The notes under the pieces: model-generated
What the model was told of the DNA's origin: nothing
What the model saw: the letters and a program-made list of their open reading frames with translations, nothing else
Databases searched by the model: none
Shown here: one piece after another, positions 1 to 64,000 of the stretch
Layout: every line of letters begins with the position of its first letter
How positions within the stretch are numbered: position 1 is the first letter of the stretch
Translations under genes and position numbers: made by a program
Virus record (IMG/VR): IMGVR_UViG_3300029319_000019
Coordinates: 16,340 to 80,339 of that record
From: a virus
Direction: 5' to 3' (one strand)
DNA length: 64,000 nucleotides

Positions 1-1451
1 AGAGAGTTTTTTGCATTATCTAAGAAGCCTCCATTTCTAACATCAGCTATTGTTTGAGCCATGTGCTTTCTATTAGAATATTCTTTAGACATGGCCATGC
101 CACCGCCTCTCATTAAAGCTCCTACTAAAAATCCAACAAGCATAGACTCTTGACCTTCTCGTGACCCAAATGTTTCGGAGAAGCCTTTATTTAAGGCCTT
201 AATCATATCTCCATATCCTCCATTCTTATATCTATCAGAGTGATATGTAGATGAAAAAGTACTAGATGCAAACTGAAATCCTTCCTGGAATGCTTCCGTA
301 ATACCAGCTCTACCCATGTCTGTAGCTTTACGTAATGTGCCTTTCCAAAAGCCATCATTAGCAAATTTACTTACAGCTTTTTTAGATGCTGCATCAAATA
401 TAACATCCGTGTTTACTTTAGTAGCTGTGTTAAAGCCCATCATTTGTTTACCAAACATTATAAAGTTTGTTCCCGCAAGAACGGGTAGCTGTGATATAAA
501 GTTTGTATTACCTGCAGCATAAGACGTATCTTCTATATCTTTTAATACATCTGCTGGTATTTGTGATAAATTGTCAACACCATCAGTTCTTTCAATATAA
601 GCTTTTGTAAGATCGTCAAAGGTGCTTCTTTGAGTTTCCCTAGCTTCTACAGATGCTTCTGCCATAGACATCATTAACGCTCCATCTACAGAACTCAAGA
701 ATGTTTTATATGCACCCGCAGTGCCTTTCATTCCCTTAAGATTATTAGCTAATTTTGTTCCGTTTGTAACAGCTGTCACTGCCCTATTTAAAGATTTTAA
801 TTTGTTTGCACCTGCTAATGCTCTTATTCCTTTATCAGCTATTCCTACTGCTCCAAGTCCTCCTGTCAAATACATGGTAGCAATAGATCCAAGAGAATAA
901 CCTATACCGTTTGCAAAAGTATCAGCCCAAAAGTTAGCTGTGCCTAACCTTCTAAACCCACTCATGTTCTGCTCTTCTCTTGTGAGATAGTTAGGCATGT
1001 TCTCACGCATCCAATCGTTAGTCTTATCTACAGTTCTACCTATAAAGTTATCATAATATGCACCTCCGCTAAACACTTCGCCTAACCCAAACATTACACC
1101 CAAAGTGTTTTCAGCTACAGCTCCAAGTGTAGTAACACCTGCCTTAGCTAAACCATTACCCCACTGATCAGCTGTAGATTGATTTCTAGCACGAATCTCT
1201 TCCCAGTCTAATAATTGTCCTCTAGGCACATTGTACTTAGCAAACTTATCAAGATCTCTTGTACCTAGATAGTCTGTTCTAAACAACAGCCCTTGATCGT
1301 AACCAGGATTACCTAAATTTATCTGTGGTGTAGGGGCTTGCAACGCCTTACCAGTTATAGGATTTATTGGAGTTTCCACTCCTGTAGTAGTGCTAGTAGT
1401 TGGCTGACCGCCTACTGGTAGTCCTGTTATTGGATTAATAGTTTCTGACAT
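1..1451 (-). CDS. N-terminal part (runs off window edge) of a giant crassvirus virion cargo protein, probably of the virion RNA polymerase-associated cluster
   Basis: Not in the ORF track. ATG at 1451 overlaps the TAA of the upstream gene (TAATG). Read by hand as an open frame to position 1 (MSETINPITGLPVGG...RARNQSTADQWGNGLAKAG...NFWADTFANGIGYSLGSIA...EASVEARE...EAFQEGFQ). Gly/Ala-rich hydrophobic helices and position after the muzzle and cargo genes match crassvirus giant ejected proteins. Confidence 0.75.
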   Translation of the reverse strand, partial: MSETINPITGLPVGGQPTTSTTTGVETPINPITGKALQAPTPQINLGNPGYDQGLLFRTDYLGTRDLDKFAKYNVPRGQLLDWEEIRARNQSTADQWGNGLAKAGVTTLGAVAENTLGVMFGLGEVFSGGAYYDNFIGRTVDKTNDWMRENMPNYLTREEQNMSGFRRLGTANFWADTFANGIGYSLGSIATMYLTGGLGAVGIADKGIRALAGANKLKSLNRAVTAVTNGTKLANNLKGMKGTAGAYKTFLSSVDGALMMSMAEASVEARETQRSTFDDLTKAYIERTDGVDNLSQIPADVLKDIEDTSYAAGNTNFISQLPVLAGTNFIMFGKQMMGFNTATKVNTDVIFDAASKKAVSKFANDGFWKGTLRKATDMGRAGITEAFQEGFQFASSTFSSTYHSDRYKNGGYGDMIKALNKGFSETFGSREGQESMLVGFLVGALMRGGGMAMSKEYSNRKHMAQTIADVRNGGFLDNAKNS

Positions 1452-3847
1452 TACAGTTTAGTTCTAATTTCGTATCCTAGCTTTGCAGCATCATTTACAA
1501 ATGTAACAAACTCTGGGCTATCTACTCTGTAAGTTACATCTCTACCTTTAGTTGGGTCAAACAATGTTACCTTATCTGATGCACCTGAGAATGAGAAAGT
1601 AGCTGAACCTGTTTCTTCACCATCTGGTCCGTATATTGCCATGTCTGCACTAGGAGCACCTGTATGTTTATGTAAGTTCATCTCCATCTGTAGTAGGTAT
1701 CCAGGAGAGTTAAAGTATTGATCCATTTGTTTGTTTCTAATATTACTATATGGTAATATTATTTCCTTACTTACATTTTTATTATTCTTATCCTTACCAA
1801 CTACTGTTAGTTGTAATGTAGGCTCACCAAATGCTGGAGTAGTATGGAATAATACATTTTTAACTTGAATCTCTTCACTACTCCATCCTAAATCTTTAAC
1901 CATTTCAGCTACAGTTCCAATCCCTCTTTGCTGTTTACCGTCCCAATAGATATTAAATGTTTTATCTAGTGGCGTAGACTTAAAGAATTCTTTTACATAC
2001 TTAGTGTTTTTTGTAACATCTTGAGGAGTCATGCCTGGCATGTTGTTAGATGCAAAGGTACCTTTAGTTAATGTAGAATTTTCCTCTAACCATCTATCTA
2101 TCTCTTTCTTGTCTGCCTTTCCTGCATCTGTTAAAGCATTTAAAGATCTTAAAACCGCAAAAGAATCAGACTTATCTCCAAACATATTTTGTACAGCTAA
2201 AGCTCTTTTATATCTATTATGATCAGGATGGCTAGGATCTTGTAATATTCTAGGATCAATCTTAGTAGAAGTTCTAAAAGGATTAACTGTTTCAAAGAAA
2301 GATTCTTCTCCATATATGTCACCTATATCATCTCTGATATTAATAAGATCTATTAGAGTTAGGCTAGGATCGTTAAGAACTTGTCTAGCTCTATCTAATA
2401 ATTCCTGACCTGTGTACTTTCCAAATTCTTGATTAAGTTTAGACTCATCAGTTATGCCAGTTGCTTCGTAAGCTCTCCTCAATCTCTCCTGTTGTATAAC
2501 GACTTGTTTTTTAATAGTCATTACTTTATATCTCATTTCTTGGAATACAGCATTATCTTTTAACTCTTCAGGTACGTTATTAGATATAATATCCTGCTCA
2601 GTAAGTTTTCTACCATCAGTTAAAAATGGAGCAGCTAAAGAGTTAACATCTTGTACAGTTTTAGTTACTGTATTAAGGTTTAAATCAATATTAGCTCCAA
2701 TCTCTGCAGACGTTCTACCACCTATATCATCAAGCTGATTAACTTCTGTAAGTTTAAGTACATTTGGAGTGCTATTTTCTAGTTCAAAATTATAATCAGC
2801 TGTCCATTTTGCTGAATATTCAACAGCGCTGTTCTGATCTACATTCTTAAACACAAACTTGTCATAAGATGTTTGTAGCTCTCTATTAATGTCTTGTTGT
2901 ATTACAGAGTTTTTAAGATAAGTTCTACGCTGTGCAGTAAGATCTTCTCCACTGCCTGTATCATTTAATAATCTTTCTTGTTCTTTTATTATATTATCAA
3001 GTCTTTGTGCTTCTTTATCGTTACCAGAATCAATTGCCTCTTGTCTTTGTTCTATTAGACCTTTAGAGTCTGGATTGTCTTCATCACCATATAATGTAGT
3101 AGATATTCTAGATCGTATCTCTTCATCACTCAAGTGGAATGTTCTTAGTTCTCCTTTTTGTTGAAATGCTGCTGCAACATCAGGGTCTTGCATTATGTTG
3201 TTAAATACACTAGCAACTCTTTCGGGACTAATCTCTTCAACATCAATACCATTAGTAACATAGAAGTTACCATCTTTACTGATTACTTTACCTTCGTTAC
3301 CATACTTTCTTACCGCAACATCTTTCATTTGCTCTGACATCATTGCTTGAATGTCAACATCGTCAACCACATTAAACCCAGAGAAGAAAGAACTTTGATC
3401 TATTGTACCATCTTCATTTTTTTGTAGTCCTGAGTATTCATGTCTAGATCTCTGCAAGGCAAGAGCTCTTGTTTCAGAGTCTATTCTCTTATCGTCATAT
3501 AGCTTATTAAGATTCTCTCTATATGCATTGTATGCTTCATAGTTCTTTTTAATAGGCTGATATTGCTGATCAAAGACTCTAGCACTTTTAGCTACATCCA
3601 TCATCATAGTTTCATAATCACCACGGCCCGCCCTGTCCATTAGTTGTTGTCTAGTACTTTGCTCTAACTGATTCTTAAGATCTTGGTCGCCTGCAAAATC
3701 TGCAGCTTGCATTTGATCTACAGCTCCTGCTAATGCATCATCAGCATTGAATGCTTGTTGAAACCTTTGTCTTTGTAGCGCATTTATCTGTACAGATCCT
3801 GGATCTCTATAAACACTTTGGTAGGGTTTTAAACTATATCTACTCAT
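1451..3847 (-). CDS. Virion cargo (ejected) protein, 798 aa
   Basis: Helical Q/D/E-rich protein starting MSRYSLKPYQSVY. Lies between the C1-like cargo gene and the giant protein, as in crassvirus cargo clusters. Confidence 0.6.
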   Translation of the reverse strand: MSRYSLKPYQSVYRDPGSVQINALQRQRFQQAFNADDALAGAVDQMQAADFAGDQDLKNQLEQSTRQQLMDRAGRGDYETMMMDVAKSARVFDQQYQPIKKNYEAYNAYRENLNKLYDDKRIDSETRALALQRSRHEYSGLQKNEDGTIDQSSFFSGFNVVDDVDIQAMMSEQMKDVAVRKYGNEGKVISKDGNFYVTNGIDVEEISPERVASVFNNIMQDPDVAAAFQQKGELRTFHLSDEEIRSRISTTLYGDEDNPDSKGLIEQRQEAIDSGNDKEAQRLDNIIKEQERLLNDTGSGEDLTAQRRTYLKNSVIQQDINRELQTSYDKFVFKNVDQNSAVEYSAKWTADYNFELENSTPNVLKLTEVNQLDDIGGRTSAEIGANIDLNLNTVTKTVQDVNSLAAPFLTDGRKLTEQDIISNNVPEELKDNAVFQEMRYKVMTIKKQVVIQQERLRRAYEATGITDESKLNQEFGKYTGQELLDRARQVLNDPSLTLIDLINIRDDIGDIYGEESFFETVNPFRTSTKIDPRILQDPSHPDHNRYKRALAVQNMFGDKSDSFAVLRSLNALTDAGKADKKEIDRWLEENSTLTKGTFASNNMPGMTPQDVTKNTKYVKEFFKSTPLDKTFNIYWDGKQQRGIGTVAEMVKDLGWSSEEIQVKNVLFHTTPAFGEPTLQLTVVGKDKNNKNVSKEIILPYSNIRNKQMDQYFNSPGYLLQMEMNLHKHTGAPSADMAIYGPDGEETGSATFSFSGASDKVTLFDPTKGRDVTYRVDSPEFVTFVNDAAKLGYEIRTKL

Positions 3848-6800
3848 TATTTATCTTCTTTTTTATCGTCCTCTTTGGTAGCAGTTGGCTTCGCAAAACG
3901 CTTGTTAAATAGCTCAGCTATGTCAGCATTTGTATATGGTTGACCTGTTCTAGGATTAATTTGATTTCTTAAGAAGTTTCTTAATCTATCTCTTTCATAG
4001 ATTCCCATATCACCAGTAGCTCTTGCTAGTCTCTCACTCGCTTGATAAGACATTGCATCACCTGCTAATCCTGCAATACCTTGCGCAAATGTATCAACTG
4101 CACCTAATCTTCTATTAGACTGTGCAATACGTTCAGCTTCTCTTGCTGCAGTATTAATTTGATTTACACGTAAAGCATTTTGTATATTCTGCGTTCTTGC
4201 TTGCATTTGCATTTGAGCTTCTCTATTTGCAATCTGAGTATTTATTCTAGACTCTTGTGCAGCAATCTTCATATCACCTTCTTGTTTACGTCTGTATGCA
4301 GACATCTTAGCAATGATACCAGCTGGTCCAATACCACTAGTTTCAATAAATCTATTTATCGCTCTATTGTCTGCTGCATTAGCTGCACGCTCTGCATTGA
4401 AGTTAACTCTATCTAGTGCAGGAGCTTTTATTCTACCAGGCGCACCCATTTGTTCTACCGGCTTGTCTTTCTTAAAGAAGGAATATGCTGCTGGTAATAA
4501 CTGTGTTACCCCTGCAGCTATTGCTAAACCTGGTACATTTCTATTAAGTCTTTTAAGAGCTTTCTGTTCTTGCTCTGTTAATTCAACATTACTCTTTGCT
4601 TTATCTATTAAAGCTTGATCCTCTTCTGAAAGCTGCTCATTAATTTGATTTTGTAAATTTAATGCACTCTGCACACCTTGATTTGGATCTACGTTTATTT
4701 CTACTAAGTCATCAAAAGGATTAGGTACTACATTCTCTGAAAGTGTATATTTATTAGGATCTATACCAGGATAAAATAGCTCTTGTCCCTCTTCTTGTCC
4801 CTCTTTCTCTTTCTTTTCTTCTTTTTTAACTTTTTTCTCTTCTTCTTTACTAGCTGGAGGAACAGCACCGCTAGGCCCTAATAAATTTAGTTCCTCACTC
4901 ATTTTATCTATACCGCTTATTGGGTTATATAAATTTATTCCCTGACTAAAGTCATCTATACCATCCATATTAAGATCTGACATTATAACATTTCCTAGTG
5001 GGTCTACACCCCCTAACTGATAGTAACCACCCGCACCTAACTTAACAACGTTAGGATTTCTACCTGCTTTCTTTTCTTGTAGCTTAGCTAGTGCATCAAT
5101 ATCTTTTTGACGTCCACCATTCTTTAGTATATCTTTATGTCTTTGTGCAAATGACTTACCTCCCATCTTTAAATGTTGTGAGAAGAAGTAATCTCCTACA
5201 CCACCTTTCTTCATGGTTACTTTATCCATAGTCTCTCCACCCTCTACCTCTGTCATAGGATCTAGCATTATGCCTCCTTGCTCATGACTTCTACCTTTAA
5301 ACTCTACAGCATCACTACCTGGTATAGGTTTCATTTTACCTCCTGGTAGTTTTACACCACCTCTTTGATATACTTTATTAAAATACTTATCCATACTTGT
5401 AGGATCTCCTGCAGCTCCTGTGCCGTATAGTGCTGGCATGTCACTAGCATCTTGCATAGGGTTAACTAAAGATACTGTTTTTAAAAGTGGTGCTGCTGAG
5501 GCCGCTCCAACTCTTAAAAGTTTAGAACCCATAAGTAAACCTTTTTTTGCAGCTTTTTTAAGACCCATCTTTTCTACAACATTGCTAACACCTGATACTA
5601 TATTATCAACTGCGCTAGGTTTTATTTGTTTTATAATTCTTTGACTAGGAGGCATTGGTATGTTAGGTCTAGGCATATTTTGCAATACTCCAGGAGCCCC
5701 GCCTGTTTGATAATACCCACCATATCTAGCAACATCCTTACCAAAGTCAAATCCAGAATACTCTCTAGCTTTTAAACTTTCCATTTTCTGTCTTTGTAAT
5801 ACTTTTGCAATTTCCCCTCTTTTCTTTCTTTCGGCTTTTGCCATCTCTTTCCTAGCCTTACCTCTTTTTACAAGACCTCCAATTCCTGACACCCCTGCTC
5901 CTATAATACCACCAATCAACGCAGTAACAGGTGCAGCAGGTCCGCCAATCATACCTCCTATACCTGCCCCTGTTCCTAGACCTTGAAGTAATGAACCAGT
6001 TGTTTCTCCTACATTCATTGTTGTAGCATCATCATCGTCTGCTAATTTTTTAACACCCATACCTGCTAAGGATGCAACCAGAGCTGGATTTAACATTGAT
6101 GCTGCAGTAGATGTGCCACCTGTAATAGAACCTGTTAAAAACTCTCCTGCTTTTGCAGCTCCAGTTCCAGCAGTTGCAGATCCTAAATTAGCTATAGATT
6201 GTTTTGCTCCGGCAGCTACCTTAGACAAACCAGTGCTTAGTTTACTGCCCCCAGATACACCCATTACCTCAAATCCCGCTGGTACTTCTGCTCCAGGTAG
6301 TATAGACAGTTCTGCTCCTGTTGCAGGATTTACAGCAAATTGCACACCCTTTGGTGCTGATGCTAGCCCCATTGATTCTGAAACTCCTTTACCATATAAG
6401 TCTGCACCTGTTTTAATTAGTGAAGGATCAGCAGTACTAGCTACCCCAACTGGCATAAAGTTACCAGCCTCATCTTTTATTTTTTCTCCTGTTTTAGGAT
6501 CTACTTTAAACTTTTTACTTTTATCTGCTAAATCTAAAACTTGTTCACCTATACCTTGAACAGTTTGCATTCGTGCTTCTTGCTTAGCTATTTCTTGCTG
6601 AGCTTCATCTTGATATTTAGTAGATTCTTGTGCTGCTTTTAAATCTTCTTCTATAGCTTTTAGTTTAGCAGGATCTGCTTCCTGATATGTAATGGAAGAT
6701 GTTTCCGGTACACCTGGTAATGTATTAGCGCCATACATAGGGGCTTGTTGTAATCCACCTGCTTGGTAGTAACCCATACGTCTCATGAATTCTTTATTAC

Positions 6801-7011
6801 TACTTTTAGGGTAACCGCCTTCTTGCATAGTATCAGCTAGTTTACCAATCTTTTTAGATTGTGCTGCATGTAGCTTAGATGCCTTAGCTAACTGCTTAGA
6901 TACTTTACTAAGAGTTTTTGACTTTCCACCTTTTAACATTCTCTTAGGCTTCTTGCCAGCTTTCTTCATTGATATTGCTATTGCTGCTTGTTGCGCTCTT
7001 GATTTTGCCAT
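3847..7011 (-). CDS. Cargo protein 1-like internal virion protein (crAss001 gp45-like), 1054 aa, with Gly-rich transmembrane-like segments and repeated xxGG motifs
   Basis: Directly downstream of the muzzle gene. Contains the G-x-SHEQGGI...EVEGGE...FS motif, a Gly-zipper hydrophobic segment (GLGTGAGIGGMIGG...GGIIGAGVSGIGG) and a C-terminal Q/N/A-rich coiled coil. Confidence 0.7.
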   Translation of the reverse strand: MAKSRAQQAAIAISMKKAGKKPKRMLKGGKSKTLSKVSKQLAKASKLHAAQSKKIGKLADTMQEGGYPKSSNKEFMRRMGYYQAGGLQQAPMYGANTLPGVPETSSITYQEADPAKLKAIEEDLKAAQESTKYQDEAQQEIAKQEARMQTVQGIGEQVLDLADKSKKFKVDPKTGEKIKDEAGNFMPVGVASTADPSLIKTGADLYGKGVSESMGLASAPKGVQFAVNPATGAELSILPGAEVPAGFEVMGVSGGSKLSTGLSKVAAGAKQSIANLGSATAGTGAAKAGEFLTGSITGGTSTAASMLNPALVASLAGMGVKKLADDDDATTMNVGETTGSLLQGLGTGAGIGGMIGGPAAPVTALIGGIIGAGVSGIGGLVKRGKARKEMAKAERKKRGEIAKVLQRQKMESLKAREYSGFDFGKDVARYGGYYQTGGAPGVLQNMPRPNIPMPPSQRIIKQIKPSAVDNIVSGVSNVVEKMGLKKAAKKGLLMGSKLLRVGAASAAPLLKTVSLVNPMQDASDMPALYGTGAAGDPTSMDKYFNKVYQRGGVKLPGGKMKPIPGSDAVEFKGRSHEQGGIMLDPMTEVEGGETMDKVTMKKGGVGDYFFSQHLKMGGKSFAQRHKDILKNGGRQKDIDALAKLQEKKAGRNPNVVKLGAGGYYQLGGVDPLGNVIMSDLNMDGIDDFSQGINLYNPISGIDKMSEELNLLGPSGAVPPASKEEEKKVKKEEKKEKEGQEEGQELFYPGIDPNKYTLSENVVPNPFDDLVEINVDPNQGVQSALNLQNQINEQLSEEDQALIDKAKSNVELTEQEQKALKRLNRNVPGLAIAAGVTQLLPAAYSFFKKDKPVEQMGAPGRIKAPALDRVNFNAERAANAADNRAINRFIETSGIGPAGIIAKMSAYRRKQEGDMKIAAQESRINTQIANREAQMQMQARTQNIQNALRVNQINTAAREAERIAQSNRRLGAVDTFAQGIAGLAGDAMSYQASERLARATGDMGIYERDRLRNFLRNQINPRTGQPYTNADIAELFNKRFAKPTATKEDDKKEDK

Positions 7012-7013
7012 AA

Positions 7014-10000
7014 TTATCTATAGAATTTTTTTGCAGCCACGTTGGTGGAATACAAATTTATTAATTTTTTTGTAACATTGTCGTATTTTAAGCGAATTCC
7101 TATCCACTTATCTCTGAACTTTCTTTGTTTGTGCCATGATTTACCTGCATCTATAAAATTATTGTTTATAGTTTCAGTCATTCCATCAATATTAAACATT
7201 GGATTTGCATTTACTTGACCATCTGTAACTTCTACACCTGTTGTTATAGTACCTGCAACGTTAGCACCAGGTACACCAAAGTTACTGCCAGTGAAAGCTC
7301 CTGTGTAAATAGTATCATTACTAGTAGTTAATTTAGCTAAGTCTCTAAATTTATTTATCTTCCACTCATTACCTACCTGTCTAGTGTTTATCATATACTC
7401 TATGGGTTGTTCATCAGATATTTGATGTGTAGTGTATACGTAGAAACTATTGAAGCCATGGTCATTTGCAAGAACATTATGAGAATCTTCTACATCTACC
7501 ATATAATCAAAGCTGTAAAATATTTTATCAGAATCTTTACCTGAGTTATATATAAACTCAAACTCTGTTAAATAATTTTCAGTATAAAATCTACCTCTAT
7601 TAATTTCAGAACTATGAACCCAAACATTTCCATAACCTGGTGTAAATGATATAAGAGATTCACCGTGTCTACTGTATATATACGGTATGTAATCATGGAA
7701 TGAAACCCATACATTAAGTTCTACATCATACGAAATAGTCCAACCTGTTGATTCAAAATATTCAGTATCACTGTAATCAATAGGAGTTACTTCAAGCGTA
7801 GAGGCTCCAGTATCGCCTACCTCTCCTATACTAAACACTTCATTTACTATTTCAAATTGATTAGTGGTACTATTAAATTGTGCAATAGGGTACACAAGTT
7901 GTGATAACTGAGCAGCAAGTAAAAGTTCTAATAAATCCTCTGTTGGTTTTAAATCTCTCTTAGTTAAAAGTATCCTGTCATATCTTTCATCATACTCTGA
8001 GTGAAATCCTATACCAAGTATTGGATTATCAATGTCTGATGGCACACCATATTTTTCTAATGTAAAAGGTATGTTGTCTTGGAACCAGCTTTCCATACCC
8101 TGCTTGCCTATGTCATACAACTGATCTTTAAATAAAAATACTCTACGGTTTCTATAATCTAAAGTGAAGTATCCATGTTTAGTTACCATAGAAACCCATT
8201 GAGATTGTGTGCCCCCATATCCATATTTAGTTTGTATAATCTCATCTGGGTCTTGTGCAAATATGTCTCCACTACCTACAAAAGATTCTGTGCCATCTGA
8301 CATTTGCAGGGATTGTTTACCTTTAGTTCTAAATAAACTATCTTCTGTATGCAAGTATAGTAGATTGTTTAATGATAAAAGTTTCCATAAATCTCCTCTG
8401 TTACGCGGCAGGTCTTTAAATTGTAATGCTAAGAATACTCTATAGTTATCTATAAGACTTGTATTGTCTGCCTTTGCAGATCTTTGCACCCTTGTTTTAA
8501 ATATCTCTGGATCGGCCTCTCTAATAGGATAAGGCATTGGAGGTTTAATATCTGCTACTCCCAATGTATATGGATGAGAGTATAGCATAGCATCTTCTTT
8601 TGTTAAATCAACATCTGCTTTAAGATCTAACATTCTTTTAGCAGGGCTACCTGGGAAATAAGCACTTTCTTTATCTTTGTCATGTCTAAAGTTAATGTTA
8701 TCAGTTGACTCACATATTGTATAAATAAGAGTTTTATGATCCCATGGGGCACTAAGGTTATGCTCTGGTCTATGAGATATTCTATATCCATGTCTACATA
8801 AATATGTATCACCTCCCCACACTTCACCAGTCTCTCCAAAAACAGTAAATTCTGTAGCGTTCCCGTTTGCGTCTTCAACATAAGCACCAGGTTCTGTCCC
8901 ATCGTCGTTTAAAATAAAATTTTGTAAATCTTCTCCTAATACTTCATAACCTGTCCATATTAACTCTTGTGTATCAAAAGATAAATACATATCAGTTTTA
9001 AAAGCATGTAGATTATGAATTTGCAATTGAACTGGAGAAGGCGGATTTTCATAATAAAATTGTTGGTCAGGATTATTAGGATCTCCTAGTACAGGATCTT
9101 CAGGATTAATATGCCAAGGAGCGCCTGTACCTGCATCAGACCACCCTCCTTGATTAGGTTGCCTATTTGCTAAGTACCCTAACATTATACTAGATTCTCC
9201 CCCTAAATTATAGATACGTTGACCAAACCCTAAAGACCTTCCATCAAATATAGAATTACCTCGTAAATATGTTTTACATTTTTCTCTTATAGGGTAGTGT
9301 CTAAAGTTTGGTGCTATACTCTGTTGTTGATAATTAGTTCCTATATGAAAACTCTTGAAACTAGAATTTAATATACATTTAGGCCCGTCCCCTGCAGTAT
9401 AAGGAGTGTTACCTTGAAGATTTTCACCAAGGTTGTAATGAACATCTTCATAAGAGTGAAAAGGCCCTCCAAAAGATAACATGTCAACAGTATACTCGTG
9501 ACTTGTATGTGTTCCAGGCACTAAACTATTTTTTCTACTTAATAGATAAAAATCATGAAAAGTTGCAGAATTAATTGCCCCATTGTACAAAGCACCTGAT
9601 GCTAGTATAAAATCTTCTGAGGCATTAAGAGTTTGTACACCATCATCTATGGTCCCTAATGTATCTATAGCCGCGTCACCAGCACAGTCAGATAGATCTA
9701 TATCAAATTGCGAAATATTTTTTTTCAAAAGGTCTTGTCCAAGTATTCTTCTATTACTATGTTTTCTTTCAGCATAGTATATTCTAAACCCTTGCACTTT
9801 GTCTGCAATATCTACTGGTATTTTAATATCTTTAAACCTTACCCCTAAAGGTCTTACTTCATGTGCTATCTGTCCTGCTAGGTTAGTATCAGTAACCTGA
9901 GCTTGCCATATAAAAATTCCGTATGTAACTTGGCTTGGCCATGTGCCTAAATCACCTTGACCTGGTAAATTACCACTTCCAAAGAAATCAACACTATTGT

Positions 10001-12176
10001 CTTGATCTATTTCTACTTGACTATCATCACCATCTCCAATTCCTCCAGCCATGTTAACCCCTGTTACCGTTGACCAAGCACACCCTGATGTTGCAGTTAA
10101 CGCTACTCCAACCTTATTCCAAACAAACCACCCTTCTTGCCCCATTAAAGCCGATGAAGGTTCCTGATATATCCATGTTTCAGCATCGCCCCAGTTATCA
10201 GTTATAGTATCCATAGCATTACCAAATCCAGGAGCGCCGGCTGTACCATTATTCAAGAGGCTATCAACGGGTGTATTACTTGTAACACCAATTAGTCCCA
10301 AGTTATCATCTGTATTATTCCCTCCGTTTGTATTTTCTGCAGCACCCGTATCCTGAAAGTTAGGATCACCAACTGCAAAATAATAAGTTTGTGTAAATGA
10401 TCCATCTGTACCAGTAAACGTTGTAAGATTGTTAGTTATACTAGATTTATATGGGTTAGAGTTACTAGGCATATGATGATGTCTAACATTTGTACCTCTT
10501 AAATCTTCCGCAACCACTTCTGTTACCCCATCAAATACTTTGTAGTCATCTGTGTTGGGATAAAATTCATTTTGGTTTTGCCAAAAATTCATACCATTAG
10601 AATTAGGTAAACCAGAGTAATCATAAAAATGAAATAACTGTCCTTGTGTCTGAGTCATTTCAACCAGACCTGGATCAAAACTAAACTGACTAAGAAAGTC
10701 TGTTTCTTCGTGATTAATATCATCCCAGTCAAGGCTGTTTGATGGGGTAGTACCTATTCCAGTAACACCTGAACCGTCTGTATCACCTATTGCTGTTCTA
10801 CCTGGTATATGATATGCATAGGACATAGTACCATCATTAAGAACAAATGCTATATAAAATGCATATACTTCATCTCTCGTGTAGCCTTTACGCTGGGTTC
10901 TTGAAGCAAAAGGACTTGTACCTCCTACGTCAGATAATGATAAATTATTTACGTCTCTATATCCTTGAGTTTTAGTAATATTAGCAGGAGGAGTTGTATT
11001 TAAATACCCATACATCATATTGTCTTGAGTCAACTCGTACGCATCAAATGGGTTAAATGTATCTACAATACTTACTGATTTAATAAAGTTTGCATGTTTT
11101 TGATACCCAATATCTTTAGTCCCAGTTAAATTGCCCACATATAAAACACCATCTAATTGTGCTAAAGTTTTAGCTGTATCATATGCAACTGTATCTATTA
11201 TAACTTCTTCTACTGATTTTGACTCATACCCTTCTAAACCAGAGAATGTAATTTTTTTACTACCTCCTGTTGTTATATCAACATCGTTTAATTTAAAAGC
11301 AAATTCTGCAGGAGCTCCATCTTTATCTACAGATCTAAATACTACTACAGGTCTAAGAAACTCATAGTCTTTATTTAAATTTGTAACTCTCCAAGCAATA
11401 GATTTACCTGTTTGACTATCAGGTAAACAACCATCATACCTTTCTATAGGACGAACTCCTTCATCATCTTCAACAATAGGAACTCCTAATGAATATGATA
11501 CAAAATTAGTTTGTGTAAAGTCTTGATCTACATATGCTAAAAATAAATAGTATGTTCCAGATTTAAGTGCACCTCCATTAGATATTGTATTAAAACTTAT
11601 ACGTGGAACTGGCCCTGAATGTGGAAATAAATTCATCCTATCTATATAGTTTTTGTTATTAGAAGACCCAGGAGAAACCCCATATAGTTCATTAGATAAA
11701 GAAGTTTGCTGTCTAGTAACATTTAAACTTCTTGGAGGATTAAAGTTATCAGTAAAATATATTATTAAATTACCATTAGGATCAATTTTATATGTTCCTT
11801 CTATTGGATAATTTTTACTAAATTTTAAATCTACATCATTTTCTAAACCCGTAATTGAAGAAGTAGCAGTTTGTCCAGCCGTTGTACTAAAAATAGTAAT
11901 CATACTTGCATCTTCAGGACCTATAGTGCTATATAAATGTATTGAAGAATCGCCATCTTCATTAACTACAAATAGTATAACCTGATCTTCTGTAGTTTCT
12001 ATAGTTCCAATAACCGTCTGATCAATAGATAAAGATTTATAAAATCTAGTACCAGGCTCATTTGATATTGCACCAGCAGTTTCATTTATTAGAATGTTCT
12101 TAGCATATCTATACGATCCTTCTGGTTGGTCTACAGGAGCAGCATCTTTATTTAATCCTTTTATATATTTAGCCAT
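7014..12176 (-). CDS. Muzzle / tail stabilization protein (crAss001 gp44-like), 1720 aa
   Basis: N-terminal KGLNKD...QPEGSYRYAKN, YFTDNFNPPR, RDEVYAFYI, VRHHHMP, GGDTY and WVSFHDY motifs are typical of the crassvirus muzzle. Synteny after ring protein 1. Confidence 0.85.
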   Translation of the reverse strand: MAKYIKGLNKDAAPVDQPEGSYRYAKNILINETAGAISNEPGTRFYKSLSIDQTVIGTIETTEDQVILFVVNEDGDSSIHLYSTIGPEDASMITIFSTTAGQTATSSITGLENDVDLKFSKNYPIEGTYKIDPNGNLIIYFTDNFNPPRSLNVTRQQTSLSNELYGVSPGSSNNKNYIDRMNLFPHSGPVPRISFNTISNGGALKSGTYYLFLAYVDQDFTQTNFVSYSLGVPIVEDDEGVRPIERYDGCLPDSQTGKSIAWRVTNLNKDYEFLRPVVVFRSVDKDGAPAEFAFKLNDVDITTGGSKKITFSGLEGYESKSVEEVIIDTVAYDTAKTLAQLDGVLYVGNLTGTKDIGYQKHANFIKSVSIVDTFNPFDAYELTQDNMMYGYLNTTPPANITKTQGYRDVNNLSLSDVGGTSPFASRTQRKGYTRDEVYAFYIAFVLNDGTMSYAYHIPGRTAIGDTDGSGVTGIGTTPSNSLDWDDINHEETDFLSQFSFDPGLVEMTQTQGQLFHFYDYSGLPNSNGMNFWQNQNEFYPNTDDYKVFDGVTEVVAEDLRGTNVRHHHMPSNSNPYKSSITNNLTTFTGTDGSFTQTYYFAVGDPNFQDTGAAENTNGGNNTDDNLGLIGVTSNTPVDSLLNNGTAGAPGFGNAMDTITDNWGDAETWIYQEPSSALMGQEGWFVWNKVGVALTATSGCAWSTVTGVNMAGGIGDGDDSQVEIDQDNSVDFFGSGNLPGQGDLGTWPSQVTYGIFIWQAQVTDTNLAGQIAHEVRPLGVRFKDIKIPVDIADKVQGFRIYYAERKHSNRRILGQDLLKKNISQFDIDLSDCAGDAAIDTLGTIDDGVQTLNASEDFILASGALYNGAINSATFHDFYLLSRKNSLVPGTHTSHEYTVDMLSFGGPFHSYEDVHYNLGENLQGNTPYTAGDGPKCILNSSFKSFHIGTNYQQQSIAPNFRHYPIREKCKTYLRGNSIFDGRSLGFGQRIYNLGGESSIMLGYLANRQPNQGGWSDAGTGAPWHINPEDPVLGDPNNPDQQFYYENPPSPVQLQIHNLHAFKTDMYLSFDTQELIWTGYEVLGEDLQNFILNDDGTEPGAYVEDANGNATEFTVFGETGEVWGGDTYLCRHGYRISHRPEHNLSAPWDHKTLIYTICESTDNINFRHDKDKESAYFPGSPAKRMLDLKADVDLTKEDAMLYSHPYTLGVADIKPPMPYPIREADPEIFKTRVQRSAKADNTSLIDNYRVFLALQFKDLPRNRGDLWKLLSLNNLLYLHTEDSLFRTKGKQSLQMSDGTESFVGSGDIFAQDPDEIIQTKYGYGGTQSQWVSMVTKHGYFTLDYRNRRVFLFKDQLYDIGKQGMESWFQDNIPFTLEKYGVPSDIDNPILGIGFHSEYDERYDRILLTKRDLKPTEDLLELLLAAQLSQLVYPIAQFNSTTNQFEIVNEVFSIGEVGDTGASTLEVTPIDYSDTEYFESTGWTISYDVELNVWVSFHDYIPYIYSRHGESLISFTPGYGNVWVHSSEINRGRFYTENYLTEFEFIYNSGKDSDKIFYSFDYMVDVEDSHNVLANDHGFNSFYVYTTHQISDEQPIEYMINTRQVGNEWKINKFRDLAKLTTSNDTIYTGAFTGSNFGVPGANVAGTITTGVEVTDGQVNANPMFNIDGMTETINNNFIDAGKSWHKQRKFRDKWIGIRLKYDNVTKKLINLYSTNVAAKKFYR

Positions 12177-13132
12177 TAGTAATCTCTATTTAACTCTTCT
12201 CTATGATTTAAGTATTCAAAGAAACAAGCATGTGCATTGATGTCTGGTATAAGTCTAACCCACTGATTCATGTAAGATTCGTATCTTTCAATGTCAGGAT
12301 AGTTAGCAGCGTTTCTAGCTTGCGTACAATAGTACTTCCATTTTGAATCTGCAAAGTTATAGTCTATCCTATTATTAGGTTTATCATAACCACCCAATAA
12401 CATTTGTTTGTATATATACCAAAACATAGCTTCTTTATAACTTATATCGTCTGGTATCATTGGAAAGCATTCATCATCAATAGGAAAAGCTGTATAGCTT
12501 ATACATACTTTACCGCTAGCAAAAGATGTTTTTATGTAATCACAATCTATTATATAGCTTTCGTTATTTGTAGCATGTTCGTTAATACAATCATCGCAAT
12601 GCATAGAGCTATGGAAAGTGCTAGCTCCATAACGTAATGGTTCTAAGCCAGCACCTCCACCTTTAGCATTAAAATATATCCCCTCTAAAACGGTTATCCT
12701 ACTAATTAGCTCTCTAAGCTCTGCTACATTTGCTTTGTATTGTGTATCATATGTGTTTAAATCTGCATTAGTAATGTTAGCTCCATTGTTAGCTACATCA
12801 TTTTCTAAAGTCTCATTATATTGTGCTATGTCAGCTCTAAGTTTTCTAACTTGCTCTGTAAGAACATCAAGCTCATCACTTGAAGAAGTACCAACAGTTC
12901 CATTAACTGCTACTTGATTTATAAAATATAAGTCTCCAGGTAAACATGCTTTATGATCTTCTATTGTAAGCACGCATTGTTTTTGACACAGTTGTGAAGC
13001 TGCCCCAATGTGCTCTAAAGCTTCTCCTATCCATTCTACTGCATCATCTACCCAGTCTGCATGATTAGGTCTTAGATCACGCATAACCTTACGGATAATC
13101 ATTTTACTTGATATGTTCTTATATACTGCCAT
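12176..13132 (-). CDS. Tail ring protein R1 / tail tubular protein (P22 gp4-like fold, crAss001 gp43-like)
   Basis: EWIGEALEHIG, IKTSFASGKVCISY..FPID...PMIPD..SYKEAMFWYI and W..YC.QA motifs. Immediately upstream of the muzzle gene. Confidence 0.8.
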   Translation of the reverse strand: MAVYKNISSKMIIRKVMRDLRPNHADWVDDAVEWIGEALEHIGAASQLCQKQCVLTIEDHKACLPGDLYFINQVAVNGTVGTSSSDELDVLTEQVRKLRADIAQYNETLENDVANNGANITNADLNTYDTQYKANVAELRELISRITVLEGIYFNAKGGGAGLEPLRYGASTFHSSMHCDDCINEHATNNESYIIDCDYIKTSFASGKVCISYTAFPIDDECFPMIPDDISYKEAMFWYIYKQMLLGGYDKPNNRIDYNFADSKWKYYCTQARNAANYPDIERYESYMNQWVRLIPDINAHACFFEYLNHREELNRDY

Positions 13133-13134
13133 AT

Positions 13135-13404
13135 TTATCTCCAGTTACTACAGCTACCACAATTCCATGCGCGTAGCGATTTATTAATTCTTGAGTTAGG
13201 ATCTCTTTGTCCTTTAGCTCCTGTACGTTTAGCCTTCATCCCACACATTCTACTGCAGAAACTAGAACGTCTTTTGTTACCTTTCTTTTTACTAGGAGCT
13301 TTTAAGTTACCCCCTGTTGCTCTATTATAAGATCGTCTACCTGCAGCGTTTAGTCCACCGCTAGGATTCTTGCCTGCTTTTCTTTGCCATGCTGGTGTTG
13401 CCAT
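13135..13404 (-). CDS. Small highly basic protein (89 aa), probable DNA-binding internal virion protein
   Basis: K/R-rich. PAWQRKAGKNPSGGLN...SFCSRM.GMK...DPNSRINKSLRAWNC is a type I recall from marine phages (DUF6321-like, unverified). Tightly packed in the operon. Confidence 0.7.
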   Translation of the reverse strand: MATPAWQRKAGKNPSGGLNAAGRRSYNRATGGNLKAPSKKKGNKRRSSFCSRMCGMKAKRTGAKGQRDPNSRINKSLRAWNCGSCSNWR

Positions 13405-13406
13405 AT

Positions 13407-13697
13407 TTATATTCTTGCTGGTCCAGGTAGTATAAATCCACCACCCTTCGCACGTTTAACTTTCTTTTTTCTTTTGTACCTACTAACTCTTCCTTTAGTA
13501 TTCTTTTCTCTCTGAGCTCTAGCCTTCTCTGATGCAGATAGTTCAGACCACGTAGATGGTGTATCCTTAGATATACGTCTAGTAGGTCTAAATGTGTTCT
13601 CACCTCCACTGTAGTCTTTCTTACCACTAGGTGTTCTCCATTTTTCTTTAAACCAACGCTTTAGTCTAGCGCCTGCAGCAGTCTTTCTTACAGCCAT
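13407..13697 (-). CDS. Small highly basic protein (96 aa), DUF5872-like
   Basis: LKRWFKEKWRT...RPTRRISKDTP.T.SEL...KA...K motif. K/R-rich, ends KRAKGGG. TAATG coupling. Confidence 0.65.
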   Translation of the reverse strand: MAVRKTAAGARLKRWFKEKWRTPSGKKDYSGGENTFRPTRRISKDTPSTWSELSASEKARAQREKNTKGRVSRYKRKKKVKRAKGGGFILPGPARI

Positions 13698-13897
13698 TAC
13701 TTCTTCTTTAATTTGCGACCACTGCCATATATGTCTGACATCAGACTGGTAGCTAGTCCACCTTTTTCTTTTTTACTTTTATTTCCCCAGTTAGCAGCTC
13801 CAACCTTACGACACTTAGCCATCGCACCACTTCTGTATGCAGATGTCTTAGGACCGTATCGAGCTACAACTTTATGATAACACGCGTCTTTTGGCAT
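13697..13897 (-). CDS. Small highly basic protein (66 aa)
   Basis: KDACYHKV.ARY...SAY.SGAMAKCRKVG motif, followed by KEKGG. In operon. Confidence 0.65.
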   Translation of the reverse strand: MPKDACYHKVVARYGPKTSAYRSGAMAKCRKVGAANWGNKSKKEKGGLATSLMSDIYGSGRKLKKK

Positions 13898-13899
13898 CT

Positions 13900-14364
13900 C
13901 TAATTCTTTTTAAATTTTAAATAATCTAGTTCATCTAACTCCTTCAGTTTACCTTTGTTACCCTTCACTCCTCGTGTAGCATCAAATCTGTAAACTGTTT
14001 TGTTCTTTACTTTGCACTTACCTTTACGCCAGTAGTATTTAAGATACTCACTGTCTGTATAGTATATGTGCCATTTGACACCGTCTCCAGTGTCCTTGTT
14101 GTAAAGCTCACTACCATTTTCTAATAGCTCAGCTTTATACTTGTTTGATTCGCCCCAGTCTATACCAGGGTTTCTAGGATCTCTCTCCATTCTTACGACG
14201 GAAAGAGTTGATAGGTTATACCCCATGTTAAACTCTTTACCGTCTAGAATGTAATCTATAATCATCATGTTAAACTCACTGCATATATCCACAAAAGTTT
14301 GCTTTGATATATTGCTGTCAGTCTCTACATAATCATTGTATATATGAGAGATGGTGTGTTGCAC
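13900..14364 (-). CDS. IHF/HU-like DNA-binding protein (crassvirus IHF subunit)
   Basis: Helix (FVDICSEFNMMIIDYILDG) followed by beta-arm (KEFNMGYNLSTLSV). Conserved position between ring protein genes. Confidence 0.7.
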   Translation of the reverse strand: MQHTISHIYNDYVETDSNISKQTFVDICSEFNMMIIDYILDGKEFNMGYNLSTLSVVRMERDPRNPGIDWGESNKYKAELLENGSELYNKDTGDGVKWHIYYTDSEYLKYYWRKGKCKVKNKTVYRFDATRGVKGNKGKLKELDELDYLKFKKN

Positions 14365-14813
14365 TAGTCTCTATCTAAGTCAAATACACCTGGCTCGATG
14401 AATCCACCCATTTGGTACATCATCTTTTTACCGCCCATTCCCATCTTTTTCTTTCCACCCATCATTTTCTTCTCTCCACCTTTCTTCATCATCGTTTTAG
14501 CCATAGCTGGGCCTTTCTTGCTTATCTTTTTGATAGCTTTGACAATTTTTCTTTTCCTTTTCTTTTTCGCTCTTTCTTCCTGTCGCATCTCTTTTTTAAC
14601 GTTCTTCTTCTCATCTTCAGTCAATGGTCTCGCAGTCTTAGGACTACCACCCATCTGCATCTTACCTTTACCGTCAGCTGCAAAGAAAGGAACCTTCTTA
14701 CCATCTTTCATGACCATCTTCAGCTTACCGCCGTCCTTCATCATCTTCTTTTTACCACCGTACATCATCATCTTTTTCTTAGATCCTCCGTACATCATTT
14801 TTTTCTTATTCAT
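14364..14813 (-). CDS. Lys/Met-rich low-complexity basic protein with tandem M-x-GG motifs
   Basis: KKKMMYGG-type repeats and a KMVMKDGKKVPFFAADGKG module. ATG start at 14813 preferred over the TTG at 14819. Confidence 0.75.
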   Translation of the reverse strand: MNKKKMMYGGSKKKMMMYGGKKKMMKDGGKLKMVMKDGKKVPFFAADGKGKMQMGGSPKTARPLTEDEKKNVKKEMRQEERAKKKRKRKIVKAIKKISKKGPAMAKTMMKKGGEKKMMGGKKKMGMGGKKMMYQMGGFIEPGVFDLDRD

Positions 14814-14837
14814 TTTCAAAAATATTTATAATTATAA

Positions 14838-15527
14838 TTATCGTTTTGGTGCAGGTCTACCCTGACCTTGATCCTGTAATGTATCATTAGTAGTATCATT
14901 TACTGATGACGATAACATCATAAGCTCTCCACTCATAATACCTTGTGTTATTGTTTGTAACATATCCATTGGTATAGGAAAGTCTGAATCACTATCATAG
15001 CAATCAGATCCATCACAATCAAATAGAGCAACATCTTCTGGATCTTCAAATATTCCTCTCACATTTATAAATTTCAAACCATCTGCATTGTATACATACA
15101 AATAATCTTCAATCATATAAGCTTTCATTTTATTTTTAGTGTACTTATCAAAAGGTAACCATTGAACTGTATGTGATTCTACTATAGGTATATTAGCTTT
15201 ACCATCAATAGCTCCTACATAAGTAACTGCATCCTTAAAATTAAATCTAACTGTTTTTGGTATCTTCTTAACTGTTCTATATACAGCACACTCTGTTGGT
15301 AAATTGCAACATTTAGATGCATCTACCTTTATTAATTCTAAACATCCTAAATCTTGTTCTAGGTGTCTAGTAATCATACCGTTTCTAGCAAAGTCCCTAC
15401 GTATGAGCATAGCTCTGTAGTACTTTACATTAAATTTAATTTGACTAGTAGATATATGATCATTATTGCTAGATCTACCTCCTCTAACTAAATTTAAAAT
15501 ATTGTATGAAATTTCATTTAATGTCAT
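14838..15527 (-). CDS. Tail ring protein R2 (crAss001 gp40-like)
   Basis: MTLNEISYNI...YRAMLI..D, QDLGCLELIKVD, YLY, VRGIFEDPE and FPIP motifs of crassvirus ring proteins. Confidence 0.8.
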   Translation of the reverse strand: MTLNEISYNILNLVRGGRSSNNDHISTSQIKFNVKYYRAMLIRRDFARNGMITRHLEQDLGCLELIKVDASKCCNLPTECAVYRTVKKIPKTVRFNFKDAVTYVGAIDGKANIPIVESHTVQWLPFDKYTKNKMKAYMIEDYLYVYNADGLKFINVRGIFEDPEDVALFDCDGSDCYDSDSDFPIPMDMLQTITQGIMSGELMMLSSSVNDTTNDTLQDQGQGRPAPKR

Positions 15528-15530
15528 TTG

Positions 15531-16661
15531 TTATATGTTAGTTTGTAAATATCCTTCATATCCACGCGCTTTACTCCATATATGTGCTTGTCCTGTTCTT
15601 TTGGCTTCGTATCCCATCATCTTATGCCAAGCATCGTTAGCACAGATAGATGGTATAAATCTTACTTTTATTCCTCTAAACTCATCAACTCTTTCTTTAT
15701 GTTTATGTCCACAGTGTACCTCTCTAAACGTAGCTTGTGCAAATAGCATAGGCTGTTCAGTTGCCATTATTAGTGGCATATCAGCTGTCTTTTCTTTATC
15801 TCCGTGTGTAAACATAATTAAGTTAACTCCGTATTTATAATATTTTCTAGAGTCAAAGTTGTTATCAACACTAACTCTTTCATCGTTTTTAAAGAATGCT
15901 CTTAGGTATTCACCTGCATAAAACATTCTTTCATAGTCGTGGTTACCTTGTACAACAACCACATCTACTGGTGCAGTATCGGCTAAGTAGTTTATTGCTC
16001 TTACCATTAAGTTACAATATCCTACAAATGTTTCTTGCCACTCTGCTGAATCCTGCTGAGGTGTACCTTTTGTGGTAGCACGGGAATATCCCTCAGAGTT
16101 CATACCATCATTACCTATTGGTAATAAGATTTTTTCTATATCTAAGCCTTCTGCTTTAGCTAGTAAATCTTTTACAGTATTCATATACTCTTCCTCAGCT
16201 TCGTCAAGTGTCTGTCCAGTGTATTTACCATAGTGTATATCTGGTAAAGAGATCTCATATACTACTGGGTCTTTGACAGCGTTGTAGTCCTTTTCAACCT
16301 TTGGGCTGTAAGACTCTAGAAGTGCAAGTATTTCTTCCTTTGCTTTCTTCATTAGATCGTCTTCTCCTTTTACTACAACAGAGAATCTATGATCCCCTTG
16401 CATGTTTTGCCAAAACTTAACAGACTTGACATCTGTTTCTTCTATTTCATTTTCTTTTAAGAACTTTTTGAACTCACTTATTTCTGACGCATTTACATTG
16501 TCTAGATCAAAGTTAGATCCTTTTGCTTCAAGCCTAGCTTCTTTCAAAGCATGTCTGCATGTTTCAACACTGCAGTTTAGTCTCTCAGACAATCGTTCGG
16601 CACCTTCATTCAGGTAACCAGGCTTCTCTTTTAGAAAAGCCTTAATTTCACTTTTAGTCAT
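15531..16661 (-). CDS. Calcineurin-like metallophosphoesterase with N-terminal HTH-like region
   Basis: DIHYG, GND, GNHD, THGD and GHKH catalytic motifs. Confidence 0.85.
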   Translation of the reverse strand: MTKSEIKAFLKEKPGYLNEGAERLSERLNCSVETCRHALKEARLEAKGSNFDLDNVNASEISEFKKFLKENEIEETDVKSVKFWQNMQGDHRFSVVVKGEDDLMKKAKEEILALLESYSPKVEKDYNAVKDPVVYEISLPDIHYGKYTGQTLDEAEEEYMNTVKDLLAKAEGLDIEKILLPIGNDGMNSEGYSRATTKGTPQQDSAEWQETFVGYCNLMVRAINYLADTAPVDVVVVQGNHDYERMFYAGEYLRAFFKNDERVSVDNNFDSRKYYKYGVNLIMFTHGDKEKTADMPLIMATEQPMLFAQATFREVHCGHKHKERVDEFRGIKVRFIPSICANDAWHKMMGYEAKRTGQAHIWSKARGYEGYLQTNI

Positions 16662-16677
16662 TATATTGGTCTATTGG

Positions 16678-17097
16678 TTATTTTTTTTCTGTATCATTTT
16701 TTTTGGAACTACCACCAAAAAAGAAATCAACAATTGTGTTAACTTTTGCACTCATTGCCCCAAAGATAGTGGAAATAAAACTAATTTCAAACTCTCCTAA
16801 GTTAATGTCTCCCAGCACAAAGTGATTAAACATCACAAAACTAATGCCAAAGTATGCAACTGTGAACAAAGTTGCTAACACTTTTTGGATGATAGCATCG
16901 TCCTTATACATGTCTCTTGCAGACTTGCGATCTTCTACTTCTTTAGCAAAAGCTTCGCGCTCTGCTTCTAACATTATCTTTTGTAATTCTATTTTAGCCT
17001 GATCTCTTTCTTTATCAGTTGTAATTACTTTGTCCAATATTCCTTCGGCGTTGTCTAGAACTTTACCAAACAGTCCGCCCATTACTTTTTGTATCAT
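16678..17097 (-). CDS. Holin (3TM / GTA-holin-like)
   Basis: GILDKVITTDKER..AK.EL...D..SAR followed by two hydrophobic helices and ..FFFGGSS. Near the putative endolysin. Confidence 0.7.
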   Translation of the reverse strand: MIQKVMGGLFGKVLDNAEGILDKVITTDKERDQAKIELQKIMLEAEREAFAKEVEDRKSARDMYKDDAIIQKVLATLFTVAYFGISFVMFNHFVLGDINLGEFEISFISTIFGAMSAKVNTIVDFFFGGSSKKNDTEKK

Positions 17098-17098
17098 A

Positions 17099-17554
17099 TT
17101 AATATCCTGTTGTTATTCCTTGCTGTGATGTACTTAGATTTCTTTCATGTAAATTTCTACCTCCTTCATAATCCAGTAAAACATCTACGTTTTGTGTTGC
17201 TTTAATTACAAAATTATACATGTTACCGTGTGTACATGGATGATCTGTAAATAATGATAATGTAGATCCTACAGGTATAGTAACACTTTTTATGTGATAG
17301 TATATTTTTTGATCAGCTTTAGTTGCATAATCATCAGCATCAATATTATAATTACTATCATCGTTACGCCCATGCAGTTTCACAGTCTTATCTATATTAT
17401 AAGTTTCTAAGTATACATCTACAACTGCGTCAGTAGAATCTACGTTAGCTATTTGACATTTATGTATGGTAACATTATTATCACCATAAATATCACTTCT
17501 CCTAATAAGAATCTGTTCAACAGTTGTCGTTATATTTCTATATATATATTTCAT
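17099..17554 (-). CDS. Hypothetical beta-rich protein (IANV...VDVYL...IKSVTIPVGSTL), possible tail accessory protein
   Basis: Clean ORF in operon with a jelly-roll-like strand pattern. Confidence 0.5.
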   Translation of the reverse strand: MKYIYRNITTTVEQILIRRSDIYGDNNVTIHKCQIANVDSTDAVVDVYLETYNIDKTVKLHGRNDDSNYNIDADDYATKADQKIYYHIKSVTIPVGSTLSLFTDHPCTHGNMYNFVIKATQNVDVLLDYEGGRNLHERNLSTSQQGITTGY

Positions 17555-17560
17555 TCTATT

Positions 17561-18478
17561 TTAAGATGGTATTAAAGTTTTAATAACCACAGTCATTGAT
17601 ATTTGAATAGTATCACCTGTACTACCATCTCCTCTTATAGCTGGATAAATCATATCACCAGCGCTTAATGTAAAATCTCTACTTAAATCTTCTACCTTAG
17701 CAGCAACATTATTAAAAGTTCCGCCATCTTTGTCAGCTGCAGCGTAAGCTCTTAATGTTGCGTTTATAGAATTTGTAGTGCCCCAATCAGGAACACCCAC
17801 GAACAAACCAGCTGCAAACTGTCTATCACCGTTAGCATTTCTACCAGCTCCGTATATTCCTACTAACTTACCAGCGTAAGGTACCCTAACACCGGCATGT
17901 TGATATTGCTTTGCTACAGATATAGTAGTACTACCAACTGTTGTCGCGTTTTGATTAGAGTCGATAGTCCAAGTATGATTTGATATACCGTTACCACCAG
18001 GAAACTCCCAATCGCCATTAGCTTGAACCGTAGAGTTACCTAAGAAAGATATGTATTGATAATGGTATCTAGCATCAACGTGAGACTTTAAACCTGCCGG
18101 CGTTACTGCTCTAGCCGTATCAGTTCCTGTATCAGCTTCTCCAGTTGTTGCTAACTCAACAATCCCTTTATTAGACGTACTAGCGTCTTCTCCAGCTATA
18201 GTAATAGTTCCAACACCTCCAGAAGTATCTATACCTTCACCGCCAGCTATAGTAAAGTTGGCATCGCCCGACGTCACTTGCGTCGCGTTTAAATCATCTG
18301 CCAAAAGCTGAACGGATGTTATATCGCCAGCTGGAACATTGGCTTTTACTATTTTATTATTAGCATCAAGACCAAGCATACCACCACTAGAAATAGTACC
18401 CGCGCTTACATCTTCTAAGTAAACATCGCTTCTAAATCTAGCAATTAAATCTTGTATGTATTGACCTATAAACTTCAT
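17561..18478 (-). CDS. Tail fibre-like protein, 305 aa
   Basis: Contains the phage fibre repeat ASTSNKGIVELATTGEADTGTDTARAVTPAGLK, with a beta-rich C-terminal domain. Confidence 0.7.
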   Translation of the reverse strand: MKFIGQYIQDLIARFRSDVYLEDVSAGTISSGGMLGLDANNKIVKANVPAGDITSVQLLADDLNATQVTSGDANFTIAGGEGIDTSGGVGTITIAGEDASTSNKGIVELATTGEADTGTDTARAVTPAGLKSHVDARYHYQYISFLGNSTVQANGDWEFPGGNGISNHTWTIDSNQNATTVGSTTISVAKQYQHAGVRVPYAGKLVGIYGAGRNANGDRQFAAGLFVGVPDWGTTNSINATLRAYAAADKDGGTFNNVAAKVEDLSRDFTLSAGDMIYPAIRGDGSTGDTIQISMTVVIKTLIPS

Positions 18479-18945
18479 TAATCAAAATCAATATATTCTA
18501 TTGTTACTTCTTCTCCATTAGCTATTGCCTTTGCAATAGACGGATAAATCCTTTTATAAGCGTTAACGCTTTTACCAACAAACCCGTCAGGTAGTAGTTG
18601 GTTATTTTCCTGTGCATCGCCAACGATAAGACACCCAGCAGTGTGCTCGTCAGTGTTTCCAGTATGAATAAGAATATACTCAAAGTTAGGAACATCAGTG
18701 ACATGCAACATACCACGGTGTATACCAGGATATTTTTTAGTATATCTTTCATGAAATCCACCTTCTTTTCTTAATTCTATTTTATATGTGCCTGCAGGTA
18801 CTCTAGTTTCACCTCTAACTTTTAAAGCTCTACGCTCGTCTTCAAGTGTGTAACAGAGAAATTTATTACCCATATCACCCTCTTCAAATAATAAACCTGA
18901 AGTTGAGTCTGCTTCTGAGCTAAATCTTAATACTTTTAGTTTCAT
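18478..18945 (-). CDS. DUF5675-family L,D-peptidase, probable endolysin
   Basis: CYTLED...GETRVPAGTY...VPNFEYILIHTGNT.EHTAGCLIVG with catalytic His/Cys. Close to the holin. Confidence 0.85.
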   Translation of the reverse strand: MKLKVLRFSSEADSTSGLLFEEGDMGNKFLCYTLEDERRALKVRGETRVPAGTYKIELRKEGGFHERYTKKYPGIHRGMLHVTDVPNFEYILIHTGNTDEHTAGCLIVGDAQENNQLLPDGFVGKSVNAYKRIYPSIAKAIANGEEVTIEYIDFD

Positions 18946-21344
18946 TGTACAATTATTATTGTTGTAAAGTTTACCTTATCTTTAGTAACCTTTAAATAGT
19001 TTATACCTTTTTCTAATTTTATTCTTCTTACATTTTTATAGAAAACATGATCCGTACCTAAGTTGTCTATTACTAATACATCTACCTCTTCTTTAAAGTT
19101 TATGTAATCTTTTGTTGGATTAGGATATGGTATAAGCGCTGATCTTTCATACATTGCAATGTCTGTCGGTCCTGACCAGCCATCTTCACAATATGCGTAT
19201 AATGCGTCACATGTGCCATCCCATGTATCATCACAGCAATAAGGATCTACCTGTATTACCCACTCAAAACAAGCGTTAGGAATATAATATACATCACCAG
19301 AGTTACACCCAGCACTATAATAACACGAACTGTCTGCCACGTTAGCAAGCGGATTGTAATTAATAGCGGTCGCATCAGTGCAGCCAGACAAAGGATAAAT
19401 ACAGCTACCATTATCAGTATTTGCATTATCATCGTAATTAAGTGCTGTGCTGTCGGTACATCCATAATAGTAAGGTATACAGTTTCCATTATCAGTATTA
19501 CAAGTATCGCAATAGTTCCACATAGTTGGATCAATACACCCAAATATTACAGGTATGCAAGATCCATCGTCAGTGTTAGCTAACGCATTATAATTAAAGG
19601 CTGCACCATCAGTACAGCCCCAGATAACGGGTATGCATGAACCATCATCTGTATTCGCTAATATGTCATAGTTAAAAGCTGTACTATCCGTACAACCTAG
19701 TACAACATCTATACATGTACCATCATCAGCATTTGCTAATGGGTTATAGTTTATTGCATCAACATCCATACATCCGTATACAAAAGGAGTACAAGATCCA
19801 TTGTCTGTATTAGCAAGAGGATCAAAATTAAACATTGTACTATCTGTACATCCATATATAAATGGTATGCAACTACCATTGTCTGTGTTTGCTAATGAGT
19901 TATAATTAAACATTGTATTATCTGTGCAACCAAAAATAATTGGAACACATGAGCCGTCATCTGTATTTGCTAACGGATTGTAGTTAAAGGCTGTGACGTC
20001 TAAACAACCTAAAACTACGGGCGTGCACGACCCATCATCCGTGTTTGCTAAGGAATCATAATTAAAAGCTGTTACATCTGTACAACCGTATATATAAGGA
20101 ATACAGCTACCATCGTCTACATTTGCATTAATATTGTAGTTTAACATTGTAGGATCAGTGCATCCTTCTACTACTTCTATACAAGAGCCTGCTATTTCTA
20201 CATTTGCAAGAGAGTCGTAATTTAACGCAGTACTGTCCATACACCCTATCACAACTAAAGTAGCACATGACCCATCATCATAATCATAAGAAGCGTCGTA
20301 TTCTAAATATATAGGATTAGTACATCCTGGATTATAGTAACAACTTCCATCGTCTGTATTTACTGTATCATTATAGTTTACAGCTAAGCTGTCTATACAT
20401 CCGTACGTTCTTTCTATACAAGTATTACCACAATATGGTTGTCCTATAATAGGAAAGAATGGTGGTATAGGATTAACAAAACCACCTTCTATGTCTATTG
20501 CATAATAATCTTCTGAGTATAAAGAATAGCCACATTGTACTGCAGTAAAGTCTGATTGTTGTGTTATTTCAAATATTGCTCTAACAGGATAACCTGCTGC
20601 TAAATTTATAAAGAACGTTGTATCAAAACCATCTACTAAAGTATAAGTTCCAATGTCTTGATAGTTGAATGGCGGTATTAAACTAGTTGCTTGTGCTAAC
20701 TTTAAACTAGATCCAGCCCAACCATTACCAGCTAAATCTGTTAATTCTAACTCATGCATACAGCTATCTATGTTTATATCTGTATTAGCTGAGTCTAAAT
20801 AATTATATGCTAATGAGTCTGTACAACCGTATATTCTTGGTGTAAAGCACATTCCCGTGTCTAATGTAGCTGCTATGTCAAACTCTACATAGCTACTATC
20901 CATACACCCAAATACTGGAGGGGGCGGAGGGCACCCTGACGTATATATTGTATCATACATAAAGCTACCAAAGTCAGCCATAGGCAGCTCCCAAATAGTG
21001 TCGCCACATTGTTCTATATATACAGAACCATCATTACCACCCCATAAACTACCTGCTATACCATCACCGTATGTATCATTGATAACAAAATAAAAACTAT
21101 CAATAGGTGCACAAGCTGCAGCATATTGTGGTTCATAATCTATAATGTTTGTGTATGGCCCACCTTGCATTAGTGTATCACCAAAGAAAGTCATTATATA
21201 CCAAGACGTTTCTTCTGGATATTGATCAGGATTTATAGTAACATTTAAACTCCACGTACCTGGAGGGCATTGTCCAAATGTTGTAGCTACAGTAAATACT
21301 GTAACCATAATTAGTGCATATAATGTTTTTGTAAAATTATTCAT
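18942..21344 (-). CDS. Secreted Cys-repeat protein (about 16 GCxD...DDGSC repeats) with signal peptide and T9SS (Por) C-terminal sorting domain, 800 aa
   Basis: Sec signal ending TTFG|Q. C-terminus has YPNPTKDYINF...VIDNLG...KGINYLKV...TTIIIVQ, the type A CTD pattern. Confidence 0.8.
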   Translation of the reverse strand: MNNFTKTLYALIMVTVFTVATTFGQCPPGTWSLNVTINPDQYPEETSWYIMTFFGDTLMQGGPYTNIIDYEPQYAAACAPIDSFYFVINDTYGDGIAGSLWGGNDGSVYIEQCGDTIWELPMADFGSFMYDTIYTSGCPPPPPVFGCMDSSYVEFDIAATLDTGMCFTPRIYGCTDSLAYNYLDSANTDINIDSCMHELELTDLAGNGWAGSSLKLAQATSLIPPFNYQDIGTYTLVDGFDTTFFINLAAGYPVRAIFEITQQSDFTAVQCGYSLYSEDYYAIDIEGGFVNPIPPFFPIIGQPYCGNTCIERTYGCIDSLAVNYNDTVNTDDGSCYYNPGCTNPIYLEYDASYDYDDGSCATLVVIGCMDSTALNYDSLANVEIAGSCIEVVEGCTDPTMLNYNINANVDDGSCIPYIYGCTDVTAFNYDSLANTDDGSCTPVVLGCLDVTAFNYNPLANTDDGSCVPIIFGCTDNTMFNYNSLANTDNGSCIPFIYGCTDSTMFNFDPLANTDNGSCTPFVYGCMDVDAINYNPLANADDGTCIDVVLGCTDSTAFNYDILANTDDGSCIPVIWGCTDGAAFNYNALANTDDGSCIPVIFGCIDPTMWNYCDTCNTDNGNCIPYYYGCTDSTALNYDDNANTDNGSCIYPLSGCTDATAINYNPLANVADSSCYYSAGCNSGDVYYIPNACFEWVIQVDPYCCDDTWDGTCDALYAYCEDGWSGPTDIAMYERSALIPYPNPTKDYINFKEEVDVLVIDNLGTDHVFYKNVRRIKLEKGINYLKVTKDKVNFTTIIIVQ
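19323..20402 (-). repeat. Tandem array of about 14 coding repeats of ~78 nt (26 aa; GCTDxxAxNYxxxANxDDGSC)
   Basis: Counted directly in the translation of 18942..21344. Confidence 0.9.
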
Positions 21345-21351
21345 TATTATA

Positions 21352-22071
21352 TTATAAAGTTATTCCTACTCTGCTAGCTATATCTTCTCTAACTAGCGTA
21401 GCGTCTGAATCGCTAAGAACTTCGTTATATATAGCAACTTCGTATATTGTTCCATTAAAAGGGTTTGAACCTCCTGTGCCTTGAGAACCCAATACTTCAA
21501 GGTTAAAATCAGACCCAGTACTATTTGCTAAAGCAAAATTGTCAAGGTCAGCGTTTACTCCTATGGTTACAGTGTTATCACCTTCTTGTCTAAACATTAC
21601 TATAAACTTTTCTACTCCTCCATTTCCTTCAAAACTAAAGTCAGTAGAATGACTCACAATAAGGTCAAGTGAGTTATCAGCTCTTTTTGTCCTAAACTCA
21701 TTATCAGCAGTTTGATTTATTCTTATAAAGTCAGCAGCGTTAGAGCTAGATAAAAAAGTCATAGAAGTAGCACTGTCTGGCTCCATAGCAACAAACATAG
21801 TAAACGTAGATGTTGTTATTGTAGATGTTAAATCATAGTGGTCTCCATCATCATGATTAAAGTCAATACCACCATCTTCTACAGTTCCTTGCCTTGAAGA
21901 GGTTGATTGAGCTACGTGATTATCATTACCGCTAGAATCATCCCATTGAGCAGCAGTAACACCTTCTCCATTTTTAAGCCATAGTTGTAAACCGCTAATA
22001 TCAGATAAAGAAAACTCTGACAAAGGTCTATTACCACTAGATGATGTTGTATTTGATATTCCTAATCTCAT
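21352..22071 (-). CDS. LamG / concanavalin-A-like lectin-domain protein
   Basis: LQLWL...QWDDSSGNDNH..Q and FNGTIYEVAIYNEVLSD motifs. Confidence 0.75.
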   Translation of the reverse strand: MRLGISNTTSSSGNRPLSEFSLSDISGLQLWLKNGEGVTAAQWDDSSGNDNHVAQSTSSRQGTVEDGGIDFNHDDGDHYDLTSTITTSTFTMFVAMEPDSATSMTFLSSSNAADFIRINQTADNEFRTKRADNSLDLIVSHSTDFSFEGNGGVEKFIVMFRQEGDNTVTIGVNADLDNFALANSTGSDFNLEVLGSQGTGGSNPFNGTIYEVAIYNEVLSDSDATLVREDIASRVGITL

Positions 22072-22427
22072 TAAAATTTACTCATTATTAGTTCGTCTAT
22101 ATAGTTTTGCACCTCTTTTCTTGTTGCTTGCATAGCAAAACTAAGATCTGCTTGAAATCTTTTTACTTCTTCACCGTCATCAAATATTATAATAGTTGGT
22201 ACTACAGCTATTTGATATTTCTTTTGTAAATCATTATTGTCTATCATATATGATTCTTTATCACAATCTCCTAGTTTGTTAAACCACTCTACACTGTTTT
22301 GTTCATTCCAACTAGCATTAAATTGCATCGCGGTCACCTGAGCTGAGCACGTAACACAAACCAGCAATAATGGCAATACTAGCAAGTATGTCGCAAATGT
22401 TTTCCATATTAAATTTAGTTTTTTCAT
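22071..22427 (-). CDS. Exported thioredoxin-fold protein lacking CxxC
   Basis: Signal peptide ending CSA|Q. FNASWN occupies the F.A.WCxxC site. KYQIAVVPTIIIFDDGEEVKRF is the cis-Pro segment. Confidence 0.75.
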   Translation of the reverse strand: MKKLNLIWKTFATYLLVLPLLLVCVTCSAQVTAMQFNASWNEQNSVEWFNKLGDCDKESYMIDNNDLQKKYQIAVVPTIIIFDDGEEVKRFQADLSFAMQATRKEVQNYIDELIMSKF

Positions 22428-22703
22428 TTATCTTAATTCATCAATCTTATCTTCCATTCTAATCATTCGCTCTTCTAATTTTTTAACATCATCACGTGTT
22501 TCTATGATTGTATTACGAATGTTTATATCCTTCATATCAAATTCCATTTTTGATACTTCAGGTTTTGGAAGCTCTTTTGCTTCTGATATGTCAGCTTGTA
22601 ATGTAAACCACATACCAACAAGAGTAAAAATAAGTGCTGCAATACCTGCTAATGTTTTTATACTTATTTTAAAGCTAGTGTCTTCGTTTAATTCCTTTGC
22701 CAT
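22428..22703 (-). CDS. Single-TM membrane protein with C-terminal coiled coil
   Basis: Likely start MAKELNED at 22703. TM segment LAGIAALIFTLVGMWFTL, then heptads. Confidence 0.65.
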   Translation of the reverse strand: MAKELNEDTSFKISIKTLAGIAALIFTLVGMWFTLQADISEAKELPKPEVSKMEFDMKDINIRNTIIETRDDVKKLEERMIRMEDKIDELR

Positions 22704-22793
22704 TTTATTTTTTACATTTTGCAGAACAGTATCCGTAGCATACTTTTCCAAAAGTTAAAAATTTAATTATATTACATAGTGTCTTTTTCATAT

Positions 22794-23828
22794 CTAAAAT
22801 ATTATATAGTTTATACCTAATTTAAAATCGTACCACTCTTTGTTCCAGTACTTGTTATATTTACCTTCAATAAAGCATCCTAAATTTTTAGTAGCTTTTA
22901 ATCCAAATATTAAACCCCCTGAGTAATCATACCACTGTTCTCCATTATTGAAGTTGTGGTATGAGTATTGTCCGCCATCATCATAGTGATAAGGCATTAG
23001 GTTACCCCAGGAATGTAACCAAAAGTTTTTCTTGTAGTAGTAATAATCAAATCCTACTACTATTGAATATTGCCATTGATTAGCTAGTGCGTTTCTCTTT
23101 TTCTCTACATACTCTTCTAACACCTGTGGTATAACCACCTCATTCCAAACTTCTGCGCTAGTAGCAACAACATTTCCGTTAGGATCACTATACTCAGATT
23201 CATATACATCAACGCTATATCCTTGTTCAATAGCTAGCTGAGTGTAGTGTAAATTACCAGATTGCATTGTCCATTCTTCTAATGGATCATAACCGTATGG
23301 TTCAGCTAATCTAGTAACTCCTCCAAAATTAAACGATAACTTTTTGTTACCTCGTAATCTAAATCTTTGCGTTGCTTCATAGTATTCTATATCTGCAAAC
23401 CCATCTTTAATATACTCTACTTTTGTAAACCAAATAGGTCTTACATATCGTATAAAATGATGTTGATCTAAATACTCTATACCTTCTTGTCTTTTATATT
23501 CTATCTCAAATAGATACTCAAAGGGATTTCTTCCTACACTTGCTGCATCAGAAAAAGATGTTTCTGTACCATCTTTAAACGGTGATGTGCCTTCATATTG
23601 AAACCTTTGTATCTTACGTATGCCCATAGCTAATGAATAGTCATATGGGGTACGTATTGTATCATATACAAGACTACTACCATCTACAGAATATACTTCT
23701 CTATCTGATAGTGATGTGCCGCCATTTGCTGCTACATAGAATGTAGAAAACTTAAAAGCTTTTCTAAACTGTGCAGTTGCAGATAGTGACGCAAAAAGAA
23801 ATACTAATATAAGTACTCTCAATTTCAT
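22794..23828 (-). CDS. Putative outer-membrane beta-barrel protein, 344 aa
   Basis: Signal peptide ending ATA|Q. Alternating aromatic amphipathic strands. C-terminal beta-signal YDFKLGINYIIF ending in Phe. Confidence 0.75.
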   Translation of the reverse strand: MKLRVLILVFLFASLSATAQFRKAFKFSTFYVAANGGTSLSDREVYSVDGSSLVYDTIRTPYDYSLAMGIRKIQRFQYEGTSPFKDGTETSFSDAASVGRNPFEYLFEIEYKRQEGIEYLDQHHFIRYVRPIWFTKVEYIKDGFADIEYYEATQRFRLRGNKKLSFNFGGVTRLAEPYGYDPLEEWTMQSGNLHYTQLAIEQGYSVDVYESEYSDPNGNVVATSAEVWNEVVIPQVLEEYVEKKRNALANQWQYSIVVGFDYYYYKKNFWLHSWGNLMPYHYDDGGQYSYHNFNNGEQWYDYSGGLIFGLKATKNLGCFIEGKYNKYWNKEWYDFKLGINYIIF

Positions 23829-23831
23829 ATA

Positions 23832-24197
23832 CTATGCTTTACTAAACTGTGCGTATTCAAGTACACAAGCAGCAGTGTATGCCTCTGCTTGAACAGTTAG
23901 TCCACTGTACATAGGAACAAATGCAAACTCTCCTACATCTAGTCTTATAACTGCATTACCGCCAAGTTTAATTTGTAAAAAAGAAGCAGCATTGCTAGAT
24001 GAAATATTTTTTATGTATAAATAAGAAAAAGCACTATTACTAGCTAGCACGTCTTGTGCAGATCCAGTTGCTATTGATTTTCTTGATACATTTGTAGTAG
24101 GTTCTCCAACCACTAATACATCTGATACACTTAAATTTAAAACATCGCTTGTAGCAGTGCTACTATTTAACGTTAATTTTGTTGTTAATGTTGCCAT
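23832..24197 (-). CDS. Hypothetical beta-rich structural protein
   Basis: MATLTTKLTL...YLYIKN...L.VGEFAFVP pattern, in the tail region. Confidence 0.5.
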   Translation of the reverse strand: MATLTTKLTLNSSTATSDVLNLSVSDVLVVGEPTTNVSRKSIATGSAQDVLASNSAFSYLYIKNISSSNAASFLQIKLGGNAVIRLDVGEFAFVPMYSGLTVQAEAYTAACVLEYAQFSKA

Positions 24198-24222
24198 TTT
24201 ATTTTATGATTAATAATTAATA

Positions 24223-24531
24223 TTATGATCCTGCATTTACGGGCGTTACACCTGTTCTTGCATATGCTAAAACCTTACCACTATCTAATTCAATAGAAGT
24301 AAAGTTTCCATATATAGTCATACCTTTTGGTATTGAAATTGTTGCTGCTGCGTCTGTAATATTTGTTGTACACTCTGAAGTATCTATGACAGAGTCTTCT
24401 AATGCAGCTATTGCAAAGTATGGCCCAGTATGCTCAACCGTGTCGTCAATCATATGCACAACACCTGGAGCCATAGTTTCACTTAAATTTTTTACTAAGC
24501 TTAATAATAAGCTTTCTGATACTGTTGACAT
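24223..24531 (-). CDS. Hypothetical small structural protein
   Basis: IPKGMTIYGNFTSIELDSGKVLAY motif, in the tail region. Confidence 0.5.
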   Translation of the reverse strand: MSTVSESLLLSLVKNLSETMAPGVVHMIDDTVEHTGPYFAIAALEDSVIDTSECTTNITDAAATISIPKGMTIYGNFTSIELDSGKVLAYARTGVTPVNAGS

Positions 24532-24932
24532 TATTCTATAATTTTATCTATGTTAATAATTTGTTCTCCAGTAATATCTGCTGGTAAGCAGTCTTCTGGT
24601 ATACCATGCAATTCAATTTCAGTTTCTTCTAATAGTAGTTTGTCTACCTCAGCTAACTGTTCTTTACGAGCATCAACAAGTTCTTTATTCTCTTCCTCTA
24701 ATTTAGCTATCGCTTCATCATCTTTCTGATTCATAAGAACCTGCATTTTTTGTGATAGTCCTAAAAACTCGTCTGTAGGCTTACTAGCCTCTTCAATATC
24801 TTTAAGTTCTTCTTGTATTACTCTAATGTTCTTAGATACTAATAATCCAAACTTAACTCCTTTCAATTGTTGTACTGCTGTTAGTCCGTTAAATAATTCA
24901 ACAAACTCACCATTTTTCATTTTTACTTTCAT
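24531..24932 (-). CDS. Acidic helical protein, possible tail fibre chaperone (DUF1617-like)
   Basis: KF...SKN...I..E...  LL.EE.EIELH pattern. Directly downstream of a fibre gene. Confidence 0.5.
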   Translation of the reverse strand: MKVKMKNGEFVELFNGLTAVQQLKGVKFGLLVSKNIRVIQEELKDIEEASKPTDEFLGLSQKMQVLMNQKDDEAIAKLEEENKELVDARKEQLAEVDKLLLEETEIELHGIPEDCLPADITGEQIINIDKIIE

Positions 24933-24959
24933 TTTGTCTATATAATTAATTGGTTAATA

Positions 24960-26483
24960 TTAAGCGATTCTGTACATAGTTACTGCACTAGAACCAGTTC
25001 TTCTTATTCTGAATCTGCCAACACCTGCGTATCCTGCATCGTCAGCGTCATCTTGTGATTTTACTTTCATGTTACCTACAAGTGTTACACCGGTTCCTCC
25101 AGTAAGAGTAATATCAGATGTACCGTCTGTAGCTAAACTAATTAAACTAAAGTCAAAACTATCATTATCTGCTGTTAAAGACAGTCCTGATATTAAATTA
25201 GATGCTGTATCTGTAGCTTTACTTCTATCAGCTGTAGGTGTACATTTTATAATACCTGTCAAAATATTAGCTGCAGATAATGCTGTAGTGCCATCATCTG
25301 TAGTAGCTTCAGCTCCTTGGTATTGTATAAATGCTGCCGTACTAGACGCTCTTGCATAAATAGGTTTTGCTTTTACAAATAAATTACCTGTTTCTACTGA
25401 TACATCTTGACTAGTATCTATAGTTACTGCTGTAGTTATTGATCCTCCGCTTGTATATGTTCTTAGTAATACATTACCTGCATCTCCTGATGCTGCATCT
25501 CCTCCAGATAGTGCTACATCACCTCCATTACCAGATCCTGTAGCAGTACCTGCTGAAAGTCTTAAATCACCACCATCCATATTTCCACCACCTGCAGTAG
25601 CTGCGTTTATAGCTAAAGTTGCGCCAGCAGTTCCAGACGCTGATGTTGTAGTTTGAATAGTGTATATAGATTGATATGCAGCAGTATTACCTATTGTAAT
25701 CGCTGTAGCTGTACTACCTTGTATATTTAATTGACCTGTAGCTTCACCTGTAGTTAAAGTTGATCCAGAATCATTAAGTATTGTTTTACCATTAGTATGT
25801 ACATATATACCTCTATCAGATCCATCATCACTAATATAGTTAGTATTCAAGTCAATGTTATAACTACCTGTATCCAGGTTAGCTGCTAGACTTGATAAAC
25901 TAGCTGCAAGTGTAATTGTACCTGCACCATTAGTAACAGTCATATTAGCTCCAGCTGTAAGAGTTGCTACTGATGGATAACCGTTAGTTGCATTACCTAT
26001 AAGCAGTTGTCCATTTGTAGACATTGCGTCTGTAGCTGCTATTACATTATCTGCACTAGCGTATAATAACTGACCTTTAGATATTGTAGATAATCCTGTA
26101 CCTCCATTTGTAACTCCACATTCTCCTGTAACTGTACCTGAAAAATCCATTCCAGATAAAAACCCTGCTGTTGTATTGTTACACAAGCTAAGATCTATAC
26201 CTGCTTCTAATACTGTTAATACTATATTATTTGAACTAGTTGCTACTGTTAACAAACCTGTGTCTCCAGAAGCAATACCCTTAAATACTATCTGATTTTT
26301 ATTTGTTAGTGTTGCACTAGTATATATTGTTTCTGAACTTGTCCCTGCTGTAGAAACTGCTGGAAACAACGTTTGTAGTTGTAACTTTTTAGCAGCTTTT
26401 GTACTAGAGTTAGCTACTAATAAAAATTCATTAGCATCTACGTTAGTTTTTGAAAGGGTACTTAATGATGTTATTTCTGCCAT
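24960..26483 (-). CDS. Tail fibre protein, 507 aa
   Basis: Gly/Thr/Ala-rich. V.NGGTG and NGQLLIG..G.P..ATLTAG fibre motifs, plus GGD..L.AG..G.GG repeats. Confidence 0.8.
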   Translation of the reverse strand: MAEITSLSTLSKTNVDANEFLLVANSSTKAAKKLQLQTLFPAVSTAGTSSETIYTSATLTNKNQIVFKGIASGDTGLLTVATSSNNIVLTVLEAGIDLSLCNNTTAGFLSGMDFSGTVTGECGVTNGGTGLSTISKGQLLYASADNVIAATDAMSTNGQLLIGNATNGYPSVATLTAGANMTVTNGAGTITLAASLSSLAANLDTGSYNIDLNTNYISDDGSDRGIYVHTNGKTILNDSGSTLTTGEATGQLNIQGSTATAITIGNTAAYQSIYTIQTTTSASGTAGATLAINAATAGGGNMDGGDLRLSAGTATGSGNGGDVALSGGDAASGDAGNVLLRTYTSGGSITTAVTIDTSQDVSVETGNLFVKAKPIYARASSTAAFIQYQGAEATTDDGTTALSAANILTGIIKCTPTADRSKATDTASNLISGLSLTADNDSFDFSLISLATDGTSDITLTGGTGVTLVGNMKVKSQDDADDAGYAGVGRFRIRRTGSSAVTMYRIA

Positions 26484-26500
26484 TTTATTTTATTGTTATG

Positions 26501-29500
26501 TTAGTTTAAATCTTCAAAACTGCTTTCGCCTGTTTCTTCTGTCTCATCCGCTCCTAGCGATCCTCCTAATTCTGTAACATCAGAAACATCATCAAAAGTA
26601 GAATCATTCACTGTTACAATAGTGCCACCAATATTAAAGGTTCCTGTAACTTCAGTATTTGAGTCACCCGTTTCTCTATATGCTGGTATGCCGCAGTCCT
26701 TACAATACTCTTTAGCAAAGCTAAGAAAATTTGATAAATAATTTTCAGTCTCATTTTGTATTTGGAAAGTTATACATTTTCTCCAACCGCTTGCTGGGTC
26801 ATTAGAAAAAGGATCTATATGCAAACCTGTATTAGATATTGCTACATATATTACTCCAGCTAGTCCAAGTGGATTTGGAACAAATGCTCTTCTTACATAT
26901 GTACCTAATGCATATGAGCCTACATTAGCAGGGTTCCAAAATTGAGAACCAGAGTTATTCCACTTATCAACACAATTTACTTGCGCTCCTGCTAAACTAG
27001 GTGTTGCTGGATCTGTGCAATTGTATATACAAGGTAATCCTTGTCTAGACATTAAGTCTTGTATAATAACCATCTTCCATGTTTCCATGTTAGAGCAGTT
27101 GTTTCCTAGTCCTGTTATATGTTTAGTGTAAAATCTATGTCCAGATCTCGCAATACACTCAGCATTATAATCTAATAAATTAGCAATACCTCTTGGAGTA
27201 CATGCTGGAATAGTTGTATCTACATCATCACAATCTTCCAAACATCCATTATATTCATATTCACAAGGACATGTAGCATCTGTATAATTTGCAGCTGGAT
27301 TATAGTTAACAGCATTTTCATCCATACACCCACATATTGAATTATCAGGACAACATGTAAGACTAAATGTTCCATCAAGACATGGGCACCCTCCTGGAGG
27401 TGGTGGATCATTAAACTCACAACACCCGTCATCTACATTTGCTAGAGGCACAGATGCACCAGCGCAGTTTACAAGATAGTTAAGTGCACTAGGATCTAAA
27501 CACCCATGAATAATATTAGTACCATTTCCATTATCGCAATCTTCTATCGCTAGTGTTACCATACCTACAAGGTGGGCGCAGGAACTGGTCAGTGCAACGT
27601 CGCCGTCAGCATCAGTGTCATATGGAAGTTCTGCATTGCCGTTAGCATTGATAAAAGCATCATCGAAGAATGCTACCGCAAACTGATATGCTCCACCAGG
27701 AAGATCAGTAATATTTATTGTTTCATTAGCTGTAAGAGTATCAACTTCAAAAGAAGACAGAGAATCTACGTCCAATATAGGATCACCACTAGTCACTGGA
27801 CCTGTAAACCAACTTCCATAAGTAATATCAACAGTCGTATGCTGTAAAACCCAAACATACCCAACACCAGCTGTGTTAGTTATATTCGCTAATAAATTTG
27901 TTGCATCTGGCAAGTTAACAGTCACAGAACCTGTAGAATTGTCATCACACAATCCTGTAGTTTCATTATAAGTTGATGTAGAATCTACTACATTACTAAA
28001 TTGTACACCTCCAGATGCATTTGCTGTTGCTTCATATTCTTCTAGTTCACAACAGTCAGTATCCAACCCTCCATTATTTTGCAAATAACCTTCGCACGCT
28101 GCTTGTGTAGGAAAGCCAAGACCAGCTGTACCTATTTCACTTACACATGTACCACATCTGTCTGGTACCCAAGTTACATTATTTCCATATAGACATGAGC
28201 CATCGTCAATAGTTGCCAGTGGATTAAAATTAGTCGCTGTTGGATCAGTGCAACCTAAAACATCTTCGGTAGGGTCTGTATCATAAACACAACTTCCATC
28301 ATCTATTACTGCATTTGGATCAAAATTAATTGCTGCTGGATCTGTACATCCAGATGTAGAAATAACAGGACAACAAGCTTCTATTGTAGATATTTGTGCT
28401 GGAGTAAATGGTACGAATACATCAACAGTTTCTTCCCAAACATTATTTGTTCCATAGTTATATGAAAAATTCACGCCTGTAGGAGCACCATGATTTTGTA
28501 TTAAAGAGCAAAGTTGAGTACTTGAACTTGTAAGATTTGCAGAATTCACAACTTTGTGAACGGCCTGGAAGGTAAATGTAGTTATGACGGTACCATCACC
28601 CATAACTAGATTAGTGTTTATGTGAAGTAAATCTAGAACGTGACCATTTCCATTACCACCTATTTGTATAGGATCACCATTTGTATTTAAAGTAGTAAAT
28701 TGAAGTGCATTACCGCTAAAGAAAGTATTTCCAATACCTATTACTTCATTTGGATTAAATGACGGATAGCACAGATAATTATTAACTAAATACTGTGCAT
28801 ATACCCAAGTATTAGATCCAGAAGCAAAATTCAGAAACTGGCCAGCAGTAGGACCATTGCTAATAATAAAACCACCAGCATTTAAAACATCAATTATGTC
28901 AGGATTTGATATACCTAAAGGTACAGTGCTAATTCTAGGAAAGTCTCCAAGTGTAGGATGAGTTTCACAAGTTACCTCTACCTCAAAATTTAAATCATTA
29001 CAACCATCAAAGTCAGGATCTATTGGTAAACATGAACCATCATCAAAAGTAGCAACTGGGTTAAAATTTGGAGAGCTTGGATTTGTACATCCTCCCTGTC
29101 CCACTGAATACTCTCCAAAAATAGTATAACACTGTTCTACTTCATCATCACCATCGTGAGTTCCATCATTATCATAAACAGCCGCTATAAAATATCTTCC
29201 ATCTTCTAAACCTGTAAATGTATGCGCACCCCCAGTTCCTGAAACTGTTGTAATTAATGTTGAATCTTGAGTTAGATAAGTAAGGCCGTCTGCTCCACCT
29301 TGTATAAATAGCTGCGCAAGTTGCACAGTTACCTGAGTAATGTTAATCTTATATAACTTATAATCAATTGGAGCAGCCTGATTACTAGTAGTAAATTCTG
29401 AAGCAGGGTTAAAAATTAAAGGAGTTGGTCCAGGAAGAACAGTATAAGGCGATGCAAAATTAACTCCTGCAAACGAAATAGTACCATCAGAAAGACTTGC

Positions 29501-30895
29501 TCCCGCAGGAGTTGATGTTGCAGGGGTCGTGCTTGTTCCTATACCTTCTTCAAATACAGGTCCTAGTACTTGTAAAAATCTACCACTACCTGCTTCTAAC
29601 TGACCTGTAGTAGCATTACAAAATACACAGGCAGCATCTTCATTTGTAGTAACAGTATTATCGTAGTTAATTGCAGATGCAGTGTCTTTACATCCAAAAG
29701 AGCTATTTACAACATCTATATCCTCTAAGATATTAAATGTCATAATATCACTACAGGCCGTTCCAGTGTTAGAATCTGTTACTGTAATTTCATATGATCC
29801 TGGGAATAAACCACTAATAGTAAAAGGAGAGGAACTTATTCCTGAAGTTGTTGCTGTGCTGTAAGTTAATGTTGGGTTATCTAAAGATAAAGCTTCTACA
29901 GTCGCAGTAAAGTTTGCTGTACCACCTGTAACAGTAACAGTGATTGTACCATCAGCTGTATCTGTAGTTGCTGCAGTTGAATTTGATAAAGTTATTTCAA
30001 AATCATCACATCCAGTAGTATACTCACAACATCCTCCATCTACATTAACATAATCATTAAGCCTTTGTGAAGTAAGAGCAATGCCATCACAATCGTTAGC
30101 ATGCGTACCACCAGGTAAATCTGTACAAGGTAATGATTGACCAACACATCCTGTTAAGTAGTAGTTTGAGGCTGTAGGATCTAAACATACACTGTTTATA
30201 ATAAGATCCCTAGCCTGCATTTGATTAAATACAAAACCACCCACAACTGTTGGTTGATCTTTTCCTGTAACATTTGGAGTTGTAGTAAATAATAAACTAC
30301 TATTATTATCAAATCCTCCTCTAGGCTTACCTAAATTTTCAGAAGTAGACCCGCTGTTTGTATATTTTATGCTATTTAAAAACTGATTTTGTAAATCAGT
30401 AGATGCTACATATGCTGCATTGCCAGAACTTAAATAATAAAAATCTTTTTTACTACTTGTATCTAAATGTGGATTTGTAGATTCTGGAAATATTACTAAC
30501 TGTTTAAATACTGCTTTATCATAATATAAAGCATCTGTAATATTATATCCAGTTTTTGAGCCTTCTTCTATAGAAAATGTAAAAGACCTTTGTAAACTTG
30601 CATATGGAACTGGTAAAGCTTGTGCTTCTGTTAGTTCATTTAAAACAACTTGACTTGTATCCCCGTTTCTAAATACAATGTCAAATGTACCTGAACCGTT
30701 GTAAGTTAGTACTATTTCATTTGTTCCGTCTCTTAGAGATTGTCTAGTATCAGAAGTGATTACACTTAAACCCTTAAGAGTAGGTGTTATAGATACAATA
30801 GGATTCTCTGCATGAGAATTGAAAATAGCGTAGTTTACGCCAGCAGCATCTTTTAGATACTTATATGAATAAAATGTCTGTAATACCTTTGACAT
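26501..30895 (-). CDS. Large tail hub / appendage protein (1464 aa) with SprB-like Ig domains, GCTD Cys repeats and a CBM5/12-like module
   Basis: DGTITVTVTGGT...ISGLFPGSYEITVTDS (SprB-like), about 7 GCxD repeats, and a Cys-rich C-terminal hub-like segment. Position of tail hub B. No signal peptide. Confidence 0.65.
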   Translation of the reverse strand: MSKVLQTFYSYKYLKDAAGVNYAIFNSHAENPIVSITPTLKGLSVITSDTRQSLRDGTNEIVLTYNGSGTFDIVFRNGDTSQVVLNELTEAQALPVPYASLQRSFTFSIEEGSKTGYNITDALYYDKAVFKQLVIFPESTNPHLDTSSKKDFYYLSSGNAAYVASTDLQNQFLNSIKYTNSGSTSENLGKPRGGFDNNSSLLFTTTPNVTGKDQPTVVGGFVFNQMQARDLIINSVCLDPTASNYYLTGCVGQSLPCTDLPGGTHANDCDGIALTSQRLNDYVNVDGGCCEYTTGCDDFEITLSNSTAATTDTADGTITVTVTGGTANFTATVEALSLDNPTLTYSTATTSGISSSPFTISGLFPGSYEITVTDSNTGTACSDIMTFNILEDIDVVNSSFGCKDTASAINYDNTVTTNEDAACVFCNATTGQLEAGSGRFLQVLGPVFEEGIGTSTTPATSTPAGASLSDGTISFAGVNFASPYTVLPGPTPLIFNPASEFTTSNQAAPIDYKLYKINITQVTVQLAQLFIQGGADGLTYLTQDSTLITTVSGTGGAHTFTGLEDGRYFIAAVYDNDGTHDGDDEVEQCYTIFGEYSVGQGGCTNPSSPNFNPVATFDDGSCLPIDPDFDGCNDLNFEVEVTCETHPTLGDFPRISTVPLGISNPDIIDVLNAGGFIISNGPTAGQFLNFASGSNTWVYAQYLVNNYLCYPSFNPNEVIGIGNTFFSGNALQFTTLNTNGDPIQIGGNGNGHVLDLLHINTNLVMGDGTVITTFTFQAVHKVVNSANLTSSSTQLCSLIQNHGAPTGVNFSYNYGTNNVWEETVDVFVPFTPAQISTIEACCPVISTSGCTDPAAINFDPNAVIDDGSCVYDTDPTEDVLGCTDPTATNFNPLATIDDGSCLYGNNVTWVPDRCGTCVSEIGTAGLGFPTQAACEGYLQNNGGLDTDCCELEEYEATANASGGVQFSNVVDSTSTYNETTGLCDDNSTGSVTVNLPDATNLLANITNTAGVGYVWVLQHTTVDITYGSWFTGPVTSGDPILDVDSLSSFEVDTLTANETINITDLPGGAYQFAVAFFDDAFINANGNAELPYDTDADGDVALTSSCAHLVGMVTLAIEDCDNGNGTNIIHGCLDPSALNYLVNCAGASVPLANVDDGCCEFNDPPPPGGCPCLDGTFSLTCCPDNSICGCMDENAVNYNPAANYTDATCPCEYEYNGCLEDCDDVDTTIPACTPRGIANLLDYNAECIARSGHRFYTKHITGLGNNCSNMETWKMVIIQDLMSRQGLPCIYNCTDPATPSLAGAQVNCVDKWNNSGSQFWNPANVGSYALGTYVRRAFVPNPLGLAGVIYVAISNTGLHIDPFSNDPASGWRKCITFQIQNETENYLSNFLSFAKEYCKDCGIPAYRETGDSNTEVTGTFNIGGTIVTVNDSTFDDVSDVTELGGSLGADETEETGESSFEDLN

Positions 30896-30897
30896 AA

Positions 30898-31434
30898 TTA
30901 ACAGTTACACCCACAATGTCCTGCGCACATGTCTTGGGCTGTTAGATACTTTCTTTTTGCATTGTCGATAACAGCTTGAATTTGATCTATAGTACCTTCT
31001 TCAGATGAGGTAGCTAATTCATTTTCTGCTGTTTTTAGTAATAAAAATATTTTTTGTGCTTCAACAAAATGTGGTGAACATTTGTTACAATCGCAATCAC
31101 AGTCTAATAATTCGTTAATTTTATGGGCTATACAACACAAAACATCACACGCAAAAAGTATTCCTTTACGTGCAAAAACTTGTCCATCTACAATATGGTC
31201 AATAATAAACACACCATTACCACCGCCTACTTGACTTGCTAAAACAATTCTTGTATTATCTGGTCCTCCTGGAAATGTATAATTATAAGTTCCGTTAGGC
31301 CCTGTTACTAATATTTCATGTGTGGCTTGTGGATCAGGACTTGTAACTCTAATTATAACTTTATTACAATCCGCTGTTTGAGTTGTATTTATTGCCATAT
31401 TGTTGTTAGGTTTTATTATGGTGCCTAAGGCCAT
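30898..31434 (-). CDS. Tail hub protein A-like (Cys-rich)
   Basis: CC.......DCDCDC.KC, helical region and C-terminal CAGHCGCNC. Position after the auxiliary capsid genes. Confidence 0.6.
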   Translation of the reverse strand: MALGTIIKPNNNMAINTTQTADCNKVIIRVTSPDPQATHEILVTGPNGTYNYTFPGGPDNTRIVLASQVGGGNGVFIIDHIVDGQVFARKGILFACDVLCCIAHKINELLDCDCDCNKCSPHFVEAQKIFLLLKTAENELATSSEEGTIDQIQAVIDNAKRKYLTAQDMCAGHCGCNC

Positions 31435-31450
31435 TGTTTAAATTTTTGTA

Positions 31451-31490
31451 AAAAAAGACCTACAGGGGAAACTAGTCCCCTGTGAGTCTT
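31451..31490 (-). terminator. Intrinsic terminator
   Basis: Minus strand ACAGGGGA-ctagtt-TCCCCTGT hairpin followed by a T-run, downstream of 31504..32007. Confidence 0.75.
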
Positions 31491-31503
31491 ATATGTTAAG
31501 AGA

Positions 31504-32007
31504 TTATGCTATATCTCCAGTTTGTACGTACTCTACGAACAAAGTAATTTTACCAGCATCAATGTTGTGGTCATTGTTAAGAGTTAACAATAATTCAACA
31601 TCTGCGGCAGTATACAATAAAGTAGCGTCTCTTGCTATACCCATGTTAAGCTGTGTTAGAGCGTTTCCATCTAAAGCATAGTTGTCTACTAAAGTCATAC
31701 CAATACCTGCTGAATACTGAACTGTGTTACATGCAACTGCTGCAATGAAAGCTCCTGTAGCTCCAGTATAACCTAAAGCTAGAGTTGTTGAGTTATCATC
31801 ATCATCAGTTAATGCTGTTTCACAGTATGTATAAGCACGAAGAATTAAAGATCCTTCAGGAATGATAATACTTTTACCTGCTACATAACCGTTATCGCTG
31901 TTAGTACTTGTGCTTGGAGCATAAGATTTGTTAGTTGCTAAAGTACCGCTAACCCCTATATCCCAAACTGCTTTAACCATTGTAGGTGCATAAATGTTAT
32001 TTGCCAT
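31504..32007 (-). CDS. Probable capsid decoration / auxiliary structural protein
   Basis: IPEGSLILRAY...AGKITLFVEY jelly-roll pattern. Co-transcribed with the auxiliary capsid gene. Confidence 0.5.
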   Translation of the reverse strand: MANNIYAPTMVKAVWDIGVSGTLATNKSYAPSTSTNSDNGYVAGKSIIIPEGSLILRAYTYCETALTDDDDNSTTLALGYTGATGAFIAAVACNTVQYSAGIGMTLVDNYALDGNALTQLNMGIARDATLLYTAADVELLLTLNNDHNIDAGKITLFVEYVQTGDIA

Positions 32008-32033
32008 TTTTTTAAAGTTTTAAAAGATTAATA

Positions 32034-32975
32034 TTATAAGTTAACGTTTGCAAATCCAGCTGAGAATAAGTAAGGATTAAGTTGTCCTTCTAAAGCTGAA
32101 GTTAAAGCTGCTGTTCCATTATCAAACGCAATGTAAATTTCAATTAAGTTATCTACACCGTGAATTTGAGAAGCTGAAGATCCGTCTTTAGTAGCTACAA
32201 TGTGGTAAACATCATAAGAGTCACCAGTTACAGTACTTTGAGTTGGAGTGTTAGGAAGTTCAACACGGTTATAAAAACCATACTGAGAACCTCTTAATTC
32301 TTCTTCCATCTCTTTAATGTAAAATCCATCACCTGCACCTCTATCTCCAGCAGTTTGATAAGTTACAGTATCTGCTGTTGTGTTAGCTGCAGGAACTGTT
32401 TCAAATACTATGTCCATGTGTACCAATTCATTTTGAACTGATCCGTCAGCTTTAACTTCACCTTTTTTGAAACCAGTAAAATCAATACTAGTACCATTGT
32501 TAGTAATACTACTTACCCAGTGAGGTAAATCAGCGTTAATAGCTGTTGTAAAAGCTGTACACTGCTCAGTTGGAGTGTTTGTACCAGCTGGATCAACGTC
32601 AATCTCATAACTCTTAAACTCAAATGGTGCCTCACCATTAGTTAAGTTAATTACTTTAATTGTGTGCTGTCCTACAGCTGCAGCGTTACCAGCTAAAGCG
32701 ATTCTACAAACCTCTGCAGTTTGAGCTGCGTGAGACTTACCGCCCCATGCTATAACATCTCTTCCGTAGATCCAAGGAGATACGATGTTTACATCAATCC
32801 CAGAGGGACCTCCTTGTACAATTCTAATTTGATCAGAATCTGCTATAGTATCATTCGGTAACAATGAAGTTGGTCCGTCAGAAGATAATTTTTGAACATC
32901 TATTGCTCCGTCTGCCAATAATCCATTAGTGTAAGATACTGCAACAGCATTTCCAATATACAAATGTCTTGCCAT
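32034..32975 (-). CDS. Auxiliary capsid protein (crAss001 gp36-like)
   Basis: G.G..IKEMEE...G..G.YNR and YD.Y.I motifs. Synteny after the ring gene. Confidence 0.65.
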   Translation of the reverse strand: MARHLYIGNAVAVSYTNGLLADGAIDVQKLSSDGPTSLLPNDTIADSDQIRIVQGGPSGIDVNIVSPWIYGRDVIAWGGKSHAAQTAEVCRIALAGNAAAVGQHTIKVINLTNGEAPFEFKSYEIDVDPAGTNTPTEQCTAFTTAINADLPHWVSSITNNGTSIDFTGFKKGEVKADGSVQNELVHMDIVFETVPAANTTADTVTYQTAGDRGAGDGFYIKEMEEELRGSQYGFYNRVELPNTPTQSTVTGDSYDVYHIVATKDGSSASQIHGVDNLIEIYIAFDNGTAALTSALEGQLNPYLFSAGFANVNL

Positions 32976-33014
32976 TTTTCTAAAATTTATGCGGCATTAT
33001 GCCGCTATTAATAA

Positions 33015-34178
33015 TTATTCATTCTTTGTCACTTCTCCAAGCGCTGTTCTATATCGCGGATCAGAGATAGCTTCTAAAATACTACTCACTGTCATAGCAA
33101 CAATCTCTTGATGAGTGTGCTCTGGCAGTTCGCAATCAATCCCCAAAGATAAGGATATTTCTTTCGGCTTTCTTATGTACGTTATTTTTAAGGTATCTAT
33201 TATAAATATATCACTAGTGTATACATCTATAGACCTTCCTCTAATTGTTGTCAATGGAGAGGTATGTTTTGTTGTATTAAACGGGTCACTTAAAAGCGCA
33301 AATATGTCGTCTTGTTGAGAGAATCTGTTTCCCTCTTGTATTCTCGCTGAGTACTCTATTGGCTCTCTTCTTTCAGCATATGTTATATCCACAACCTGTG
33401 CTGCCTGTGCTGTAGGTGCTGTAGCTGTTGCTATAGGAGTTCCTACTATGTGACTAACACTTCCTGCGGATAAATCAAAGTTAAACCAGTCATGTTGATC
33501 TGTATCTACTACAACAATAAACTGGCCTGGAAAATTTAATGTTTCATACTCTTCCCAGTATATTTCAAACCCAGGTCCTGGGTGGTCTAATATATCCTGT
33601 ATAACTGCTTGCACATTTGCAGGATAACTTTCTGGTGTCCATCCTGTAGCTACAAAATCTGATGATGGATTCCATACTACAGCAGATGTAGGATCAACTC
33701 CTGTAGTATCAGCAACCATATCTATAGCAGTAATAAATGCTGTAGAGTCATTAGCTGCATTATTCAATACAAAATTATTTAAGTCTAGTGTAAAGAATGA
33801 TACTGCTGGGGGATTAACTAATTCAAAACTTATAGGTTTACAATTATTAATCCATATTTTAGACATTTGATTTACTAGATACATATAATCTACAGGTAGT
33901 TGAAATGTATCTACAAATATTTTTGGTTTTAACTGCTCCTTAAATGTTACAGGAGCTTCATACTCACGCACAAGTGTACGTAAATCATCTATTCTTTTTT
34001 GTGATTCTTCAAAACCTTTTCTGTACATGTTATTTCTACCGTACTTGGTGTTGATGAATCTAAACATGTTTTTGTTTAATTCAATATCTATCTCTTCAGA
34101 TAATAAACTGTCAGCTTGGAGTGAATTAATCTTATCCACTCCTTGCTGTACAGCTATATGCATTTCAGTTACATTCAT
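33015..34178 (-). CDS. Tail ring protein (R3/R4-type, crAss gene 74-like) with central insertion
   Basis: EMH....DK......EEID..LN...GFEESQKRIDDLRTLV and YIRKP....DCELPEHTHQEIV motifs. Confidence 0.8.
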   Translation of the reverse strand: MNVTEMHIAVQQGVDKINSLQADSLLSEEIDIELNKNMFRFINTKYGRNNMYRKGFEESQKRIDDLRTLVREYEAPVTFKEQLKPKIFVDTFQLPVDYMYLVNQMSKIWINNCKPISFELVNPPAVSFFTLDLNNFVLNNAANDSTAFITAIDMVADTTGVDPTSAVVWNPSSDFVATGWTPESYPANVQAVIQDILDHPGPGFEIYWEEYETLNFPGQFIVVVDTDQHDWFNFDLSAGSVSHIVGTPIATATAPTAQAAQVVDITYAERREPIEYSARIQEGNRFSQQDDIFALLSDPFNTTKHTSPLTTIRGRSIDVYTSDIFIIDTLKITYIRKPKEISLSLGIDCELPEHTHQEIVAMTVSSILEAISDPRYRTALGEVTKNE

Positions 34179-34987
34179 TAAGATGCTAATGTTTTAAGTT
34201 TTGCTCTTAAAGTAGTTAATTTTCCTGAGTTCTTTTTGTCATTCAGGTGTATAACAGTGTCATCTAATGTTTCTCCTAATACCTCATCAATAAAGATAAC
34301 TTGGTTACCTATCTTTCTTAGTACTCCTGCAGATACCATTGTCTCGATTTCTGCTTTTAGTTCTAAGTGTTTATCTTGAGATACTTTGATAAACTTCTTA
34401 GGTTCTTTCTCCTTAATGTCATAGAGTAAGTTTTCTACTTGTTCTCTAGTCAATGTTTTAGGATCAATGTTTCCTAATAATCTAAACACTCTTCTCATTT
34501 GATTTTCATCATTAGATACTTTGATAAATGCTTTGTCAGCATCTTTCTTAATCTGAATATCATTATTACGTTGAAGATCCTTCTTAGCTAAATCTTGAAT
34601 ATAGAAACGTTTTTGTGAACTTGCGTTCATTTCTTTTTCTGATAAAGCTACATGTGGATGTCTCAATGCAAAATTATATTTGATAAAATCAGTAATATCA
34701 ATAGGTTCACCGTCTTCAGTTTTACCTACTTCTAGTTCTACACCTTCAAAGCCTACTGGGATTGTAAATTCAGCCCAGAATGTTTTGGTGTGTTTAGGCC
34801 ACTCCATATGTGAAGGGTCTACATCTAACATACCAGCTAAATATTTCTTTTCATCTTCTGGATCAAAAGCTTTTAGTGGTTGTCTGTTTACATATACGCT
34901 ACTTAGTTTTCTAATAGCGCTAGCGTTAATTTCCTTGGGTAAGTGATTATTAATCTGCTTAGCCCTTAAATAAACTTTCTTGCTCAT
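34178..34987 (-). CDS. Conserved crassvirus protein downstream of MCP (gene 75-like)
   Basis: FW...IPV..EG..LE.G...PI.I.D.IKY.F...HP.VA motif and canonical position. Confidence 0.75.
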   Translation of the reverse strand: MSKKVYLRAKQINNHLPKEINASAIRKLSSVYVNRQPLKAFDPEDEKKYLAGMLDVDPSHMEWPKHTKTFWAEFTIPVGFEGVELEVGKTEDGEPIDITDFIKYNFALRHPHVALSEKEMNASSQKRFYIQDLAKKDLQRNNDIQIKKDADKAFIKVSNDENQMRRVFRLLGNIDPKTLTREQVENLLYDIKEKEPKKFIKVSQDKHLELKAEIETMVSAGVLRKIGNQVIFIDEVLGETLDDTVIHLNDKKNSGKLTTLRAKLKTLAS

Positions 34988-35051
34988 AATATAGTACTTT
35001 TAAAGTTTTAATAGTGGATGTAAAGTATAACTCCCCAATATCTTAAAGTAA

Positions 35052-35082
35052 GGAAGCGGGGGCACTAAGCCCCCACGACCTC
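35052..35082 (-). terminator. GC hairpin after MCP (terminator or attenuator)
   Basis: GGGGGC-ttagt-GCCCCC on the minus strand, weak U-tract. Confidence 0.5.
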
Positions 35083-35131
35083 AACCAAAAACCAATATAT
35101 AGACTTGCGAATGCACGCTTCTTTAGTCTCT

Positions 35132-36580
35132 TTATGAAGCAGTACACGTAATGTCTAAAGACGTATCAAATCTACGTAAGCAGATACCTGCAGTCTTTAA
35201 CATGTGTACGCTCGCACCGTCAACATCTGACGCTCTAGTATCAGTAGCCGCGAATCCTCGTGGAACTACAGAACCAGCAACGCACCAACGCATCATCTCA
35301 CGACCTTTCTTAGAGATCATTGTAAGGTTAGCTTGTCCGTCATAGTTAGACTGGTCAACAAATACCATACGGTAAGACTCTAATGAGTAACCAGTAACTG
35401 GGTGCTTTTCACGAGCTTGTGCAACAGGACCATGATCAAATAATGGAATCTTAACCACATTGATCACATGACCATCTACGTGCTCGTAAGTAGTGAAGTA
35501 ACCAGTTAATCCTAAGTTACGTCCGCTACCTGTGATGAATCTGTTCTCACCACCTACTTTGAAAGTATTAGATGCGAAGTGATTTTTAAGAGCTTCATCA
35601 AACTCTCTTGCTCCACCAGTACCAGTAAATAATGTTACTTGCTTCTGGTTTGCATCCGTCATTTGGTAGAATAAATCACCAATGATGTTCTTCAACTTAG
35701 TTTCAGTCATAGTTGAATAAGTATCAGTGTTTACGATTTGCTCGAATAAACCTGGGCCTACAATTACAGGCTGTCCATTCTCATCCTTCATAAACGTGTT
35801 ACCGTTTGAATCATAAGTTTTTTGTCCATACCAGTAGTACATCTCACACTCTTCTTTAAAGTCAAGCATGTGGTTGTACTCTTCATAGTCCATCCAAAGG
35901 TTAGTAGTACCACCACCTTTAGTTGGTAAAGTAAAGTTCGCTACGTAATCTTTAGCATGTCCTGACATGTGGTAAGATTTACGAACTGTAGTAATTTTGT
36001 TACGAACTTTTCCTGGAGCTTGCCAGTTAGAAGCGTTACCTCTTGAGAAGTCAACTCCTACTGGTGCATACAATTGAGCCCAAAGATCACCTGCAGTAAA
36101 ACCTGAAGTTAATACTGTAGCTGCTGCTGGGTTTACTAATTGTAATGTATACTCCCATCCTGAACCTGCCGCATAAGGTGTAGGTTCTTTCATGATACGA
36201 GCTAGTTCACCTTTGTTGTTTACTAACACGTATGGAAATACGAATCGTTTGTCAGGGAAAACCAATGTAAAAGTTGATCCTCCTTGTCCTAAGTTTGCTC
36301 CTGCATTAGTCACAGCCACTGGACGCGTTCTCAATTTGTGAGTAGCCACACGATATTCGTACTCTAAACGGTCAATTGATTGAACGTTTCCAGCTCCTTC
36401 AGTTAAGAAAGATAGTGGAAAACGCTTATCATCTTTGCCCGCTAGGTGCGTAATAATCGGAGATAGTTCAGTTGGCTTAGACAGTAATGCATTAGCTAGA
36501 CTGTTCATGTCTGTCATTTGCGAATCATTATAAAACGTCTTGTGTACGCTAATGTTCGTTCCGGTCATTTGTCCTGCCAT
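35132..36580 (-). CDS. Major capsid protein (HK97 fold, crassvirus type), 482 aa
   Basis: FPLSFLTEG, G.GLFEQI, TGTGGAREFD.A, LTGYFTTYEHVDGH, P.FD.G..A....HP.TG..LES motifs. Strong high-expression codon bias. Confidence 0.92.
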   Translation of the reverse strand: MAGQMTGTNISVHKTFYNDSQMTDMNSLANALLSKPTELSPIITHLAGKDDKRFPLSFLTEGAGNVQSIDRLEYEYRVATHKLRTRPVAVTNAGANLGQGGSTFTLVFPDKRFVFPYVLVNNKGELARIMKEPTPYAAGSGWEYTLQLVNPAAATVLTSGFTAGDLWAQLYAPVGVDFSRGNASNWQAPGKVRNKITTVRKSYHMSGHAKDYVANFTLPTKGGGTTNLWMDYEEYNHMLDFKEECEMYYWYGQKTYDSNGNTFMKDENGQPVIVGPGLFEQIVNTDTYSTMTETKLKNIIGDLFYQMTDANQKQVTLFTGTGGAREFDEALKNHFASNTFKVGGENRFITGSGRNLGLTGYFTTYEHVDGHVINVVKIPLFDHGPVAQAREKHPVTGYSLESYRMVFVDQSNYDGQANLTMISKKGREMMRWCVAGSVVPRGFAATDTRASDVDGASVHMLKTAGICLRRFDTSLDITCTAS

Positions 36581-36626
36581 TATTATCTAATTTATAAAGT
36601 TAAGTTTTGCATTTTAAAATTGCCAT

Positions 36627-37754
36627 TTATATGTTAAGATCTAAATCATCCAAGTCTACTTGTTTACTCTTACGTCTTTGACGTCCTCGTGCACTTTTAA
36701 CTCTTTCTTCATTTCTGGATATTCTATCTCTTAATGATTTAGCATTTGATGTTCTAGCTTTTGTTTCTACCAATTTTGATAAATCAAAACCTTTGAACAT
36801 TAAATAATCAATCGCGAGTTTAGTCTCCATCTCTGCTTCAGAATGATCTAAGTCTCGTTGTGTGCGACCATCGTTAGTCACAGGGTTTGAGATATAATCA
36901 AAAAACTTTGACTTCTCTCTCTTTGGAATAGAGATACCTGCAAAATCATCAGTACTATCGATGGCTTCATACACACCATTCCAAAATTCTTCTTGCTGTT
37001 CTTCTTGTTGAGCTCTTTGTTGTTTTTGCTGTTCAACCAATTGACTTCTTGATTGTTCTTGCATCTTACCTAAAGCTACTCTAGCAGATTCAGCTTTCTG
37101 GTATAATTTACCAGTATCTTCATAATCAGTCAGTAGCTCATTTATAAAATTCTGATCGTGTCCTTTTGTTGCAAAGTAATCAGATAAAATAGCTTTTTGA
37201 CTTCTTATGTCATCTTCTTCAAAACTAACTTGGTTATAATCTAGTTGCGGATCATATGCCTGCATAAAATCTCTAGATTCCCCTCCGTTAAGAACGTATT
37301 CTAGATGTTTTTGTACTAGTGGAAAGTTCTCAAACAAATTATTTAGTTGATCTTCCGCTATCTGTTGTCCAACATCTTGTGTCATTGCTAAAAGACCTTC
37401 TTCAGTATCATCATACTCTTCTTCAGTCTCAAAGCCTAGTTTATCTAGTATTGAAGAAACTACTGTAGAAGTAACAGCTTCTCTGTCATCTTCTTCTTCA
37501 TCGTCATCTTCATACTCTTCGTCTTCTTCGTAGTCCTCATCCTCTTCATATTCTTCCTCTTCTTCTTCTTCAACTTCTTCTACGTCTTCAGACTCTTCTA
37601 ATTCTTCTGCATCCGCATCTAACTCTTCAGCTTCTGCGCTTGGGGTTTCAACTGCTAAATCTTCAGCAACTTCACCTCCTGGATTTCCTCCATCTAAAAC
37701 ATCGTCAAATGAAATATCATCCAAACCGATGCCTTCTTCTTCTGGTTCTATCAT
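36627..37754 (-). CDS. Acidic scaffold-like protein upstream of MCP (crAss gene 77-like)
   Basis: Very D/E-rich N-terminus, coiled coils and canonical position. Confidence 0.7.
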   Translation of the reverse strand: MIEPEEEGIGLDDISFDDVLDGGNPGGEVAEDLAVETPSAEAEELDADAEELEESEDVEEVEEEEEEEYEEDEDYEEDEEYEDDDEEEDDREAVTSTVVSSILDKLGFETEEEYDDTEEGLLAMTQDVGQQIAEDQLNNLFENFPLVQKHLEYVLNGGESRDFMQAYDPQLDYNQVSFEEDDIRSQKAILSDYFATKGHDQNFINELLTDYEDTGKLYQKAESARVALGKMQEQSRSQLVEQQKQQRAQQEEQQEEFWNGVYEAIDSTDDFAGISIPKREKSKFFDYISNPVTNDGRTQRDLDHSEAEMETKLAIDYLMFKGFDLSKLVETKARTSNAKSLRDRISRNEERVKSARGRQRRKSKQVDLDDLDLNI

Positions 37755-37775
37755 AATCTATATATTAATTTTTTA

Positions 37776-37783
37776 CAAAAATA
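37776..37783 (-). promoter_or_regulatory. Bacteroidota sigma-70 -7 box (TATTTTTG) upstream of scaffold/MCP
   Basis: Exact TAnnTTTG, 21 nt upstream of the ATG at 37754. Confidence 0.6.
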
Positions 37784-37846
37784 GTTAAATATGTGTGTAT
37801 TGGTACACTCACATATGTTTTTGGATATGTCTTTATTATATATCAC

Positions 37847-39025
37847 TTATGCTCTTTTTCTAGACCTTCTAATAGCCTCTTTACCTTTAGTAAATATACT
37901 TGCCACCTGTCTTTTACCCATTACTTTGGCTCTTTGTTCGCCTACCGTAAGGATTTGGATCTTCCTAGCAAACGGTTTATTAACTCTTTTAACCTTAGCC
38001 ACAGTAGCGCGAGCGTCAGCAGGTGTGGCAAAACGTATACCAACAGTATCCTTTGGATTTTCATCCGTATATAATCTTCTACCACTTCCTTTTGGTTTTT
38101 TACCTGTTCCTGTTACTGGATCTTTACCATGCTTAGATCTATAGCCACCTTTTTTATATATTTTACTAGAGTATTTATCTATACTAATAGGATCACCCGC
38201 TGCACCAGTACCATATAAAGCTGGCATATCGCTAGCATCTCTAGATATGTCTACTGGTAATATTGTAGTAAAACCTGATTTTGCAGTTTTTGCTAAAGGT
38301 TTTACAACTTTGTAAATATCTTTACCAAATTTCTTACCTTCCCTTATCAACTCATCTACTTTTGCTTTTTCTTTTCTATAAAATATCTTTAAAGCTTTTT
38401 TAGCAACCTTATCACCTTTGGCTGCATCTTTAACTGCTTTAACCATTCCTTTATAATATTTTGGCTTTTCAACTACCCTTTTTAGATAATCAACTAAGTT
38501 TTGTCCAGCAGTTCCTTCAAAAGGTCTAGTCTTCTTCATACTAGTATATAATGGTTCTCCAGCCCCTGCTGCAGAACTTATAACTTCAAGCTTGTCTTTA
38601 AAACCTCCTTTTTGATAGGCTGGTGTCTCTATAACTGTACCACTCTTTGGTCCTGTAGGTAAATCTTTGATGCCTGGTGGTACATTCTGATACGATTGTA
38701 CTAAATGTCCTTGGTCATCCACCTTTGTAATATTGATAGGCACTCTCATACCTTCAGTATTGAATGATGTATTAGCTGGTACATCTGGAAAAACCATGCT
38801 AGCACCTATGTTACCCATGGCTTGCTGTTCACGTAAACCTACTTGTTGTTCTTGTGGAGTTTGTGCAACTAGCATATTCTCTTGCTTAGCCTGTGCCTCT
38901 GCTTGTAACATTGCTGGTACATTAGCGCCCTGGTTAGCCATTTGATACAAGTCTAATATGCTACCTTCAAATCCAGTAGACCTAGCCATGTCTAATATTT
39001 CTCTACGCATTTGGTTATTCAGCAT
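37847..39025 (-). CDS. Modular basic protein (392 aa) segmented by YxKGG motifs, probable internal virion protein
   Basis: Modules end in AYQKGG and IYKKGG. Shares a 32-aa segment with cargo protein 3847..7011. Lies between portal and scaffold. Confidence 0.7.
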   Translation of the reverse strand: MLNNQMRREILDMARSTGFEGSILDLYQMANQGANVPAMLQAEAQAKQENMLVAQTPQEQQVGLREQQAMGNIGASMVFPDVPANTSFNTEGMRVPINITKVDDQGHLVQSYQNVPPGIKDLPTGPKSGTVIETPAYQKGGFKDKLEVISSAAGAGEPLYTSMKKTRPFEGTAGQNLVDYLKRVVEKPKYYKGMVKAVKDAAKGDKVAKKALKIFYRKEKAKVDELIREGKKFGKDIYKVVKPLAKTAKSGFTTILPVDISRDASDMPALYGTGAAGDPISIDKYSSKIYKKGGYRSKHGKDPVTGTGKKPKGSGRRLYTDENPKDTVGIRFATPADARATVAKVKRVNKPFARKIQILTVGEQRAKVMGKRQVASIFTKGKEAIRRSRKRA

Positions 39026-41270
39026 TGCCCTCTCTTGCTATCTGATTTTTCTCGTTGTCATTGTTTGTTTTAGCATCAAGTTCTTTCTCTCTAATATCTA
39101 GCTCACGCTGTTTGTTTTCAAAGTCTTGCATTAACTTCTGCATATTGAAGCTATCTAACTCTGGATTCTTTCTAGCTTCTGCGTTGATTAATGCTACCTC
39201 AATATCTAGCTGTCTATCTTTTTCTTTATCAATAGAAGCTCTTTCCATTTCTTGTTGTTGCATTTGCATCTGCTGTTGAGCTTGTGCTTGTTGTGCTTGT
39301 TGTTGTGCTTGCTCTAATTCTGCTGCAGCTTTCTCTGCTGCTTTTAACTTGCCTTTTATTTGACTGAAGTTTTCAGACTCAAACATCTCAGCAACCATAG
39401 AAGCTTTAGTACCATTCTGAATCATAGCCTGTGCGAGACCCTTAATCTGATCTAATCTCTGTTGATCCTTGCCAGCGTCAGATACAAAGATACCATAGTT
39501 AGCCTCCATATGTTGCAAAGTGTCAATGTCTAAAAAGTCTGCAGTACCATCAGGCATTACAAACATACCTTGTTTACCAGTAAGCCATGCTTCTTTTGAA
39601 TAGTCAAGCAGTGCTTGTAAATCTCTTTGTTCTAATCTAGCAAATTTTCTAAATAAATCTTCTGTAATATGTGAAGATTGTAATATAGCTTGCTGTGAAC
39701 TAGCTTTACCTTCATACGCACCAATCGTACCTTGTCTTTGTCTAGACACACCAGATATTTTCTCCCACTCTTGTAGTATAGATTCTAACAGTGTTATGTA
39801 TTGTGATATAGTCTTGATTGACATATCAAGAACTGATTGATGTTGTGGGTTAAGTTGTATACCTTCTTTGTTATAATCTACCCATGCAATACCCGTACCT
39901 TCTACATAGTACATAAATTTATCCATGTCCCATTTCTTAGGAATCATGTTAATATCAAACTGTGCAATAATATCTTTACTTCTAGCTATTGCCAGTTCCA
40001 TTCTATACTTGTAGATATTGTAGTTTAACTGATAAGGTATACCAAGTGATACTAGTGAAATATTGTCTGCATTTATATCAGAGTACTTTCTACCATTGAT
40101 AGGCAGTTTGCAAGTAGATGCATTGTCAATAGATAACCTTTGATTAGCTACAGGATTAATGTTAATGTAAAATCTACCATCAATACGTGTACCTTCCCAT
40201 ACTTCATTTACCCATAGATAAGTTACCTTAGCTCCTGCTTCTTTTAGCTCTTTAGGCATTCTAAACTTTTCATCAACCTCCATCTCTTCCATAGCTCCAG
40301 TATCTGGGTCCATGTATTCTAAGAAACCTACTCTTTTTCTTGACTTCCAATATACAGTAACTACTTCTATTAATCTGTTTCTGTATGTGTTTGGATCAGA
40401 ACCTGCTCTTGCTCTTCTGTATAATAGGTATGATTCTGGATCTGATTGTCTAGGCTCTTCTAGTTCTAGTACTTGTTCATCTGTTAATGACTCATAGAAT
40501 GAATCTATAACTGATGATGCATGTACATACTTTCTAACTAATGCCCAGTCTCCATCTTCTACAAACTCTATGTCTGGATCTTTATCATAATCAATATCAA
40601 TAGGATTTAATACTTCATAGAATGGCTCTTTGTTTCTCACGCCTCTATGTGTATATACTTCACCTGATACTAAAAAGTGAAACCAAGCTTTTTGTATTTT
40701 ATCATACACCTCTGACTGTTGCATTATGTATGTCATAGCATGTTGTCCTTTGATAGCTCTGTTATCTACATAACTATTCTCAAACTGATCTGCTATTTCT
40801 TTAGGCATTGGAATATCTTCTGGAGTTTCAATATTCTGCATTACCTCTGGATTAGTTTCAGCTAATACTTTTAAGAATCTTTGTTGTAAGTTTTGATATA
40901 TAGCTTGTTGCTTTGCTTTTTCTTTCTGACTTACAGCGTCTCCATTTTGTACTGTAACGGTGTAATTAAGAGGTCTTTTAGACTTCTCACCTAATAAAAG
41001 ATCAATAATAGGTTTGATAATAGGATAGTTACGCATTTTAGAGGGGAAATTTGTACGGGACTTGCCGTAAGGTTGTGTAACGTAACGATAGTCATCCTCA
41101 TAAATTACACCGTTGTAGTAATCATACAATCTCTTTAGGTCATCTTTTCTTTCGTTGACCCCATATAAAGATAACTCTATGTAGGCTTCTACACAGCTCT
41201 CTCTCCATTTTTTATTCTTCTTTGATAAAGGCAGCTTTTGCTGCGGTATTTTGTCTCCCCCTAGATACAT
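39015..41270 (-). CDS. Portal protein, 751 aa
   Basis: P.Q.LP.SKK.KKW, NYPIIKPIIDLLLGE, V.VYWKS, WVNEVWEGTRI, KLP.NG and GVSRQRQG motifs typical of crassvirus portals. Confidence 0.92.
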   Translation of the reverse strand: MYLGGDKIPQQKLPLSKKNKKWRESCVEAYIELSLYGVNERKDDLKRLYDYYNGVIYEDDYRYVTQPYGKSRTNFPSKMRNYPIIKPIIDLLLGEKSKRPLNYTVTVQNGDAVSQKEKAKQQAIYQNLQQRFLKVLAETNPEVMQNIETPEDIPMPKEIADQFENSYVDNRAIKGQHAMTYIMQQSEVYDKIQKAWFHFLVSGEVYTHRGVRNKEPFYEVLNPIDIDYDKDPDIEFVEDGDWALVRKYVHASSVIDSFYESLTDEQVLELEEPRQSDPESYLLYRRARAGSDPNTYRNRLIEVVTVYWKSRKRVGFLEYMDPDTGAMEEMEVDEKFRMPKELKEAGAKVTYLWVNEVWEGTRIDGRFYININPVANQRLSIDNASTCKLPINGRKYSDINADNISLVSLGIPYQLNYNIYKYRMELAIARSKDIIAQFDINMIPKKWDMDKFMYYVEGTGIAWVDYNKEGIQLNPQHQSVLDMSIKTISQYITLLESILQEWEKISGVSRQRQGTIGAYEGKASSQQAILQSSHITEDLFRKFARLEQRDLQALLDYSKEAWLTGKQGMFVMPDGTADFLDIDTLQHMEANYGIFVSDAGKDQQRLDQIKGLAQAMIQNGTKASMVAEMFESENFSQIKGKLKAAEKAAAELEQAQQQAQQAQAQQQMQMQQQEMERASIDKEKDRQLDIEVALINAEARKNPELDSFNMQKLMQDFENKQRELDIREKELDAKTNNDNEKNQIAREGNAE

Positions 41271-41277
41271 ATGTATG

Positions 41278-41285
41278 CAAAATTA
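41278..41285 (-). promoter_or_regulatory. Bacteroidota -7 box (TAATTTTG) upstream of portal
   Basis: Exact TAnnTTTG, 7 nt from the ATG at 41270. Confidence 0.55.
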
Positions 41286-41348
41286 ATTAAATTTATATTT
41301 TGTTATACTACCTGTGTGCCTTTTGTACTCCCTATTATAAATATAACA

Positions 41349-43340
41349 CTAGTAGTAATTTTTATCAAACCAATCATTAGATGAGTTATCTTCTAATATT
41401 TCTTTTACCTCTGCGTTATACAACTCTCTGGTATGATACATTCCCACCATTAGTGCCATAACACGGTCAAAGTTACCTCTGTGATTAAACTTTATTAACT
41501 CTTGTAAAAGAGCCAAGTCATATATCTTGTGTAAGTTCAAAGTTATTTTATCTCCATCGTCTGATCTTACAGCATTTAGCCAGTCTCGTATGTACAACTC
41601 TCCTTGTCTTTTTCTAGCCTCTGTTGTATGCATACCATAGTTACGTTTTACATTTCTAGATCTTAGATCTTTTTTGTCTAGCATTTCAAACTCTTCTTGT
41701 AATCTATGTAACTTTCTATGCTGTCTTGCGTATTGTATAACAGCACCACGATCATTCTCAAACCCTATCTTTGCATTATAATAATCAGCTAGCATAAATA
41801 AATTTTTATTATATTCGTCTTGCGTATGTGGTCTACCTACATAGCTAGCAACAATTAAATCATCAGGCTTTGATATATTATTTATTCTCTTTATCACATA
41901 CGCAGCACCTAGAGAACTGGAATCTGCTGATTGGTTTTGTCCATACGGGTCATGACAAACTAGATATAGATTGTGTGGGACTTGTCCCTCTTGATTCCGA
42001 TATGGACCTTCATACAGAACAATGGCTCCTGTTAAATTATCTTCCTTACGATGAGGAAACCTTAGAATAGGTCTTGCATCTCCATCTGGTTCAAACTTTA
42101 TCTTATTATCTTTACCATAGTACAATCTACCAGCTGTACCTATTGCATGCAGCTTGTTTGCTTTTACTTTGTTATACTGTTCTTGTAGTGATGAAATGTC
42201 AAATAGATTTGATGACACTTGTAGTGTAGCTTCACTAGGACATAATGGATGTTCTGCTATATATTGATCGTAGGCTTTTGGATCATTAGTGCCTTTCTTT
42301 TTATTCCTATTAGTCTGTTCAAACTCTTTAGCTTCTTCTACATTAGAGTTACCATCATCATCAATAAATCCTTCTAAGTTCTCAAAGATTGGTACAAAGT
42401 ATCCACACTCTGTGCCCATAGCACCATCATCCCACTCGTTTGCAAAAGATAGACAGTCATATGATTCTGGGTTGTAGAATAATTCTTCCATACCCGCAAA
42501 GTCTACACCCTGTGTACCGCCTGTACCAAAAGCAATCATAGTACCTAGCGTCTTACTACCTTGACGCATTGTTGGCATAGCTACTTCCCAAGCTTTTAGT
42601 AGTCCTGGAAATGATCCTGCCTCTTCAAAAAATATAAGTTCACCTGCCTTACCCCTTACTTTATCTGGATCATCTTTTAGTGACACACCTATAATCTGTG
42701 ACTTCATACCCATCTCTACAAGTGCACCATTTACATTCTTCTTGTATCCAGATTGCTTGTGCATTTCTCTATCTCGCAATCTTGGCTGTGTCCATGCTGT
42801 ATTATCATCTACAAATGACATAATATCCCAAGCTTTAGATAATAAACCATCCCCAATCAAGTATTCTTTCTGCCCTGCAAATACATAGTTCTTACTATTA
42901 CGCACATGAAAGTAGTTACGTACCAACATAGCAGCAGCTTTGTAAGAAAATCCTTTACGACGTGCTTTTAACACTGTCATGTGCTTGTTTTCTTTCCTAC
43001 ATCTATCTACTGCAGTAAAGTATTTCCAATCTCCGTCGTAAAATGCTGGGAATGTACGCTCTCTTCGAGCTATAACTGTACCATCTGGTAGTTCTTCATC
43101 AACAGATCTGTCAATGGGACAATAGTTAAGATAAAAATAGTGGTTGCCTGTGATTGTTACACCGTTATAGGTGTACCCATATAAGCATCTTTTGCGTTCT
43201 TCGTCCCAGTATTCAAAGTATGGCTTTGTACCAGGCAGTGCATTAGTATAATATCCGTTCTTAAGATACTTATTAGCTGCTGGAGCTAATCCTTGCGTTT
43301 GTTTAAAAACTTGTTTTTTATATTCTGTAACTCCTGACAT
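41349..43340 (-). CDS. terL: Terminase large subunit
   Basis: YW.EE..RC..GY, ITG.HYFYLNY, Walker A KARRKGFS, Walker B IFFEEAG, GTGG, nuclease DPY and GNFDRV motifs. Confidence 0.95.
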   Translation of the reverse strand: MSGVTEYKKQVFKQTQGLAPAANKYLKNGYYTNALPGTKPYFEYWDEERKRCLYGYTYNGVTITGNHYFYLNYCPIDRSVDEELPDGTVIARRERTFPAFYDGDWKYFTAVDRCRKENKHMTVLKARRKGFSYKAAAMLVRNYFHVRNSKNYVFAGQKEYLIGDGLLSKAWDIMSFVDDNTAWTQPRLRDREMHKQSGYKKNVNGALVEMGMKSQIIGVSLKDDPDKVRGKAGELIFFEEAGSFPGLLKAWEVAMPTMRQGSKTLGTMIAFGTGGTQGVDFAGMEELFYNPESYDCLSFANEWDDGAMGTECGYFVPIFENLEGFIDDDGNSNVEEAKEFEQTNRNKKKGTNDPKAYDQYIAEHPLCPSEATLQVSSNLFDISSLQEQYNKVKANKLHAIGTAGRLYYGKDNKIKFEPDGDARPILRFPHRKEDNLTGAIVLYEGPYRNQEGQVPHNLYLVCHDPYGQNQSADSSSLGAAYVIKRINNISKPDDLIVASYVGRPHTQDEYNKNLFMLADYYNAKIGFENDRGAVIQYARQHRKLHRLQEEFEMLDKKDLRSRNVKRNYGMHTTEARKRQGELYIRDWLNAVRSDDGDKITLNLHKIYDLALLQELIKFNHRGNFDRVMALMVGMYHTRELYNAEVKEILEDNSSNDWFDKNYY

Positions 43341-43564
43341 TTTTCATATTCTTCTGTGCTTATAAAATGATGTATTAACAAATCTAAAGTAGCTTCATCT
43401 CTTCCATCACTTTCTATAGGATCAAAAGGTAAATAAAAATCTTCTATCCTACCTGTCTTCTCAGCTTTCTCGTATATATCATCAAGAGTTATTCTTTTAG
43501 TTACAAAGTCATACGCATTCTCCATGGCATTATTATAATCTTGTAAGTCTTCTAAAAAATCCAT
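43286..43564 (-). CDS. Small acidic protein with C-terminal UVR-like (EEYEKCQEL) motif
   Basis: HHFISTEEYEKCQELQNIK resembles the UvrB/UvrC (UVR) helical hairpin. Confidence 0.55.
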   Translation of the reverse strand: MDFLEDLQDYNNAMENAYDFVTKRITLDDIYEKAEKTGRIEDFYLPFDPIESDGRDEATLDLLIHHFISTEEYEKCQELQNIKNKFLNKRKD

Positions 43565-43573
43565 GTCTCAAAT

Positions 43574-44080
43574 CTACGAACTATATTTGTTAACTACAAC
43601 ACCGCCACGTGTATTTGTATTTACTTGTTCTTGTTTAGCTACTTGCTCTTCTAGTTTTGATAATCCACTAACTACATCTCCCATCTTAGATAAATTAGCA
43701 ACCAAGTCTTTTGCATGAAAGATCGGTCTACCATTATCATCCATCATTGTTAGATCTACAGTCTCAAAATACTTTTGTAGTTTTATTACTGACAGTCTTG
43801 CTGCCTTCAATAGTTTTACTGCAGATGTTTCTTTTAATTTTTTGTATGTATCACAAGCTGCTTTTACTTTAGAACTAGGTGCCCACTTTGATTTACCATA
43901 TACACCTAACACTACCTCATCATGTCTACTCTCTTCATCATATACCGCATATGGAGATTTATGATCACACATAAAGTACACATATGCAAGTTCTTTAGAA
44001 TCTAAAGGCTTAAATTCTATAATACTTAGTGCATATGGAGAAGGCACTGCTACGTTATCAACTATCTCTAGTAACTCCAT
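43574..44080 (-). CDS. Conserved crassvirus protein upstream of TerL (candidate terminase small subunit)
   Basis: KELAYVYFMCD.KSPY...W.P...VKAA...Y...L..LEEQV..E....RGG pattern and position. Confidence 0.55.
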   Translation of the reverse strand: MELLEIVDNVAVPSPYALSIIEFKPLDSKELAYVYFMCDHKSPYAVYDEESRHDEVVLGVYGKSKWAPSSKVKAACDTYKKLKETSAVKLLKAARLSVIKLQKYFETVDLTMMDDNGRPIFHAKDLVANLSKMGDVVSGLSKLEEQVAKQEQVNTNTRGGVVVNKYSS

Positions 44081-44273
44081 TTATATTATCTCTTCTTTCT
44101 TTTTTAGAATAAAATCTACCAAAGTATGGCAGTCTTACAGAGTGAAAATTACCTTCAGACATAATTTTTGCTACATACTTAAACTGGCTGTTTATAATTT
44201 TCTCTACCTTTTCAAGAGGTAAATTATACTTTGTCGCTAGTATCTGTATTACTTCCTTTTTTGACTTTGCCAT
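44058..44273 (-). CDS. HU/IHF-like small DNA-binding protein
   Basis: KKEVIQILATKYNL....VEKII.SQF......SVRLPYFGRF matches the HU fold. Confidence 0.7.
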   Translation of the reverse strand: MAKSKKEVIQILATKYNLPLEKVEKIINSQFKYVAKIMSEGNFHSVRLPYFGRFYSKKERRDNINGVTRDS

Positions 44274-44523
44274 TGGTTTGTGATTTCCATTTGTTTATAG
44301 GACATGTAGTTGATCTCCATTTTGCTTTGTGTTGTATTAAACATCCGCATTTACCACACCTCATTCTATCTCTTATTAAATGCTCACAGCTATTACAATC
44401 AGATAATCTCTCTGCATAGTCTTCTTCAGATACATTAGGGGCACCTTCAGATATATACTTAGCAAGATCTTTACTAAAACTCTTAGTCATTTGCCATAAA
44501 CTTGGCATTTTATCCTTACTCAT
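44224..44523 (-). CDS. Zn-finger protein (DUF6171-like)
   Basis: RL..C.SC......RC.KCGC....KA......CP..KW motif. Confidence 0.7.
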   Translation of the reverse strand: MSKDKMPSLWQMTKSFSKDLAKYISEGAPNVSEEDYAERLSDCNSCEHLIRDRMRCGKCGCLIQHKAKWRSTTCPINKWKSQTNGKVKKGSNTDTSDKV

Positions 44524-44848
44524 TCCAGTTAATGTTTACTTCTACTTTCTTAGTATCTAAATTTAATAATCTACTTAAAATATAGTTTTTACCATCTTTT
44601 CTAATAGCTCTTTTGTCTTTCATCTTCTTTACATAATTATTTAATGTATTGAAGTCTGCTAGTCCTAAAACTTTTGCTGCAGCTTTTTTAACTTTTGCAG
44701 AACATATACTAGGATCTTCTAAGGCAACAGCTGCATCTACTAAGGCTGCTAAAACTTTTACCTCTGTAGAAGTAAGATTAAACACCCCGTTCCAGAACTG
44801 TAAATATTTTAGTGTAGAATTTACTTTAATCGTTATCTTTTGCTCCAT
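44516..44848 (-). CDS. Winged-HTH protein (RepL/MarR-like)
   Basis: LTSTEVKVLAAL...AAKVLG...NTLNNYVKKMKDKRAI.K pattern. Confidence 0.6.
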   Translation of the reverse strand: MEQKITIKVNSTLKYLQFWNGVFNLTSTEVKVLAALVDAAVALEDPSICSAKVKKAAAKVLGLADFNTLNNYVKKMKDKRAIRKDGKNYILSRLLNLDTKKVEVNINWNE

Positions 44849-45008
44849 CTTGTTCTTCTTTTTCTTTTAAATACGCAGTAAGTATAGCTTCGTACTGTTG
44901 TAATTGTATTTTTTGGTTTTCTAATAATTGATACACTTCATACGCTACTCTTATAGGTTTACCATCAATATATATTCTTCTTTTATTCTGTTTCTTCAGT
45001 GCTTTCAT
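44826..45008 (-). CDS. Hypothetical protein
   Basis: Overlap-coupled small ORF in operon. Confidence 0.55.
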   Translation of the reverse strand: MKALKKQNKRRIYIDGKPIRVAYEVYQLLENQKIQLQQYEAILTAYLKEKEEQDGAKDND

Positions 45009-45174
45009 CTTCTACTGTTACTATTAATATATATTCCATGTCCCCTATCAAGACTTGTATATCCCATGTACAATTTATATTTTTTTCTGACCACATGTCT
45101 AACTTTTCTTCAAATTCTCTATACAATAAAAAGAGTTCTTCCCAACTATGAGTCTGAAACTTTGTTCTGATCAT
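44983..45174 (-). CDS. Hypothetical protein
   Basis: Overlap-coupled small acidic ORF. Confidence 0.5.
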   Translation of the reverse strand: MIRTKFQTHSWEELFLLYREFEEKLDMWSEKNINCTWDIQVLIGDMEYILIVTVEDESTEETE

Positions 45175-45412
45175 CCTTAAATTGTATTGTTGCTCTATCG
45201 TTTTCTACTACTATGGTAGCAGTCTTAGATTGCCTGTTAAATTCATCTATATACTTAGATATATCTTCTCTTGTACACAAAAATGACAAGAACACAGACA
45301 GCTCTTTTGCTGCTCTGGATGTATTATGCTTTAGATCGTTAGTTTTTTGAGTGTGTTCTATCAATTCTAAGTAATCATCCAGGTTTATTGTAACTGTTCC
45401 TGGCAACTTCAT
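45146..45412 (-). CDS. Hypothetical protein
   Basis: TVTINLDDYLEL start, TAATG-coupled to groES. Confidence 0.6.
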   Translation of the reverse strand: MKLPGTVTINLDDYLELIEHTQKTNDLKHNTSRAAKELSVFLSFLCTREDISKYIDEFNRQSKTATIVVENDRATIQFKDDQNKVSDS

Positions 45413-45687
45413 TAGAACTTACCTAATACTTGAAACTCATTAACAAACAAATACTGAACTTCGTCAATATGAATAAGCATTGCCTCTGTGTTTGGATCTA
45501 CCATGATCTTATCACCCGGCTCACACTGCGTAACTTGCGGTCCTACCGCCAATACTTCTACAATATTTGTCTGTAATTGTCTTGCAGTCTCGTCATCAAG
45601 AATGATACCTGCATCTGTCTTCTTTTTGTCCGGTCTTGGTACTACTATCCATGCACCAAACGGTTGAAATGTAAATTCCTTTGCCAT
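45412..45687 (-). CDS. groES: Co-chaperonin GroES (Cpn10)-like
   Basis: QPFG..IVV....KKTDAGIIL (mobile loop), EVLAVGP, PGDKI and Y..V.E..VLG motifs. Confidence 0.85.
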   Translation of the reverse strand: MAKEFTFQPFGAWIVVPRPDKKKTDAGIILDDETARQLQTNIVEVLAVGPQVTQCEPGDKIMVDPNTEAMLIHIDEVQYLFVNEFQVLGKF

Positions 45688-45712
45688 TGCTATCTATAAT
45701 TAGTTATAAATG

Positions 45713-45744
45713 CAAAGGTATAATAAAATATTTTACAAATACAA
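45713..45744 (-). promoter_or_regulatory. Bacteroidota promoter of the late operon (TTG-N21-TACCTTTG)
   Basis: -7 box at 45713-45720 and TTG at 45742-45744, upstream of groES. Confidence 0.7.
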
Positions 45745-45749
45745 GTGTT

Positions 45750-46035
45750 TTTTGAAGAACTTCACTATTGGGTACACCACACCCCTAGGAGATTTGCTAT
45801 TTCAGTTGGAATTTTACCTCTGGCAGTGCTGTCTTTTGGACTACCTAAGGACACTAAAACTGATGTTAATTCATCACACCTACCTCTGTGTAATGTGCCC
45901 TAACCGTTGGCTATATCCGCCTTTTCAGAGACTATTGGAGAAAACTCTAATCCTTATTTAGGATCTACAATCCAACGTCTGACCCCATAACTACCTTTCG
46001 GCCCTCTGGGGTGATACGTATATTACGTGTCTCTG
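45750..46035 (-). ncRNA. Candidate ~290-nt structured non-coding RNA
   Basis: Own TAnnTTTG promoter at 46040-46047, no minus-strand ORF, raised GC. At least six stems with G-U pairs favouring the minus strand and a GAAA tetraloop. Confidence 0.5.
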
Positions 46036-46039
46036 CGGA

Positions 46040-46047
46040 CAAAAATA
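46040..46047 (-). promoter_or_regulatory. Bacteroidota -7 box (TATTTTTG) upstream of the candidate ncRNA
   Basis: Exact TAnnTTTG just outside the structured region. Confidence 0.55.
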
Positions 46048-46244
46048 CTAAAAAAAATTTAACCACCAAAATTTTTGAGCGTGTGTACCTACTATTGCAA
46101 AGACCCTACCTATGTTTCGGAGTTAGAGATACCCCGTGCATAAATATATATAAATTATATGTATGTTCTATTGCATAGACATTCGCTAGCTCTCGCGTAG
46201 TGTGTCGCGGTGATACACTCGTATAATCTAACAACAATTGTGAT

Positions 46245-46493
46245 ATGAATAAGCTAAGCACTTATCTTAAAGAAAACGGCTATATGCAAGCCAAAGTAGT
46301 AAATGGCCCTAATGGTGACTTCGTTGTTGCAGCTAAAGAGGATAACTCTATTGCAACATTCCCAGTAGGCAAGAACTCTCAAGGAGAAACAGACATCTTC
46401 GCATTCAACTATGTAGTAGGTACGCGTGACGGTATTAGTCAAGTAATTGCTACTGTTAATCAGTATAGTGAAACAGAGTTCCAAGTATTGTAA
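46245..46493 (+). CDS. First early gene, hypothetical 82-aa protein
   Basis: Own upstream motif and downstream terminator. High-expression codon usage. Confidence 0.75.
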   Translation: MNKLSTYLKENGYMQAKVVNGPNGDFVVAAKEDNSIATFPVGKNSQGETDIFAFNYVVGTRDGISQVIATVNQYSETEFQVL

Positions 46494-46499
46494 TTAGTT

Positions 46500-54358: not shown

Positions 54359-55268
54359 TGTATTCCAAACTAGAGGGTTTCAAAAAATAGATAGGGCTGT
54401 TAATCAGTCCATAGCAGTTGTAAAGCAAGCCAAGCTTGGTAAGCGCAATGTACTAGCTACGTCTTGGAAAAGACTAAACAAGAATCTTTTAGGTGGATTA
54501 CAGAAGGGCAAGATGTATGTGATAGCTGGCCGCCCCGGTGTGGGTAAGTCAGCATTTAGTAATCAACTTATCTTTGATGTATTAGATACAAACAGTGATA
54601 AGAAACTAATAGTATTATACTGGACCTTTGAGATGCCGGGTTACCAACAGGTAATGCGTAGTGCATCAAAAGATGTAAAGAAAGAGATGTCAGATCTGTT
54701 GTCAGTAGAGTCACCGCTGTCAGATATAGACTTCAAAACTTATGCAGCTAAGGTACAAAAGTATGGTAACTATCCTATATATTTCAATAACATACCTCGT
54801 AGTATGGAGTATATCATGAACACAAACGAGGAACTATTTACTCAGCATCCTAGTCATACAGTAATTAATCTGTTCGACCATTCACGTTTGATACGTGGTA
54901 ATGAAGATACAGAATTACGTAGATTAAATACAATATCCAAGGGTTGTATGTGGATGCAATCAAAACTTGGAGTTATTAATATATTATTATCACAGCTTAA
55001 TCGTAACATAGAACAAGAACATCGTGCTAAGAATCAGTATCAACCACTACTAACAGACTTGTTTGGTGGTGACAGTATTGGTCAGGATGCACATGTAGTT
55101 ATGATTCTTAATCGTCCCTATGATTTGTATGGTATTACAGAATCATACTGCGGCGAAGATCCGCAGGGCCTGCTTGCATGCCATATGGAAAAGAATCGTG
55201 ACGGCTTGCTTGGTATGATTGGCTATGAAGCAGATATGAGTACGTTTAATATTAAAGAAAGAAACTAA
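54318..55268 (+). CDS. dnaB: DnaB-like replicative helicase (ATPase domain only)
   Basis: AGRPGVGKS, FEM, LSQLNR, DL...DSIGQDA and KNRDG motifs. Confidence 0.9.
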   Translation: MQNNQKTVSQDGSDVFQTRGFQKIDRAVNQSIAVVKQAKLGKRNVLATSWKRLNKNLLGGLQKGKMYVIAGRPGVGKSAFSNQLIFDVLDTNSDKKLIVLYWTFEMPGYQQVMRSASKDVKKEMSDLLSVESPLSDIDFKTYAAKVQKYGNYPIYFNNIPRSMEYIMNTNEELFTQHPSHTVINLFDHSRLIRGNEDTELRRLNTISKGCMWMQSKLGVINILLSQLNRNIEQEHRAKNQYQPLLTDLFGGDSIGQDAHVVMILNRPYDLYGITESYCGEDPQGLLACHMEKNRDGLLGMIGYEADMSTFNIKERN

Positions 55269-55966
55269 TGGAGCTACCAAAAACCGTGGTAAAGGCGAGC
55301 CGTAAGTCGCCTAAGAACATGATAATCTATGGTCCACCTAAGATAGGTAAGACTACAGTATTATCGCAGTTGAAAGACTGTTTGATTATTGATCTCGAAG
55401 AAGGTTCAGATATGGTTGACGCCTTGAAAGTAAAGGTTACAAACTTGAAAGAACTTGCTGAGGTTGGTAAAGCTATTATGAAAGATGGAAAACCATATAA
55501 GTATGTAGCTATTGACACTATCTCTAAACTAGAGGAATGGTGTGAAGCTGAAGCTAAAACTATATATATGCAAACTCCTATGGGTAAAAACTTTGAACAG
55601 AAGAACCCTGGTGCATCAGTACTATCATTGCCAAACGGCGCTGGCTATTTATATTTACGTATAGCCTACAAGAAATGGATAGACAGACTGAACAAGCTAG
55701 CGGATCATGTGATATTAGTTGGTCACCTGAAGGACAAGATGCTTGAGAAGAAAGGCAAAGAGGTTGCTGTAAAGGACCTTGATTTGACTGGTAAGATCAA
55801 GCAGATTACATGCGCTAACGCAGATGCTGTTGGTTATATCTACAGAGAAGATGATAAAACTATGATTTCGTTTAATTCTATGGATGATGTAACTGCAGGT
55901 TCACGTTGCAATCACTTAAAAGGTAAGACCATACCTTTAAATTGGTCAGATATATTTATAGATTAA
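55268..55966 (+). CDS. AAA_24 / Sak4-like ATPase
   Basis: IYGPPKIGKTT, IIDLEEGS, VAIDT, GAGY and ADAVGY motifs. Confidence 0.85.
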   Translation: MELPKTVVKASRKSPKNMIIYGPPKIGKTTVLSQLKDCLIIDLEEGSDMVDALKVKVTNLKELAEVGKAIMKDGKPYKYVAIDTISKLEEWCEAEAKTIYMQTPMGKNFEQKNPGASVLSLPNGAGYLYLRIAYKKWIDRLNKLADHVILVGHLKDKMLEKKGKEVAVKDLDLTGKIKQITCANADAVGYIYREDDKTMISFNSMDDVTAGSRCNHLKGKTIPLNWSDIFID

Positions 55967-55989
55967 TTAACCGCGTAAAATTTTAAATC

Positions 55990-56361
55990 ATGATTGAAGC
56001 ACGCACAAACAATCCTGGCGAGGCCACGCAGAAAAATGAAACACCAAGCACTATTACAGTATCTATGATCTTGGAAGATCTTGACAACGGCATTGACCGT
56101 ACAGGTATCCAAGAGAAGTATGGTCTAGAAAAGTGGGAAGTAACACAGATGTTCCAGCACCCAACATTGAAGGGTAAGAAAGCTAGAAAGATCCGTAAGT
56201 TATCTTTCAACTTTGTAGACGATACAGCTGTAGATCCTAACCAGACTAGCATTCCTGTAGAAGATGTACATACAGAAGCGTCTATGGTTGTGGAAGCTAC
56301 ACCTGAGTTACAAGAAGAAGATCCTTTTATAGGTGCATATGGTGAAGAAGATGAATTTTAA
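55990..56361 (+). CDS. Hypothetical protein with HTH-like core and acidic tail
   Basis: ILEDLDNG.DR..IQEKYGL......F.HP.LKG pattern. Confidence 0.7.
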   Translation: MIEARTNNPGEATQKNETPSTITVSMILEDLDNGIDRTGIQEKYGLEKWEVTQMFQHPTLKGKKARKIRKLSFNFVDDTAVDPNQTSIPVEDVHTEASMVVEATPELQEEDPFIGAYGEEDEF

Positions 56362-56379
56362 TTATTAAACTAGTTTATT

Positions 56380-57129
56380 ATGGCAATTAAAAGCAATGAC
56401 AGCAATGTCGAAGTATCAGGTGGTGGAGTAAAATTATACTCTGGACTTGGTAATTTTAAAGTTATCGCAGTGAATCCTACTATGGCTGAGCTGCATGACT
56501 TGGGTATTATGGTAAAACAAGACCCAAACTATTTCGTTGACTTAAATGGAACGGAATATTTCAAACTAACTTTCTGGATTAAGAATGCAGATCTTACTAC
56601 AAGGTTTGATATTCTTATGAATGGATCAGAGCGCGTATCGCAGACAGGTAAGAACCAGTGGATCAACTCTATTGGTCAGTCTACTTGGTCTGATGGTGAG
56701 CCTGAGTATGATTGGTTCAAGAAAGAAGGTTTACGTAAGGCGCTAACTGGCGAAGAAACACTTATTAACTTTGTTAAGCAGTGGGCTAATGTTGCTAATG
56801 GCGACGAAGCTTACTTTGACAGTATAGCTAAGATTGTTAAAGGTGATGTAACTGAAGTAAAAGCTTTGGTTAAGTTACTTGAGAACAATGAAGTTAGATT
56901 ATTAATCGGTGTTAAAGATGGTAAGTATCAAACTGTGTACACAAAAGTATTTGGCCGTGTGAAGCCACAGCGTGATGACCTCTTTATTAAGAACTTAAAT
57001 GATGACTACGGTACATTCAATGCTGAGTTTGATACCACACTTGCGTGGGGTACATTCACTCCTGAGTTAGCTGTAGTGACTCCAGATGGTGATTCTGACA
57101 ATGTCTCAGAAGACGAAGACTGGGTCTAA
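56380..57129 (+). CDS. Putative single-stranded DNA-binding protein (crassvirus type)
   Basis: LYSG....VIAVNPT..EL motif, S.TGK.QWIN..G, and acidic aromatic tail EDEDWV. Lies between Sak4 and primase. Confidence 0.55.
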   Translation: MAIKSNDSNVEVSGGGVKLYSGLGNFKVIAVNPTMAELHDLGIMVKQDPNYFVDLNGTEYFKLTFWIKNADLTTRFDILMNGSERVSQTGKNQWINSIGQSTWSDGEPEYDWFKKEGLRKALTGEETLINFVKQWANVANGDEAYFDSIAKIVKGDVTEVKALVKLLENNEVRLLIGVKDGKYQTVYTKVFGRVKPQRDDLFIKNLNDDYGTFNAEFDTTLAWGTFTPELAVVTPDGDSDNVSEDEDWV

Positions 57130-57155
57130 CATTATAGTAGTATGGCCATAAGAAG

Positions 57156-57193
57156 TGGGGAGCTAACAACTCCCCATTTTTTATGTACATTTG
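57156..57193 (+). terminator. Intrinsic terminator followed by a -7 box (TACATTTG, 57186-57193)
   Basis: TGGGGAG...CTCCCCA followed by T6. Promoter box lies 7 nt before ATG 57201. Confidence 0.7.
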
Positions 57194-57200
57194 CAAGCTT

Positions 57201-58193
57201 ATGATTAAAAGTAGAAGCAGTGAAGATGTCTTGACAGTTGAAAGGATATTGTCAAAGATTAGTGAGGTGGATATATTTGCATACTACTGTAGTTCTTTTA
57301 AACAACTTGGTAAATCTTTCTGTAGTGAGCTTAGGCAAGATAACAAACCAGGTGTCAGTATTATTCTTTGGAAAGGTAAACTGTTGTATAAAGACTTTGC
57401 GCATCCTGATCATACATTTGATTGTTTTGGATATGTAATGGCTGCATACAACTGTAGTTTTTACTCTGCACTTAGAATTATTGACAATGATTTTGGTTTG
57501 AATCTTTCATCGCGCAAAGAAGAGATGCAGTTTACTCGTGGCTATCTTGGTTATCAGTCTAATATTAAAGTAGAAGATAAAAAGGTAACTATAATTAAGA
57601 AGAAGACTAGGTCGTGGAAAAGAAAAGATGCAGCTTTTTGGTCCCAATATTTGATTAGTAAGAAAACTTTGATTAAGTTTGCTGTTACACCTATTTCTCA
57701 CTACTGGATTAATGACAGTAGATTTACATGCAAGCTAAGCTATGCATATAAGATTGGAAATAAGTATAAGATCTACTCTCCTCGTGAAGAGGTAAAGTGG
57801 ATGAGTAACACCAACGCTAAACAAATTCAAGGATATGCTCAGTTACCTAAAGAAGGTGATCTTTGTATTATTACTTCGTCCCTTAAAGACGTTATGTGTC
57901 TTTTTGAAATGGGAATCCCTGCAATCGCCCTGCAGTCCGAGATGCAAATGCCGACAAGTAAAATAATAGAAGAGCTGAGACAGAGATTTAAAAAGGTTGC
58001 GGTGTTCTATGATAATGATTTTACTAATCCTAACAATCCTGGTCAGACAATGGCTAAAAAGATTTGTAAGAAATATTATCCAATGAGTAATATATATTTA
58101 CCAGAGGATTATGAAGTAAAAGATTTATCAGACTACATTGCTAAATTTAAAAGCACCGAAGGATTAAAAACATTGATAGACATACAATTGTGA
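57201..58193 (+). CDS. DNA primase (crassvirus DnaG-like, TOPRIM)
   Basis: S.LR.D.KP, YKDF, IQGY.QLP, IITSSLKDVM, YDND and KD.SD motifs. Likely start at 57201. Confidence 0.85.
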   Translation: MIKSRSSEDVLTVERILSKISEVDIFAYYCSSFKQLGKSFCSELRQDNKPGVSIILWKGKLLYKDFAHPDHTFDCFGYVMAAYNCSFYSALRIIDNDFGLNLSSRKEEMQFTRGYLGYQSNIKVEDKKVTIIKKKTRSWKRKDAAFWSQYLISKKTLIKFAVTPISHYWINDSRFTCKLSYAYKIGNKYKIYSPREEVKWMSNTNAKQIQGYAQLPKEGDLCIITSSLKDVMCLFEMGIPAIALQSEMQMPTSKIIEELRQRFKKVAVFYDNDFTNPNNPGQTMAKKICKKYYPMSNIYLPEDYEVKDLSDYIAKFKSTEGLKTLIDIQL

Positions 58194-58633
58194 AACGACG
58201 TACACGAAAGCCAAAGAATAAAAAAGTAAGAAACGCTACTACTAAAGTATATAAAGGAATTAAGTTCAGGTCTAAGCTTGAACTTTTTACGTATAAGAAG
58301 TTAGAGGATGCAGACATAAAATCTCTGTATGAAAAGAAAAAGTATGTGTTACAAGAAGGGTTTCATTACACGGAAGAGTGCCACGAACCACACAAAACAA
58401 AAGGCTATGTCAACAATACCTACAAAGTTAGAGATATTACATATACTCCTGACTTTGTAGATCCTAATGGTAAATGGATTATAGAAGTAAAAGGTTTTGC
58501 CAATGATGTCTTTCCTTTAAAATGGAAGATGTTTAAGAAACACCTTATGCAGCTAGAGAATCCTCCAGTATTATATCTACCTAAGAACCAAGGCCAGGTT
58601 CTTAAAACAATAGAATTAATTAAACAACTTTAA
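58190..58633 (+). CDS. PD-(D/E)xK endonuclease (DUF1064 / T7 endonuclease I-like)
   Basis: GIKFRSKLE, YTPDF and IEVKG motifs. Confidence 0.85.
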   Translation: MKRRTRKPKNKKVRNATTKVYKGIKFRSKLELFTYKKLEDADIKSLYEKKKYVLQEGFHYTEECHEPHKTKGYVNNTYKVRDITYTPDFVDPNGKWIIEVKGFANDVFPLKWKMFKKHLMQLENPPVLYLPKNQGQVLKTIELIKQL

Positions 58634-58636
58634 CTT

Positions 58637-58948
58637 ATGGAATACACACATGATTTGCTCCTCCGTTTGGATGGGCTTGGGATTGATATGTCTAATGGTC
58701 CCGTAGATACAAAGAAACAGATTGATAAACTATATGCAGATACAAAGTATAATACGTTTGGATATTTGGAAGACATAGAAAAGTTTGATAGAATATTTGA
58801 GCCTGTTTATGGCTTAGAGTTCTTCATACTAGTTAGAGAAGTACGCAAACAGTTTCACAAAGAATTAAAGTATTCTACTCTTGCTAGCGAATTAAAAGAA
58901 ATACACGAACAAAGTAAAATAAATAATTATGAGTATAAAAACGATTGA
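58637..58948 (+). CDS. Hypothetical protein
   Basis: Clean ORF in operon. Confidence 0.65.
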   Translation: MEYTHDLLLRLDGLGIDMSNGPVDTKKQIDKLYADTKYNTFGYLEDIEKFDRIFEPVYGLEFFILVREVRKQFHKELKYSTLASELKEIHEQSKINNYEYKND

Positions 58949-61664
58949 TAAACAGATCAAAGGATCTGAAGGCCTTGCTAAGAAGATTAACAAAGGCGCA
59001 GAGAAAATGGTCTTTGACATCTTGCAGTCTACACAGTACTCTACACCTATCCCGTCTACTATACGTGAGTTGGCTACCAACGGTGCTGACGCTCAGCGTG
59101 AGAAGGAGATAGCTATAGAGATACTAACTGGTCAGGCAAAAGCTGAAGACTATTATATTGAACGCCATGGCGAACAATACAATGACAGTAACTTTGATAT
59201 AAGTTACTATGACTTGGATCACCTAGACACAGAGAACAATGACGTACTAATTACATACAAAGAGAATGAAGGAACAGGATACTGCGATGTAGTTAGTATT
59301 AAAGATTATGGTGTTGGTATTGGTGAGCGTCGTTTGGAAGGTGTGCTTGAGCTTGGTTATTCAACTAAGCGTAACACAGCTGAGAACTTCGGTGCGTTTG
59401 GTCTTGGTGCCAAGGTTGCATTGTCAACTGGTGTAGATTTCTATACTATAGAAACTGTACACAACGGTAAGAGATTCAAGATGAACTGTTACAATTATAA
59501 AACAGACTTTATTATACCTGCATTTAATCCAGGACTTGGTAAACCTAACCCGCATATTGTACTTAGCGATGGAACGAAAGTATATTATGAGGATGCTAAA
59601 GCAAAGAATCAGACTATAGTATCGTTTGGTGTAAAGAAGCACAACAGGCGTGACTATCGTGATGCAGTTGAAGAGCAGTTGATGTATATGCCTAGTATTA
59701 GATTTAAGCGTATTGCAGAGGATGGTTATGAAAGAGATGAAGACATTCACCCAAAGATTATGCATAACTCTGATAACTTGATTATCTCTAATACATATTT
59801 GTTTAGTAAACCGCACATTGTATTGACTAAAGATGTAGGCGCACCAACCGGCGTTAACTACGGCTTTGTTGATTTTCGTGAGTTGGAGATGCAGCAGATG
59901 TGGGGACCTATTGCTTTTAAATGTCCTGCAAGACAAGTGATTAATGACCCAGAAACTGGCGAAGAGATTGTATTGCAAGAGGGCGTAGATGTTACGCCGT
60001 CACGTGAGAAAGTGATATGGAATGAGAACACTAAAGCATACATCAAGTCTGTAATTGAAGCAGCTGCTGATGAGGCTAGTGAGATTGTGCAAGAAGAGCT
60101 TAAGCAAACAGACTTTGTGTCTTGGTTGCTAGCTTGTAAACAAGTCTTAACTAATGCTGACAGTGGTAGTGTCCTTGGTAGATTATCTAATATCATTGAT
60201 CAAGAGCAGCTTAAGCCTAAGTTTGGACCAGACCCTAGACTCAAGAATGAATCTGTAAAAGCTTTGTTCAGAGGTATGAAGGTTGAGGTTATAACTAAGA
60301 GTAGAGACTACAGCAGTGGTGATGATATTATCGAAAGAAATGCTATTGAGAACTACAGCCAATTGAGAGAGAATAACATCTTTATCATGGGTGAAGAGAA
60401 TCATAGCAAGTACAAAGATATGTATCTTATACACGAGTGTGATGGTCCTATTATTTGCATCAAGCCTATAGAGGACTGGGAACCTAGTAGTGTTGTTAGT
60501 GCAGAGTCCATCAAAGCAAACAAGAAAGCACTTGCTAAACGTTTTAGAGTTCTTCAGCTGATCACTGAATCTACTCACAGTCGTAACTACGATGACATAG
60601 AGGTAGATGAAGAGTGGCTAGAAGAATACAAAGATGAGATTGCTAAGGCTAAGGAGATTGCACAGTTCGAGAACATTACGCCAGCTGAACGTCGTAAGAT
60701 AGAGGAGCGTATGGTTGCATACACTTTTAGATACAACGATAAGCATTGGCATGCATCAGGTAGTGACAAGCATTACATCAGAGATAAGATTGAGCCAAAG
60801 GTAAAAGATCTTATGAAGACTCAGCGCACTACCTATTATGGTACTGCAGCTGATGACGATAAACTGATGGTTGCTTGTGGTATGATACATCCTTTTGCTC
60901 CTAGAATGGATAAAGTGTATAAAGATATGCTGAGATGGCAAACTGGAGATGATGATAGAGTGTTTTTCTTTGATACACCAGCTGTTAGATTTAGTAATAG
61001 TTCTGCGGTAATACCAAAAACTGAAACTAAGGATGATGGTACGGTATATCACAATACTAACTTTGATTGGGATACACCGCAGATTATCAGAGTCTCACAG
61101 AGCAATGTTAAACACATTAGCATGAACCCTAATGTTAAACACATTGATGAATTCTTTTTACAACTAACACCTAATGGAGGATATACTATGGATGAACATG
61201 CAATAAAATGGTACACTGCAGATAAGATGAAGAGTATCACAGATAAGACATATTTATACTGTCTTAAGGACATTAATCCAGACTTGTTTGAAAAGTATAA
61301 GGCTGTATACAATGCGGCTGATGTAGATGTAAGAACAAGTCAGTGGATGAAAGACACTCAGGTATTTGCTATGGTCGAGAAGATTGTGAAAATGCATAAC
61401 TTCTGCAAAGATAACGATGACGCCGCTGCTATACAGCAGAAGAGTCGTGAGTTATTTGTGATAGATGTACCAGAAGCTGTTGGTCAAGACCAAGAGTTGA
61501 TGGATAAGTTTGATGAGCTTGAAGAGTGGTCTAAAAGTGTGCATACACTATTGAACTCTATTGAGTATATAGGATATAGTCCTAATACTGACCAAGATTT
61601 AGATCAAGATCTTATCAAAGAAATCAAGGTTTACCTAGACGCTAAAGGTAGACTAGATTGGTAA
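58929..61664 (+). CDS. rIIA: rIIA-like protein with N-terminal GHKL ATPase domain, 911 aa
   Basis: YS.PI.S.IRELATNG.DA, D.G.G, YSTKR....GAFGLG.K and TPSRE motifs. Followed by rIIB. Confidence 0.8.
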   Translation: MSIKTIDKQIKGSEGLAKKINKGAEKMVFDILQSTQYSTPIPSTIRELATNGADAQREKEIAIEILTGQAKAEDYYIERHGEQYNDSNFDISYYDLDHLDTENNDVLITYKENEGTGYCDVVSIKDYGVGIGERRLEGVLELGYSTKRNTAENFGAFGLGAKVALSTGVDFYTIETVHNGKRFKMNCYNYKTDFIIPAFNPGLGKPNPHIVLSDGTKVYYEDAKAKNQTIVSFGVKKHNRRDYRDAVEEQLMYMPSIRFKRIAEDGYERDEDIHPKIMHNSDNLIISNTYLFSKPHIVLTKDVGAPTGVNYGFVDFRELEMQQMWGPIAFKCPARQVINDPETGEEIVLQEGVDVTPSREKVIWNENTKAYIKSVIEAAADEASEIVQEELKQTDFVSWLLACKQVLTNADSGSVLGRLSNIIDQEQLKPKFGPDPRLKNESVKALFRGMKVEVITKSRDYSSGDDIIERNAIENYSQLRENNIFIMGEENHSKYKDMYLIHECDGPIICIKPIEDWEPSSVVSAESIKANKKALAKRFRVLQLITESTHSRNYDDIEVDEEWLEEYKDEIAKAKEIAQFENITPAERRKIEERMVAYTFRYNDKHWHASGSDKHYIRDKIEPKVKDLMKTQRTTYYGTAADDDKLMVACGMIHPFAPRMDKVYKDMLRWQTGDDDRVFFFDTPAVRFSNSSAVIPKTETKDDGTVYHNTNFDWDTPQIIRVSQSNVKHISMNPNVKHIDEFFLQLTPNGGYTMDEHAIKWYTADKMKSITDKTYLYCLKDINPDLFEKYKAVYNAADVDVRTSQWMKDTQVFAMVEKIVKMHNFCKDNDDAAAIQQKSRELFVIDVPEAVGQDQELMDKFDELEEWSKSVHTLLNSIEYIGYSPNTDQDLDQDLIKEIKVYLDAKGRLDW

Positions 61665-61763
61665 AATAATTATGGGTGTGCAAGAGCGTAGGTCCTGACG
61701 AGGCAATAAGTACTTAATTGAGAATCAGACGGTTGCGTCGCTCATTCTCAGCCCTAATTATTT
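61664..61763 (+). other. Structured intergenic RNA element between rIIA and rIIB
   Basis: Closing stem AAATAATTA/TAATTATTT plus GGGT/GCCC, with alternative inner pairings. Confidence 0.5.
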
Positions 61764-61792
61764 GTATAAACAAAATTTTTATATTAACTTTG
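61761..61792 (+). promoter_or_regulatory. Consensus Bacteroidota promoter TTTG-N20-TAACTTTG for rIIB
   Basis: Both -33 and -7 boxes are exact, with a 20-nt spacer. Confidence 0.8.
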
Positions 61793-61810
61793 TAACTAAA
61801 TTAATTAATC

Positions 61811-62989
61811 ATGATTACAATTAACGTTATTGAGAACCAAATATCTGGTTCGTACGGCGACACGCCGTTTAGTGTCAACTACTCCGAGGACACTTATAAA
61901 AAGATGATGGAGTTATCTGACAGACAGCAGTCTGTTACAACTATGGACGAGTATAATAAACTCATGGAAGAGTTTGCTAAGCTTACTGTCCAAGACTACA
62001 AAACAACTGTAGAAACTGAGTGTCCGTGGATTCATATCAACGAAGGCACCGGTGAGTTTTTCTTGAAGCATGAGGGTGTGGTATCTAGTATACCTATGCC
62101 ACAAGCTTTGGTTGACCGTATCTTTGAATCACTTGACAAGGGTGTAGACTTTATGCCGCTTGTAAAGATGTGGGTTAGATTCTTACGTAACCCTATTCTT
62201 CGCGAGAAGATGAACAAGTGTGACTGTGAGAAAGGTGAGAAGTTTACTGAGAAGTTCTTTAACTTTGTTAACTTACAGTATGTACATCCTAAACTCAAAG
62301 CAGAGTTGATGGATGAGCATGGCTTGAGTGAAGAAGTTGCTGAACGTAGAGCTACTATGTATCAAATGAAGATTACTCAAGAAGGTTTACTTAATGGCTA
62401 CAAAGTATCTAGTGAGATTATGCATGCGTATGATACAGAGACTGGTGAAATGATAGATCGTTACAAGCGTACATTTAATCCTGATACAGGTGAGATTGAA
62501 GAAGGTGGATTACCTGAGTTTGTAGAAGATAGATTGTTTGAGCCAGCTGTTATGGGTAGTAGTGGTGATGCATTTTACTGCGAAGGCCCTAACGGATATG
62601 CTAAGCCAGGACACTTTATCAAAGTTGGTTGTACACACAGATTACCAGACTGGTCTTATGTGAATACAAACGACAATGCATCTTGTGTTAAAGGTTTACA
62701 CTTCGGTGGTCTTAAGTACATTGCATACTACAGCGGTGAGATTCACAATATCTTTGTTGATCCTATGCATATTGGTGCAGTACCTGACGATGAGACTGGT
62801 GCAATCAGATGCCTACAGTATTTTGTACACTCTTCACTTGCAGGTGTAAATGGTAGTATCTACCACAGCTCTACCTATGCAGCTAAGACTGACGCTGAGT
62901 GGGAAGAGATGCGCAAAGAAGCGGTCGCTGACTACAGCGAAATAAAAGAAGAAGTAGATAAAGATATTGCAGAGATGAACTCTTTGTAA
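61811..62989 (+). CDS. rIIB: rIIB-like protein
   Basis: PL..MW..FL.NP, IT.EG.L.GYK.V and SC..GLH.G...Y......VDP..IGAVP.D....IRC..Y.V motifs. Confidence 0.85.
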   Translation: MITINVIENQISGSYGDTPFSVNYSEDTYKKMMELSDRQQSVTTMDEYNKLMEEFAKLTVQDYKTTVETECPWIHINEGTGEFFLKHEGVVSSIPMPQALVDRIFESLDKGVDFMPLVKMWVRFLRNPILREKMNKCDCEKGEKFTEKFFNFVNLQYVHPKLKAELMDEHGLSEEVAERRATMYQMKITQEGLLNGYKVSSEIMHAYDTETGEMIDRYKRTFNPDTGEIEEGGLPEFVEDRLFEPAVMGSSGDAFYCEGPNGYAKPGHFIKVGCTHRLPDWSYVNTNDNASCVKGLHFGGLKYIAYYSGEIHNIFVDPMHIGAVPDDETGAIRCLQYFVHSSLAGVNGSIYHSSTYAAKTDAEWEEMRKEAVADYSEIKEEVDKDIAEMNSL

Positions 62990-63007
62990 TGTTTGTGTAT
63001 TCATGAT

Positions 63008-63038
63008 GCTAATGGGGGACTTCGGTCCCCTTATTAGC
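63008..63038 (+). terminator. Hairpin terminator (TTCG loop)
   Basis: GGGGAC-TTCG-GTCCCC within a longer stem. Confidence 0.75.
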
Positions 63039-63061
63039 TTAACCTTAAATTTATTACCAAG

Positions 63062-63805
63062 ATGAGTAAAATAGTACTTATAGATGCAGATAGCCTACTG
63101 TATTTTGAGATGGGTAAAGATACCCTAGAAGAGGCAATAGACGGAATAAACCAAAGGATACAACAAATAATTATTGAAACAGAAGCTGAAAGCTATATAG
63201 GTTATTTAACATTAGGTAAATGTTTTAGATACGCCGCTGCTAAAACTAAACCTTACAAGTATAATAGAAAGGGCGGCACAAAGCCTCCAATCTTTTATGC
63301 ATTGCGCGCATACGTACAACAAGCACATGGATTTATATCTGTAGATGGATATGAAGCAGATGATATGGTAGGCATAGGTCGTGACTATTTTGTATCTACA
63401 GGACATGAAGTTACTATTTCTAGTCCTGATAAAGATGTATTACAACAACTTGCAGGTAAACATTACAACTACCAAAAGGCTGAGTTTGTAGAAACATCTT
63501 GTGAAGAGGCAGAAAAGTTTTTATGGAAACAAGTTTTGATGGGTGATTCTACTGATGGCATACCGGGCATACCAGGTCTTGGACCTAAAACTGCAGATGC
63601 TATTATTGATAACATGCCTGAATCTAAACTTGAATATCATGAAGTAGTTCTTAGTCAGTACATGTCTAAGTTTAAAACAGCTGAAGCCATTGAAAGGTTT
63701 GCAGAAACATTTAAGCTTGTGAATATTATTAAGAGTATGAATGATGCGCCAATAGATATTAACATTGAAGTGTTTAACCTACAAAATCTTGACACATGGG
63801 AATAA
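63062..63805 (+). CDS. 5'-3' exonuclease (T7 gp6 / PolI 5'-exonuclease-like)
   Basis: LIDADS, FRY.....YK.NR, EADD, S.DKD..Q and GDSTDGIPGIPGLGPKTA motifs. Confidence 0.9.
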   Translation: MSKIVLIDADSLLYFEMGKDTLEEAIDGINQRIQQIIIETEAESYIGYLTLGKCFRYAAAKTKPYKYNRKGGTKPPIFYALRAYVQQAHGFISVDGYEADDMVGIGRDYFVSTGHEVTISSPDKDVLQQLAGKHYNYQKAEFVETSCEEAEKFLWKQVLMGDSTDGIPGIPGLGPKTADAIIDNMPESKLEYHEVVLSQYMSKFKTAEAIERFAETFKLVNIIKSMNDAPIDINIEVFNLQNLDTWE

Positions 63806-64000
63806 AGTCTAAAGAATGTTTTTATGTTGTGAAAGATCCTAGATCTTTTACAGTGGTGGGAAATAAAAGTTTTATTATCCCAACTAATATAGCAGATACT
63901 ATAGTGGAATTAAAATGTAATGATGTTCCTATAACTTTGTTTGATACTTTTTTTGTAGATAAGAAACCATATAAGGTTAATGATATTTCTTTAGAGGTGG
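63796..64000 (+). CDS. Hypothetical protein, partial (runs off window edge)
   Basis: Open frame MGIKSKECFYVVKDPRS... to the end, overlapping the exonuclease stop. Confidence 0.6.
   Translation, partial: MGIKSKECFYVVKDPRSFTVVGNKSFIIPTNIADTIVELKCNDVPITLFDTFFVDKKPYKVNDISLEV

Follow-up and report, generated by a model that had tools for sequence, protein, structure and literature searches.

Iyer et al. 2017 (PMC5512222) described the polyvalent proteins that phages and conjugative elements encode, including MuF-anchored effector fusions, and proposed that they are packaged, injected and released by (auto)proteolysis. We analysed a window (the whole stretch of DNA under study, 64,000 nucleotides of virus record IMGVR_UViG_3300029319_000019, from a marine crAss-like phage) in which a head-gene-linked carrier domain is likewise followed by a fast-changing string of unrelated domains. 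In relatives of its post-portal protein p392, the modules include ART-PolyVal, lysozyme, SLT and HExxH, as in polyvalent proteins. The window differs in that the carrier is a DUF192-like domain beside the portal instead of MuF, that the modules are divided by a single conserved joint of five to seven residues, and that many modules are tiny basic domains and not enzymes; p392 itself consists of three non-enzymatic modules with no recognisable enzyme. The words glycine, linker and DUF192 are not present in PMC5512222.

Like the joint described here, the double-glycine leaders of C39 peptidases and ABC exporters are short N-terminal leaders that terminate in Gly-Gly. Their consensus, LSxxELxxIxGG, is absent from our joints, which are also internal or C-terminal and have no export context. 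In phage T4, gp21 processes its substrates at L/I-x-E. The internal proteins IPI-III and Alt of T4 carry a capsid targeting sequence that is cut off by this prohead protease, the cleavage logo of which has been named LIE-9 (PMC9026906). The T4 proteins are variable and basic like ours, and their short N-terminal peptide, which ends in a processing site and can be moved onto unrelated cargo, may be compared with the MAKSRAQQAAIAISMKKAGKKPK + MxxGG heads discussed below; however, the T4 site is Glu-based and not Gly-Gly, T4 encodes an S77 protease, and our joints also lie internally and ahead of C-terminal tails.

In adenoviruses, adenain matures pVII, pre-Mu, pVI and pTP at (M/I/L)XGG↓X or (M/I/L)XGX↓G and tolerates Gln at P4 (PMC4246237). 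These core and capsid precursors likewise include basic DNA-condensing proteins and short peptides fenced by a hydrophobic-x-Gly-Gly type of site, and the Gly-Gly and the following hydrophobic residue of our joint fit the adenain consensus. The register is different, with Y/M one position further out, five residues before the presumed cut, and Q/K at P4; moreover, the window belongs to a tailed phage of an unrelated realm with a bacterial host. The T4 proteins are head-internal and injected and the small basic adenoviral peptides are freed within the capsid, which the proposed cargo role of the window proteins would resemble.

The sole crassvirus with both a virion structure and mass spectrometry is crAss001, for which no processing was reported; its cargo protein C1 is gp45, and cryo-EM showed the domain at gp45 residues 425-552 bound to the portal (Bayfield et al. 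2023, PMC10172136). The window encodes a C1-like protein at the same position, after Ring 1 and the muzzle. Both proteins have a Gly-rich hydrophobic segment, an SHE..GG domain and a similar C-terminal region; unlike the window protein, gp45 has no basic N-terminal modules. In addition, crAss001 has no DUF192-like gene after the portal, where its gp21 is a head fibre.

A Gly-Gly motif concentrated in basic late proteins

The motif [YM]xxGG occurs seven times in the C1-like protein (MLKGG at residue 25, MQEGG 62, YQAGG 82, YQTGG 434, YQRGG 548, MKKGG 600 and YQLGG 664), seven times in the small protein p151 (MMYGG twice, MKDGG, MQMGG, MKKGG, MGMGG and YQMGG) and twice in p392 (37847-39025, minus strand; YQKGG 137 and YKKGG 290). 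The features are collected in Table 1. When p151 is read from the ATG at 14813 chosen in the first-pass annotation, the protein is identical and two residues shorter.

Table 1. Positions of features in the window, counted from its first nucleotide
Feature	Position	Strand	Basis or remark
C1-like cargo protein, 1054 aa, modules split by seven [YM]xxGG joints	3847..7011	-	synteny, motif count
Domain similar to the portal-bound one in crAss001 gp45, between YQRGG (5356-5370) and YQLGG (5008-5022)	5023..5355	-	
32-aa cassette DASDMPALYGTGAAGDP...YQRGG, joint at end	5356..5451	-	second copy 38144-38239 (in p392)
Module KSKTLSKVSKQLAKASKLHAAQSKKIGKLADT between joints MLKGG and MQEGG (6814-6828)	6829..6924	-	module relocates in relatives
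N-terminal module MAKSRAQQAAIAISMKKAGKKPKR, then joint MLKGG (6925-6939)	6940..7011	-	recurs elsewhere
Small basic protein DUF6321, stand-alone in window	13135..13404	-	Pfam E 2.7e-22
Small basic protein, DUF5872, C-terminal end KRAKGGGFILPGPARI	13407..13697	-	Pfam E 5.8e-13
66-aa basic protein with KEKGG (...KEKGGLA...)	13697..13900	-	
p151, Lys/Met-rich (29% K, 15% M), seven joints	14364..14819	-	7 vs 0.53 expected
Acidic C-terminal tail FIEPGVFDLDRD of p151	14367-14402	-	
Hairpin-like module KLKMVMKDGKKVPFFAADGKGK of p151	14661-14726	-	
Module 3 of p392 (GTGKKPKGSGRRLYTDENPKDTV...), attached via joint	37850..38143	-	
Second joint YKKGG of p392	38144..38158	-	within low-confidence stretch 250-332
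Middle module of p392, helical core ~175-246 + cassette	38159..38602	-	missing in near relatives
Anchor joint YQKGG, end of N-domain	38603..38617	-	
Conserved N-domain of p392, residues 1-136: three-helix bundle + DUF192-like part	38618..39025	-	Pfam, fold match

Chance expectation was estimated by shuffling the residues within each protein (20,000 shuffles per protein), also with the Gly-Gly positions fixed. None of the shuffles reached the seven motifs of the C1-like protein (mean 0.84) or of p151 (mean 0.53); with Gly-Gly held in place, the means were 1.80 (P=0.0017) and 1.69 (P=0.00015), respectively. The two motifs of p392 (0.22 expected, P=0.019) are weak evidence taken alone; both sites are kept in relatives. 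In the MCP, the terminase, the replication proteins and three proteins of the virion-RNAP block, the motif is lacking or present in isolated copies; the N-terminus of the portal protein reads MYLGG. The refined consensus is [YMF]-[QK]-x-G-G-[hydrophobic]-[KR], with Lys/Arg enriched at positions -5, -4, -1, +2 and +4 around the Gly-Gly. The motif is concentrated in proteins with 13-29% Lys, and in unrelated viral loci it reaches 5.6 times expectation in K-rich ORFs and 1.25 times in other ORFs.

The label C1-like, given in the first-pass annotation, is backed by synteny, as the gene follows Ring 1 (12176-13132, Pfam CrAss_Ring_1) and a muzzle-like gene (7014-12176), and by similarity to gp45 that is limited to weak collinear BLASTP patches (best E 0.017); the protein had no PHROGs or Pfam match. 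The SHE..GG and DYFFSQHL stretches of its portal-bound-like domain, within which the joint MKKGG (5200-5214) falls, align with gp45 residues ~448-490. Because gp45 contains no [YM]xxGG and only three FxxGG (residues 17, 260 and 559), the joint is not a general trait of the Crassvirales.

Other observations of the first-pass annotation stood as well. All the motif copies that it had listed were confirmed, their number exceeds what G/K/M composition gives, and their restriction to basic or internal late proteins was borne out. The looser variants that it had noted in two small ORFs are present: the DUF5872 protein terminates in ...RAKGGGFILPGPARI, and its neighbour carries KEKGGLA. It had known of no functional description of the motif, and the papers that we searched contained no description.

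Modules gained, lost and exchanged at the joints

Of the internal joints, 75% fall on homology breakpoints, compared with 26% for random positions. In a set of 150 representatives, HSP starts peak right before the joint and HSP ends right after it, and breakpoints were not associated with the control patterns [YMF]xx(not G)G and KK. Between near-identical phages, the differences are indels of whole modules located at a joint. In one related locus (L086), the C1-like gene is present as two ORFs that are split exactly at the YQTGG joint, and both products retain a joint with a tail or leader of 9-13 aa. The joints mark where modules have been acquired, deleted, exchanged or separated into genes of their own, and the claim that the motif marks module boundaries held.

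Because the codons within the motif vary freely, mirroring general usage (TAT/TAC 27/12, with all four Gly codons used), selection acts at the protein level; the joints are kept by selection on the protein. The two copies of the DASDMPALYGTGAAGDP cassette, which was also found in L013, L086 and P0159, share 25 of 32 residues and 74 of 96 nucleotides, and 14 of the 25 identical residues are encoded by different codons.

Individual modules recur in many arrangements. The C1-like protein is only 47% identical between phages in which the neighbouring genes are 88-96% identical. Its MAKSRAQQAAIAISMKKAGKKPKR module, missing from the near relative L085, together with MxxGG forms the head of many otherwise unlike small proteins (LysM, DUF6321, Cys-rich); MAKSRAQQAAIAISMKKAGKKPK + MxxGG heads many different proteins, and a related helix is C-terminal in other phages. 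The KSKTLSKVSKQLAKASKLHAAQSKKIGKLADT module is N-terminal in L085 and internal, behind the portal-binding-like domain, in L086. Among near relatives, p151 changes in length and is 38-50% identical, and its KLKMVMKDGKKVPFFAADGKGK module and FIEPGVFDLDRD tail are found again in over 100 small K-rich proteins on viral contigs that otherwise have nothing in common with the window phage. The tail of the DUF5872 protein resembles GGFIEPGV of p151. DUF6321 forms the C-terminal end of eight PHROG families (99-928 profile positions); in P0315, MAKSRAQQ...MKNGG is fused to it precisely at the start of the stand-alone protein of the window, and in L086 it has an extra YRDGGFLEPPVENIFE tail. The counterpart of the KEKGG protein in L084 is fused to a further basic segment with MKNGG.

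The first-pass annotation had regarded the segments between motifs as self-contained units and had stated that several of them exist as small basic ORFs of their own in marine phages of unrelated kinds. Both statements proved right, as the segments were found stand-alone, fused and rearranged elsewhere. In the unrelated cultured pelagiphage HTVC033P, every module that it had named is encoded stand-alone by gp36-gp42, with no joint between them, including relatives of DUF6321 (gp36), DUF5872 (gp39), module 3 of p392 (gp40, 77% identity), KSKTLSKVSKQLAKASKLHAAQSKKIGKLADT (gp41) and MAKSRAQQAAIAISMKKAGKKPKR (gp42). Joints and modules are also present in phages whose capsid, portal and terminase genes are unrelated. 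Because the head genes of these loci are unrelated and no DUF192-like N-domain was found in the flanks of their joints, no shared enzyme is in sight, which tells against cleavage. The sharing of joints despite unrelated capsid proteins argues against a phage-specific capsid receptor.

A DUF192-like domain beside the portal

In the window and in related loci, the p392 gene comes right after the portal gene and ahead of the genes for the putative scaffold and the MCP. The N-domain of p392 matches Pfam DUF192 (PF02643) with 29.7 bits (gathering cut-off 27), as do 46 of 55 relatives, and its Atlas model fits the DUF192 fold with a TM of 0.58-0.60. In our AlphaFold models, the helices at residues 1-50 have a pLDDT of ~95 and the DUF192-like part is of low confidence. 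Across 369 clusters, the domain is N-terminal without exception.

The domain ends in a [YMF][QK]xGG-type joint in 143 of 150 cluster representatives (Y 76, M 65, F 2). Y137, G140 and G141 of this anchor joint do not vary among the 35 aligned sequences. The alignment is lost directly after the Gly-Gly, behind which the sequences are unalignable and between 6 and over 1,400 residues long. Extensions in relatives include ART-PolyVal (L070), Phage_lysozyme2 (L080, P0174), SLT (L054), YkuD and DUF2272, and HExxH is found behind the N-domain in 22 of the 150 representatives. In 85 of the 143 family members, the protein ends in Gly-Gly plus a tail of 5-20 aa with 43% K/R (14% expected), and in some the joint is followed by nothing except a tail of 6-14 aa. 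As in polyvalent proteins, unrelated activities stand behind one N-domain in the family, and the p392 gene lies among head and packaging genes.

The remainder of p392 is also modular. In L005-L008, the portals of which are 94-95% identical, the anchor joint runs straight into module 3, and a different module replaces the middle module in L001 and L002. Module 3 is 84-91% identical to proteins in at least 8,000 clusters, mostly stand-alone and of 94-103 aa; it is stand-alone in L090, and cyanomyovirus forms are 41-45% identical. In p392, each joint falls within a stretch of pLDDT below 50 flanked by confident units (84-92 for residues 190-245), so that the joints sit in predicted-disordered segments separating independently conserved units.

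Possible roles of the joint

A Pfam scan of ~38 of the ~62 window ORFs (the late ORFs tested and ten others) revealed no protease. In a six-frame search of the 93%-complete genome, none of Peptidase_C48, C5, C39, S78, S77 and MPTase-PolyVal was matched even at E<=1, and the genome contains no HExxH. At this threshold, the genome lacks the protease of a T4-type capsid-targeting system (S77/S78 prohead protease), of adenain-type (clan CE) maturation (Peptidase_C5 and C48) and of a double-glycine leader system (Peptidase_C39).

Our preferred reading, with a probability of roughly 0.4, is that the motif is a conserved joint of virion-cargo polyvalent proteins and most likely a processing site. The carriers would be the DUF192-like N-domain beside the portal, the C1-like cargo and the small Lys-rich proteins between ring genes R2 and R1, and they are probably located in the virion interior, as judged only from gene position and homology. 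The portable units would comprise small basic domains with a probable DNA association (DUF6321, DUF5872, the GTGKKPKGSGRRLYTDENP module, the KLKMVxKDGKKVPFFAADG hairpin and the AKSRAQQAAIAISMKKAG helix), short terminal tags and, in relatives, enzymes for the cell wall or for ADP-ribosylation. The post-portal protein would be polyvalent and ejected, its N-domain serving for head incorporation as MuF does elsewhere. The most likely event at the joint would be an endoproteolytic cut after Gly-Gly by a protease still unrecognisable by sequence, which would free modules and strip leaders and tails, much as T4 internal proteins or the core precursors of adenoviruses are processed. The site-like pattern, the short leaders and tails and the gene fission at a joint suggest cleavage by analogy only. 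Of the interpretation in the first-pass annotation, the non-random occurrence in basic late proteins, the module boundaries and the stand-alone or fused modules stood. Its two proposed functions stay candidates: no protease for a double-glycine site was found in the 93%-complete genome, and the unrelated capsid proteins speak against a phage-specific receptor for a capsid tag.

It is possible, though doubtful, that the joint is left uncut and is a short linear motif and hinge whose universal binding partner would in the simplest case be the packaged DNA, or else an acidic prohead scaffold. A Tyr/Met/Phe wedge, Lys charge and a tight Gly-Gly turn would then keep the modules tethered, co-condensed with the genome and co-ejected. 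The Lys/Arg enrichment around the Gly-Gly, the clustering in Lys-rich proteins and the empty protease searches agree with this, and the sharing of joints across phages whose capsid, portal and terminase genes are unrelated would suit a universal partner such as DNA. Some proteins begin at once with MMYGG and some repeat the motif every 8-10 residues, which makes sense for multivalent binders and speaks against cleavage because cuts there would yield tiny peptides. Because the tails behind the last Gly-Gly form conserved families, they are functional and not discarded spacers. However, the strict Gly-Gly with five or six defined positions exceeds the specificity of known basic DNA-binding low-complexity motifs, and no motif separates these modules where they are stand-alone genes, although a DNA-binding element would be useful there as well. 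One tail family (FIEPGVFDLDRD) is acidic and would therefore not bind DNA.

The joint might instead be a junction left by or promoting cassette shuffling and otherwise a neutral flexible linker, likened to the His boxes and Gly islands of T-even tail-fibre genes. That joints fall where very close relatives differ by an indel or a swap, and that the proteins are hypervariable amid well-conserved neighbours, would fit such a footprint. Nevertheless, because the motif codons are as varied as elsewhere, Tyr and Met alternate even though their codons differ at two or three bases, and the cassette copies differ at 14 synonymous sites, there is no conserved DNA word for recombination. Furthermore, the joint is retained with merely a 6-14-aa tail behind it, and a neutral linker would not preserve Y/M, Q/K and Gly-Gly; this explanation is already disfavoured, and we hold it to be improbable. 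Finally, a chance product of low-complexity composition (15% Gly, 15% Met and 29% Lys in p151, 20 Gly-Gly pairs in the C1-like protein), from which the count in p392 alone departs with only marginal significance, is refuted by the shuffle counts with and without fixed Gly-Gly, the invariant anchor joint, its presence in nearly all representatives, the conservation of motif positions over hundreds of clusters and the behaviour of the control patterns.

If the joint is processed, several unrelated marine tailed-phage lineages might use a Gly-Gly-directed maturation as in adenoviruses and giant viruses, with an unrecognised protease family that cuts portal-anchored or cargo polyproteins at [YM][QK]xGG to give DNA-condensing peptides, address tags and effectors for injection, an extension that we regard as rather unlikely. 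If the extension were true, the joint would be a universal plug for modules moving between phages of Bacteroidota, SAR11 and cyanobacteria, and perhaps giant viruses.

Motif frequency and gene setting

The record comprises 80,339 bases, is an estimated 93% complete and derives from an uncultured marine crAss-like phage, of which the window covers the late and early regions. Its portal is at most ~34% identical to any record in a collection of cultured and uncultured phages, and tblastn searches of cultured phages with the C1-like protein (1054 aa) and with a 20-kb stretch gave no match. A pattern scan over viral contigs likewise found no relative of the C1-like protein; its relatives were reached via long contigs found with the portal, and the genomic context of metagenomic matches was read from viral contigs. 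The 375-aa product encoded between the post-portal and major head protein (MCP) genes, which matches nothing in Pfam or PHROG, is likely the scaffold.

Features of the window and their coordinates
Feature	Position (nt)	Strand	Source	Remark
C1-like protein	3847-7011	-
32-aa cassette, C1-like copy	5356-5451	-
Muzzle-like virion protein	7014-12176		PHROGs
CrAss_Ring_1	12176-13132		Pfam
Degenerate acidic tail, DUF5872 protein	13407-13450	-		GGGFILPGPARI
p151 (Lys/Met-rich protein)	14364-14819	-
Acidic C-terminal tail	14367-14402	-		YQMGG-FIEPGVFDLDRD
CrAss_Ring_2	14838-15527		Pfam
CrAss_Ring_3_4	33015-34178		Pfam
Major head protein	35132-36580		PHROGs
Putative scaffold	36627-37754	-		375 aa, between post-portal gene and MCP; nearest named Atlas clusters are scaffolding proteins, but the scores are weak (0.82-0.83)
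p392 (post-portal protein)	37847-39025	-
p392 third module	37850-38143	-		GTGKKPKGSGRRLYTDENPKDTV...RAKVMGK...
32-aa cassette, post-portal copy	38144-38239	-
Portal	39015-41270		PHROGs
MYLGG start of portal	41256-41270	-
Large terminase	41349-43340		PHROGs

All copies of the [YM]xxGG motif, or joint, that the first-pass annotation had listed are present in the window proteins, and residue shuffles (20,000 per protein) reject a composition artefact. Zero or isolated copies occur in MCP, terminase, replication proteins and the virion-RNAP block. The MYLGG at the portal N-terminus is probably incidental; it is kept in only ~46 of 80 relatives, the other starts being MGYDKIP or MHVGG.

Motif counts against residue shuffles
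Protein	Observed	Full-shuffle mean	Full-shuffle outcome	GG-fixed mean	GG-fixed P
C1-like	7	0.84	never reached in 20,000	1.80	0.0017
p151	7	0.53	never reached	1.69	0.00015
p392	2	0.22	P=0.019	0.34	0.043

The extended pattern reads K/R at -5 and -4, Y/M/F, Q/K, x, G, G, a hydrophobic or aromatic residue and then K/R. Tyr and Met alternate at the first motif position, and codon usage within the motif is as varied as outside it. A 32-aa cassette (DASDMPALYGTGAAGDP...Y[QK][RK]GG) is common to the C1-like and post-portal proteins and recurs in loci L013 and L086 and in cluster representative P0159; the two window copies share 25 of 32 residues, 14 of which are encoded by different, synonymous codons. 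Because motif codons vary, Tyr and Met alternate and the cassette copies differ synonymously, selection acts on the protein and not on a DNA word, and the codon variety argues against a DNA-level recombination signal. The joint is a real, non-random feature. The cassette itself is a possible common docking peptide.

Joints as module boundaries

In phages whose portals are 94-99% identical to that of the window, post-portal proteins have 239, 240, 246, 295, 325 or 392 residues, and these differences correspond to whole modules with junctions at the motif; in locus L005, the anchor joint is joined straight to the third p392 module. Across the locus set, 75% of internal [YFM]xxGG copies have a homology breakpoint no more than 8 residues away, compared with 26% of random positions, and control patterns showed no such association. 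In an independent set of 150 representatives, HSP starts were most frequent over the last 10 residues preceding the joint (0.26-0.29 in each 5-residue bin versus ~0.05), and HSP ends peaked in the 15 residues past it (0.33-0.50 versus ~0.2).

The other two proteins behave similarly. Where contigs encode Ring 1, DUF5872, DUF6321 and IHF-like products with 88-96% identity to those of the window, the C1-like protein is only 47% identical (1054, 1077 and 1357 residues) and p151 38-50% identical (151, 199 and 246 residues), and the differences between near relatives are module gains and losses at joints. Thus, the C1-like protein of L084 has a LysM domain inserted behind the first module, that of L085 has no first module, and that of L086 has its KVSKQLAKASK module moved. 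In L086, the gene is moreover present as two ORFs, split exactly at the YQTGG of the window, each of which keeps a joint and a 9- or 13-residue tail or leader.

The C1-like gene occupies the same position as that of the crAss001 cargo protein C1 (gp45), and the two proteins share weak collinear similarity in a Gly-rich hydrophobic segment, in a SHE..GG stretch matching the portal-bound domain of gp45, and in the C-terminal region. In the C1-like protein, YQRGG and YQLGG enclose the domain that resembles this portal-bound one. Unlike the C1-like protein, gp45 of crAss001 (L167) has no [YM]xxGG, only FxxGG at residues 17, 260 and 559, the latter two shortly behind the cryo-EM-resolved segments 214-245 and 425-552; possibly, a gut crassvirus thereby has a weak equivalent of the joint.

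The post-portal family and portable modules

With the portal as query, 80 related viral loci were fetched; the gene directly after the portal always starts with a homologue of p392 residues 1-136 (the N-domain). In 35 aligned diverse copies, Y137, G140 and G141 of the anchor joint YQKGG are invariant and alignability is lost immediately past the GG, behind which 6 to >1,400 residues follow. An N-domain profile search of 1.84 billion representatives returned 369 clusters with protein lengths of 119-1,855 residues. Among the 150 listed clusters, nearly all have the domain at the N-terminus, the few exceptions resembling truncated or N-terminally extended gene calls, and the motif stands at its end in 143 of the best 150 (Tyr 76, Met 65, Phe 2), so that the [YM] definition proposed from the window was recovered independently. 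Of these 143 proteins, 85 terminate in GG plus a 5-20-residue tail (mean 11, 43% K/R), versus 14% expected, and the tails group into conserved families. Some tail families have paired Cys and a terminal aromatic residue, such as IRKCKYGCW and YKSKVCW (P0150, P0151, P0157, P0163, P0181 and others).

The extensions behind the N-domain include ART-PolyVal, Phage_lysozyme2, SLT, YkuD and DUF2272 domains. By analogy with the architecture of polyvalent proteins (PMC5512222), the post-portal protein is presumably such a protein and injected. HExxH occurs within the variable extension in 22 of 150 representatives (P0150-P0299; <1 expected, as estimated from residue frequencies), in modules that Pfam does not recognise and that may be new zincin-like peptidases carried by polyvalent proteins.

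AlphaFold2 predicted confident units at residues 1-50 and 190-245 of whole p392 and placed both joints within stretches of pLDDT <50. The N-domain alone reached a mean pLDDT of 58.6, too low for a fold search, and profile A1 found nothing among PDB sequences (best E 0.61). Complex prediction of portal and N-domain scored 0.00 in two runs, which carries no weight either way. The N-domain was not found as a common partner in the flanks of unrelated joint-bearing phages.

Modules themselves are widely shared. A hairpin-like module of p151, KLKMVxKDGKKVPFFAADGKGK, is flanked by MxxGG; it and the acidic tail occur in >100 small K-rich proteins. Viral contigs with the hairpin module have no other protein in common with the window phage. 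Their motif-bearing K-rich ORFs have one of three settings: close to baseplate genes and a head gene of HK97 type, in the interval from terminase to portal, or following very large proteins, which we read as internal proteins and for which PHROGs gave no annotation. With the ORFs that had brought in the loci left out, [YM]xxGG reached 5.6x expectation in K-rich ORFs of unrelated loci and 1.25x in other ORFs. Many different small proteins begin with MAKSRAQQAAIAISMKKAGKKPK plus MxxGG; in one, this N-terminal part is fused to DUF6321 exactly at the start of the stand-alone DUF6321 protein of the window.

The third p392 module, which has no Pfam family, is represented by at least 8,000 clusters at 90% identity, mostly stand-alone proteins of 94-103 aa with 84-91% identity, and occurs in the cultured Pelagibacter phage HTVC033P (gp40, 77%) and in the cyanomyoviruses P-TIM68, Bellamy and S-SM2 (41-45%). 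So little change between unrelated phages suggests a universal target; the module is among the most conserved small viral proteins we have seen. HTVC033P, an HMO-2011-type podovirus of SAR11 (PMC9038755), encodes DUF6321, a DUF5872-like protein, module 3, a KKASALHKRQSK helix and a WSARKAQ helix as a stand-alone tandem cluster (gp36-gp42), which confirms the first-pass statement that several of the units are stand-alone small basic ORFs in unrelated marine phages. No joints lie between these modules, which shows that joints occur where modules are concatenated.

Several smaller elements recur. The acidic C-terminal tail after a joint is found on otherwise different small basic proteins of the crAss-like clade, the DUF5872 protein having a degenerate copy and the DUF6321 protein of a relative (L086:1821-2129) the version YRDGG-FLEPPVENIFE; it looks like a common address tag. 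The mini-module KPDYLD[FM]D[KG]DGNKKE[SP]MK (DxDxDG, calcium-site-like) lies between joints in the p151 relatives P0019, P0025 and P0029 and is likewise present on viral contigs, the longest of 364 kb (L169-L239). An unrelated phage encodes, between large terminase and portal, a 110-aa protein with six joints around a KIKMVEKDGKKVPFFAADG module (L146:9923-10255).

Possible cleavage or binding, and significance

We put the probability that the joints are processing sites at roughly 40%. Their pattern looks like a viral protease site, adenain cutting (M/I/L)XGG↓X and accepting Gln at P4 (PMC4246237), and the short leaders and tails at terminal joints could be comparable to the T4 capsid targeting sequence (PMC9026906). 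Fission products retain joints, and post-portal family members with nothing downstream still retain joint and tail.

Alternatively, the joint could stay uncut and act as a hinge that also binds a partner, of which DNA or an acidic scaffold would be the simplest; we hold this reading to be slightly less probable. It fits the Lys-rich flanks, the portability over phages with unrelated head proteins, and proteins that start with MMYGG or bear the motif every 8-10 residues. It also fits that no protease was detected: a Pfam search of ~38 window ORFs found none, Peptidase_C48, C5, C39, S78, S77 and MPTase-PolyVal had no match at E≤1 in the 93%-complete genome, and no HExxH occurs in it. We infer cleavage slightly ahead of binding from the specificity of the site and the logic of the terminal leaders and tails.

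We read the joint system as a new form of the cargo and polyvalent-protein systems already known. Three known kinds come closest. Known polyvalent proteins are alike in architecture but have neither a described joint nor a DUF192 carrier, and the place of their MuF is taken here by a DUF192-like carrier domain. T4 internal proteins follow a like logic, but their site is a different one and their protease, of family S77, was not found here; adenovirus core maturation, with a like site and with basic substrates, depends on a clan CE protease, also not found here. Neither the joint nor these modules are described in the papers searched, and literature on DUF192, DUF6321, DUF5872, DUF3008 and Gly-Gly processing in phage virions yielded no functional description.

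The hypothesis is directly testable by proteomics of cultured relatives or in existing marine viral metaproteomes. Should the joints be cleaved, they would represent, so far as is known from these papers and beyond, the first case of Gly-Gly-type maturation in tailed phages, and would imply a protease not yet recognised. Of all parts of the phage particle, internal and ejected virion proteins are understood least, and they are a main arena of phage-host conflict. If functional, the joint would offer a natural portable handle to load foreign proteins into phage heads and a simple sequence rule to find cargo and DNA-associated proteins in uncultured ocean phages, taking in small viral proteins that rank among the most abundant in marine metagenomes, such as module 3, and would explain the strain-level diversification of such proteins.

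What the first reader, a model, noticed from the sequence alone, without database searches (positions are those of the whole stretch)
5356..5451. 32-aa module duplicated 33 kb apart in two unrelated genes, ending exactly at an xxGG motif
Seen: DASDMPALYGTGAAGDPTSMDKYFNKVYQRGG in the cargo protein (5356-5451) and DASDMPALYGTGAAGDPISIDKYSSKIYKKGG in the 392-aa protein (38144-38239). The first 17 residues are identical while the DNA differs at many third codon positions, which points to selection on the protein. Both copies follow a basic amphipathic stretch and similarity stops at GG. Inference: this is direct evidence that GG-terminated modules move between internal virion proteins, and the segment may be a shared docking motif.
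Basis: partly seen in the sequence, partly recalled or inferred. Interest (0 to 1): 0.75.

Follow-up and report, generated by a model that had tools for sequence, protein, structure and literature searches.

The report
Shared peptide cassette in phage cargo proteins
Two otherwise unrelated internal proteins of an uncultured marine crAss-like phage carry the same old, strongly conserved 32-residue peptide, because both are built from swappable cassettes that end in a Gly-Gly tag; what the peptide binds is still unknown.

Summary
The copies are residues 521-552 of a 1054-aa gp45/C1-like cargo protein and 263-294 of a 392-aa protein encoded just after the portal gene. They match at 25 of 32 residues. 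The first 17 are identical despite 11 synonymous and no non-synonymous changes, so selection acts on the peptide.

The two proteins are not paralogues. Alignments of relatives show that both are strings of cassettes that are present, absent or replaced between close relatives. Breakpoints fall 4-8 times more often than chance at [Y/M/F]-[Q/K]-x-G-G tags. At least two other cassettes, including an SLT-type one, are also shared between the two families.

The transfer is old. The DNA copies group by gene family, and the two copies in this genome are the most diverged pair. The peptide is dispensable, since two near-complete relatives lack it entirely. It is predicted to be disordered and acidic, and it follows basic helices. 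In the cargo protein it lies directly before the block that aligns weakly to the portal-bound domain of crAss001 gp45.

My best reading is an accessory short binding motif on an exchangeable cassette. An essential docking signal is unlikely. No evidence shows cleavage at GG, and no protease was found. The scan has already seen the GG junction tag in other crAss-like genomes.

The parts
5356..5451 (-). Module copy 1: residues 521-552 of the cargo protein. It consists of an acidic 17-residue core, a variable part and a YQRGG junction tag.
   Evidence: AF2 pLDDT <50
5356..5691 (-). Cassette X: residues 441-552, running from the YYQTGG tag to the YQRGG tag. It fills a variable slot that holds at least four alternative cassettes in orthologues. 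Its only full-length counterpart found is in the cargo gene of locus L134.
5008..5355 (-). Invariant block, residues 553-668, directly after the module. It is a weak but collinear match to the portal-bound domain of crAss001 gp45 (residues 425-552).
   Evidence: invariant columns; local score 58, z 5.1, 2/2000 shuffles; not significant by HMM
3847..7011 (-). Gene for the 1054-aa C1 (gp45)-like cargo protein, directly downstream of the muzzle gene. It has a 28-residue leader ending in KGG and a Gly-zipper hydrophobic segment at about residues 349-381.
38144..38239 (-). Module copy 2: residues 263-294 of the portal-adjacent protein.
   Evidence: AF2 pLDDT <50 across 251-310
38144..38602 (-). Cassette B: residues 142-294, from the AYQKGG tag to the YKKGG tag. 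It comprises a disordered linker, five basic helices (173-250) and then the module. Among the relatives examined, the ten closest homologues and three IMG/VR loci carry it.
38603..39025 (-). DUF192-fold head domain, residues 1-141. This is the invariant N-terminal part of the family and always ends in a [AS]Y[QK]xGG tag.
   Evidence: Pfam PF02643 29.7 bits against a cut-off of 27; AF2 pLDDT >90; 3pjy Z 9.8 and 3m7a Z 9.3
37847..38143 (-). Cassette F: residues 295-392, a confident helical domain. It occurs as a stand-alone 96-aa gene in Pelagibacter phage HTVC033P (gp40) that starts within one residue of the GG boundary.
39015..41270 (-). Portal gene, directly upstream of the 392-aa protein gene.
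   Evidence: synteny in 80/80 loci
36627..37754 (-). Acidic scaffold-like protein gene (110 D+E against 37 K+R), lying between the 392-aa protein gene and the major capsid protein gene.
7014..12176 (-). Muzzle protein gene, directly upstream of the cargo gene.

Best explanation
The 32 residues are the conserved end of an exchangeable cassette that has long resided in two unrelated families of virion-internal, probably ejected, proteins of a marine crAss-like phage lineage.

Carrier 1 is the gp45/C1-type cargo protein encoded after the muzzle gene. Carrier 2 is a previously undescribed protein encoded between the portal gene and the scaffold-like gene. It has an invariant DUF192-fold N-terminal domain followed by a variable string of cassettes.

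Shown here:
- Both proteins are chains of cassettes, each closed by a [Y/M/F]-[Q/K]-x-G-G tag.
- Relatives add, drop and swap cassettes at these tags, and several cassettes occur in both families.
- The peptide is under strong purifying selection.
- The two copies are old and have descended within their own gene families.
- The peptide is dispensable.

Inferred: the acidic, disordered 17-residue core that follows basic amphipathic helices acts as a short linear binding motif. It would give both carriers the same accessory contact. I think the most likely site is the portal vertex, because in the cargo protein it lies directly before the block that corresponds to the portal-bound domain of crAss001 gp45, and the other carrier is encoded next to the portal gene. 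A host target reached after ejection is almost as likely.

The last six residues or so (x-Y-[Q/K]-x-G-G) are simply the generic junction tag.
For: - Real and selected: E 2e-15; 0 non-synonymous against 11 synonymous changes in 17 codons.
- Cassette architecture in the DUF192 family: alignment A3 shows cassettes B, C, D, E and F present or absent with every boundary at xxGG. P0012 is head domain plus cassette F only. Lengths range from 149 to 1369 aa, always with the head domain first.
- Cassette architecture in the cargo family: invariant flanks surround a slot with at least four alternative fillings. L134 carries X and Y in tandem.
- Breakpoints at GG are 4-8 times the random rate.
- Other cassettes are shared between the two families.
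- Fused and free forms both exist: cassette F matches HTVC033P gp40, and the 28-residue leader occurs with or without its downstream protein.
- Age: core pS is 0.87 within this genome, 0.46 cargo to cargo and 0.50 head to head. Orthologous head domains differ by only 0.15-0.39.
- Disorder: pLDDT <50 in both models.
- Charge pattern.
- Placement next to the gp45-like portal-bound block.
- Conserved order terL > portal > DUF192 protein > scaffold-like > MCP in 80 of 80 loci.
Against: - No partner has been identified, and no complex could be modelled.
- The peptide is absent from 72 of 72 other cargo homologues retrieved, from 65 of 67 complete portal-adjacent genes in IMG/VR, and from two 93-96% complete related genomes. 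It cannot be a general docking signal.
- A profile search of 1.84 billion representative proteins found it only in this lineage, plus one 825-aa relative.
- The match of the downstream block to the gp45 portal-bound domain is weak: z 5.1, but the HMM score equals that of shuffles and Pfam crAss_CARG1 is not hit.
- Predicted disorder could simply reflect the shallow alignment for this cassette.
Confidence: 0.5

Rival explanations
1. The GG tags are cleavage sites of a maturation protease. Both proteins would be polyproteins, and the module would be either a recognition exosite for the adjacent cut or a peptide released inside the capsid.
For: - The tag is a specific motif (bulky residue, Q/K, x, G, G), not a generic linker, and resembles adenain sites.
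- It closes every cassette.
- Cassette F and the small protein after the leader exist elsewhere as free genes that start where the GG ends.
- A 151-aa K/M/G-rich protein has eight MxxGG repeats, like adenovirus core precursors.
- The DUF192 protein occupies the portal-to-scaffold slot where prohead proteases are usually encoded.
Against: - No protease family is detectable in the genome.
- The DUF192 domain has no cysteine and matches only DUF192 structures of unknown function.
- Eight invariant GG pairs lie inside the 116-residue conserved block of the cargo protein. Cutting at all of them would shred it.
- The head-only 149-aa forms keep the tag although nothing useful follows it.
- In crAss001 the resolved gp45 segment 425-552 starts inside an NAFGG tag.
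- No cleavage is reported for crAss001 ('cleav' 0 occurrences).
Confidence: 0.18
2. The peptide is a host-directed payload. After ejection it would bind a periplasmic or membrane protein of the host, in the manner of the short disordered binding epitopes in colicin translocation domains.
For: - It is dispensable and patchy among close relatives, like accessory host-range or counter-defence cargo.
- Sister cassettes in the same slots are cell-wall modules: SLT, LysM and glucosaminidase.
- In P0197 the cassette precedes an SLT domain.
- It is a disordered, Gly-rich context with one short conserved epitope.
Against: No similarity to any known host-binding box was found. The host is unknown. The evidence is purely circumstantial.
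Confidence: 0.25
3. A recent duplication or gene conversion within this genome copied the segment from one gene to the other.
For: The rare variant S-[I/M]-D-K-Y in the second half of the module is shared by the two copies of this genome and by the closest head-family relative, P0006.
Against: - Synonymous sites are saturated between the two copies (pS 0.73-0.87), against 0.15-0.39 between orthologous genes of related phages.
- The pair within this genome is the most diverged of all pairs.
- There is no long identical nucleotide run.
Confidence: 0.03
4. The two proteins are diverged full-length paralogues, or the match is chance or low-complexity similarity.
For: Both proteins are basic and Gly-rich and carry the same junction tags, which creates many short spurious matches.
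Against: - There is only one significant segment (E 2e-15), and the conserved cores of the two families are unrelated.
- The 17-mer is conserved in 13 distinct sequences from other samples.
Confidence: 0.01

Closest known systems
Cargo protein C1 (gp45) of Bacteroides phage crAss001 (Bayfield et al. 2023, PMC10172136)
   Same: - The gene lies directly after the muzzle gene and the protein is of similar size.
- It has a Gly-zipper hydrophobic segment near the N-terminal third.
- The C-terminal helical region aligns (hhalign E 4.6e-5, probability 69%).
- A block with collinear G-x-SHE, DY-x-FS and GK-x-FA motifs corresponds to the portal-bound domain 425-552.
- The resolved segments of gp45 are themselves bracketed by aromatic-GG tags.
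   Different: - Pfam crAss_CARG1 does not hit it or eight relatives.
- gp45 has no counterpart of the 17-mer.
- The cassette slot before the portal-bound block is hypervariable in the marine clade.
MuF / SPP1 gp7 minor head proteins and MuF polymorphic toxins (Jamet et al. 2017, PMC5576092)
   Same: - The gene lies immediately downstream of the portal gene.
- A conserved N-terminal domain is followed by a highly variable C-terminal payload, with monodomain forms alongside long forms.
- gp7 binds the portal and is packaged in the head.
   Different: - The N-terminal domain has a DUF192 fold and is not MuF; there is no MuF Pfam hit.
- The payloads are several GG-tagged cassettes, not one toxin domain.
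- Packaging of this protein has not been shown.
Capsid-targeting sequences and internal proteins of phage T4 (own knowledge), and polyvalent packaged proteins (Iyer et al. 2017, PMC5512222)
   Same: - A short shared leader or junction peptide sits on a set of otherwise unrelated internal proteins.
- Multi-domain proteins are thought to be packaged and injected, in some cases after proteolytic processing.
   Different: - T4 sites are L/I-x-E, cut by the gp21 protease. Here the tag ends in G-G, and no protease or cleavage is known.
- No zincin or assemblin-type peptidase domain is present.
Adenovirus protease (adenain) sites (M/I/L)-x-G-G|x in basic core precursors (own knowledge)
   Same: The tag has a bulky residue, then x, G, G, and recurs in very basic internal proteins, including a K/M/G-rich 151-aa protein.
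   Different: - No clan CE or other cysteine protease was found.
- The bulky residue usually sits one position further from GG (Y-Q-x-G-G).
- Cleavage has not been shown.

Membership tests
crAss cargo protein C1 (gp45; Pfam PF25725 crAss_CARG1) | Match to the Pfam family model | tested here: not met
   No Pfam family at E<=1 for P0003 or for eight relatives.
crAss cargo protein C1 (gp45; Pfam PF25725 crAss_CARG1) | Gene directly downstream of the muzzle gene in the late operon | tested here: met
   Muzzle gene at 7014-12176(-) (crAss_MUZ_C, phrog_15100), followed by 3847-7011(-). crAss001 has gp44 followed by gp45.
crAss cargo protein C1 (gp45; Pfam PF25725 crAss_CARG1) | Sequence homology to crAss001 gp45 | tested here: inconclusive
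   hhalign on the C-terminal region gives probability 68.6%, E 4.6e-5. BLASTP gives three collinear weak segments. The mid block scores z 5.1 against shuffles, but the HMM score is no better than shuffles.
crAss cargo protein C1 (gp45; Pfam PF25725 crAss_CARG1) | Presence in virions, bound to the portal and the tail barrel | not testable with these tools
   This needs proteomics or cryo-EM of this phage.
DUF192 (PF02643, COG1430) | Pfam match above the gathering score | tested here: met
   29.7 bits against a cut-off of 27, E 7.1e-7, residues 52-136. Precomputed PF02643 is present on many homologues.
DUF192 (PF02643, COG1430) | The fold of the solved DUF192 proteins | tested here: met
   The AF2 N-domain has pLDDT >90. 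Matches: 3pjy_B Z 9.8, rmsd 2.6, 90 aligned; 3m7a_B Z 9.3, rmsd 3.0, 90 aligned. Foldseek probability 1.00.
MuF / SPP1 gp7 portal-associated minor head proteins | MuF domain (PF04233, PF06152 or related) | tested here: not met
   DUF192 is the only Pfam hit, and there is no PHROG hit.
MuF / SPP1 gp7 portal-associated minor head proteins | Gene immediately downstream of the portal gene, with a conserved N-domain and a variable C-terminus | tested here: met
   Synteny holds in 80 of 80 loci. The head domain is always at residue 1, and total lengths are 149-1369 aa.
GG-specific polyprotein processing (adenain-like, Ulp-like or C39-like) | A protease of such a family encoded by the phage | tested here: inconclusive
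   No peptidase family was found among about 70 ORFs scanned. Only 25 of 36 weak families were listed, and an unknown or host enzyme is not excluded.
GG-specific polyprotein processing (adenain-like, Ulp-like or C39-like) | Recurrent x-x-G-G motif at module boundaries | tested here: met
   The motif occurs 8 times in 1446 residues of the two proteins, against 3 times in the rest of the proteome.
GG-specific polyprotein processing (adenain-like, Ulp-like or C39-like) | Demonstrated cleavage after GG | not testable with these tools
   This needs mass spectrometry of virions.
Double-glycine leader peptides (C39 substrates) | Hydrophobic residues at -4, -7 and -12 before GG | tested here: not met
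   The module has Q/K at -4, K at -7 and D at -12. The consensus is from my own knowledge.

The most novel reading that the evidence does not exclude
The [Y/M/F]-[Q/K]-x-G-G tag, including the one that closes this module, is a sorting-and-processing code for crassvirus internal proteins. The code would be read by the DUF192-fold domain encoded in the portal-to-scaffold slot, which would then be a new kind of prohead protease or cargo receptor. The conserved 17-mer would be the handle that positions particular cassettes at the portal.
Probability: 0.12. Interest if true: 0.85.

Novelty: new variant of a known kind. Interest (0 to 1): 0.5.

Why it matters
crAss-like phages are among the most abundant viruses in guts and oceans, yet it is not known how their large load of injected proteins is chosen, packed and diversified.

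This locus gives a clean, datable example of one functional peptide kept identical in two unrelated internal proteins. It shows that the two proteins draw on a common pool of cassettes joined by one tag.

It also brings out a core gene that no isolate database or paper I could search describes. This is the portal-adjacent DUF192-fold protein, which has more than 1400 metagenomic homologues and sits in the slot where a prohead protease or a MuF-type carrier normally lies.

A single virion mass-spectrometry experiment on any cultured member would settle whether the tags are cut and whether these proteins are packaged.

Tried and rejected
- Nucleotide and protein searches of 50,697 deposited phage genomes gave no match to the cargo gene. 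For the 392-aa protein only the C-terminal cassette F matched.
- PDB sequence searches with P0003, P0004 and the cargo profile gave nothing meaningful.
- PHROGs gave no hit for either protein.
- A Foldseek search with the cargo model gave nothing. The model is too poor (mean pLDDT 45) to count as evidence.
- The ESM Atlas search on cassette X gave only unnamed viral clusters scoring below 0.9.
- Literature searches for DUF192 in phages, for a Gly-Gly prohead protease and for double-glycine in Crassvirales found nothing relevant.
- An HMM of block 553-668 scored no better against gp45 than against shuffles.
- The small basic ORFs at 13135-13897 have no detectable homology to cassettes in my local sets.
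- I looked for a split gene downstream of the head-only 149-aa forms and found none.
- I considered the cargo 'Y' cassette (…PGLMLTP…AGAS…GG) as a diverged allele of the module. The patterns resemble each other, but L134 carries both in tandem, so they are not alternative alleles.
I therefore could not obtain DNA for the closest ENA homologues (P0006, P0125).
Full report
**1. Observation**

The coordinates are right but the coding strand is minus. On the plus strand both stretches translate to nonsense with stops. On the minus strand they give the two printed peptides. Copy 1 is residues 521-552 of the 1054-aa ORF 3847-7011(-). Copy 2 is residues 263-294 of the 392-aa ORF 37847-39025(-).

BLASTP between the two proteins finds one significant segment of 70 residues (49% identity, E 2e-15) and nothing else. 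A six-frame search of the whole 80,339-base virus record finds exactly these two copies.

Of the 32 codons, 25 encode the same residue. The first 17 are identical in protein but differ at 11 synonymous positions and no non-synonymous position (pS 0.87, pN 0). Over all 32 codons pS is 0.73 and pN 0.093. Selection is therefore on the peptide and not on the DNA.

The upstream stretches are basic (+10 and +16) with amphipathic-helix potential, and the 17-residue core is acidic (-3). Similarity ends at the GG on the C-terminal side. On the N-terminal side it fades inside the cassettes and not at a GG.

**2. Context**

The window is the late block of a crAss-like phage. The identifiable genes are:
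- Crass_capsid at 35132-36580 (E 1.8e-82);
- a P22-like portal at 39015-41270;
- the large terminase at 41349-43340;
- tail ring proteins 1 and 2;
- the muzzle protein at 7014-12176.

The 1054-aa protein follows the muzzle gene, as gp45 (cargo C1) does in crAss001. The 392-aa protein lies between the portal gene and a very acidic scaffold-like protein that precedes the capsid gene. The order terL > portal > this gene > scaffold-like > MCP holds in all 80 related IMG/VR loci, wherever the contig reaches.

**3. The 392-aa protein**

Its first 141 residues are a DUF192-fold domain:
- Pfam gives 29.7 bits against a cut-off of 27.
- The AF2 pLDDT is above 90.
- The structural matches are 3pjy (Z 9.8) and 3m7a (Z 9.3).

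A word-indexed search found 1463 homologues. The head domain always starts at residue 1 and always ends in [A/S]-Y-[Q/K]-x-G-G. What follows varies from a 13-residue tail (149 aa in all) to 1369 aa.

The alignment of the closest relatives (A3) shows discrete cassettes B, C, D, E and F that are present or absent in different combinations, with every boundary at x-x-G-G. P0012 is exactly the head domain plus F.

Cassette F (residues 295-392, a confident helical domain) is a free-standing 96-aa gene in Pelagibacter phage HTVC033P. That gene starts within one residue of the GG boundary.

The module is the end of cassette B (residues 142-294). Cassette B consists of a disordered linker, five basic helices and then a 60-residue stretch with pLDDT below 50 that holds the module. 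It is present in the ten closest homologues and in three IMG/VR loci (two of the 67 complete genes and one partial gene), always directly after the head domain.

**4. The cargo protein**

Seventy-two homologues were retrieved and none carries the module, not even those at 73-81% identity. Alignment A4 shows why. Between an invariant …GGYYQxGG (about residue 440) and an invariant GG|VKLPGG… (552/553) lies a slot filled by at least four unrelated alternatives. A second variable slot follows GGYYQLGG (668).

In this phage the first slot holds a 112-residue cassette (X, residues 441-552) that ends in the module. One IMG/VR contig (L134) has a cargo gene with a homologous cassette X (61% identity over 74 residues), followed in tandem by the cassette Y that the closest relatives carry alone. 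An 825-aa protein (P0197), found by the 1.84-billion-protein profile search, carries an X-type cassette between the N-terminal helices of the head family and an SLT domain. That search found the module nowhere else.

**5. GG tags as seams**

In all-against-all BLAST within each family, the internal C-terminal ends of aligned blocks fall within 3 residues of a GG in 23% (head family) and 48% (cargo family) of cases. Random positions give 6% and 11%.

The motif [Y/M/F][Q/K/Y/E/M]xGG occurs 8 times in the 1446 residues of these two proteins and 3 times in the rest of the proteome.

Other cassettes are shared between the two families. One is a 175-residue SLT-type cassette (46-48% identity, E 1e-38) that ends at …QKGG in the cargo proteins and …QTGG in the head proteins. 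Another is an 88-97-residue segment.

The 28-residue N-terminal leader of the cargo protein, which ends in KGG, heads dozens of unrelated small proteins in IMG/VR. One class of these matches the window's own 89-aa ORF, which begins leaderless where the leader's GG would end.

Earlier reports of this scan reached the same view on other crAss-like genomes. I did not rely on them for any result here.

**6. Age and direction**

Across the six DNA copies available, the two copies of this genome are the most diverged pair in the 17-codon core (pS 0.87). The cargo copy is closest to the L134 cargo copy (0.46), and the head copy is closest to the L017 head copy (0.50). Orthologous head domains of relatives at 87-98% protein identity differ by pS of only 0.15-0.39.

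The exchange therefore long predates the divergence of these phages. Each copy has since descended within its own gene, and the peptide has been held constant throughout. Recent conversion is excluded. One oddity remains: the rare second-half variant S-[I/M]-D-K-Y is shared by both copies of this genome and by P0006. This could hint at co-adaptation to one partner, but the sample is too small to say.

**7. What it does**

The peptide is dispensable. Two relatives that are 93% and 96% complete have no copy at all. It is therefore not the signal that brings either protein into the particle. The invariant head domain, the invariant cargo blocks and the leader are better candidates for that role.

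It is predicted to be disordered in both proteins, is acidic, follows basic helices, and is perfectly conserved. That is the signature of a short linear motif that folds on a partner.

Where it sits may be informative. The block that follows it (residues 553-668) is the most conserved part of the family. It aligns best, of all positions in crAss001 gp45, to residues 411-570, with collinear G-x-SHE, DY-x-FS and GK-x-FA motifs at similar distances from the preceding GG tag (local score 58 against 29.9 ± 5.5 for shuffles; 2 of 2000 reach it). [quoted passage not shown]

Two further lines support homology to gp45: hhalign supports it for the C-terminal region (E 4.6e-5), and the Gly-zipper segments align collinearly. 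Against this, an HMM of the block is not significant against gp45, and Pfam crAss_CARG1 is not hit. The mapping is therefore suggestive only.

On this basis I place an accessory contact at the portal vertex first (about 0.3) and a host target after ejection second (about 0.25). A role tied to cleavage at the adjacent GG comes third (about 0.15-0.2).

**8. Cleavage**

In favour:
- The tag is specific.
- Fused and free forms of the same modules exist.
- A K/M/G-rich 151-aa protein (14364-14819) looks like a string of short basic peptides separated by MxxGG.
- The DUF192 gene sits where prohead proteases usually do.

Against:
- No protease family was found.
- The DUF192 domain has no cysteine and no protease-like structural neighbour.
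- Eight invariant GG pairs lie inside one conserved 116-residue block.
- The head-only forms keep the tag.
- The resolved gp45 domain of crAss001 begins inside such a tag.
- The crAss001 paper reports no cleavage.

The question stays open.

**9. Comparison with known systems**

In working style the portal-adjacent protein resembles MuF/SPP1 gp7 and the MuF polymorphic toxins. Those are also encoded after the portal gene, with a conserved N-domain, a variable C-terminal payload and portal binding (PMC5576092). However, this protein has a different fold and is not a member of that family.

The leader and tags recall the T4 capsid-targeting sequences and the packaged polyvalent proteins (PMC5512222). 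The tag itself recalls adenain sites. None of these memberships is met.

**10. Verdict**

The feature is real and selected, and the structural interpretation is correct. As a mechanism it is a new variant of a known kind: mosaic, cassette-built internal phage proteins.

Noticed in passing
window 14364-14819 (-): A 151-aa, extremely basic K/M/G-rich ORF (49 K+R, 14.6% Gly) lies between the ring protein 2 gene and an HU-like gene. It has eight M-x-x-G-G repeats and an acidic tail, and resembles a precursor of short basic core peptides.
   Followed up: partly
window 6928-7011 (-); loci L085-L128: The first 28 residues of the cargo protein (MAKSRAQQAAIAISMKKAGKKPK..KGG) form a leader. It heads dozens of unrelated 56-250-aa proteins on IMG/VR contigs and usually ends in GG at residue 28-32. 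The window's 89-aa ORF 13135-13404 is a leaderless form of one of these proteins.
   Followed up: partly
window 37847-38143 (-); L003:5989-6279: The C-terminal cassette F of the 392-aa protein is a stand-alone gene in Pelagibacter phage HTVC033P (77% identity). It also has homologues of 41-45% identity in Prochlorococcus and Synechococcus myophages. In metagenomes it is fused to other Pfam domains (PF00174, PF04371, PF19846).
   Followed up: partly
window 36627-37754 (-): A 375-aa protein with a long Asp/Glu-rich N-terminus and a basic C-terminal tail lies directly upstream of the capsid gene. It is probably the scaffolding protein and is conserved in position in all related loci.
   Followed up: partly
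proteins P0136, P0143, P0146 vs P0046, P0057: An SLT-type cassette of about 175 residues is shared between cargo-family and DUF192-family proteins of other phages (46-48% identity). It ends at a QxGG tag in both. Some cargo proteins also carry LysM between tags.
   Followed up: partly
protein P0197 (825 aa, metagenomic): P0197 keeps the N-terminal helices and the last strand region of the head domain, but has the module cassette where the DUF192 beta core should be. An SLT domain follows.
   Followed up: no
L139:27988-30516 (crAss001 gp45): The two gp45 segments resolved by cryo-EM (214-245 and 425-552) are bracketed by aromatic-GG tags at 206-210, 424-428 and 559-563. The tags therefore mark structural units in a gut crassvirus as well.
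   Followed up: partly
window 5869-5967 (-), residues 349-381 of the cargo protein: This is a glycine-zipper hydrophobic segment (GIGGMIGG…GIGGLV) that aligns to the predicted transmembrane region of crAss001 gp45. It gave weak hits to microcin E492 and to a dynamin membrane paddle.
   Followed up: no
whole genome G000: Pfam finds DUF5872, DUF6321, DUF5675 and DUF6171 small proteins in this genome. I did not determine which ORFs they are.
   Followed up: no

Follow-up and report, generated by a model that had tools for sequence, protein, structure and literature searches.

The window analysed here, a 64,000-nucleotide stretch of viral DNA, contains a run of five genes that a first-pass annotation had described as a co-oriented, tightly packed, five-gene envelope cassette. 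The layout was as described: all five open reading frames lie on the minus strand at the positions first assigned to them, with intergenic spacing of -4 to +42 nt, and tail-fibre-like genes surround the run. For the coiled-coil gene, the mechanical open reading frame starts at a TTG (22751) and the orthologs start at an ATG; if this conserved ATG is its start, the gap upstream of the gene is 90 nt. The genes of the run, together with three others of the same phage that bear on their interpretation, are as follows:

22794..23828, minus strand: predicted outer-membrane beta-barrel protein (BB344), from an AlphaFold2 model and PDB fold matches
22428..22703, minus strand: membrane protein with a predicted coiled coil (TMcc), from ortholog alignment
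22071..22427, minus strand: predicted thioredoxin-fold protein (Trx118), from a profile that matches thioredoxins in the PDB
21352..22071, minus strand: LamG protein (LamG239), from a PF13385 match at the cut-off
18942..21344, minus strand: predicted T9SS cargo protein (T9_800), from a repeat map, ortholog matches to PF18962/TIGR04183, and C-terminal alignment
18478..18945, minus strand: DUF5675 protein, from a PF18925 match (E 2e-27)
16678..17097, minus strand: holin-like 139-aa membrane protein, from phrog_3427, a TM segment, and gene orders
26501..30895, minus strand: 1464-aa protein without a signal peptide, its Cys-repeat units located by pattern and by a profile search of the phage's own genome

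The source is an abundant uncultured marine phage, crAss-like, of Bacteroidota. Its major capsid protein matches phrog_11589 (E 2e-86) and is about 30% identical over 93% of its length to those of crAss-like gut, Bacteroides, and Flavobacterium phages (tblastn), a relationship that appears to make this marine clade kin to the crAss-like phages (Crassvirales and relatives), the placement being from the capsid protein alone. Two Bacteroidota metagenome-assembled genomes (MAGs) with related contigs each carry six PorP/SprF genes, the binning of phage contigs into MAGs being unreliable.

Three of the five proteins begin with a predicted Sec signal followed by Gln, as had been proposed, with cleavage sites at ATA|Q (residue 20) in the 344-aa barrel, CSA|Q (residue 30) in the 118-aa Trx118, and TFG|Q (residue 25) in the 800-aa cargo; the signal peptides are encoded at 23772-23828, 22341-22427, and 21273-21344, respectively. 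The orthologs bear this out, as a strongly hydrophobic N-terminal segment occurs in 71/71 distinct barrel, 63/63 Trx118, and 54/57 cargo sequences, and a small-x-small-Gln site follows it in 64, 58, and 43 of them, respectively. The signal-peptide sequences drift, while the export signal and the Gln at +1 stay. Among the comparison genes, a hydrophobic N-terminus was found in none of the LamG (0/10), DUF5675 (0/25), or tail-fibre (0/18) orthologs. Because they are kept in three ortholog sets and are absent from neighbouring genes, the predicted signal peptides with Gln are a conserved feature and not chance. Gln directly after the signal-peptidase site is the Bacteroidota "Q-rule," and the three export signals fit it.

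The barrel (344 aa, with Phe as its last residue) is supported as an exported outer-membrane protein and putative BAM substrate by its signal peptide, its modelled fold, and its terminal aromatic residue. The AlphaFold2 model (pLDDT 74) has 12-14 long strands, and every one of its best PDB matches is an outer-membrane barrel (Z 10-14), including the EstA and NalP barrels, KdgM/NanC, Tsx, LpxR, and OMPLA (Z 11-14), with 12-strand barrels among them (Z 11-14). A beta-signal-like C-terminal strand lies at 22797-22826, and the last residue is Phe in 62/73 orthologs (Arg in 9 and Leu in 2); the earlier proposal of an outer-membrane barrel with a terminal beta-signal thus agrees with the model, the barrel-only matches, and the C-terminal residue. 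An alpha/beta domain is inserted at about residues 176-250, and residues 72-102 are conserved yet modelled with low confidence, which would suit a possible partner-binding loop. No Pfam match was found among 39 family members, and the barrel was found in none of 400 other Bacteroidota genomes (0/400), so that BB344 appears to be a phage-only orphan family without cellular relatives in the genomes searched. An assignment to PorP/SprF was rejected: none of the 39 members matched PF11751 at E up to 1, and hhalign of the barrel against eight PorP/SprF proteins gave a probability of 11.6%, with only the signal-peptide region aligned.

The membrane protein TMcc (91 aa) is bitopic, with a short N-terminus, one TM helix, and a C-terminal coiled coil; the sequence and the ortholog alignment confirm its initial description. 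An EAKELP motif and a Pro linker of variable length lie between the helix and the coiled coil, the hydrophobic segment is present in 48/56 orthologs, and a cleavage-site pattern is absent; against PHROGs, it gave weak matches, all to function-unassigned families. Trx118 was confirmed as a predicted periplasmic thioredoxin fold without a CxxC active site, as the first reading had it. Its family profile retrieved thioredoxins from the PDB for all of the 60 matches listed (best E 3e-8), and in the alignment to 2vim, W-N stands where the active site has W-CGPC-R, leaving a gap of 5 residues. The cis-Pro is kept, the VVPT and FNAxWNxxN motifs are invariant among orthologs, a terminal Phe is present in 62/62, and the ortholog alignment contains no conserved paired Cys in the mature protein. 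Single-sequence Pfam thioredoxin scores are under the cut-off, and the profile search against the PDB found no specific homology past the thioredoxin superfamily.

The cargo T9_800 (800 aa, 47 Cys) comprises two beta-sandwich head domains (20430-21269), a stalk of about 16 Cys-bracketed acidic 26-aa repeats (mainly 19305-20402), and a Cys-rich knot followed by a predicted type A C-terminal domain (18945-19142). The T9SS sorting domain had been called from this copy, which by itself matches PF18962 only weakly (E 0.05, 14.3 bits vs a cut-off of 27) and has no TIGR04183 match, the profile originally suggested as a check. The call is instead carried by its relatives: 21/32 aligned cargo orthologs match PF18962/TIGR04183 (best E 3e-14), and the window domain aligns with them and retains the PNP, GxY, and terminal motifs. 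About one-fifth of the cargo orthologs have a shorter, non-canonical C-terminal domain. No enzyme domain was found by Pfam in the window copy or its orthologs. The head model (pLDDT 76) resembles known folds only weakly (CBM-like and PLAT/C2-like, Z under 7), and head domain A also occurs in cellular Bacteroidota T9SS-secreted M4, M43, and PNGase F-like proteins (22/400 genomes). The cargo thus looks like a binding protein, and its variable length (600-1134 aa among orthologs) and variable heads are consistent with a surface-interaction protein. Overall, the initial suggestion that the phage uses host Sec, BAM, and T9SS (the type IX secretion system, confined to Bacteroidota) is backed, as a prediction, by features conserved across many orthologs. 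The roles first suggested for the cassette (superinfection exclusion, adhesion, grazing defence, and outer-membrane disruption) and its assembly into a trans-envelope complex are speculative.

The fifth gene appears to be an optional insert outside this exported set, because LamG239 has no signal peptide, occurs in 12/80 related loci (at three separate positions), and resembles a virion structural family (phrog_10356 "virion structural protein," E 1e-7). Its identity as a LamG protein stands, marginally, on a PF13385 match exactly at the cut-off (27.7 bits vs 27.6, E 3e-6), and it is probably a separate, cytoplasmic, virion-related insert. What holds of the five-gene envelope cassette is therefore the other four genes, which are one conserved envelope module in the late (structural) gene string. 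Counting loci with at least 4.5 kb on each side of the barrel gene (n=46), all four (barrel, membrane protein, thioredoxin fold, and cargo) were present in 44/46 related viral contigs, and the two exceptions were cut just upstream; co-occurrence had been set beforehand as a refuting test, and the genes do recur together. The order membrane protein, thioredoxin fold, cargo is invariant, with the barrel placed before or after this trio, and the order and presence of the module genes hold over barrel identities of 56%-100% and contigs of 30-130 kb. The barrel is a core gene of the clade, being found in 10/13 contigs with the shared capsid protein, among them the two whose completeness is at least 90%.

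Phage-encoded T9SS cargo is already known, from "Cryophage" (Bellas et al. 2020; PMC7468147) and, as T9SS sorting-domain ORFs, from gut crAss-like contigs (de Jonge et al. 2019; PMC6949934). The published examples are glycoside hydrolases, a PA14 protein, or BACON proteins, and were reported singly (PMC7468147, PMC6949934). T9_800 is like them a Bacteroidota phage gene with a predicted type A sorting domain, variable among relatives, and presumed to be secreted by the host; unlike them, it has no enzyme domain and always accompanies three other proteins, namely the phage-only barrel, which is core to the clade, the TM-coiled-coil protein, and the dead thioredoxin fold. This four-gene module has not been previously reported. 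BB344 can also be compared with lambda Lom, T5 Llp, and phage porins, phage proteins that are put into the host outer membrane by host machinery. Each of those proteins is either a small lipoprotein or a member of a known cellular family, and most are from temperate phages or early genes, whereas BB344 has no cellular relatives in the searched genomes and its gene is part of the late string in a crAss-like phage.

We tentatively prefer a reading in which the phage has a fibre-like protein set on, or shed from, the cell surface, with the other three proteins helping or anchoring it. As predicted from sequence and model, the 344-aa protein would pass through Sec and be built into the outer membrane by BAM as a barrel of 12-14 strands, the 91-aa protein would sit in the inner membrane with its Pro linker and coiled coil in the periplasm, and the 118-aa protein would be a periplasmic thioredoxin fold incapable of redox chemistry. 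The 800-aa protein would cross the inner membrane by Sec, fold in the periplasm with many disulfides, and leave via the host T9SS, whose presence is assumed, through its type A C-terminal domain. It may then act as a fibre-like binder, with two beta-sandwich heads tipping a stalk of about 16 repeats, set on or shed from the infected-cell surface. The thioredoxin-fold protein might serve the 47-Cys cargo as a redox-dead holdase, and the membrane protein might tether the assembly. The b and b' domains of protein disulfide isomerase are redox-inactive thioredoxin folds, and Trx118 resembles them in having no CxxC, an oxidising compartment, and a Cys-rich client, by analogy only, as its homology was found only at the superfamily level. 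The barrel would be the cargo's private outer-membrane anchor or helper, analogous and not homologous to PorQ-PorZ and SprF-SprB. PorQ-PorZ, PorV-PorU, and SprF-SprB are T9SS barrel-cargo anchoring pairs whose C-terminal domains are of type B or are retained. They share with the module a barrel (about 320-350 aa) whose gene adjoins that of a T9SS substrate, a working analogy for surface holding, although no sequence or profile homology was found and the cargo here carries a domain of type A. Such domains are usually cleaved off, and gliding Flavobacteriia often release cargo, so that a private anchor is not demanded by known biology. The lack of PorP/SprF homology in the barrel also counts against the preferred reading, as do the orthologs with a non-canonical cargo C-terminus, and core status in a virulent phage speaks for an essential step more than for an accessory surface trait.

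The neighbouring genes, moreover, point to lysis. The DUF5675 gene and the cargo gene share 4 nt (ATGA), and the DUF5675 protein has a YkuD-like H...GC motif and a weak Tlde1 match and lacks a signal peptide. Some phage records call its homologs L,D-carboxypeptidase or peptidoglycan hydrolase, and it is probably the endolysin, with the overlap coupling its translation to that of the cargo. The first-pass annotation had placed the cassette directly upstream of the endolysin; the two genes do adjoin, the endolysin identity is a prediction, and the surroundings also include tail-fibre-like genes, not lysis genes only. The 139-aa membrane protein has a TM segment and matches a phrog_3427 holin (E 2e-4), and in several related phages, the holin-like gene adjoins DUF5675 directly 3' of the module. 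The barrel, the TM-coiled-coil protein, and a thioredoxin-fold adaptor could accordingly be a spanin substitute, a trans-envelope link that would disrupt the outer membrane after the endolysin clears peptidoglycan, with the T9SS cargo as co-factor or passenger, which we consider on the unlikely side. DUF5675 follows the module directly here, as the holin-like and DUF5675 genes do in other phages, and the module adjoins this pair in many genomes. In contig L016 the barrel neighbours DUF5675 with the other three genes absent, and the barrel is a core gene. As had been noted, no canonical spanin pair was found near the holin-like and DUF5675 genes, in a membrane-protein scan of the whole 80-kb phage genome. 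Kongari et al. listed Bacteroides and Croceibacter phages as spanin-less and remarked that an outer-membrane protein could serve as o-spanin (PMC6139136). Like two-component spanins (lambda Rz/Rz1, T4 PseT.3/PseT.2; PMC6139136), the module has an inner-membrane coiled coil and an outer-membrane partner near holin and endolysin; TMcc has the predicted i-spanin topology (N-terminal TM helix plus periplasmic coiled coil) with a variable linker length, and 26/71 barrel orthologs have a lipobox-like site and then a CC pair, the window copy having a signal-peptidase I site. However, TMcc has a periplasmic portion of only about 55 residues, with no Cys, whereas the i-spanins known so far are longer and in most cases joined by disulfides (PMC6139136). 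Its would-be outer-membrane partner, a large barrel of 320 residues, is unlike any known o-spanin, as the 344-aa protein is not a small outer-membrane lipoprotein with a lipobox and periplasmic Cys. A third periplasmic protein belongs to the set, the constant company of a 600-1100-aa T9SS cargo is left unexplained, and proximity to lysis genes may merely mirror a late-region layout with interleaved tail-fibre genes.

Receptor masking or superinfection exclusion, in which the secreted protein, with or without the barrel, would hide or alter the phage's own receptor on cell and debris so that later phages are excluded and progeny spared, as with T5 Llp, seems to us distinctly improbable. A similar role was proposed by Bellas et al. 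for other phage-encoded T9SS cargo (PMC7468147), the cargo here is predicted to be surface-directed and varies between phages, and its stalk repeat recurs in the 1464-aa protein, which lacks a signal peptide and presumably belongs to the virion. Yet these two proteins have only the Cys repeat in common: a profile search of the phage's own genome found the head domains in no other gene, and the repeats are not closer within a genome (0.67) than between genomes (0.65). Exclusion genes in virulent phages are usually early, whereas the module genes lie in the late string, and a separate early small lipoprotein gene is present at 47422-47586; PADLOC gave no matches. There is very little likelihood that the four are unrelated accessory genes, mere neighbours each acting alone: recombination does split them (in contig L040, the membrane protein is 100% and the thioredoxin fold 97% identical to the window, and the barrel only 70%), but their order and presence hold across the divergence described above. 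That the proteins are ordinary virion components or assembly factors merely resembling exported proteins, as the surrounding tail-fibre-like genes, a Cys repeat in a cyanophage record annotated virion structural protein, and the likeness of LamG239 to a virion structural PHROG might suggest, is scarcely credible, since three of the proteins retain cleavable signal peptides with a +1 Gln, which the true neighbours lack, and a transmembrane barrel and a T9SS sorting domain would be useless in a cytoplasmically assembled virion.

If the preferred reading of a phage-encoded, fibre-like surface protein with three helper or anchor proteins is true, its candidate purposes would be adhesion of infected cells, shielding of the cell surface, and guarding progeny from debris.

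Four genes of the window travel together across related viral loci. Linkage was scored in 46 loci whose barrel gene has 4.5 kb or more of DNA on each side. In 44 of them, BB344 (a 344-aa barrel) was accompanied by TMcc (a 91-aa transmembrane, or TM, and coiled-coil protein), Trx118 (a 118-aa thioredoxin fold) and T9_800 (an 800-aa "cargo" with a predicted T9SS type A C-terminal domain); in the remaining two, the fetched DNA ends right where the cargo gene begins. Two module orders were found, barrel first or barrel last, with the TMcc-Trx118-cargo order constant. The LamG gene was detected in 12 loci at three different positions and is an insert rather than a module member; the five-gene cassette proposed in the first-pass annotation thus reduces to the barrel, TMcc, Trx118 and the cargo. 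The barrel was present in 10 of the 13 contigs sharing the capsid protein, and the three without it are 37–48% complete. In many loci, DUF5675 (a probable endolysin), or a 139-aa holin-like membrane protein plus DUF5675, directly follows the module. Locus L016 has a barrel adjoined by a 132-aa ORF and then DUF5675, with the other three module genes not nearby; a giant ORF of >2660 aa with an HExxH motif (L016:1-7983) ends just before this barrel gene.

The IMG/VR viral contig containing the window is 80.3 kb long and an estimated 93% complete. Its major capsid protein hits phrog_11589 at E 2e-86 and, across 93% of its length, shares ~30% identity with capsids of gut crAss-like, Bacteroides, and Flavobacterium psychrophilum phages. 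Every gene from ~46 kb down to 1 kb is on the minus strand, and the module lies within this stretch, flanked by tail-fibre-like genes.

Module genes and their neighbors in the window, in order of transcription
23828-22794, minus strand: BB344, starting 3 nt past the end of the preceding gene
22703 (conserved ATG), minus strand: TMcc, after a 42-nt gap from BB344 (90 nt if counted to the ATG)
22071-22427, minus strand: Trx118, directly abutting TMcc
minus strand: LamG239, the LamG-like gene, with a 1-nt overlap with Trx118
minus strand: T9_800, 7 nt after LamG239
minus strand: DUF5675, with a 4-nt overlap with T9_800

The mechanical ORF start of TMcc is a TTG, and nearly all orthologs start at the Met of MAKELNED. 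Sigma-70-type promoters and terminators were no commoner than chance in the module region, and the Bacteroidota-type -7 promoter element TAnnTTTG was absent from the 42-nt BB344-TMcc gap, which is the sole real gap of the module; the simplest reading is that the module is probably co-transcribed with the structural genes on one transcript. Over the whole window, TAnnTTTG occurred 123 times (82.6 ± 9.5 expected), a count that no shuffle reached. The gene just upstream of the barrel (23832-24197) has relatives of ~120–140 aa, which are found as two or three diverged tandem copies in related phages (L016:9924-11192, L045, L062, L071, L075, and L078). The plus-strand (early) arm opens with 47174-47586 (plus strand), which encodes an 81-aa protein with two TM helices and, 2 nt on, a 54-aa protein that has the lipobox A-L-G-S-C and is ~38 aa long once mature. 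Apart from this pair, the module, and the holin-like protein, the 80-kb genome encodes very few membrane or exported proteins; the two could be an early exclusion lipoprotein or another lysis pair.

Distinct orthologs in 80 related viral loci were counted for export signals. The N-terminus has a strongly hydrophobic segment in 71 of 71 BB344, 63 of 63 Trx118, and 54 of 57 T9_800 orthologs, and in none of the LamG (n = 10), DUF5675 (n = 25), and tail-fibre (n = 18) orthologs. A small-x-small-Gln site follows this segment in 64 BB344, 58 Trx118, and 43 T9_800 orthologs. In Bacteroidota, Gln typically comes directly after the signal-peptidase site. The signal sequences drift yet the feature persists, as expected of a functional signal peptide. 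The predictions of where the four products reside have good support. In place of a plain signal peptide, 26 of the 71 BB344 orthologs carry a lipobox-like L-x-S-C and a conserved P-K-x-C-C-S-Q tether. Since such a start occurs in about a third of orthologs, the barrel seems to exist in plain and probably lipidated forms; lipobox-type genes include those of L007, L011-L013, L015-L017, L020, L022, and others.

The AlphaFold2 model of BB344 (alignment of 39 orthologs; pLDDT 74) has 12–14 long strands and an alpha/beta domain inserted at residues 176–250; residues 76–100 are conserved, yet modeled with low confidence. All of its leading PDB matches are outer-membrane barrels, namely EstA (Z 14.2, rmsd 4.7, 197 aligned), KdgM (Z 13.3), NanC (Z 13.0), NalP (Z 12.7), LpxR (Z 11.9), Tsx (Z 11.6), and OMPLA (Z 11.5). 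The protein ends in K-x-G-I-N-Y-I-I-F, with the final Phe kept in 62 of 73 orthologs. No Pfam (39 members scanned), NCBIfam, or PHROG family was matched, and when 1.8 billion representatives were searched exhaustively by profile, a compact family of 406 emerged, of similar lengths and all with signal peptides, with no link to named families. Among 185,579 species genomes there were five matches, each on a MAG contig: two in Bacteroidota bins and one each in Parvibaculum, Candidatus Nitrosopelagicus, and Rickettsiales bins, the last three (L083, L085, and L086) being probably mis-binned phage contigs. None of 400 other Bacteroidota genomes had a match, the barrel clusters in the ESM Atlas were 100% viral, and the single strong match in BFVD was a viral protein of equal size (E 1e-22). 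By these searches, BB344 is a phage-only orphan family. Kinship with PorP/SprF was rejected, as no homology was detectable. An outer-membrane enzyme of the OMPLA, LpxR, or PagL type was not supported either, because neither a His nor a Ser-His-Asn set is kept once distant members are added; the only positions kept are T29, Y31, G69, K72, E104, R155, G169, Y178, A199, S255, G259, Y263, G305, E321, G338, and N340.

Searching the Trx118 family profile against solved structures returned only thioredoxins among the 60 matches listed (best E 3e-8), and the alignment has a gap exactly at CGPC. The cis-Pro motif VVPT, a G-E-E motif, and a Phe as the last residue are invariant; as far as its sequence tells, Trx118 cannot be a redox enzyme. 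Such strict retention of the final Phe, in 62 of 62 distinct orthologs, is unusual at the C-terminus of a soluble protein. TMcc begins with ~16 residues ahead of its single TM helix; then come the conserved stretch L-Q-A-D-I-A-E-A-K-E-L-P, a spacer rich in Pro whose length differs by as many as 17 residues, the conserved stretch R-M-E-F-D-M-K-D, and a coiled coil. It is free of Cys. Its family matches were weak and to PHROGs of unknown function, its Pfam matches were scattered with no reliable family, and its leads from the ESM Atlas (DUF7365 and DUF2730) all stayed under 0.92. No PDB match to TMcc was found, and no mention of DUF7365 was found in the literature.

The cargo is a modular protein with 47 Cys in total.

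Layout of T9_800, from N- to C-terminus
Residues 26-138: head 1 (A), a beta-sandwich right after the signal peptide
Between the two sandwiches: a PPPPP linker, then two Cys repeats
About residues 196-305: head 2, the second sandwich
Stalk: ~14 more 26-aa repeats, G-C-T-D-x-x-A-x-N-Y-N-x-x-A-N-x-D-D-G-S-C
End: a Cys-rich knot, then the C-terminal domain

The head model (pLDDT 76) best matched a Ca-dependent CBM (Z 6.9), followed by PLAT/C2-like domains of alpha-toxin and lipoxygenase (Z 6.6–6.7); at Z < 7, these matches suggest a generic beta-sandwich and are too low to say much. Head domain A was also found in 22 of 400 cellular Bacteroidota genomes. Pfam scans of the best five of these frames gave three proteins that end in a T9SS type A domain (a PNGase F-like protein and two peptidases, an M4 one with a MAM domain and an M43 one) and two with no sorting domain in the fetched frames (one lysyl-oxidase-like, the other of Sortilin/dockerin type). 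This recurrence suggests that the phage cargo is built from modules of the host phylum's secretome. The head A motif, T-D-x-Y-x-x-E-T-S-W ... D-x-Y-G-D-G, marks an accessory module of cellular Bacteroidota proteins (genomes L181-L187), T9SS-exported peptidases and glycanases included, and lies outside every Pfam family. T9_800 orthologs are between 600 and 1134 aa long and differ in their head sets. Their C-terminal domain has two forms, a canonical one of ~75 aa (the window copy) and a short one of ~45 aa, which is without the PNP half and ends in L-L-F-Y-I-Y-D-D-G-S-V-E-K-K. The short form accounts for at least 13 of roughly 59 distinct C-termini, at the 3' end of the cargo gene in L047-L049, L052, L053, L062, L064, L065, L068, L071, L073, L079, and L080.

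Taking these features together, we infer a single function centered on the cargo, which the other three proteins would serve. This reading is preferred because the cargo is the sole large and variable member and the other three always accompany it, and because a 47-Cys protein that would have to fold in the periplasm before T9SS export plausibly needs a holdase, the role Trx118 would fill, and a docking site. The main rival, which we regard as unlikely, is that BB344, TMcc, and Trx118 together form a new type of device for disrupting the outer membrane, built around an outer-membrane protein. It would be the spanin equivalent so far missing from Bacteroidota phages, and the T9SS-exported fibre would act from outside or mark the site. 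Such a device would fit the module's place near lysis genes, the barrel as a core gene, and the lack of a recognizable spanin, and an outer-membrane protein serving as o-spanin has already been suggested for spanin-less phages, including Bacteroides and Croceibacter phages (PMC6139136), but it leaves the cargo unexplained. Receptor masking is weakened, since within the phage's own genome T9_800 shares only its stalk repeat, with a 1464-aa presumed virion protein (no signal peptide), its heads occur in no other gene, virion genes included, and the repeats of the two proteins are no more alike within genomes (0.67) than between them (0.65), that is, they show no concerted evolution. PADLOC returned no matches.

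Phage-encoded T9SS cargo has already been described (PMC7468147; PMC6949934), and viral structure libraries also contain phage-borne outer-membrane barrels. Our literature search found no paper on the four-gene module or the barrel family, and 50,697 isolated-phage records held no match to the DNA, barrel, Trx118, or TMcc, the cargo being matched through its repeat only. Clustered at 90% identity, the barrel family comprises over 3,300 protein clusters, and at least nine studies have marine metagenomes containing near-identical DNA; the public runs listed for it included no RNA dataset. The module is notable for being a core feature, for its abundance, and for lending itself to direct tests. 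Both the T9SS sorting domain and the rule of Gln after cleavage can serve, from sequence alone, as host-phylum markers for uncultured phages. If the cargo-centered reading is true, very abundant marine phages would, late in infection, reprogram the surface of infected Bacteroidota by way of three host export pathways simultaneously and with a barrel family found only in phages. The crAss-like infection cycle would gain a surface or egress step, a phage T9SS substrate would for the first time have a dedicated set of helpers, and there would be a handle on outer-membrane passage by Bacteroidota phages, which are listed as spanin-less.

What the first reader, a model, noticed from the sequence alone, without database searches (positions are those of the whole stretch)
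45750..46047. Candidate novel ~290-nt structured ncRNA with its own promoter at the strand switch
Seen on the minus strand, 5' to 3', after TATTTTTG (46040-46047): an ACGUA/UACGU hairpin; an ACCCCA/UGGGGU stem (46007-12 with 45982-87) enclosing GCC-GAAA-GGU; a CGUUGG/CCAACG stem (45972-77 with 45905-10) closing a junction of three hairpins (AUCCU/AGGAU, GAG/CUC, GUCU/AGGC); an AGGGCAC/GUGUCCU domain with AUUACAC/GUGUGAU or UGAUG/CAUCA; GGUAGU/ACUGCC; GAGGU/AUCUC, whose loop AACUGA can form a pseudoknot with upstream UCAGUU; and GGGUG/UACCC. Repeated G-U pairs work only on the minus strand. The element ends just before the separate groES promoter. It matches no RNA class I recognise. Inference: a discrete phage RNA (packaging, replication primer, ribozyme or anti-defence decoy) or a long regulatory leader of the late operon.
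Basis: partly seen in the sequence, partly recalled or inferred. Interest (0 to 1): 0.75.

Follow-up and report, generated by a model that had tools for sequence, protein, structure and literature searches.

The report
Folded RNA heading crAss-phage late operon
The flagged stretch is a real gene-sized module for a roughly 265-base, intricately folded RNA of an uncatalogued family that uncultured marine crAss-like phages keep, behind a host-type promoter, as the first thing transcribed in their 46-kb virion-gene block; what it does is not yet known.

Summary
Real and new. Window 46034-45770 (minus strand) encodes a ~265-nt two-domain RNA. It starts about 5 nt after a Bacteroidota-type promoter (TTTG-N19-TATTTTTG). 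It matches none of 4227 Rfam families. Two motif scans, each stopped at 120 viral contigs, gave about 125 distinct copies, one per locus. No copy was found in 185,579 prokaryote genomes. On 70 sequences, 96.4% of cells pair, 31 of 58 pairs change on both sides, and no shuffle reached the covariation score. G-U pairs make the fold strand-specific.

CGUUGG/CCAACG, GUCU/AGGC, GGUAGU/ACUGCC and the pseudoknot do not. The family instead has P1 (AGAGAC/GUCUCU), P4 (GUUGGA/UCCAAU) and a long-range helix closing the 3' domain.

The RNA always heads the order groES, small genes, terminase, portal, capsid. groES keeps its own promoter. No conserved terminator follows the RNA, and unrelated promoter-less ORFs are inserted right behind it, so transcription reads through.

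Best guess (about 0.4): a cis-acting leader that controls elongation or antitermination, laid out like conAn2 or put. The main rival is a released trans-acting RNA.

The scan had flagged look-alike RNAs on other phage DNA (e1-5898636, e1-5898644; perhaps e1-5964066).

The parts
46040..46070 (-). Promoter of the RNA: -33 TTTG (46070-46067), 19-nt spacer, -7 box TATTTTTG (46047-46040). This is the Bacteroidota sigma-A type, TTTG-N19-21-TAnnTTTG.
   Evidence: The TTTG of the -7 box is kept in at least 97% of about 100 relatives. The first helix starts about 5 nt after the box in both main architectures.
45770..46034 (-). The structured RNA itself, about 265 nt here (250-334 nt across the family), with a 5' domain and a 3' domain.
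   Evidence: The covariance model R1 was built only from the other architecture, yet it hits 46030-45764 at 137.5 bits, E 4.6e-39, as a single copy. Covariation is shown.
45927..46034 (-). 5' domain. P1 AGAGAC (46034-46029) pairs with GUCUCU (45932-45927) and closes a junction. Inside it are the P2 hairpin (46028-46016), P3 ACCCCA/UGGGGU (46012-45982) capped by GCC-GAAA-GGU, P4 GUUGGA/UCCAAU (45976-45971 with 45939-45934), and the P5 hairpin AUCCU-AAAUA-AGGAU (45964-45950). P5 is flanked by the conserved strands UUGUAG and UAGAGUUUUC.
   Evidence: P1 covaries as AGAGA/UCUCU, AGAAG/CUUCU, GCAAC/GUUGC, GUAAU/AUUAC and GUGAU/AUCAC. P4 has UA:32 against CG:36. All four variable pairs of P5 change on both sides.
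45804..45922 (-). 3' domain. It is closed by a long-range helix, AGGCGGA (45922-45916) with UCCAACU (45810-45804). Inside it are P7 AGGGCAC/GUGUCCU (45901-45895 with 45854-45848), P8 ACAC/GUGU, the P9 hairpin GAUG-AAUUAA-CAUC (45875-45862) and the P10 arm (45845-45825).
   Evidence: The long-range helix covaries GC:15/AU:11 in the window's architecture. In the other architecture it covaries GC:17/AU:17 and UA:16/CG:17. P7, P8, P9 and P10 are supported.
45770..45803 (-). 3' tail with a conserved G run (AAGGGGG in most relatives, UAGGGGU here) and a terminal hairpin, GGGUG/UACCC. No U tract follows it here.
   Evidence: The hairpin covaries weakly (helix 11). Only 7 of 77 distinct tails were scored U-rich.
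45713..45720 (-). Separate -7 box of the groES promoter (TACCTTTG), 25 nt before the groES ATG.
   Evidence: A TAnnTTTG box lies 17-26 nt before the groES start in 78 of 79 usable loci.
45412..45687 (-). GroES-like co-chaperonin gene, the first protein gene of the late block.
   Evidence: Pfam Cpn10, 28.4 bits against a cut-off of 21.1. PHROG co-chaperonin GroES, E 4.7e-11.

Best explanation
SHOWN. The stretch is a module for a ~265-nt RNA with two multi-helix domains. It belongs to a large uncatalogued family found only in uncultured marine crAss-like (Crassvirales) phages of Bacteroidota. It sits directly behind a host-type promoter, and the predicted start point coincides with the first helix. 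It is always the first element of the co-directional block groES, small genes (including DUF6171 and an HU-like protein), large terminase, portal, capsid and tail. Transcription is not reliably stopped behind it.

INFERRED (most likely, about 0.4). The RNA works in cis, on the polymerase or transcript that makes it, as a leader at the head of the late transcription unit. It folds as it is made and renders the host RNA polymerase that started at its promoter resistant to pausing and termination. That polymerase can then traverse the long, promoter-poor, terminator-containing virion block. Polymerases that start at the downstream groES promoter are not modified. This would work like the large conAn2 RNA of conjugative plasmids, or like HK022 put and Bacillus EAR. 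No step of this mechanism has been observed.
For: The structure is real:
- MAFFT-only alignments give 20 of 67 and 23 of 58 pairs with changes on both sides.
- On 70 sequences, 96.4% of cells pair and 31 of 58 pairs change on both sides (537 cells). The covariation score is 0.395 against 0.192 in shuffles (0 of 500 reach it), and at most 0.094 when partners are slid.
- G-U pairs are 12.1% of paired cells, so the complementary strand pairs only 85.1%.

Promoter and start.

Distribution:
- At least 120 viral contigs were found with each of two independent motifs, both scans capped.
- 99 of 99 loci searched with the model have exactly one hit.
- There are no hits in 185,579 prokaryote genomes.

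Position:
- groES lies downstream in 90 of 97 loci and in all 33 further loci. The same gene order runs down to terminase, whose identity falls to 62-70%.

Read-through:
- There is no uniform terminator.
- About 25 loci carry unrelated ORFs that start 10-40 nt after the RNA with no TAnnTTTG box of their own.
- One lineage has 5.4 kb of co-directional genes inserted behind the RNA.
- In L024 a 61-aa ORF lies between the promoter and the RNA, and its stop codon overlaps P1.
- Short contigs in two RNA-type libraries bridge the RNA's 3' end into the spacer or groES. This is weak evidence.

Need for processivity:
- The 46-kb minus-strand block has only three or four gene-proximal TAnnTTTG boxes.
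- It has more terminator-like hairpins than shuffles do, 18 against 8.1.

Precedents:
- conAn2 is a cis-acting antitermination RNA within 315 bp, at the head of a long operon. It is followed at once by an internal promoter, P29 (PMC8191782).
- Late genes of crAss-like phages are transcribed by host RNA polymerase (10.1101/2020.03.07.982082; PMC8375218).
Against: - No antitermination, polymerase binding or transcript end has been observed. The mechanism rests on layout alone.
- A complete, conserved promoter for groES lies 50-80 nt behind the RNA, so the operon does not strictly need the RNA's promoter.
- The RNA is far larger and more intricate than put (about 70 nt) or EAR (about 120 nt). It has many conserved unpaired nucleotides, which is more typical of ribozymes, riboswitches or RNA-protein particles.
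- All carriers belong to one phage clade with conserved gene order, so the constant position could be simple inheritance.
- The thermodynamic fold of the window's own sequence prefers partly different helices: -77.4 kcal/mol, against -66.1 when P1, P4 and the long-range helix are enforced.
Confidence: 0.4

Rival explanations
1. A trans-acting stable RNA. The ~265-nt RNA is the functional product. [quoted passage not shown] It would act away from its own transcript as the scaffold of an RNA-protein particle, a decoy or sponge for a host or phage factor, or a ribozyme.
For: - It has its own strong promoter, with the 5' end buried in P1.
- The next gene has an independent promoter.
- It behaves as a separable module, with insertion points on both sides.
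- It has an elaborate two-domain fold with many conserved junction and loop nucleotides. This resembles known large functional RNAs more than simple leaders.
- crAss-like phage phi14:2 makes abundant long non-coding RNAs of unknown role.
Against: - There is no conserved terminator or recognisable processing signal at the 3' end.
- Downstream ORFs depend on read-through.
- No partner protein was identified among the neighbours.
- No convincing complementarity to other parts of the genome was found.
- No discrete transcript has been observed.
Confidence: 0.33
2. A riboswitch-like sensor. The fold would bind a small molecule, a tRNA or a protein, and would set how much transcription from the first promoter continues into the virion genes.
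For: - Junction nucleotides are conserved while peripheral helices come and go. P2 is present or absent, P3 is long or short, and the P5 arm is expanded in one subgroup. This is the usual pattern of aptamer families.
- It has a promoter-proximal position in a read-through transcript.
Against: - No conserved terminator/antiterminator pair or other expression platform was found.
- The 3' tail is conserved in sequence rather than in pairing.
- It is larger than nearly all known aptamers.
- No Rfam riboswitch matches, even at E <= 10.
- The next gene has its own promoter.
Confidence: 0.12
3. An origin-priming transcript. A promoter-driven RNA at the divergent switch would form a persistent RNA-DNA hybrid through its 3' G run, next to AT-rich DNA, and would prime replication, as ColE1 RNA II or the phage T4 origins do.
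For: - It lies at the boundary between the replication and virion gene blocks.
- It has a conserved G run near the 3' end followed by AT-rich sequence.
Against: - The AT-rich DNA behind it is simply the next promoter.
- Insertions of 0.2-5.4 kb directly behind the G run are tolerated.
- A primer does not need about 58 conserved base pairs in two domains.
- No repeats or iterons were seen.
Confidence: 0.05
4. Not an RNA at all. It would be a DNA-level site (packaging site or operator array) or a small protein-coding gene.
For: - It lies near the terminase genes.
- Short ORFs overlap it on the plus strand (45710-45961).
Against: - Compensatory changes keep the pairing, and frequent G-U pairs work on one strand only: 96.4% against 85.1% paired.
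- No ORF is conserved across the family. The only overlapping ORF cluster is antisense and occurs in 12 of 97 loci.
- Insertions and deletions of 1-2 nt fall in loops.
Confidence: 0.02

Closest known systems
[quoted passage not shown]
   Same: Both are large non-coding elements of about 300 nt at the head of a very long operon of a mobile element. Both are followed at once by an internal promoter (P29 there, the groES promoter here). conAn2 works only in cis. In one lineage here a small ORF precedes the RNA in the same transcript, as conAn1 precedes conAn2.
   Different: No sequence or structural likeness is known. conAn2 has little documented conserved structure, and it needs the ConAn1 protein for processivity. 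The hosts differ (Firmicutes plasmids against Bacteroidota phages). Antitermination has not been tested here.
HK022 put RNAs (PMC9378689) and the Bacillus EAR element
   Same: These are phage or operon leader RNAs that fold as they are made and render the transcribing polymerase termination-resistant without a protein. They are promoter-proximal.
   Different: put is about 70 nt and EAR about 120 nt, against about 265 nt and two domains here. No Rfam match was found, including to any antitermination RNA family held there. The polymerase lineage is different.
ROOL (RF03087) and GOLLD (RF01998), large orphan structured RNAs of phages and prophages
   Same: They are phage-borne, promoter-driven, intricately folded RNAs with strong covariation and no known function.
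   Different: They are two to three times longer. There is no covariance-model match. They are found in Firmicutes and other prophages and in bacterial genomes, whereas this family is absent from 185,579 prokaryote genomes.
phi29 packaging RNA (pRNA)
   Same: It is a phage-encoded structured RNA whose gene lies near the morphogenesis genes.
   Different: There is no match to any Rfam model. crAss-like phages carry a conventional large terminase and portal. The read-through layout is unlike the discrete, terminated pRNA gene.
Long non-coding RNAs of crAss-like Cellulophaga phage phi14:2 (10.1101/2020.03.07.982082)
   Same: They are abundant non-coding transcripts of a marine crAss-like phage of Flavobacteriia, with function unknown.
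   Different: They are not homologous. Model R1 finds nothing in phi14:2. They lie in the early region. One of those intergenic regions scores as a tmRNA-like gene, at 46 bits against a gathering score of 47.

Membership tests
Any Rfam 15 family (4227 models, including riboswitches, ribozymes, 6S, tmRNA, RNase P, SRP, ROOL, GOLLD, pRNA, Y RNA) | Covariance-model score at or above the family's gathering score | tested here: not met
   There are no matches in the whole window at gathering score. With permissive filters on 45600-46350, the only hits were RAGATH-25 at 16 bits (needs 49) on a flanking hairpin, and RefA1 at 13.7 bits (needs 94).
tRNA / tmRNA | tRNA-like domain recognised by ARAGORN | tested here: not met
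   ARAGORN finds no tRNA or tmRNA in the 64-kb window.
Cis-acting processive antitermination RNAs (put, EAR, conAn2) | Located in the transcript at the head of a long multi-terminator operon | tested here: met
   The RNA is the first element of the 46-kb block in all loci. ORFs behind it depend on read-through. The block holds terminator-like hairpins and few promoters.
Cis-acting processive antitermination RNAs (put, EAR, conAn2) | Raises read-through of downstream terminators, and only in cis | not testable with these tools
   This needs reporter or in vitro transcription assays.
Cis-acting processive antitermination RNAs (put, EAR, conAn2) | Sequence or structure likeness to a known member | tested here: not met
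   No Rfam match. The size and architecture differ.
Riboswitch | Aptamer coupled to an expression platform (mutually exclusive terminator/antiterminator, or sequestered start site) | tested here: not met
   The 3' ends are variable, with no conserved terminator. The next gene has its own promoter.
Stand-alone small-RNA gene (promoter plus intrinsic terminator) | Own promoter | tested here: met
   TTTG-N19-TAnnTTTG is conserved.
Stand-alone small-RNA gene (promoter plus intrinsic terminator) | Intrinsic terminator at the 3' end | tested here: not met
   No terminator-like site was called at 45770-45750. A U-rich tail follows the hairpin in only 7 of 77 relatives.
The new family itself (model R1) | Full-length match to the covariance model built from relatives of the other architecture | tested here: met
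   The window scores 137.5 bits, E 4.6e-39, over model positions 1-257 of 257.

The most novel reading that the evidence does not exclude
This is a new class of large, self-sufficient regulatory RNA. It would reprogramme the host's RNA polymerase, or sense the state of the infected cell, at the first late promoter, and so gate virion production in a widespread group of marine crAss-like phages. Other crAss-like lineages also keep a promoter-driven non-coding stretch at the same place. In crAss001 a 318-nt gap with a TAnnTTTG box heads the late block. Together these may form an order-wide, so far unrecognised layer of late-gene control.
Probability: 0.3. Interest if true: 0.85.

Novelty: categorically new. 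Interest (0 to 1): 0.72.

Why it matters
crAss-like phages are among the most abundant viruses of Bacteroidota in the gut and the sea, yet how they switch host RNA polymerase onto their virion genes is unknown. This work defines a large RNA family with a well-supported fold. It occurs once per genome, exactly at the first late promoter. The family matches nothing catalogued and is absent from bacterial genomes. It is a concrete handle on late-gene control in these phages. It is also a new candidate for structural and biochemical study alongside the few other orphan large RNAs. If it proves to be an RNA-only antiterminator or a sensor, it would extend those mechanisms to Bacteroidota, whose transcription and translation signals differ from those of the model bacteria.

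Tried and rejected
- **Rfam.** The gathering-score and permissive searches gave nothing usable.
- **Isolated phages.** blastn of the 1.1-kb region and tblastn of GroES against 50,697 phage records found no match. No cultured relative carries the RNA.
- **Model R1 against phi14:2 and crAss001.** No hit at E <= 10. Homology with RNAs of other crAss-like lineages is therefore not shown.
- **Public RNA runs.** Only three RNA-type runs held small shares. Laid on 45200-46500, each gave one short low-depth contig: 45636-45789, 45699-45873 and 45748-45929. These are contigs, so DNA carry-over cannot be excluded, and strand, ends and level cannot be read. Parts without cover say nothing.
Both conflict with the covarying long-range helix.
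- **Pairing of the 3' G run with the C-rich strand of P3.** No covariation was seen (by eye).
- **Complementarity of conserved loops to other parts of the window.** Only chance-level 8-10-mers were found.
- **Neighbouring small proteins as an RNA partner or antiterminator.** Pfam and PHROGs show only GroES, DUF6171 and an HU-like protein.
- **Literature.** Searches on crAss-like phages with structured or non-coding RNA found no description of this RNA.
- **** was an empty placeholder script.

Full report
**Setting**

The window is bases 16340-80339 of an 80,339-bp IMG/VR virus record estimated at 93% complete. Bases 46000 down to 1 on the minus strand form one co-directional block. It contains:
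- a GroES-like gene (45687-45412; Pfam Cpn10, PHROG co-chaperonin GroES)
- six small genes, including a DUF6171 protein and an HU-like protein
- the large terminase (43340-41349)
- the portal
- the major head protein
- tail genes

The plus strand from 46245 onwards carries DNA polymerase, helicase and rIIA/B-like genes. The terminase is about 40% identical to those of crAss-like phages. The phage is therefore an uncultured marine member of Crassvirales. The finding lies in the 557-nt gap at the strand switch.

**Check of the observation**

The minus strand of 46047-45750 folds at -84.8 kcal/mol, z = -2.96, with 1 of 200 dinucleotide shuffles as good. The plus strand gives z = -1.97. The trimmed RNA 46034-45770 gives z = -2.78. 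Rfam gives nothing. ARAGORN finds no tRNA or tmRNA. TATTTTTG (46047-46040) with TTTG 19 nt upstream fits the Bacteroidota promoter form TTTG-N19-21-TAnnTTTG (established knowledge). It is one of only five such bipartite matches in the 64-kb window.

**Relatives**

- The GroES protein retrieved 45 viral contigs at 72-100% identity.
- blastn of the intergenic region showed a conserved core, window 46034-45797. In more distant relatives, unrelated insertions of about 270 and 350 nt flank this core.
- The motif GGATTGTAG-N11-22-TAGAGTTTTCTCC hit at least 120 viral contigs before the scan stopped at its limit. It hit none of 185,579 prokaryote genomes.
- A second, independent motif from the 3' domain gave the same result. 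It added variants that lack the first motif.
- About 125 distinct sequences are in hand.
- The invariance of the 22 motif bases in alignment A2 is partly an effect of the search. The second scan shows natural variants there, such as UUGGUAG and GAGAUUUUCUCC, and an expanded arm.

**Structure**

MAFFT-only alignments show clear compensation. In A1 (29 sequences), 20 of 67 predicted pairs change on both sides. In A3 (36 sequences of the other architecture), 23 of 58 do. A blind scan of all column pairs ranks the same helices on top.

A covariance model built only from A3 (R1) finds the window's RNA at 137.5 bits, E 4.6e-39, as a single copy. It finds exactly one copy in each of the 99 sources searched, which are 98 loci plus the window.

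On the 70-sequence alignment A4:
- 96.4% of cells pair.
- 31 of 58 pairs change on both sides, in 537 cells.
- The covariation score is 0.395 against 0.192 in shuffles, and 0 of 500 shuffles reach it.
- The score is at most 0.094 when partners are slid by 1-3 columns.

A4 was fitted to the model, which favours the structure. The MAFFT alignments agree with it. G-U pairs make up 12.1% of paired cells, so the opposite strand would pair only 85.1%.

**The fold** (window coordinates)

*5' domain.* P1 (AGAGAC 46034-46029 with GUCUCU 45932-45927) closes a junction that carries three arms:
- P2, a hairpin that is absent in the majority architecture
- the P4-P5 arm, with the conserved strands UUGUAG and UAGAGUUUUC

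*3' domain.* An A-rich linker leads to a domain closed by a long-range helix, AGGCGGA 45922-45916 with UCCAACU 45810-45804. This helix covaries GC:15/AU:11 here, and GC:17/AU:17 plus UA:16/CG:17 in the other architecture. The domain holds P7 (with P8 and P9 inside it) and P10.

*Tail.* A tail with a conserved G run and a variable terminal hairpin ends the RNA.

Family lengths are 250-278 nt, median 260, and up to 334 nt in the subgroup with an expanded arm.

It reaches -77.4 kcal/mol, against -66.1 when P1, P4 and the long-range helix are enforced. Either tertiary contacts decide the fold or this lineage has alternative pairings. This is unresolved.

**Transcription unit**

In both main architectures the first helix begins about 5 nt after the -7 box, where Bacteroidota transcripts are expected to start (inference from established promoter geometry).

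groES has its own TAnnTTTG box 17-26 nt before its ATG in 78 of 79 loci, usually with a -33 element. The RNA is therefore not needed as the groES leader.

Several facts indicate that the RNA's transcript does not stop behind it:
- The 3' ends are variable, and only 7 of 77 have a U-rich tail.
- In about 25 loci, unrelated ORFs from at least seven different clusters begin 10-40 nt after the RNA with no promoter box between.
- One lineage has 5.4 kb of co-directional genes inserted there.
- In L024 the promoter is followed by a 61-aa Cys-rich ORF whose stop codon overlaps P1, so there the RNA lies inside a polycistronic transcript.
- Three RNA-type public runs from three studies each gave one short, low-depth contig within 45636-45929. 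Two of them cross the RNA's 3' end. This is compatible with read-through but is weak, because DNA carry-over cannot be excluded.

**What it most likely does**

The RNA is always the first element of the late block, in 90 of 97 loci plus 33 of 33 further loci. However, all carriers are one clade, so conserved gene order alone could explain the position.

The block is long and has only three or four gene-proximal host-type promoter boxes. It has more terminator-like hairpins than shuffled sequence, 18 against 8.1. Late genes of crAss-like phages are read by host RNA polymerase.

A documented precedent has the same layout. The conAn2 RNA, contained within 315 bp at the head of a long conjugation operon, acts only in cis and is followed at once by an internal promoter (PMC8191782). 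Smaller RNA-only examples are HK022 put (PMC9378689) and EAR.

I therefore rank a cis-acting elongation or antitermination leader first, at about 0.4. A released trans-acting RNA follows at about 0.33, a riboswitch-like sensor at about 0.12, an origin primer at about 0.05, and a DNA-level or coding element at about 0.02. That the RNA and its fold exist I hold at above 0.9.

**Comparison and novelty**

There is no membership in any Rfam family. No cultured phage has a homologue. No description was found in the literature searched.

Earlier notes of this scan describe look-alike elements on other phage DNA. e1-5898636 and e1-5898644 share words with this RNA. e1-5964066 describes a ~250-nt RNA heading the packaging operon. 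Other notes describe non-homologous RNAs at the same position in gut crAss-like phages.

I checked only one point of this. In crAss001, a 318-nt non-coding gap with a TAnnTTTG box heads the late block, upstream of the HU, GroES-like and terminase genes. Its single-sequence fold is unremarkable, z = -0.27.

Noticed in passing
L170 (Cellulophaga phage phi14:2, NC_021806) 4031-4502, plus strand: The highly transcribed g004-g006 non-coding region of phi14:2 was reported as a long non-coding RNA of unknown function. It scores as a tmRNA at 46 bits, against a gathering score of 47, with E 2.6e-16.
   Followed up: partly
L204 (Bacteroides phage crAss001, NC_049977) 650-998, plus strand: A 318-nt non-coding gap with a TATGTTTG box at its 5' end heads the crAss001 late block. 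It lies upstream of the tRNA array and the HU, GroES-like and terminase genes, the same position as the RNA studied here. Model R1 does not match it, and its single-sequence fold gives z = -0.27.
   Followed up: partly
Locus L024 2155-2352 and 2647-2955; similar sites in about 25 other loci: Both edges of the RNA are insertion points for small accessory genes. These include a 61-aa Cys-rich ORF between the promoter and the RNA, a 102-aa ORF behind the RNA, and other unrelated ORFs elsewhere. None has a promoter box of its own.
   Followed up: partly
L174 1483-6924: Nine co-directional genes (5.4 kb) are inserted between the RNA and the groES promoter in one lineage. A TAGTTTTG box lies just behind the RNA.
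   Followed up: no
window 45746-45772, minus strand: A near-palindrome, GUGAAGUUCUUCA(C), lies between the RNA and the -33 region of the groES promoter. It is kept in the window's close relatives only. It gives a sub-threshold RAGATH-25 hit (16 bits against 49). It could be an operator or a small hairpin.
   Followed up: no
window 44058-44523, minus strand: The conserved small-gene block between groES and terminase includes a DUF6171 protein (34.7 bits) and an HU/IHF-like DNA-binding protein (26 bits). crAss001 also has HU and GroES-like genes just upstream of its terminase.
   Followed up: partly
window 31462-31484 and 32991-33005, minus strand: Strong terminator-like hairpins lie inside the late block, for example ACAGGGGA...UCCCCUGU followed by U-rich sequence. 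They may mark sub-operon ends or targets of antitermination.
   Followed up: no
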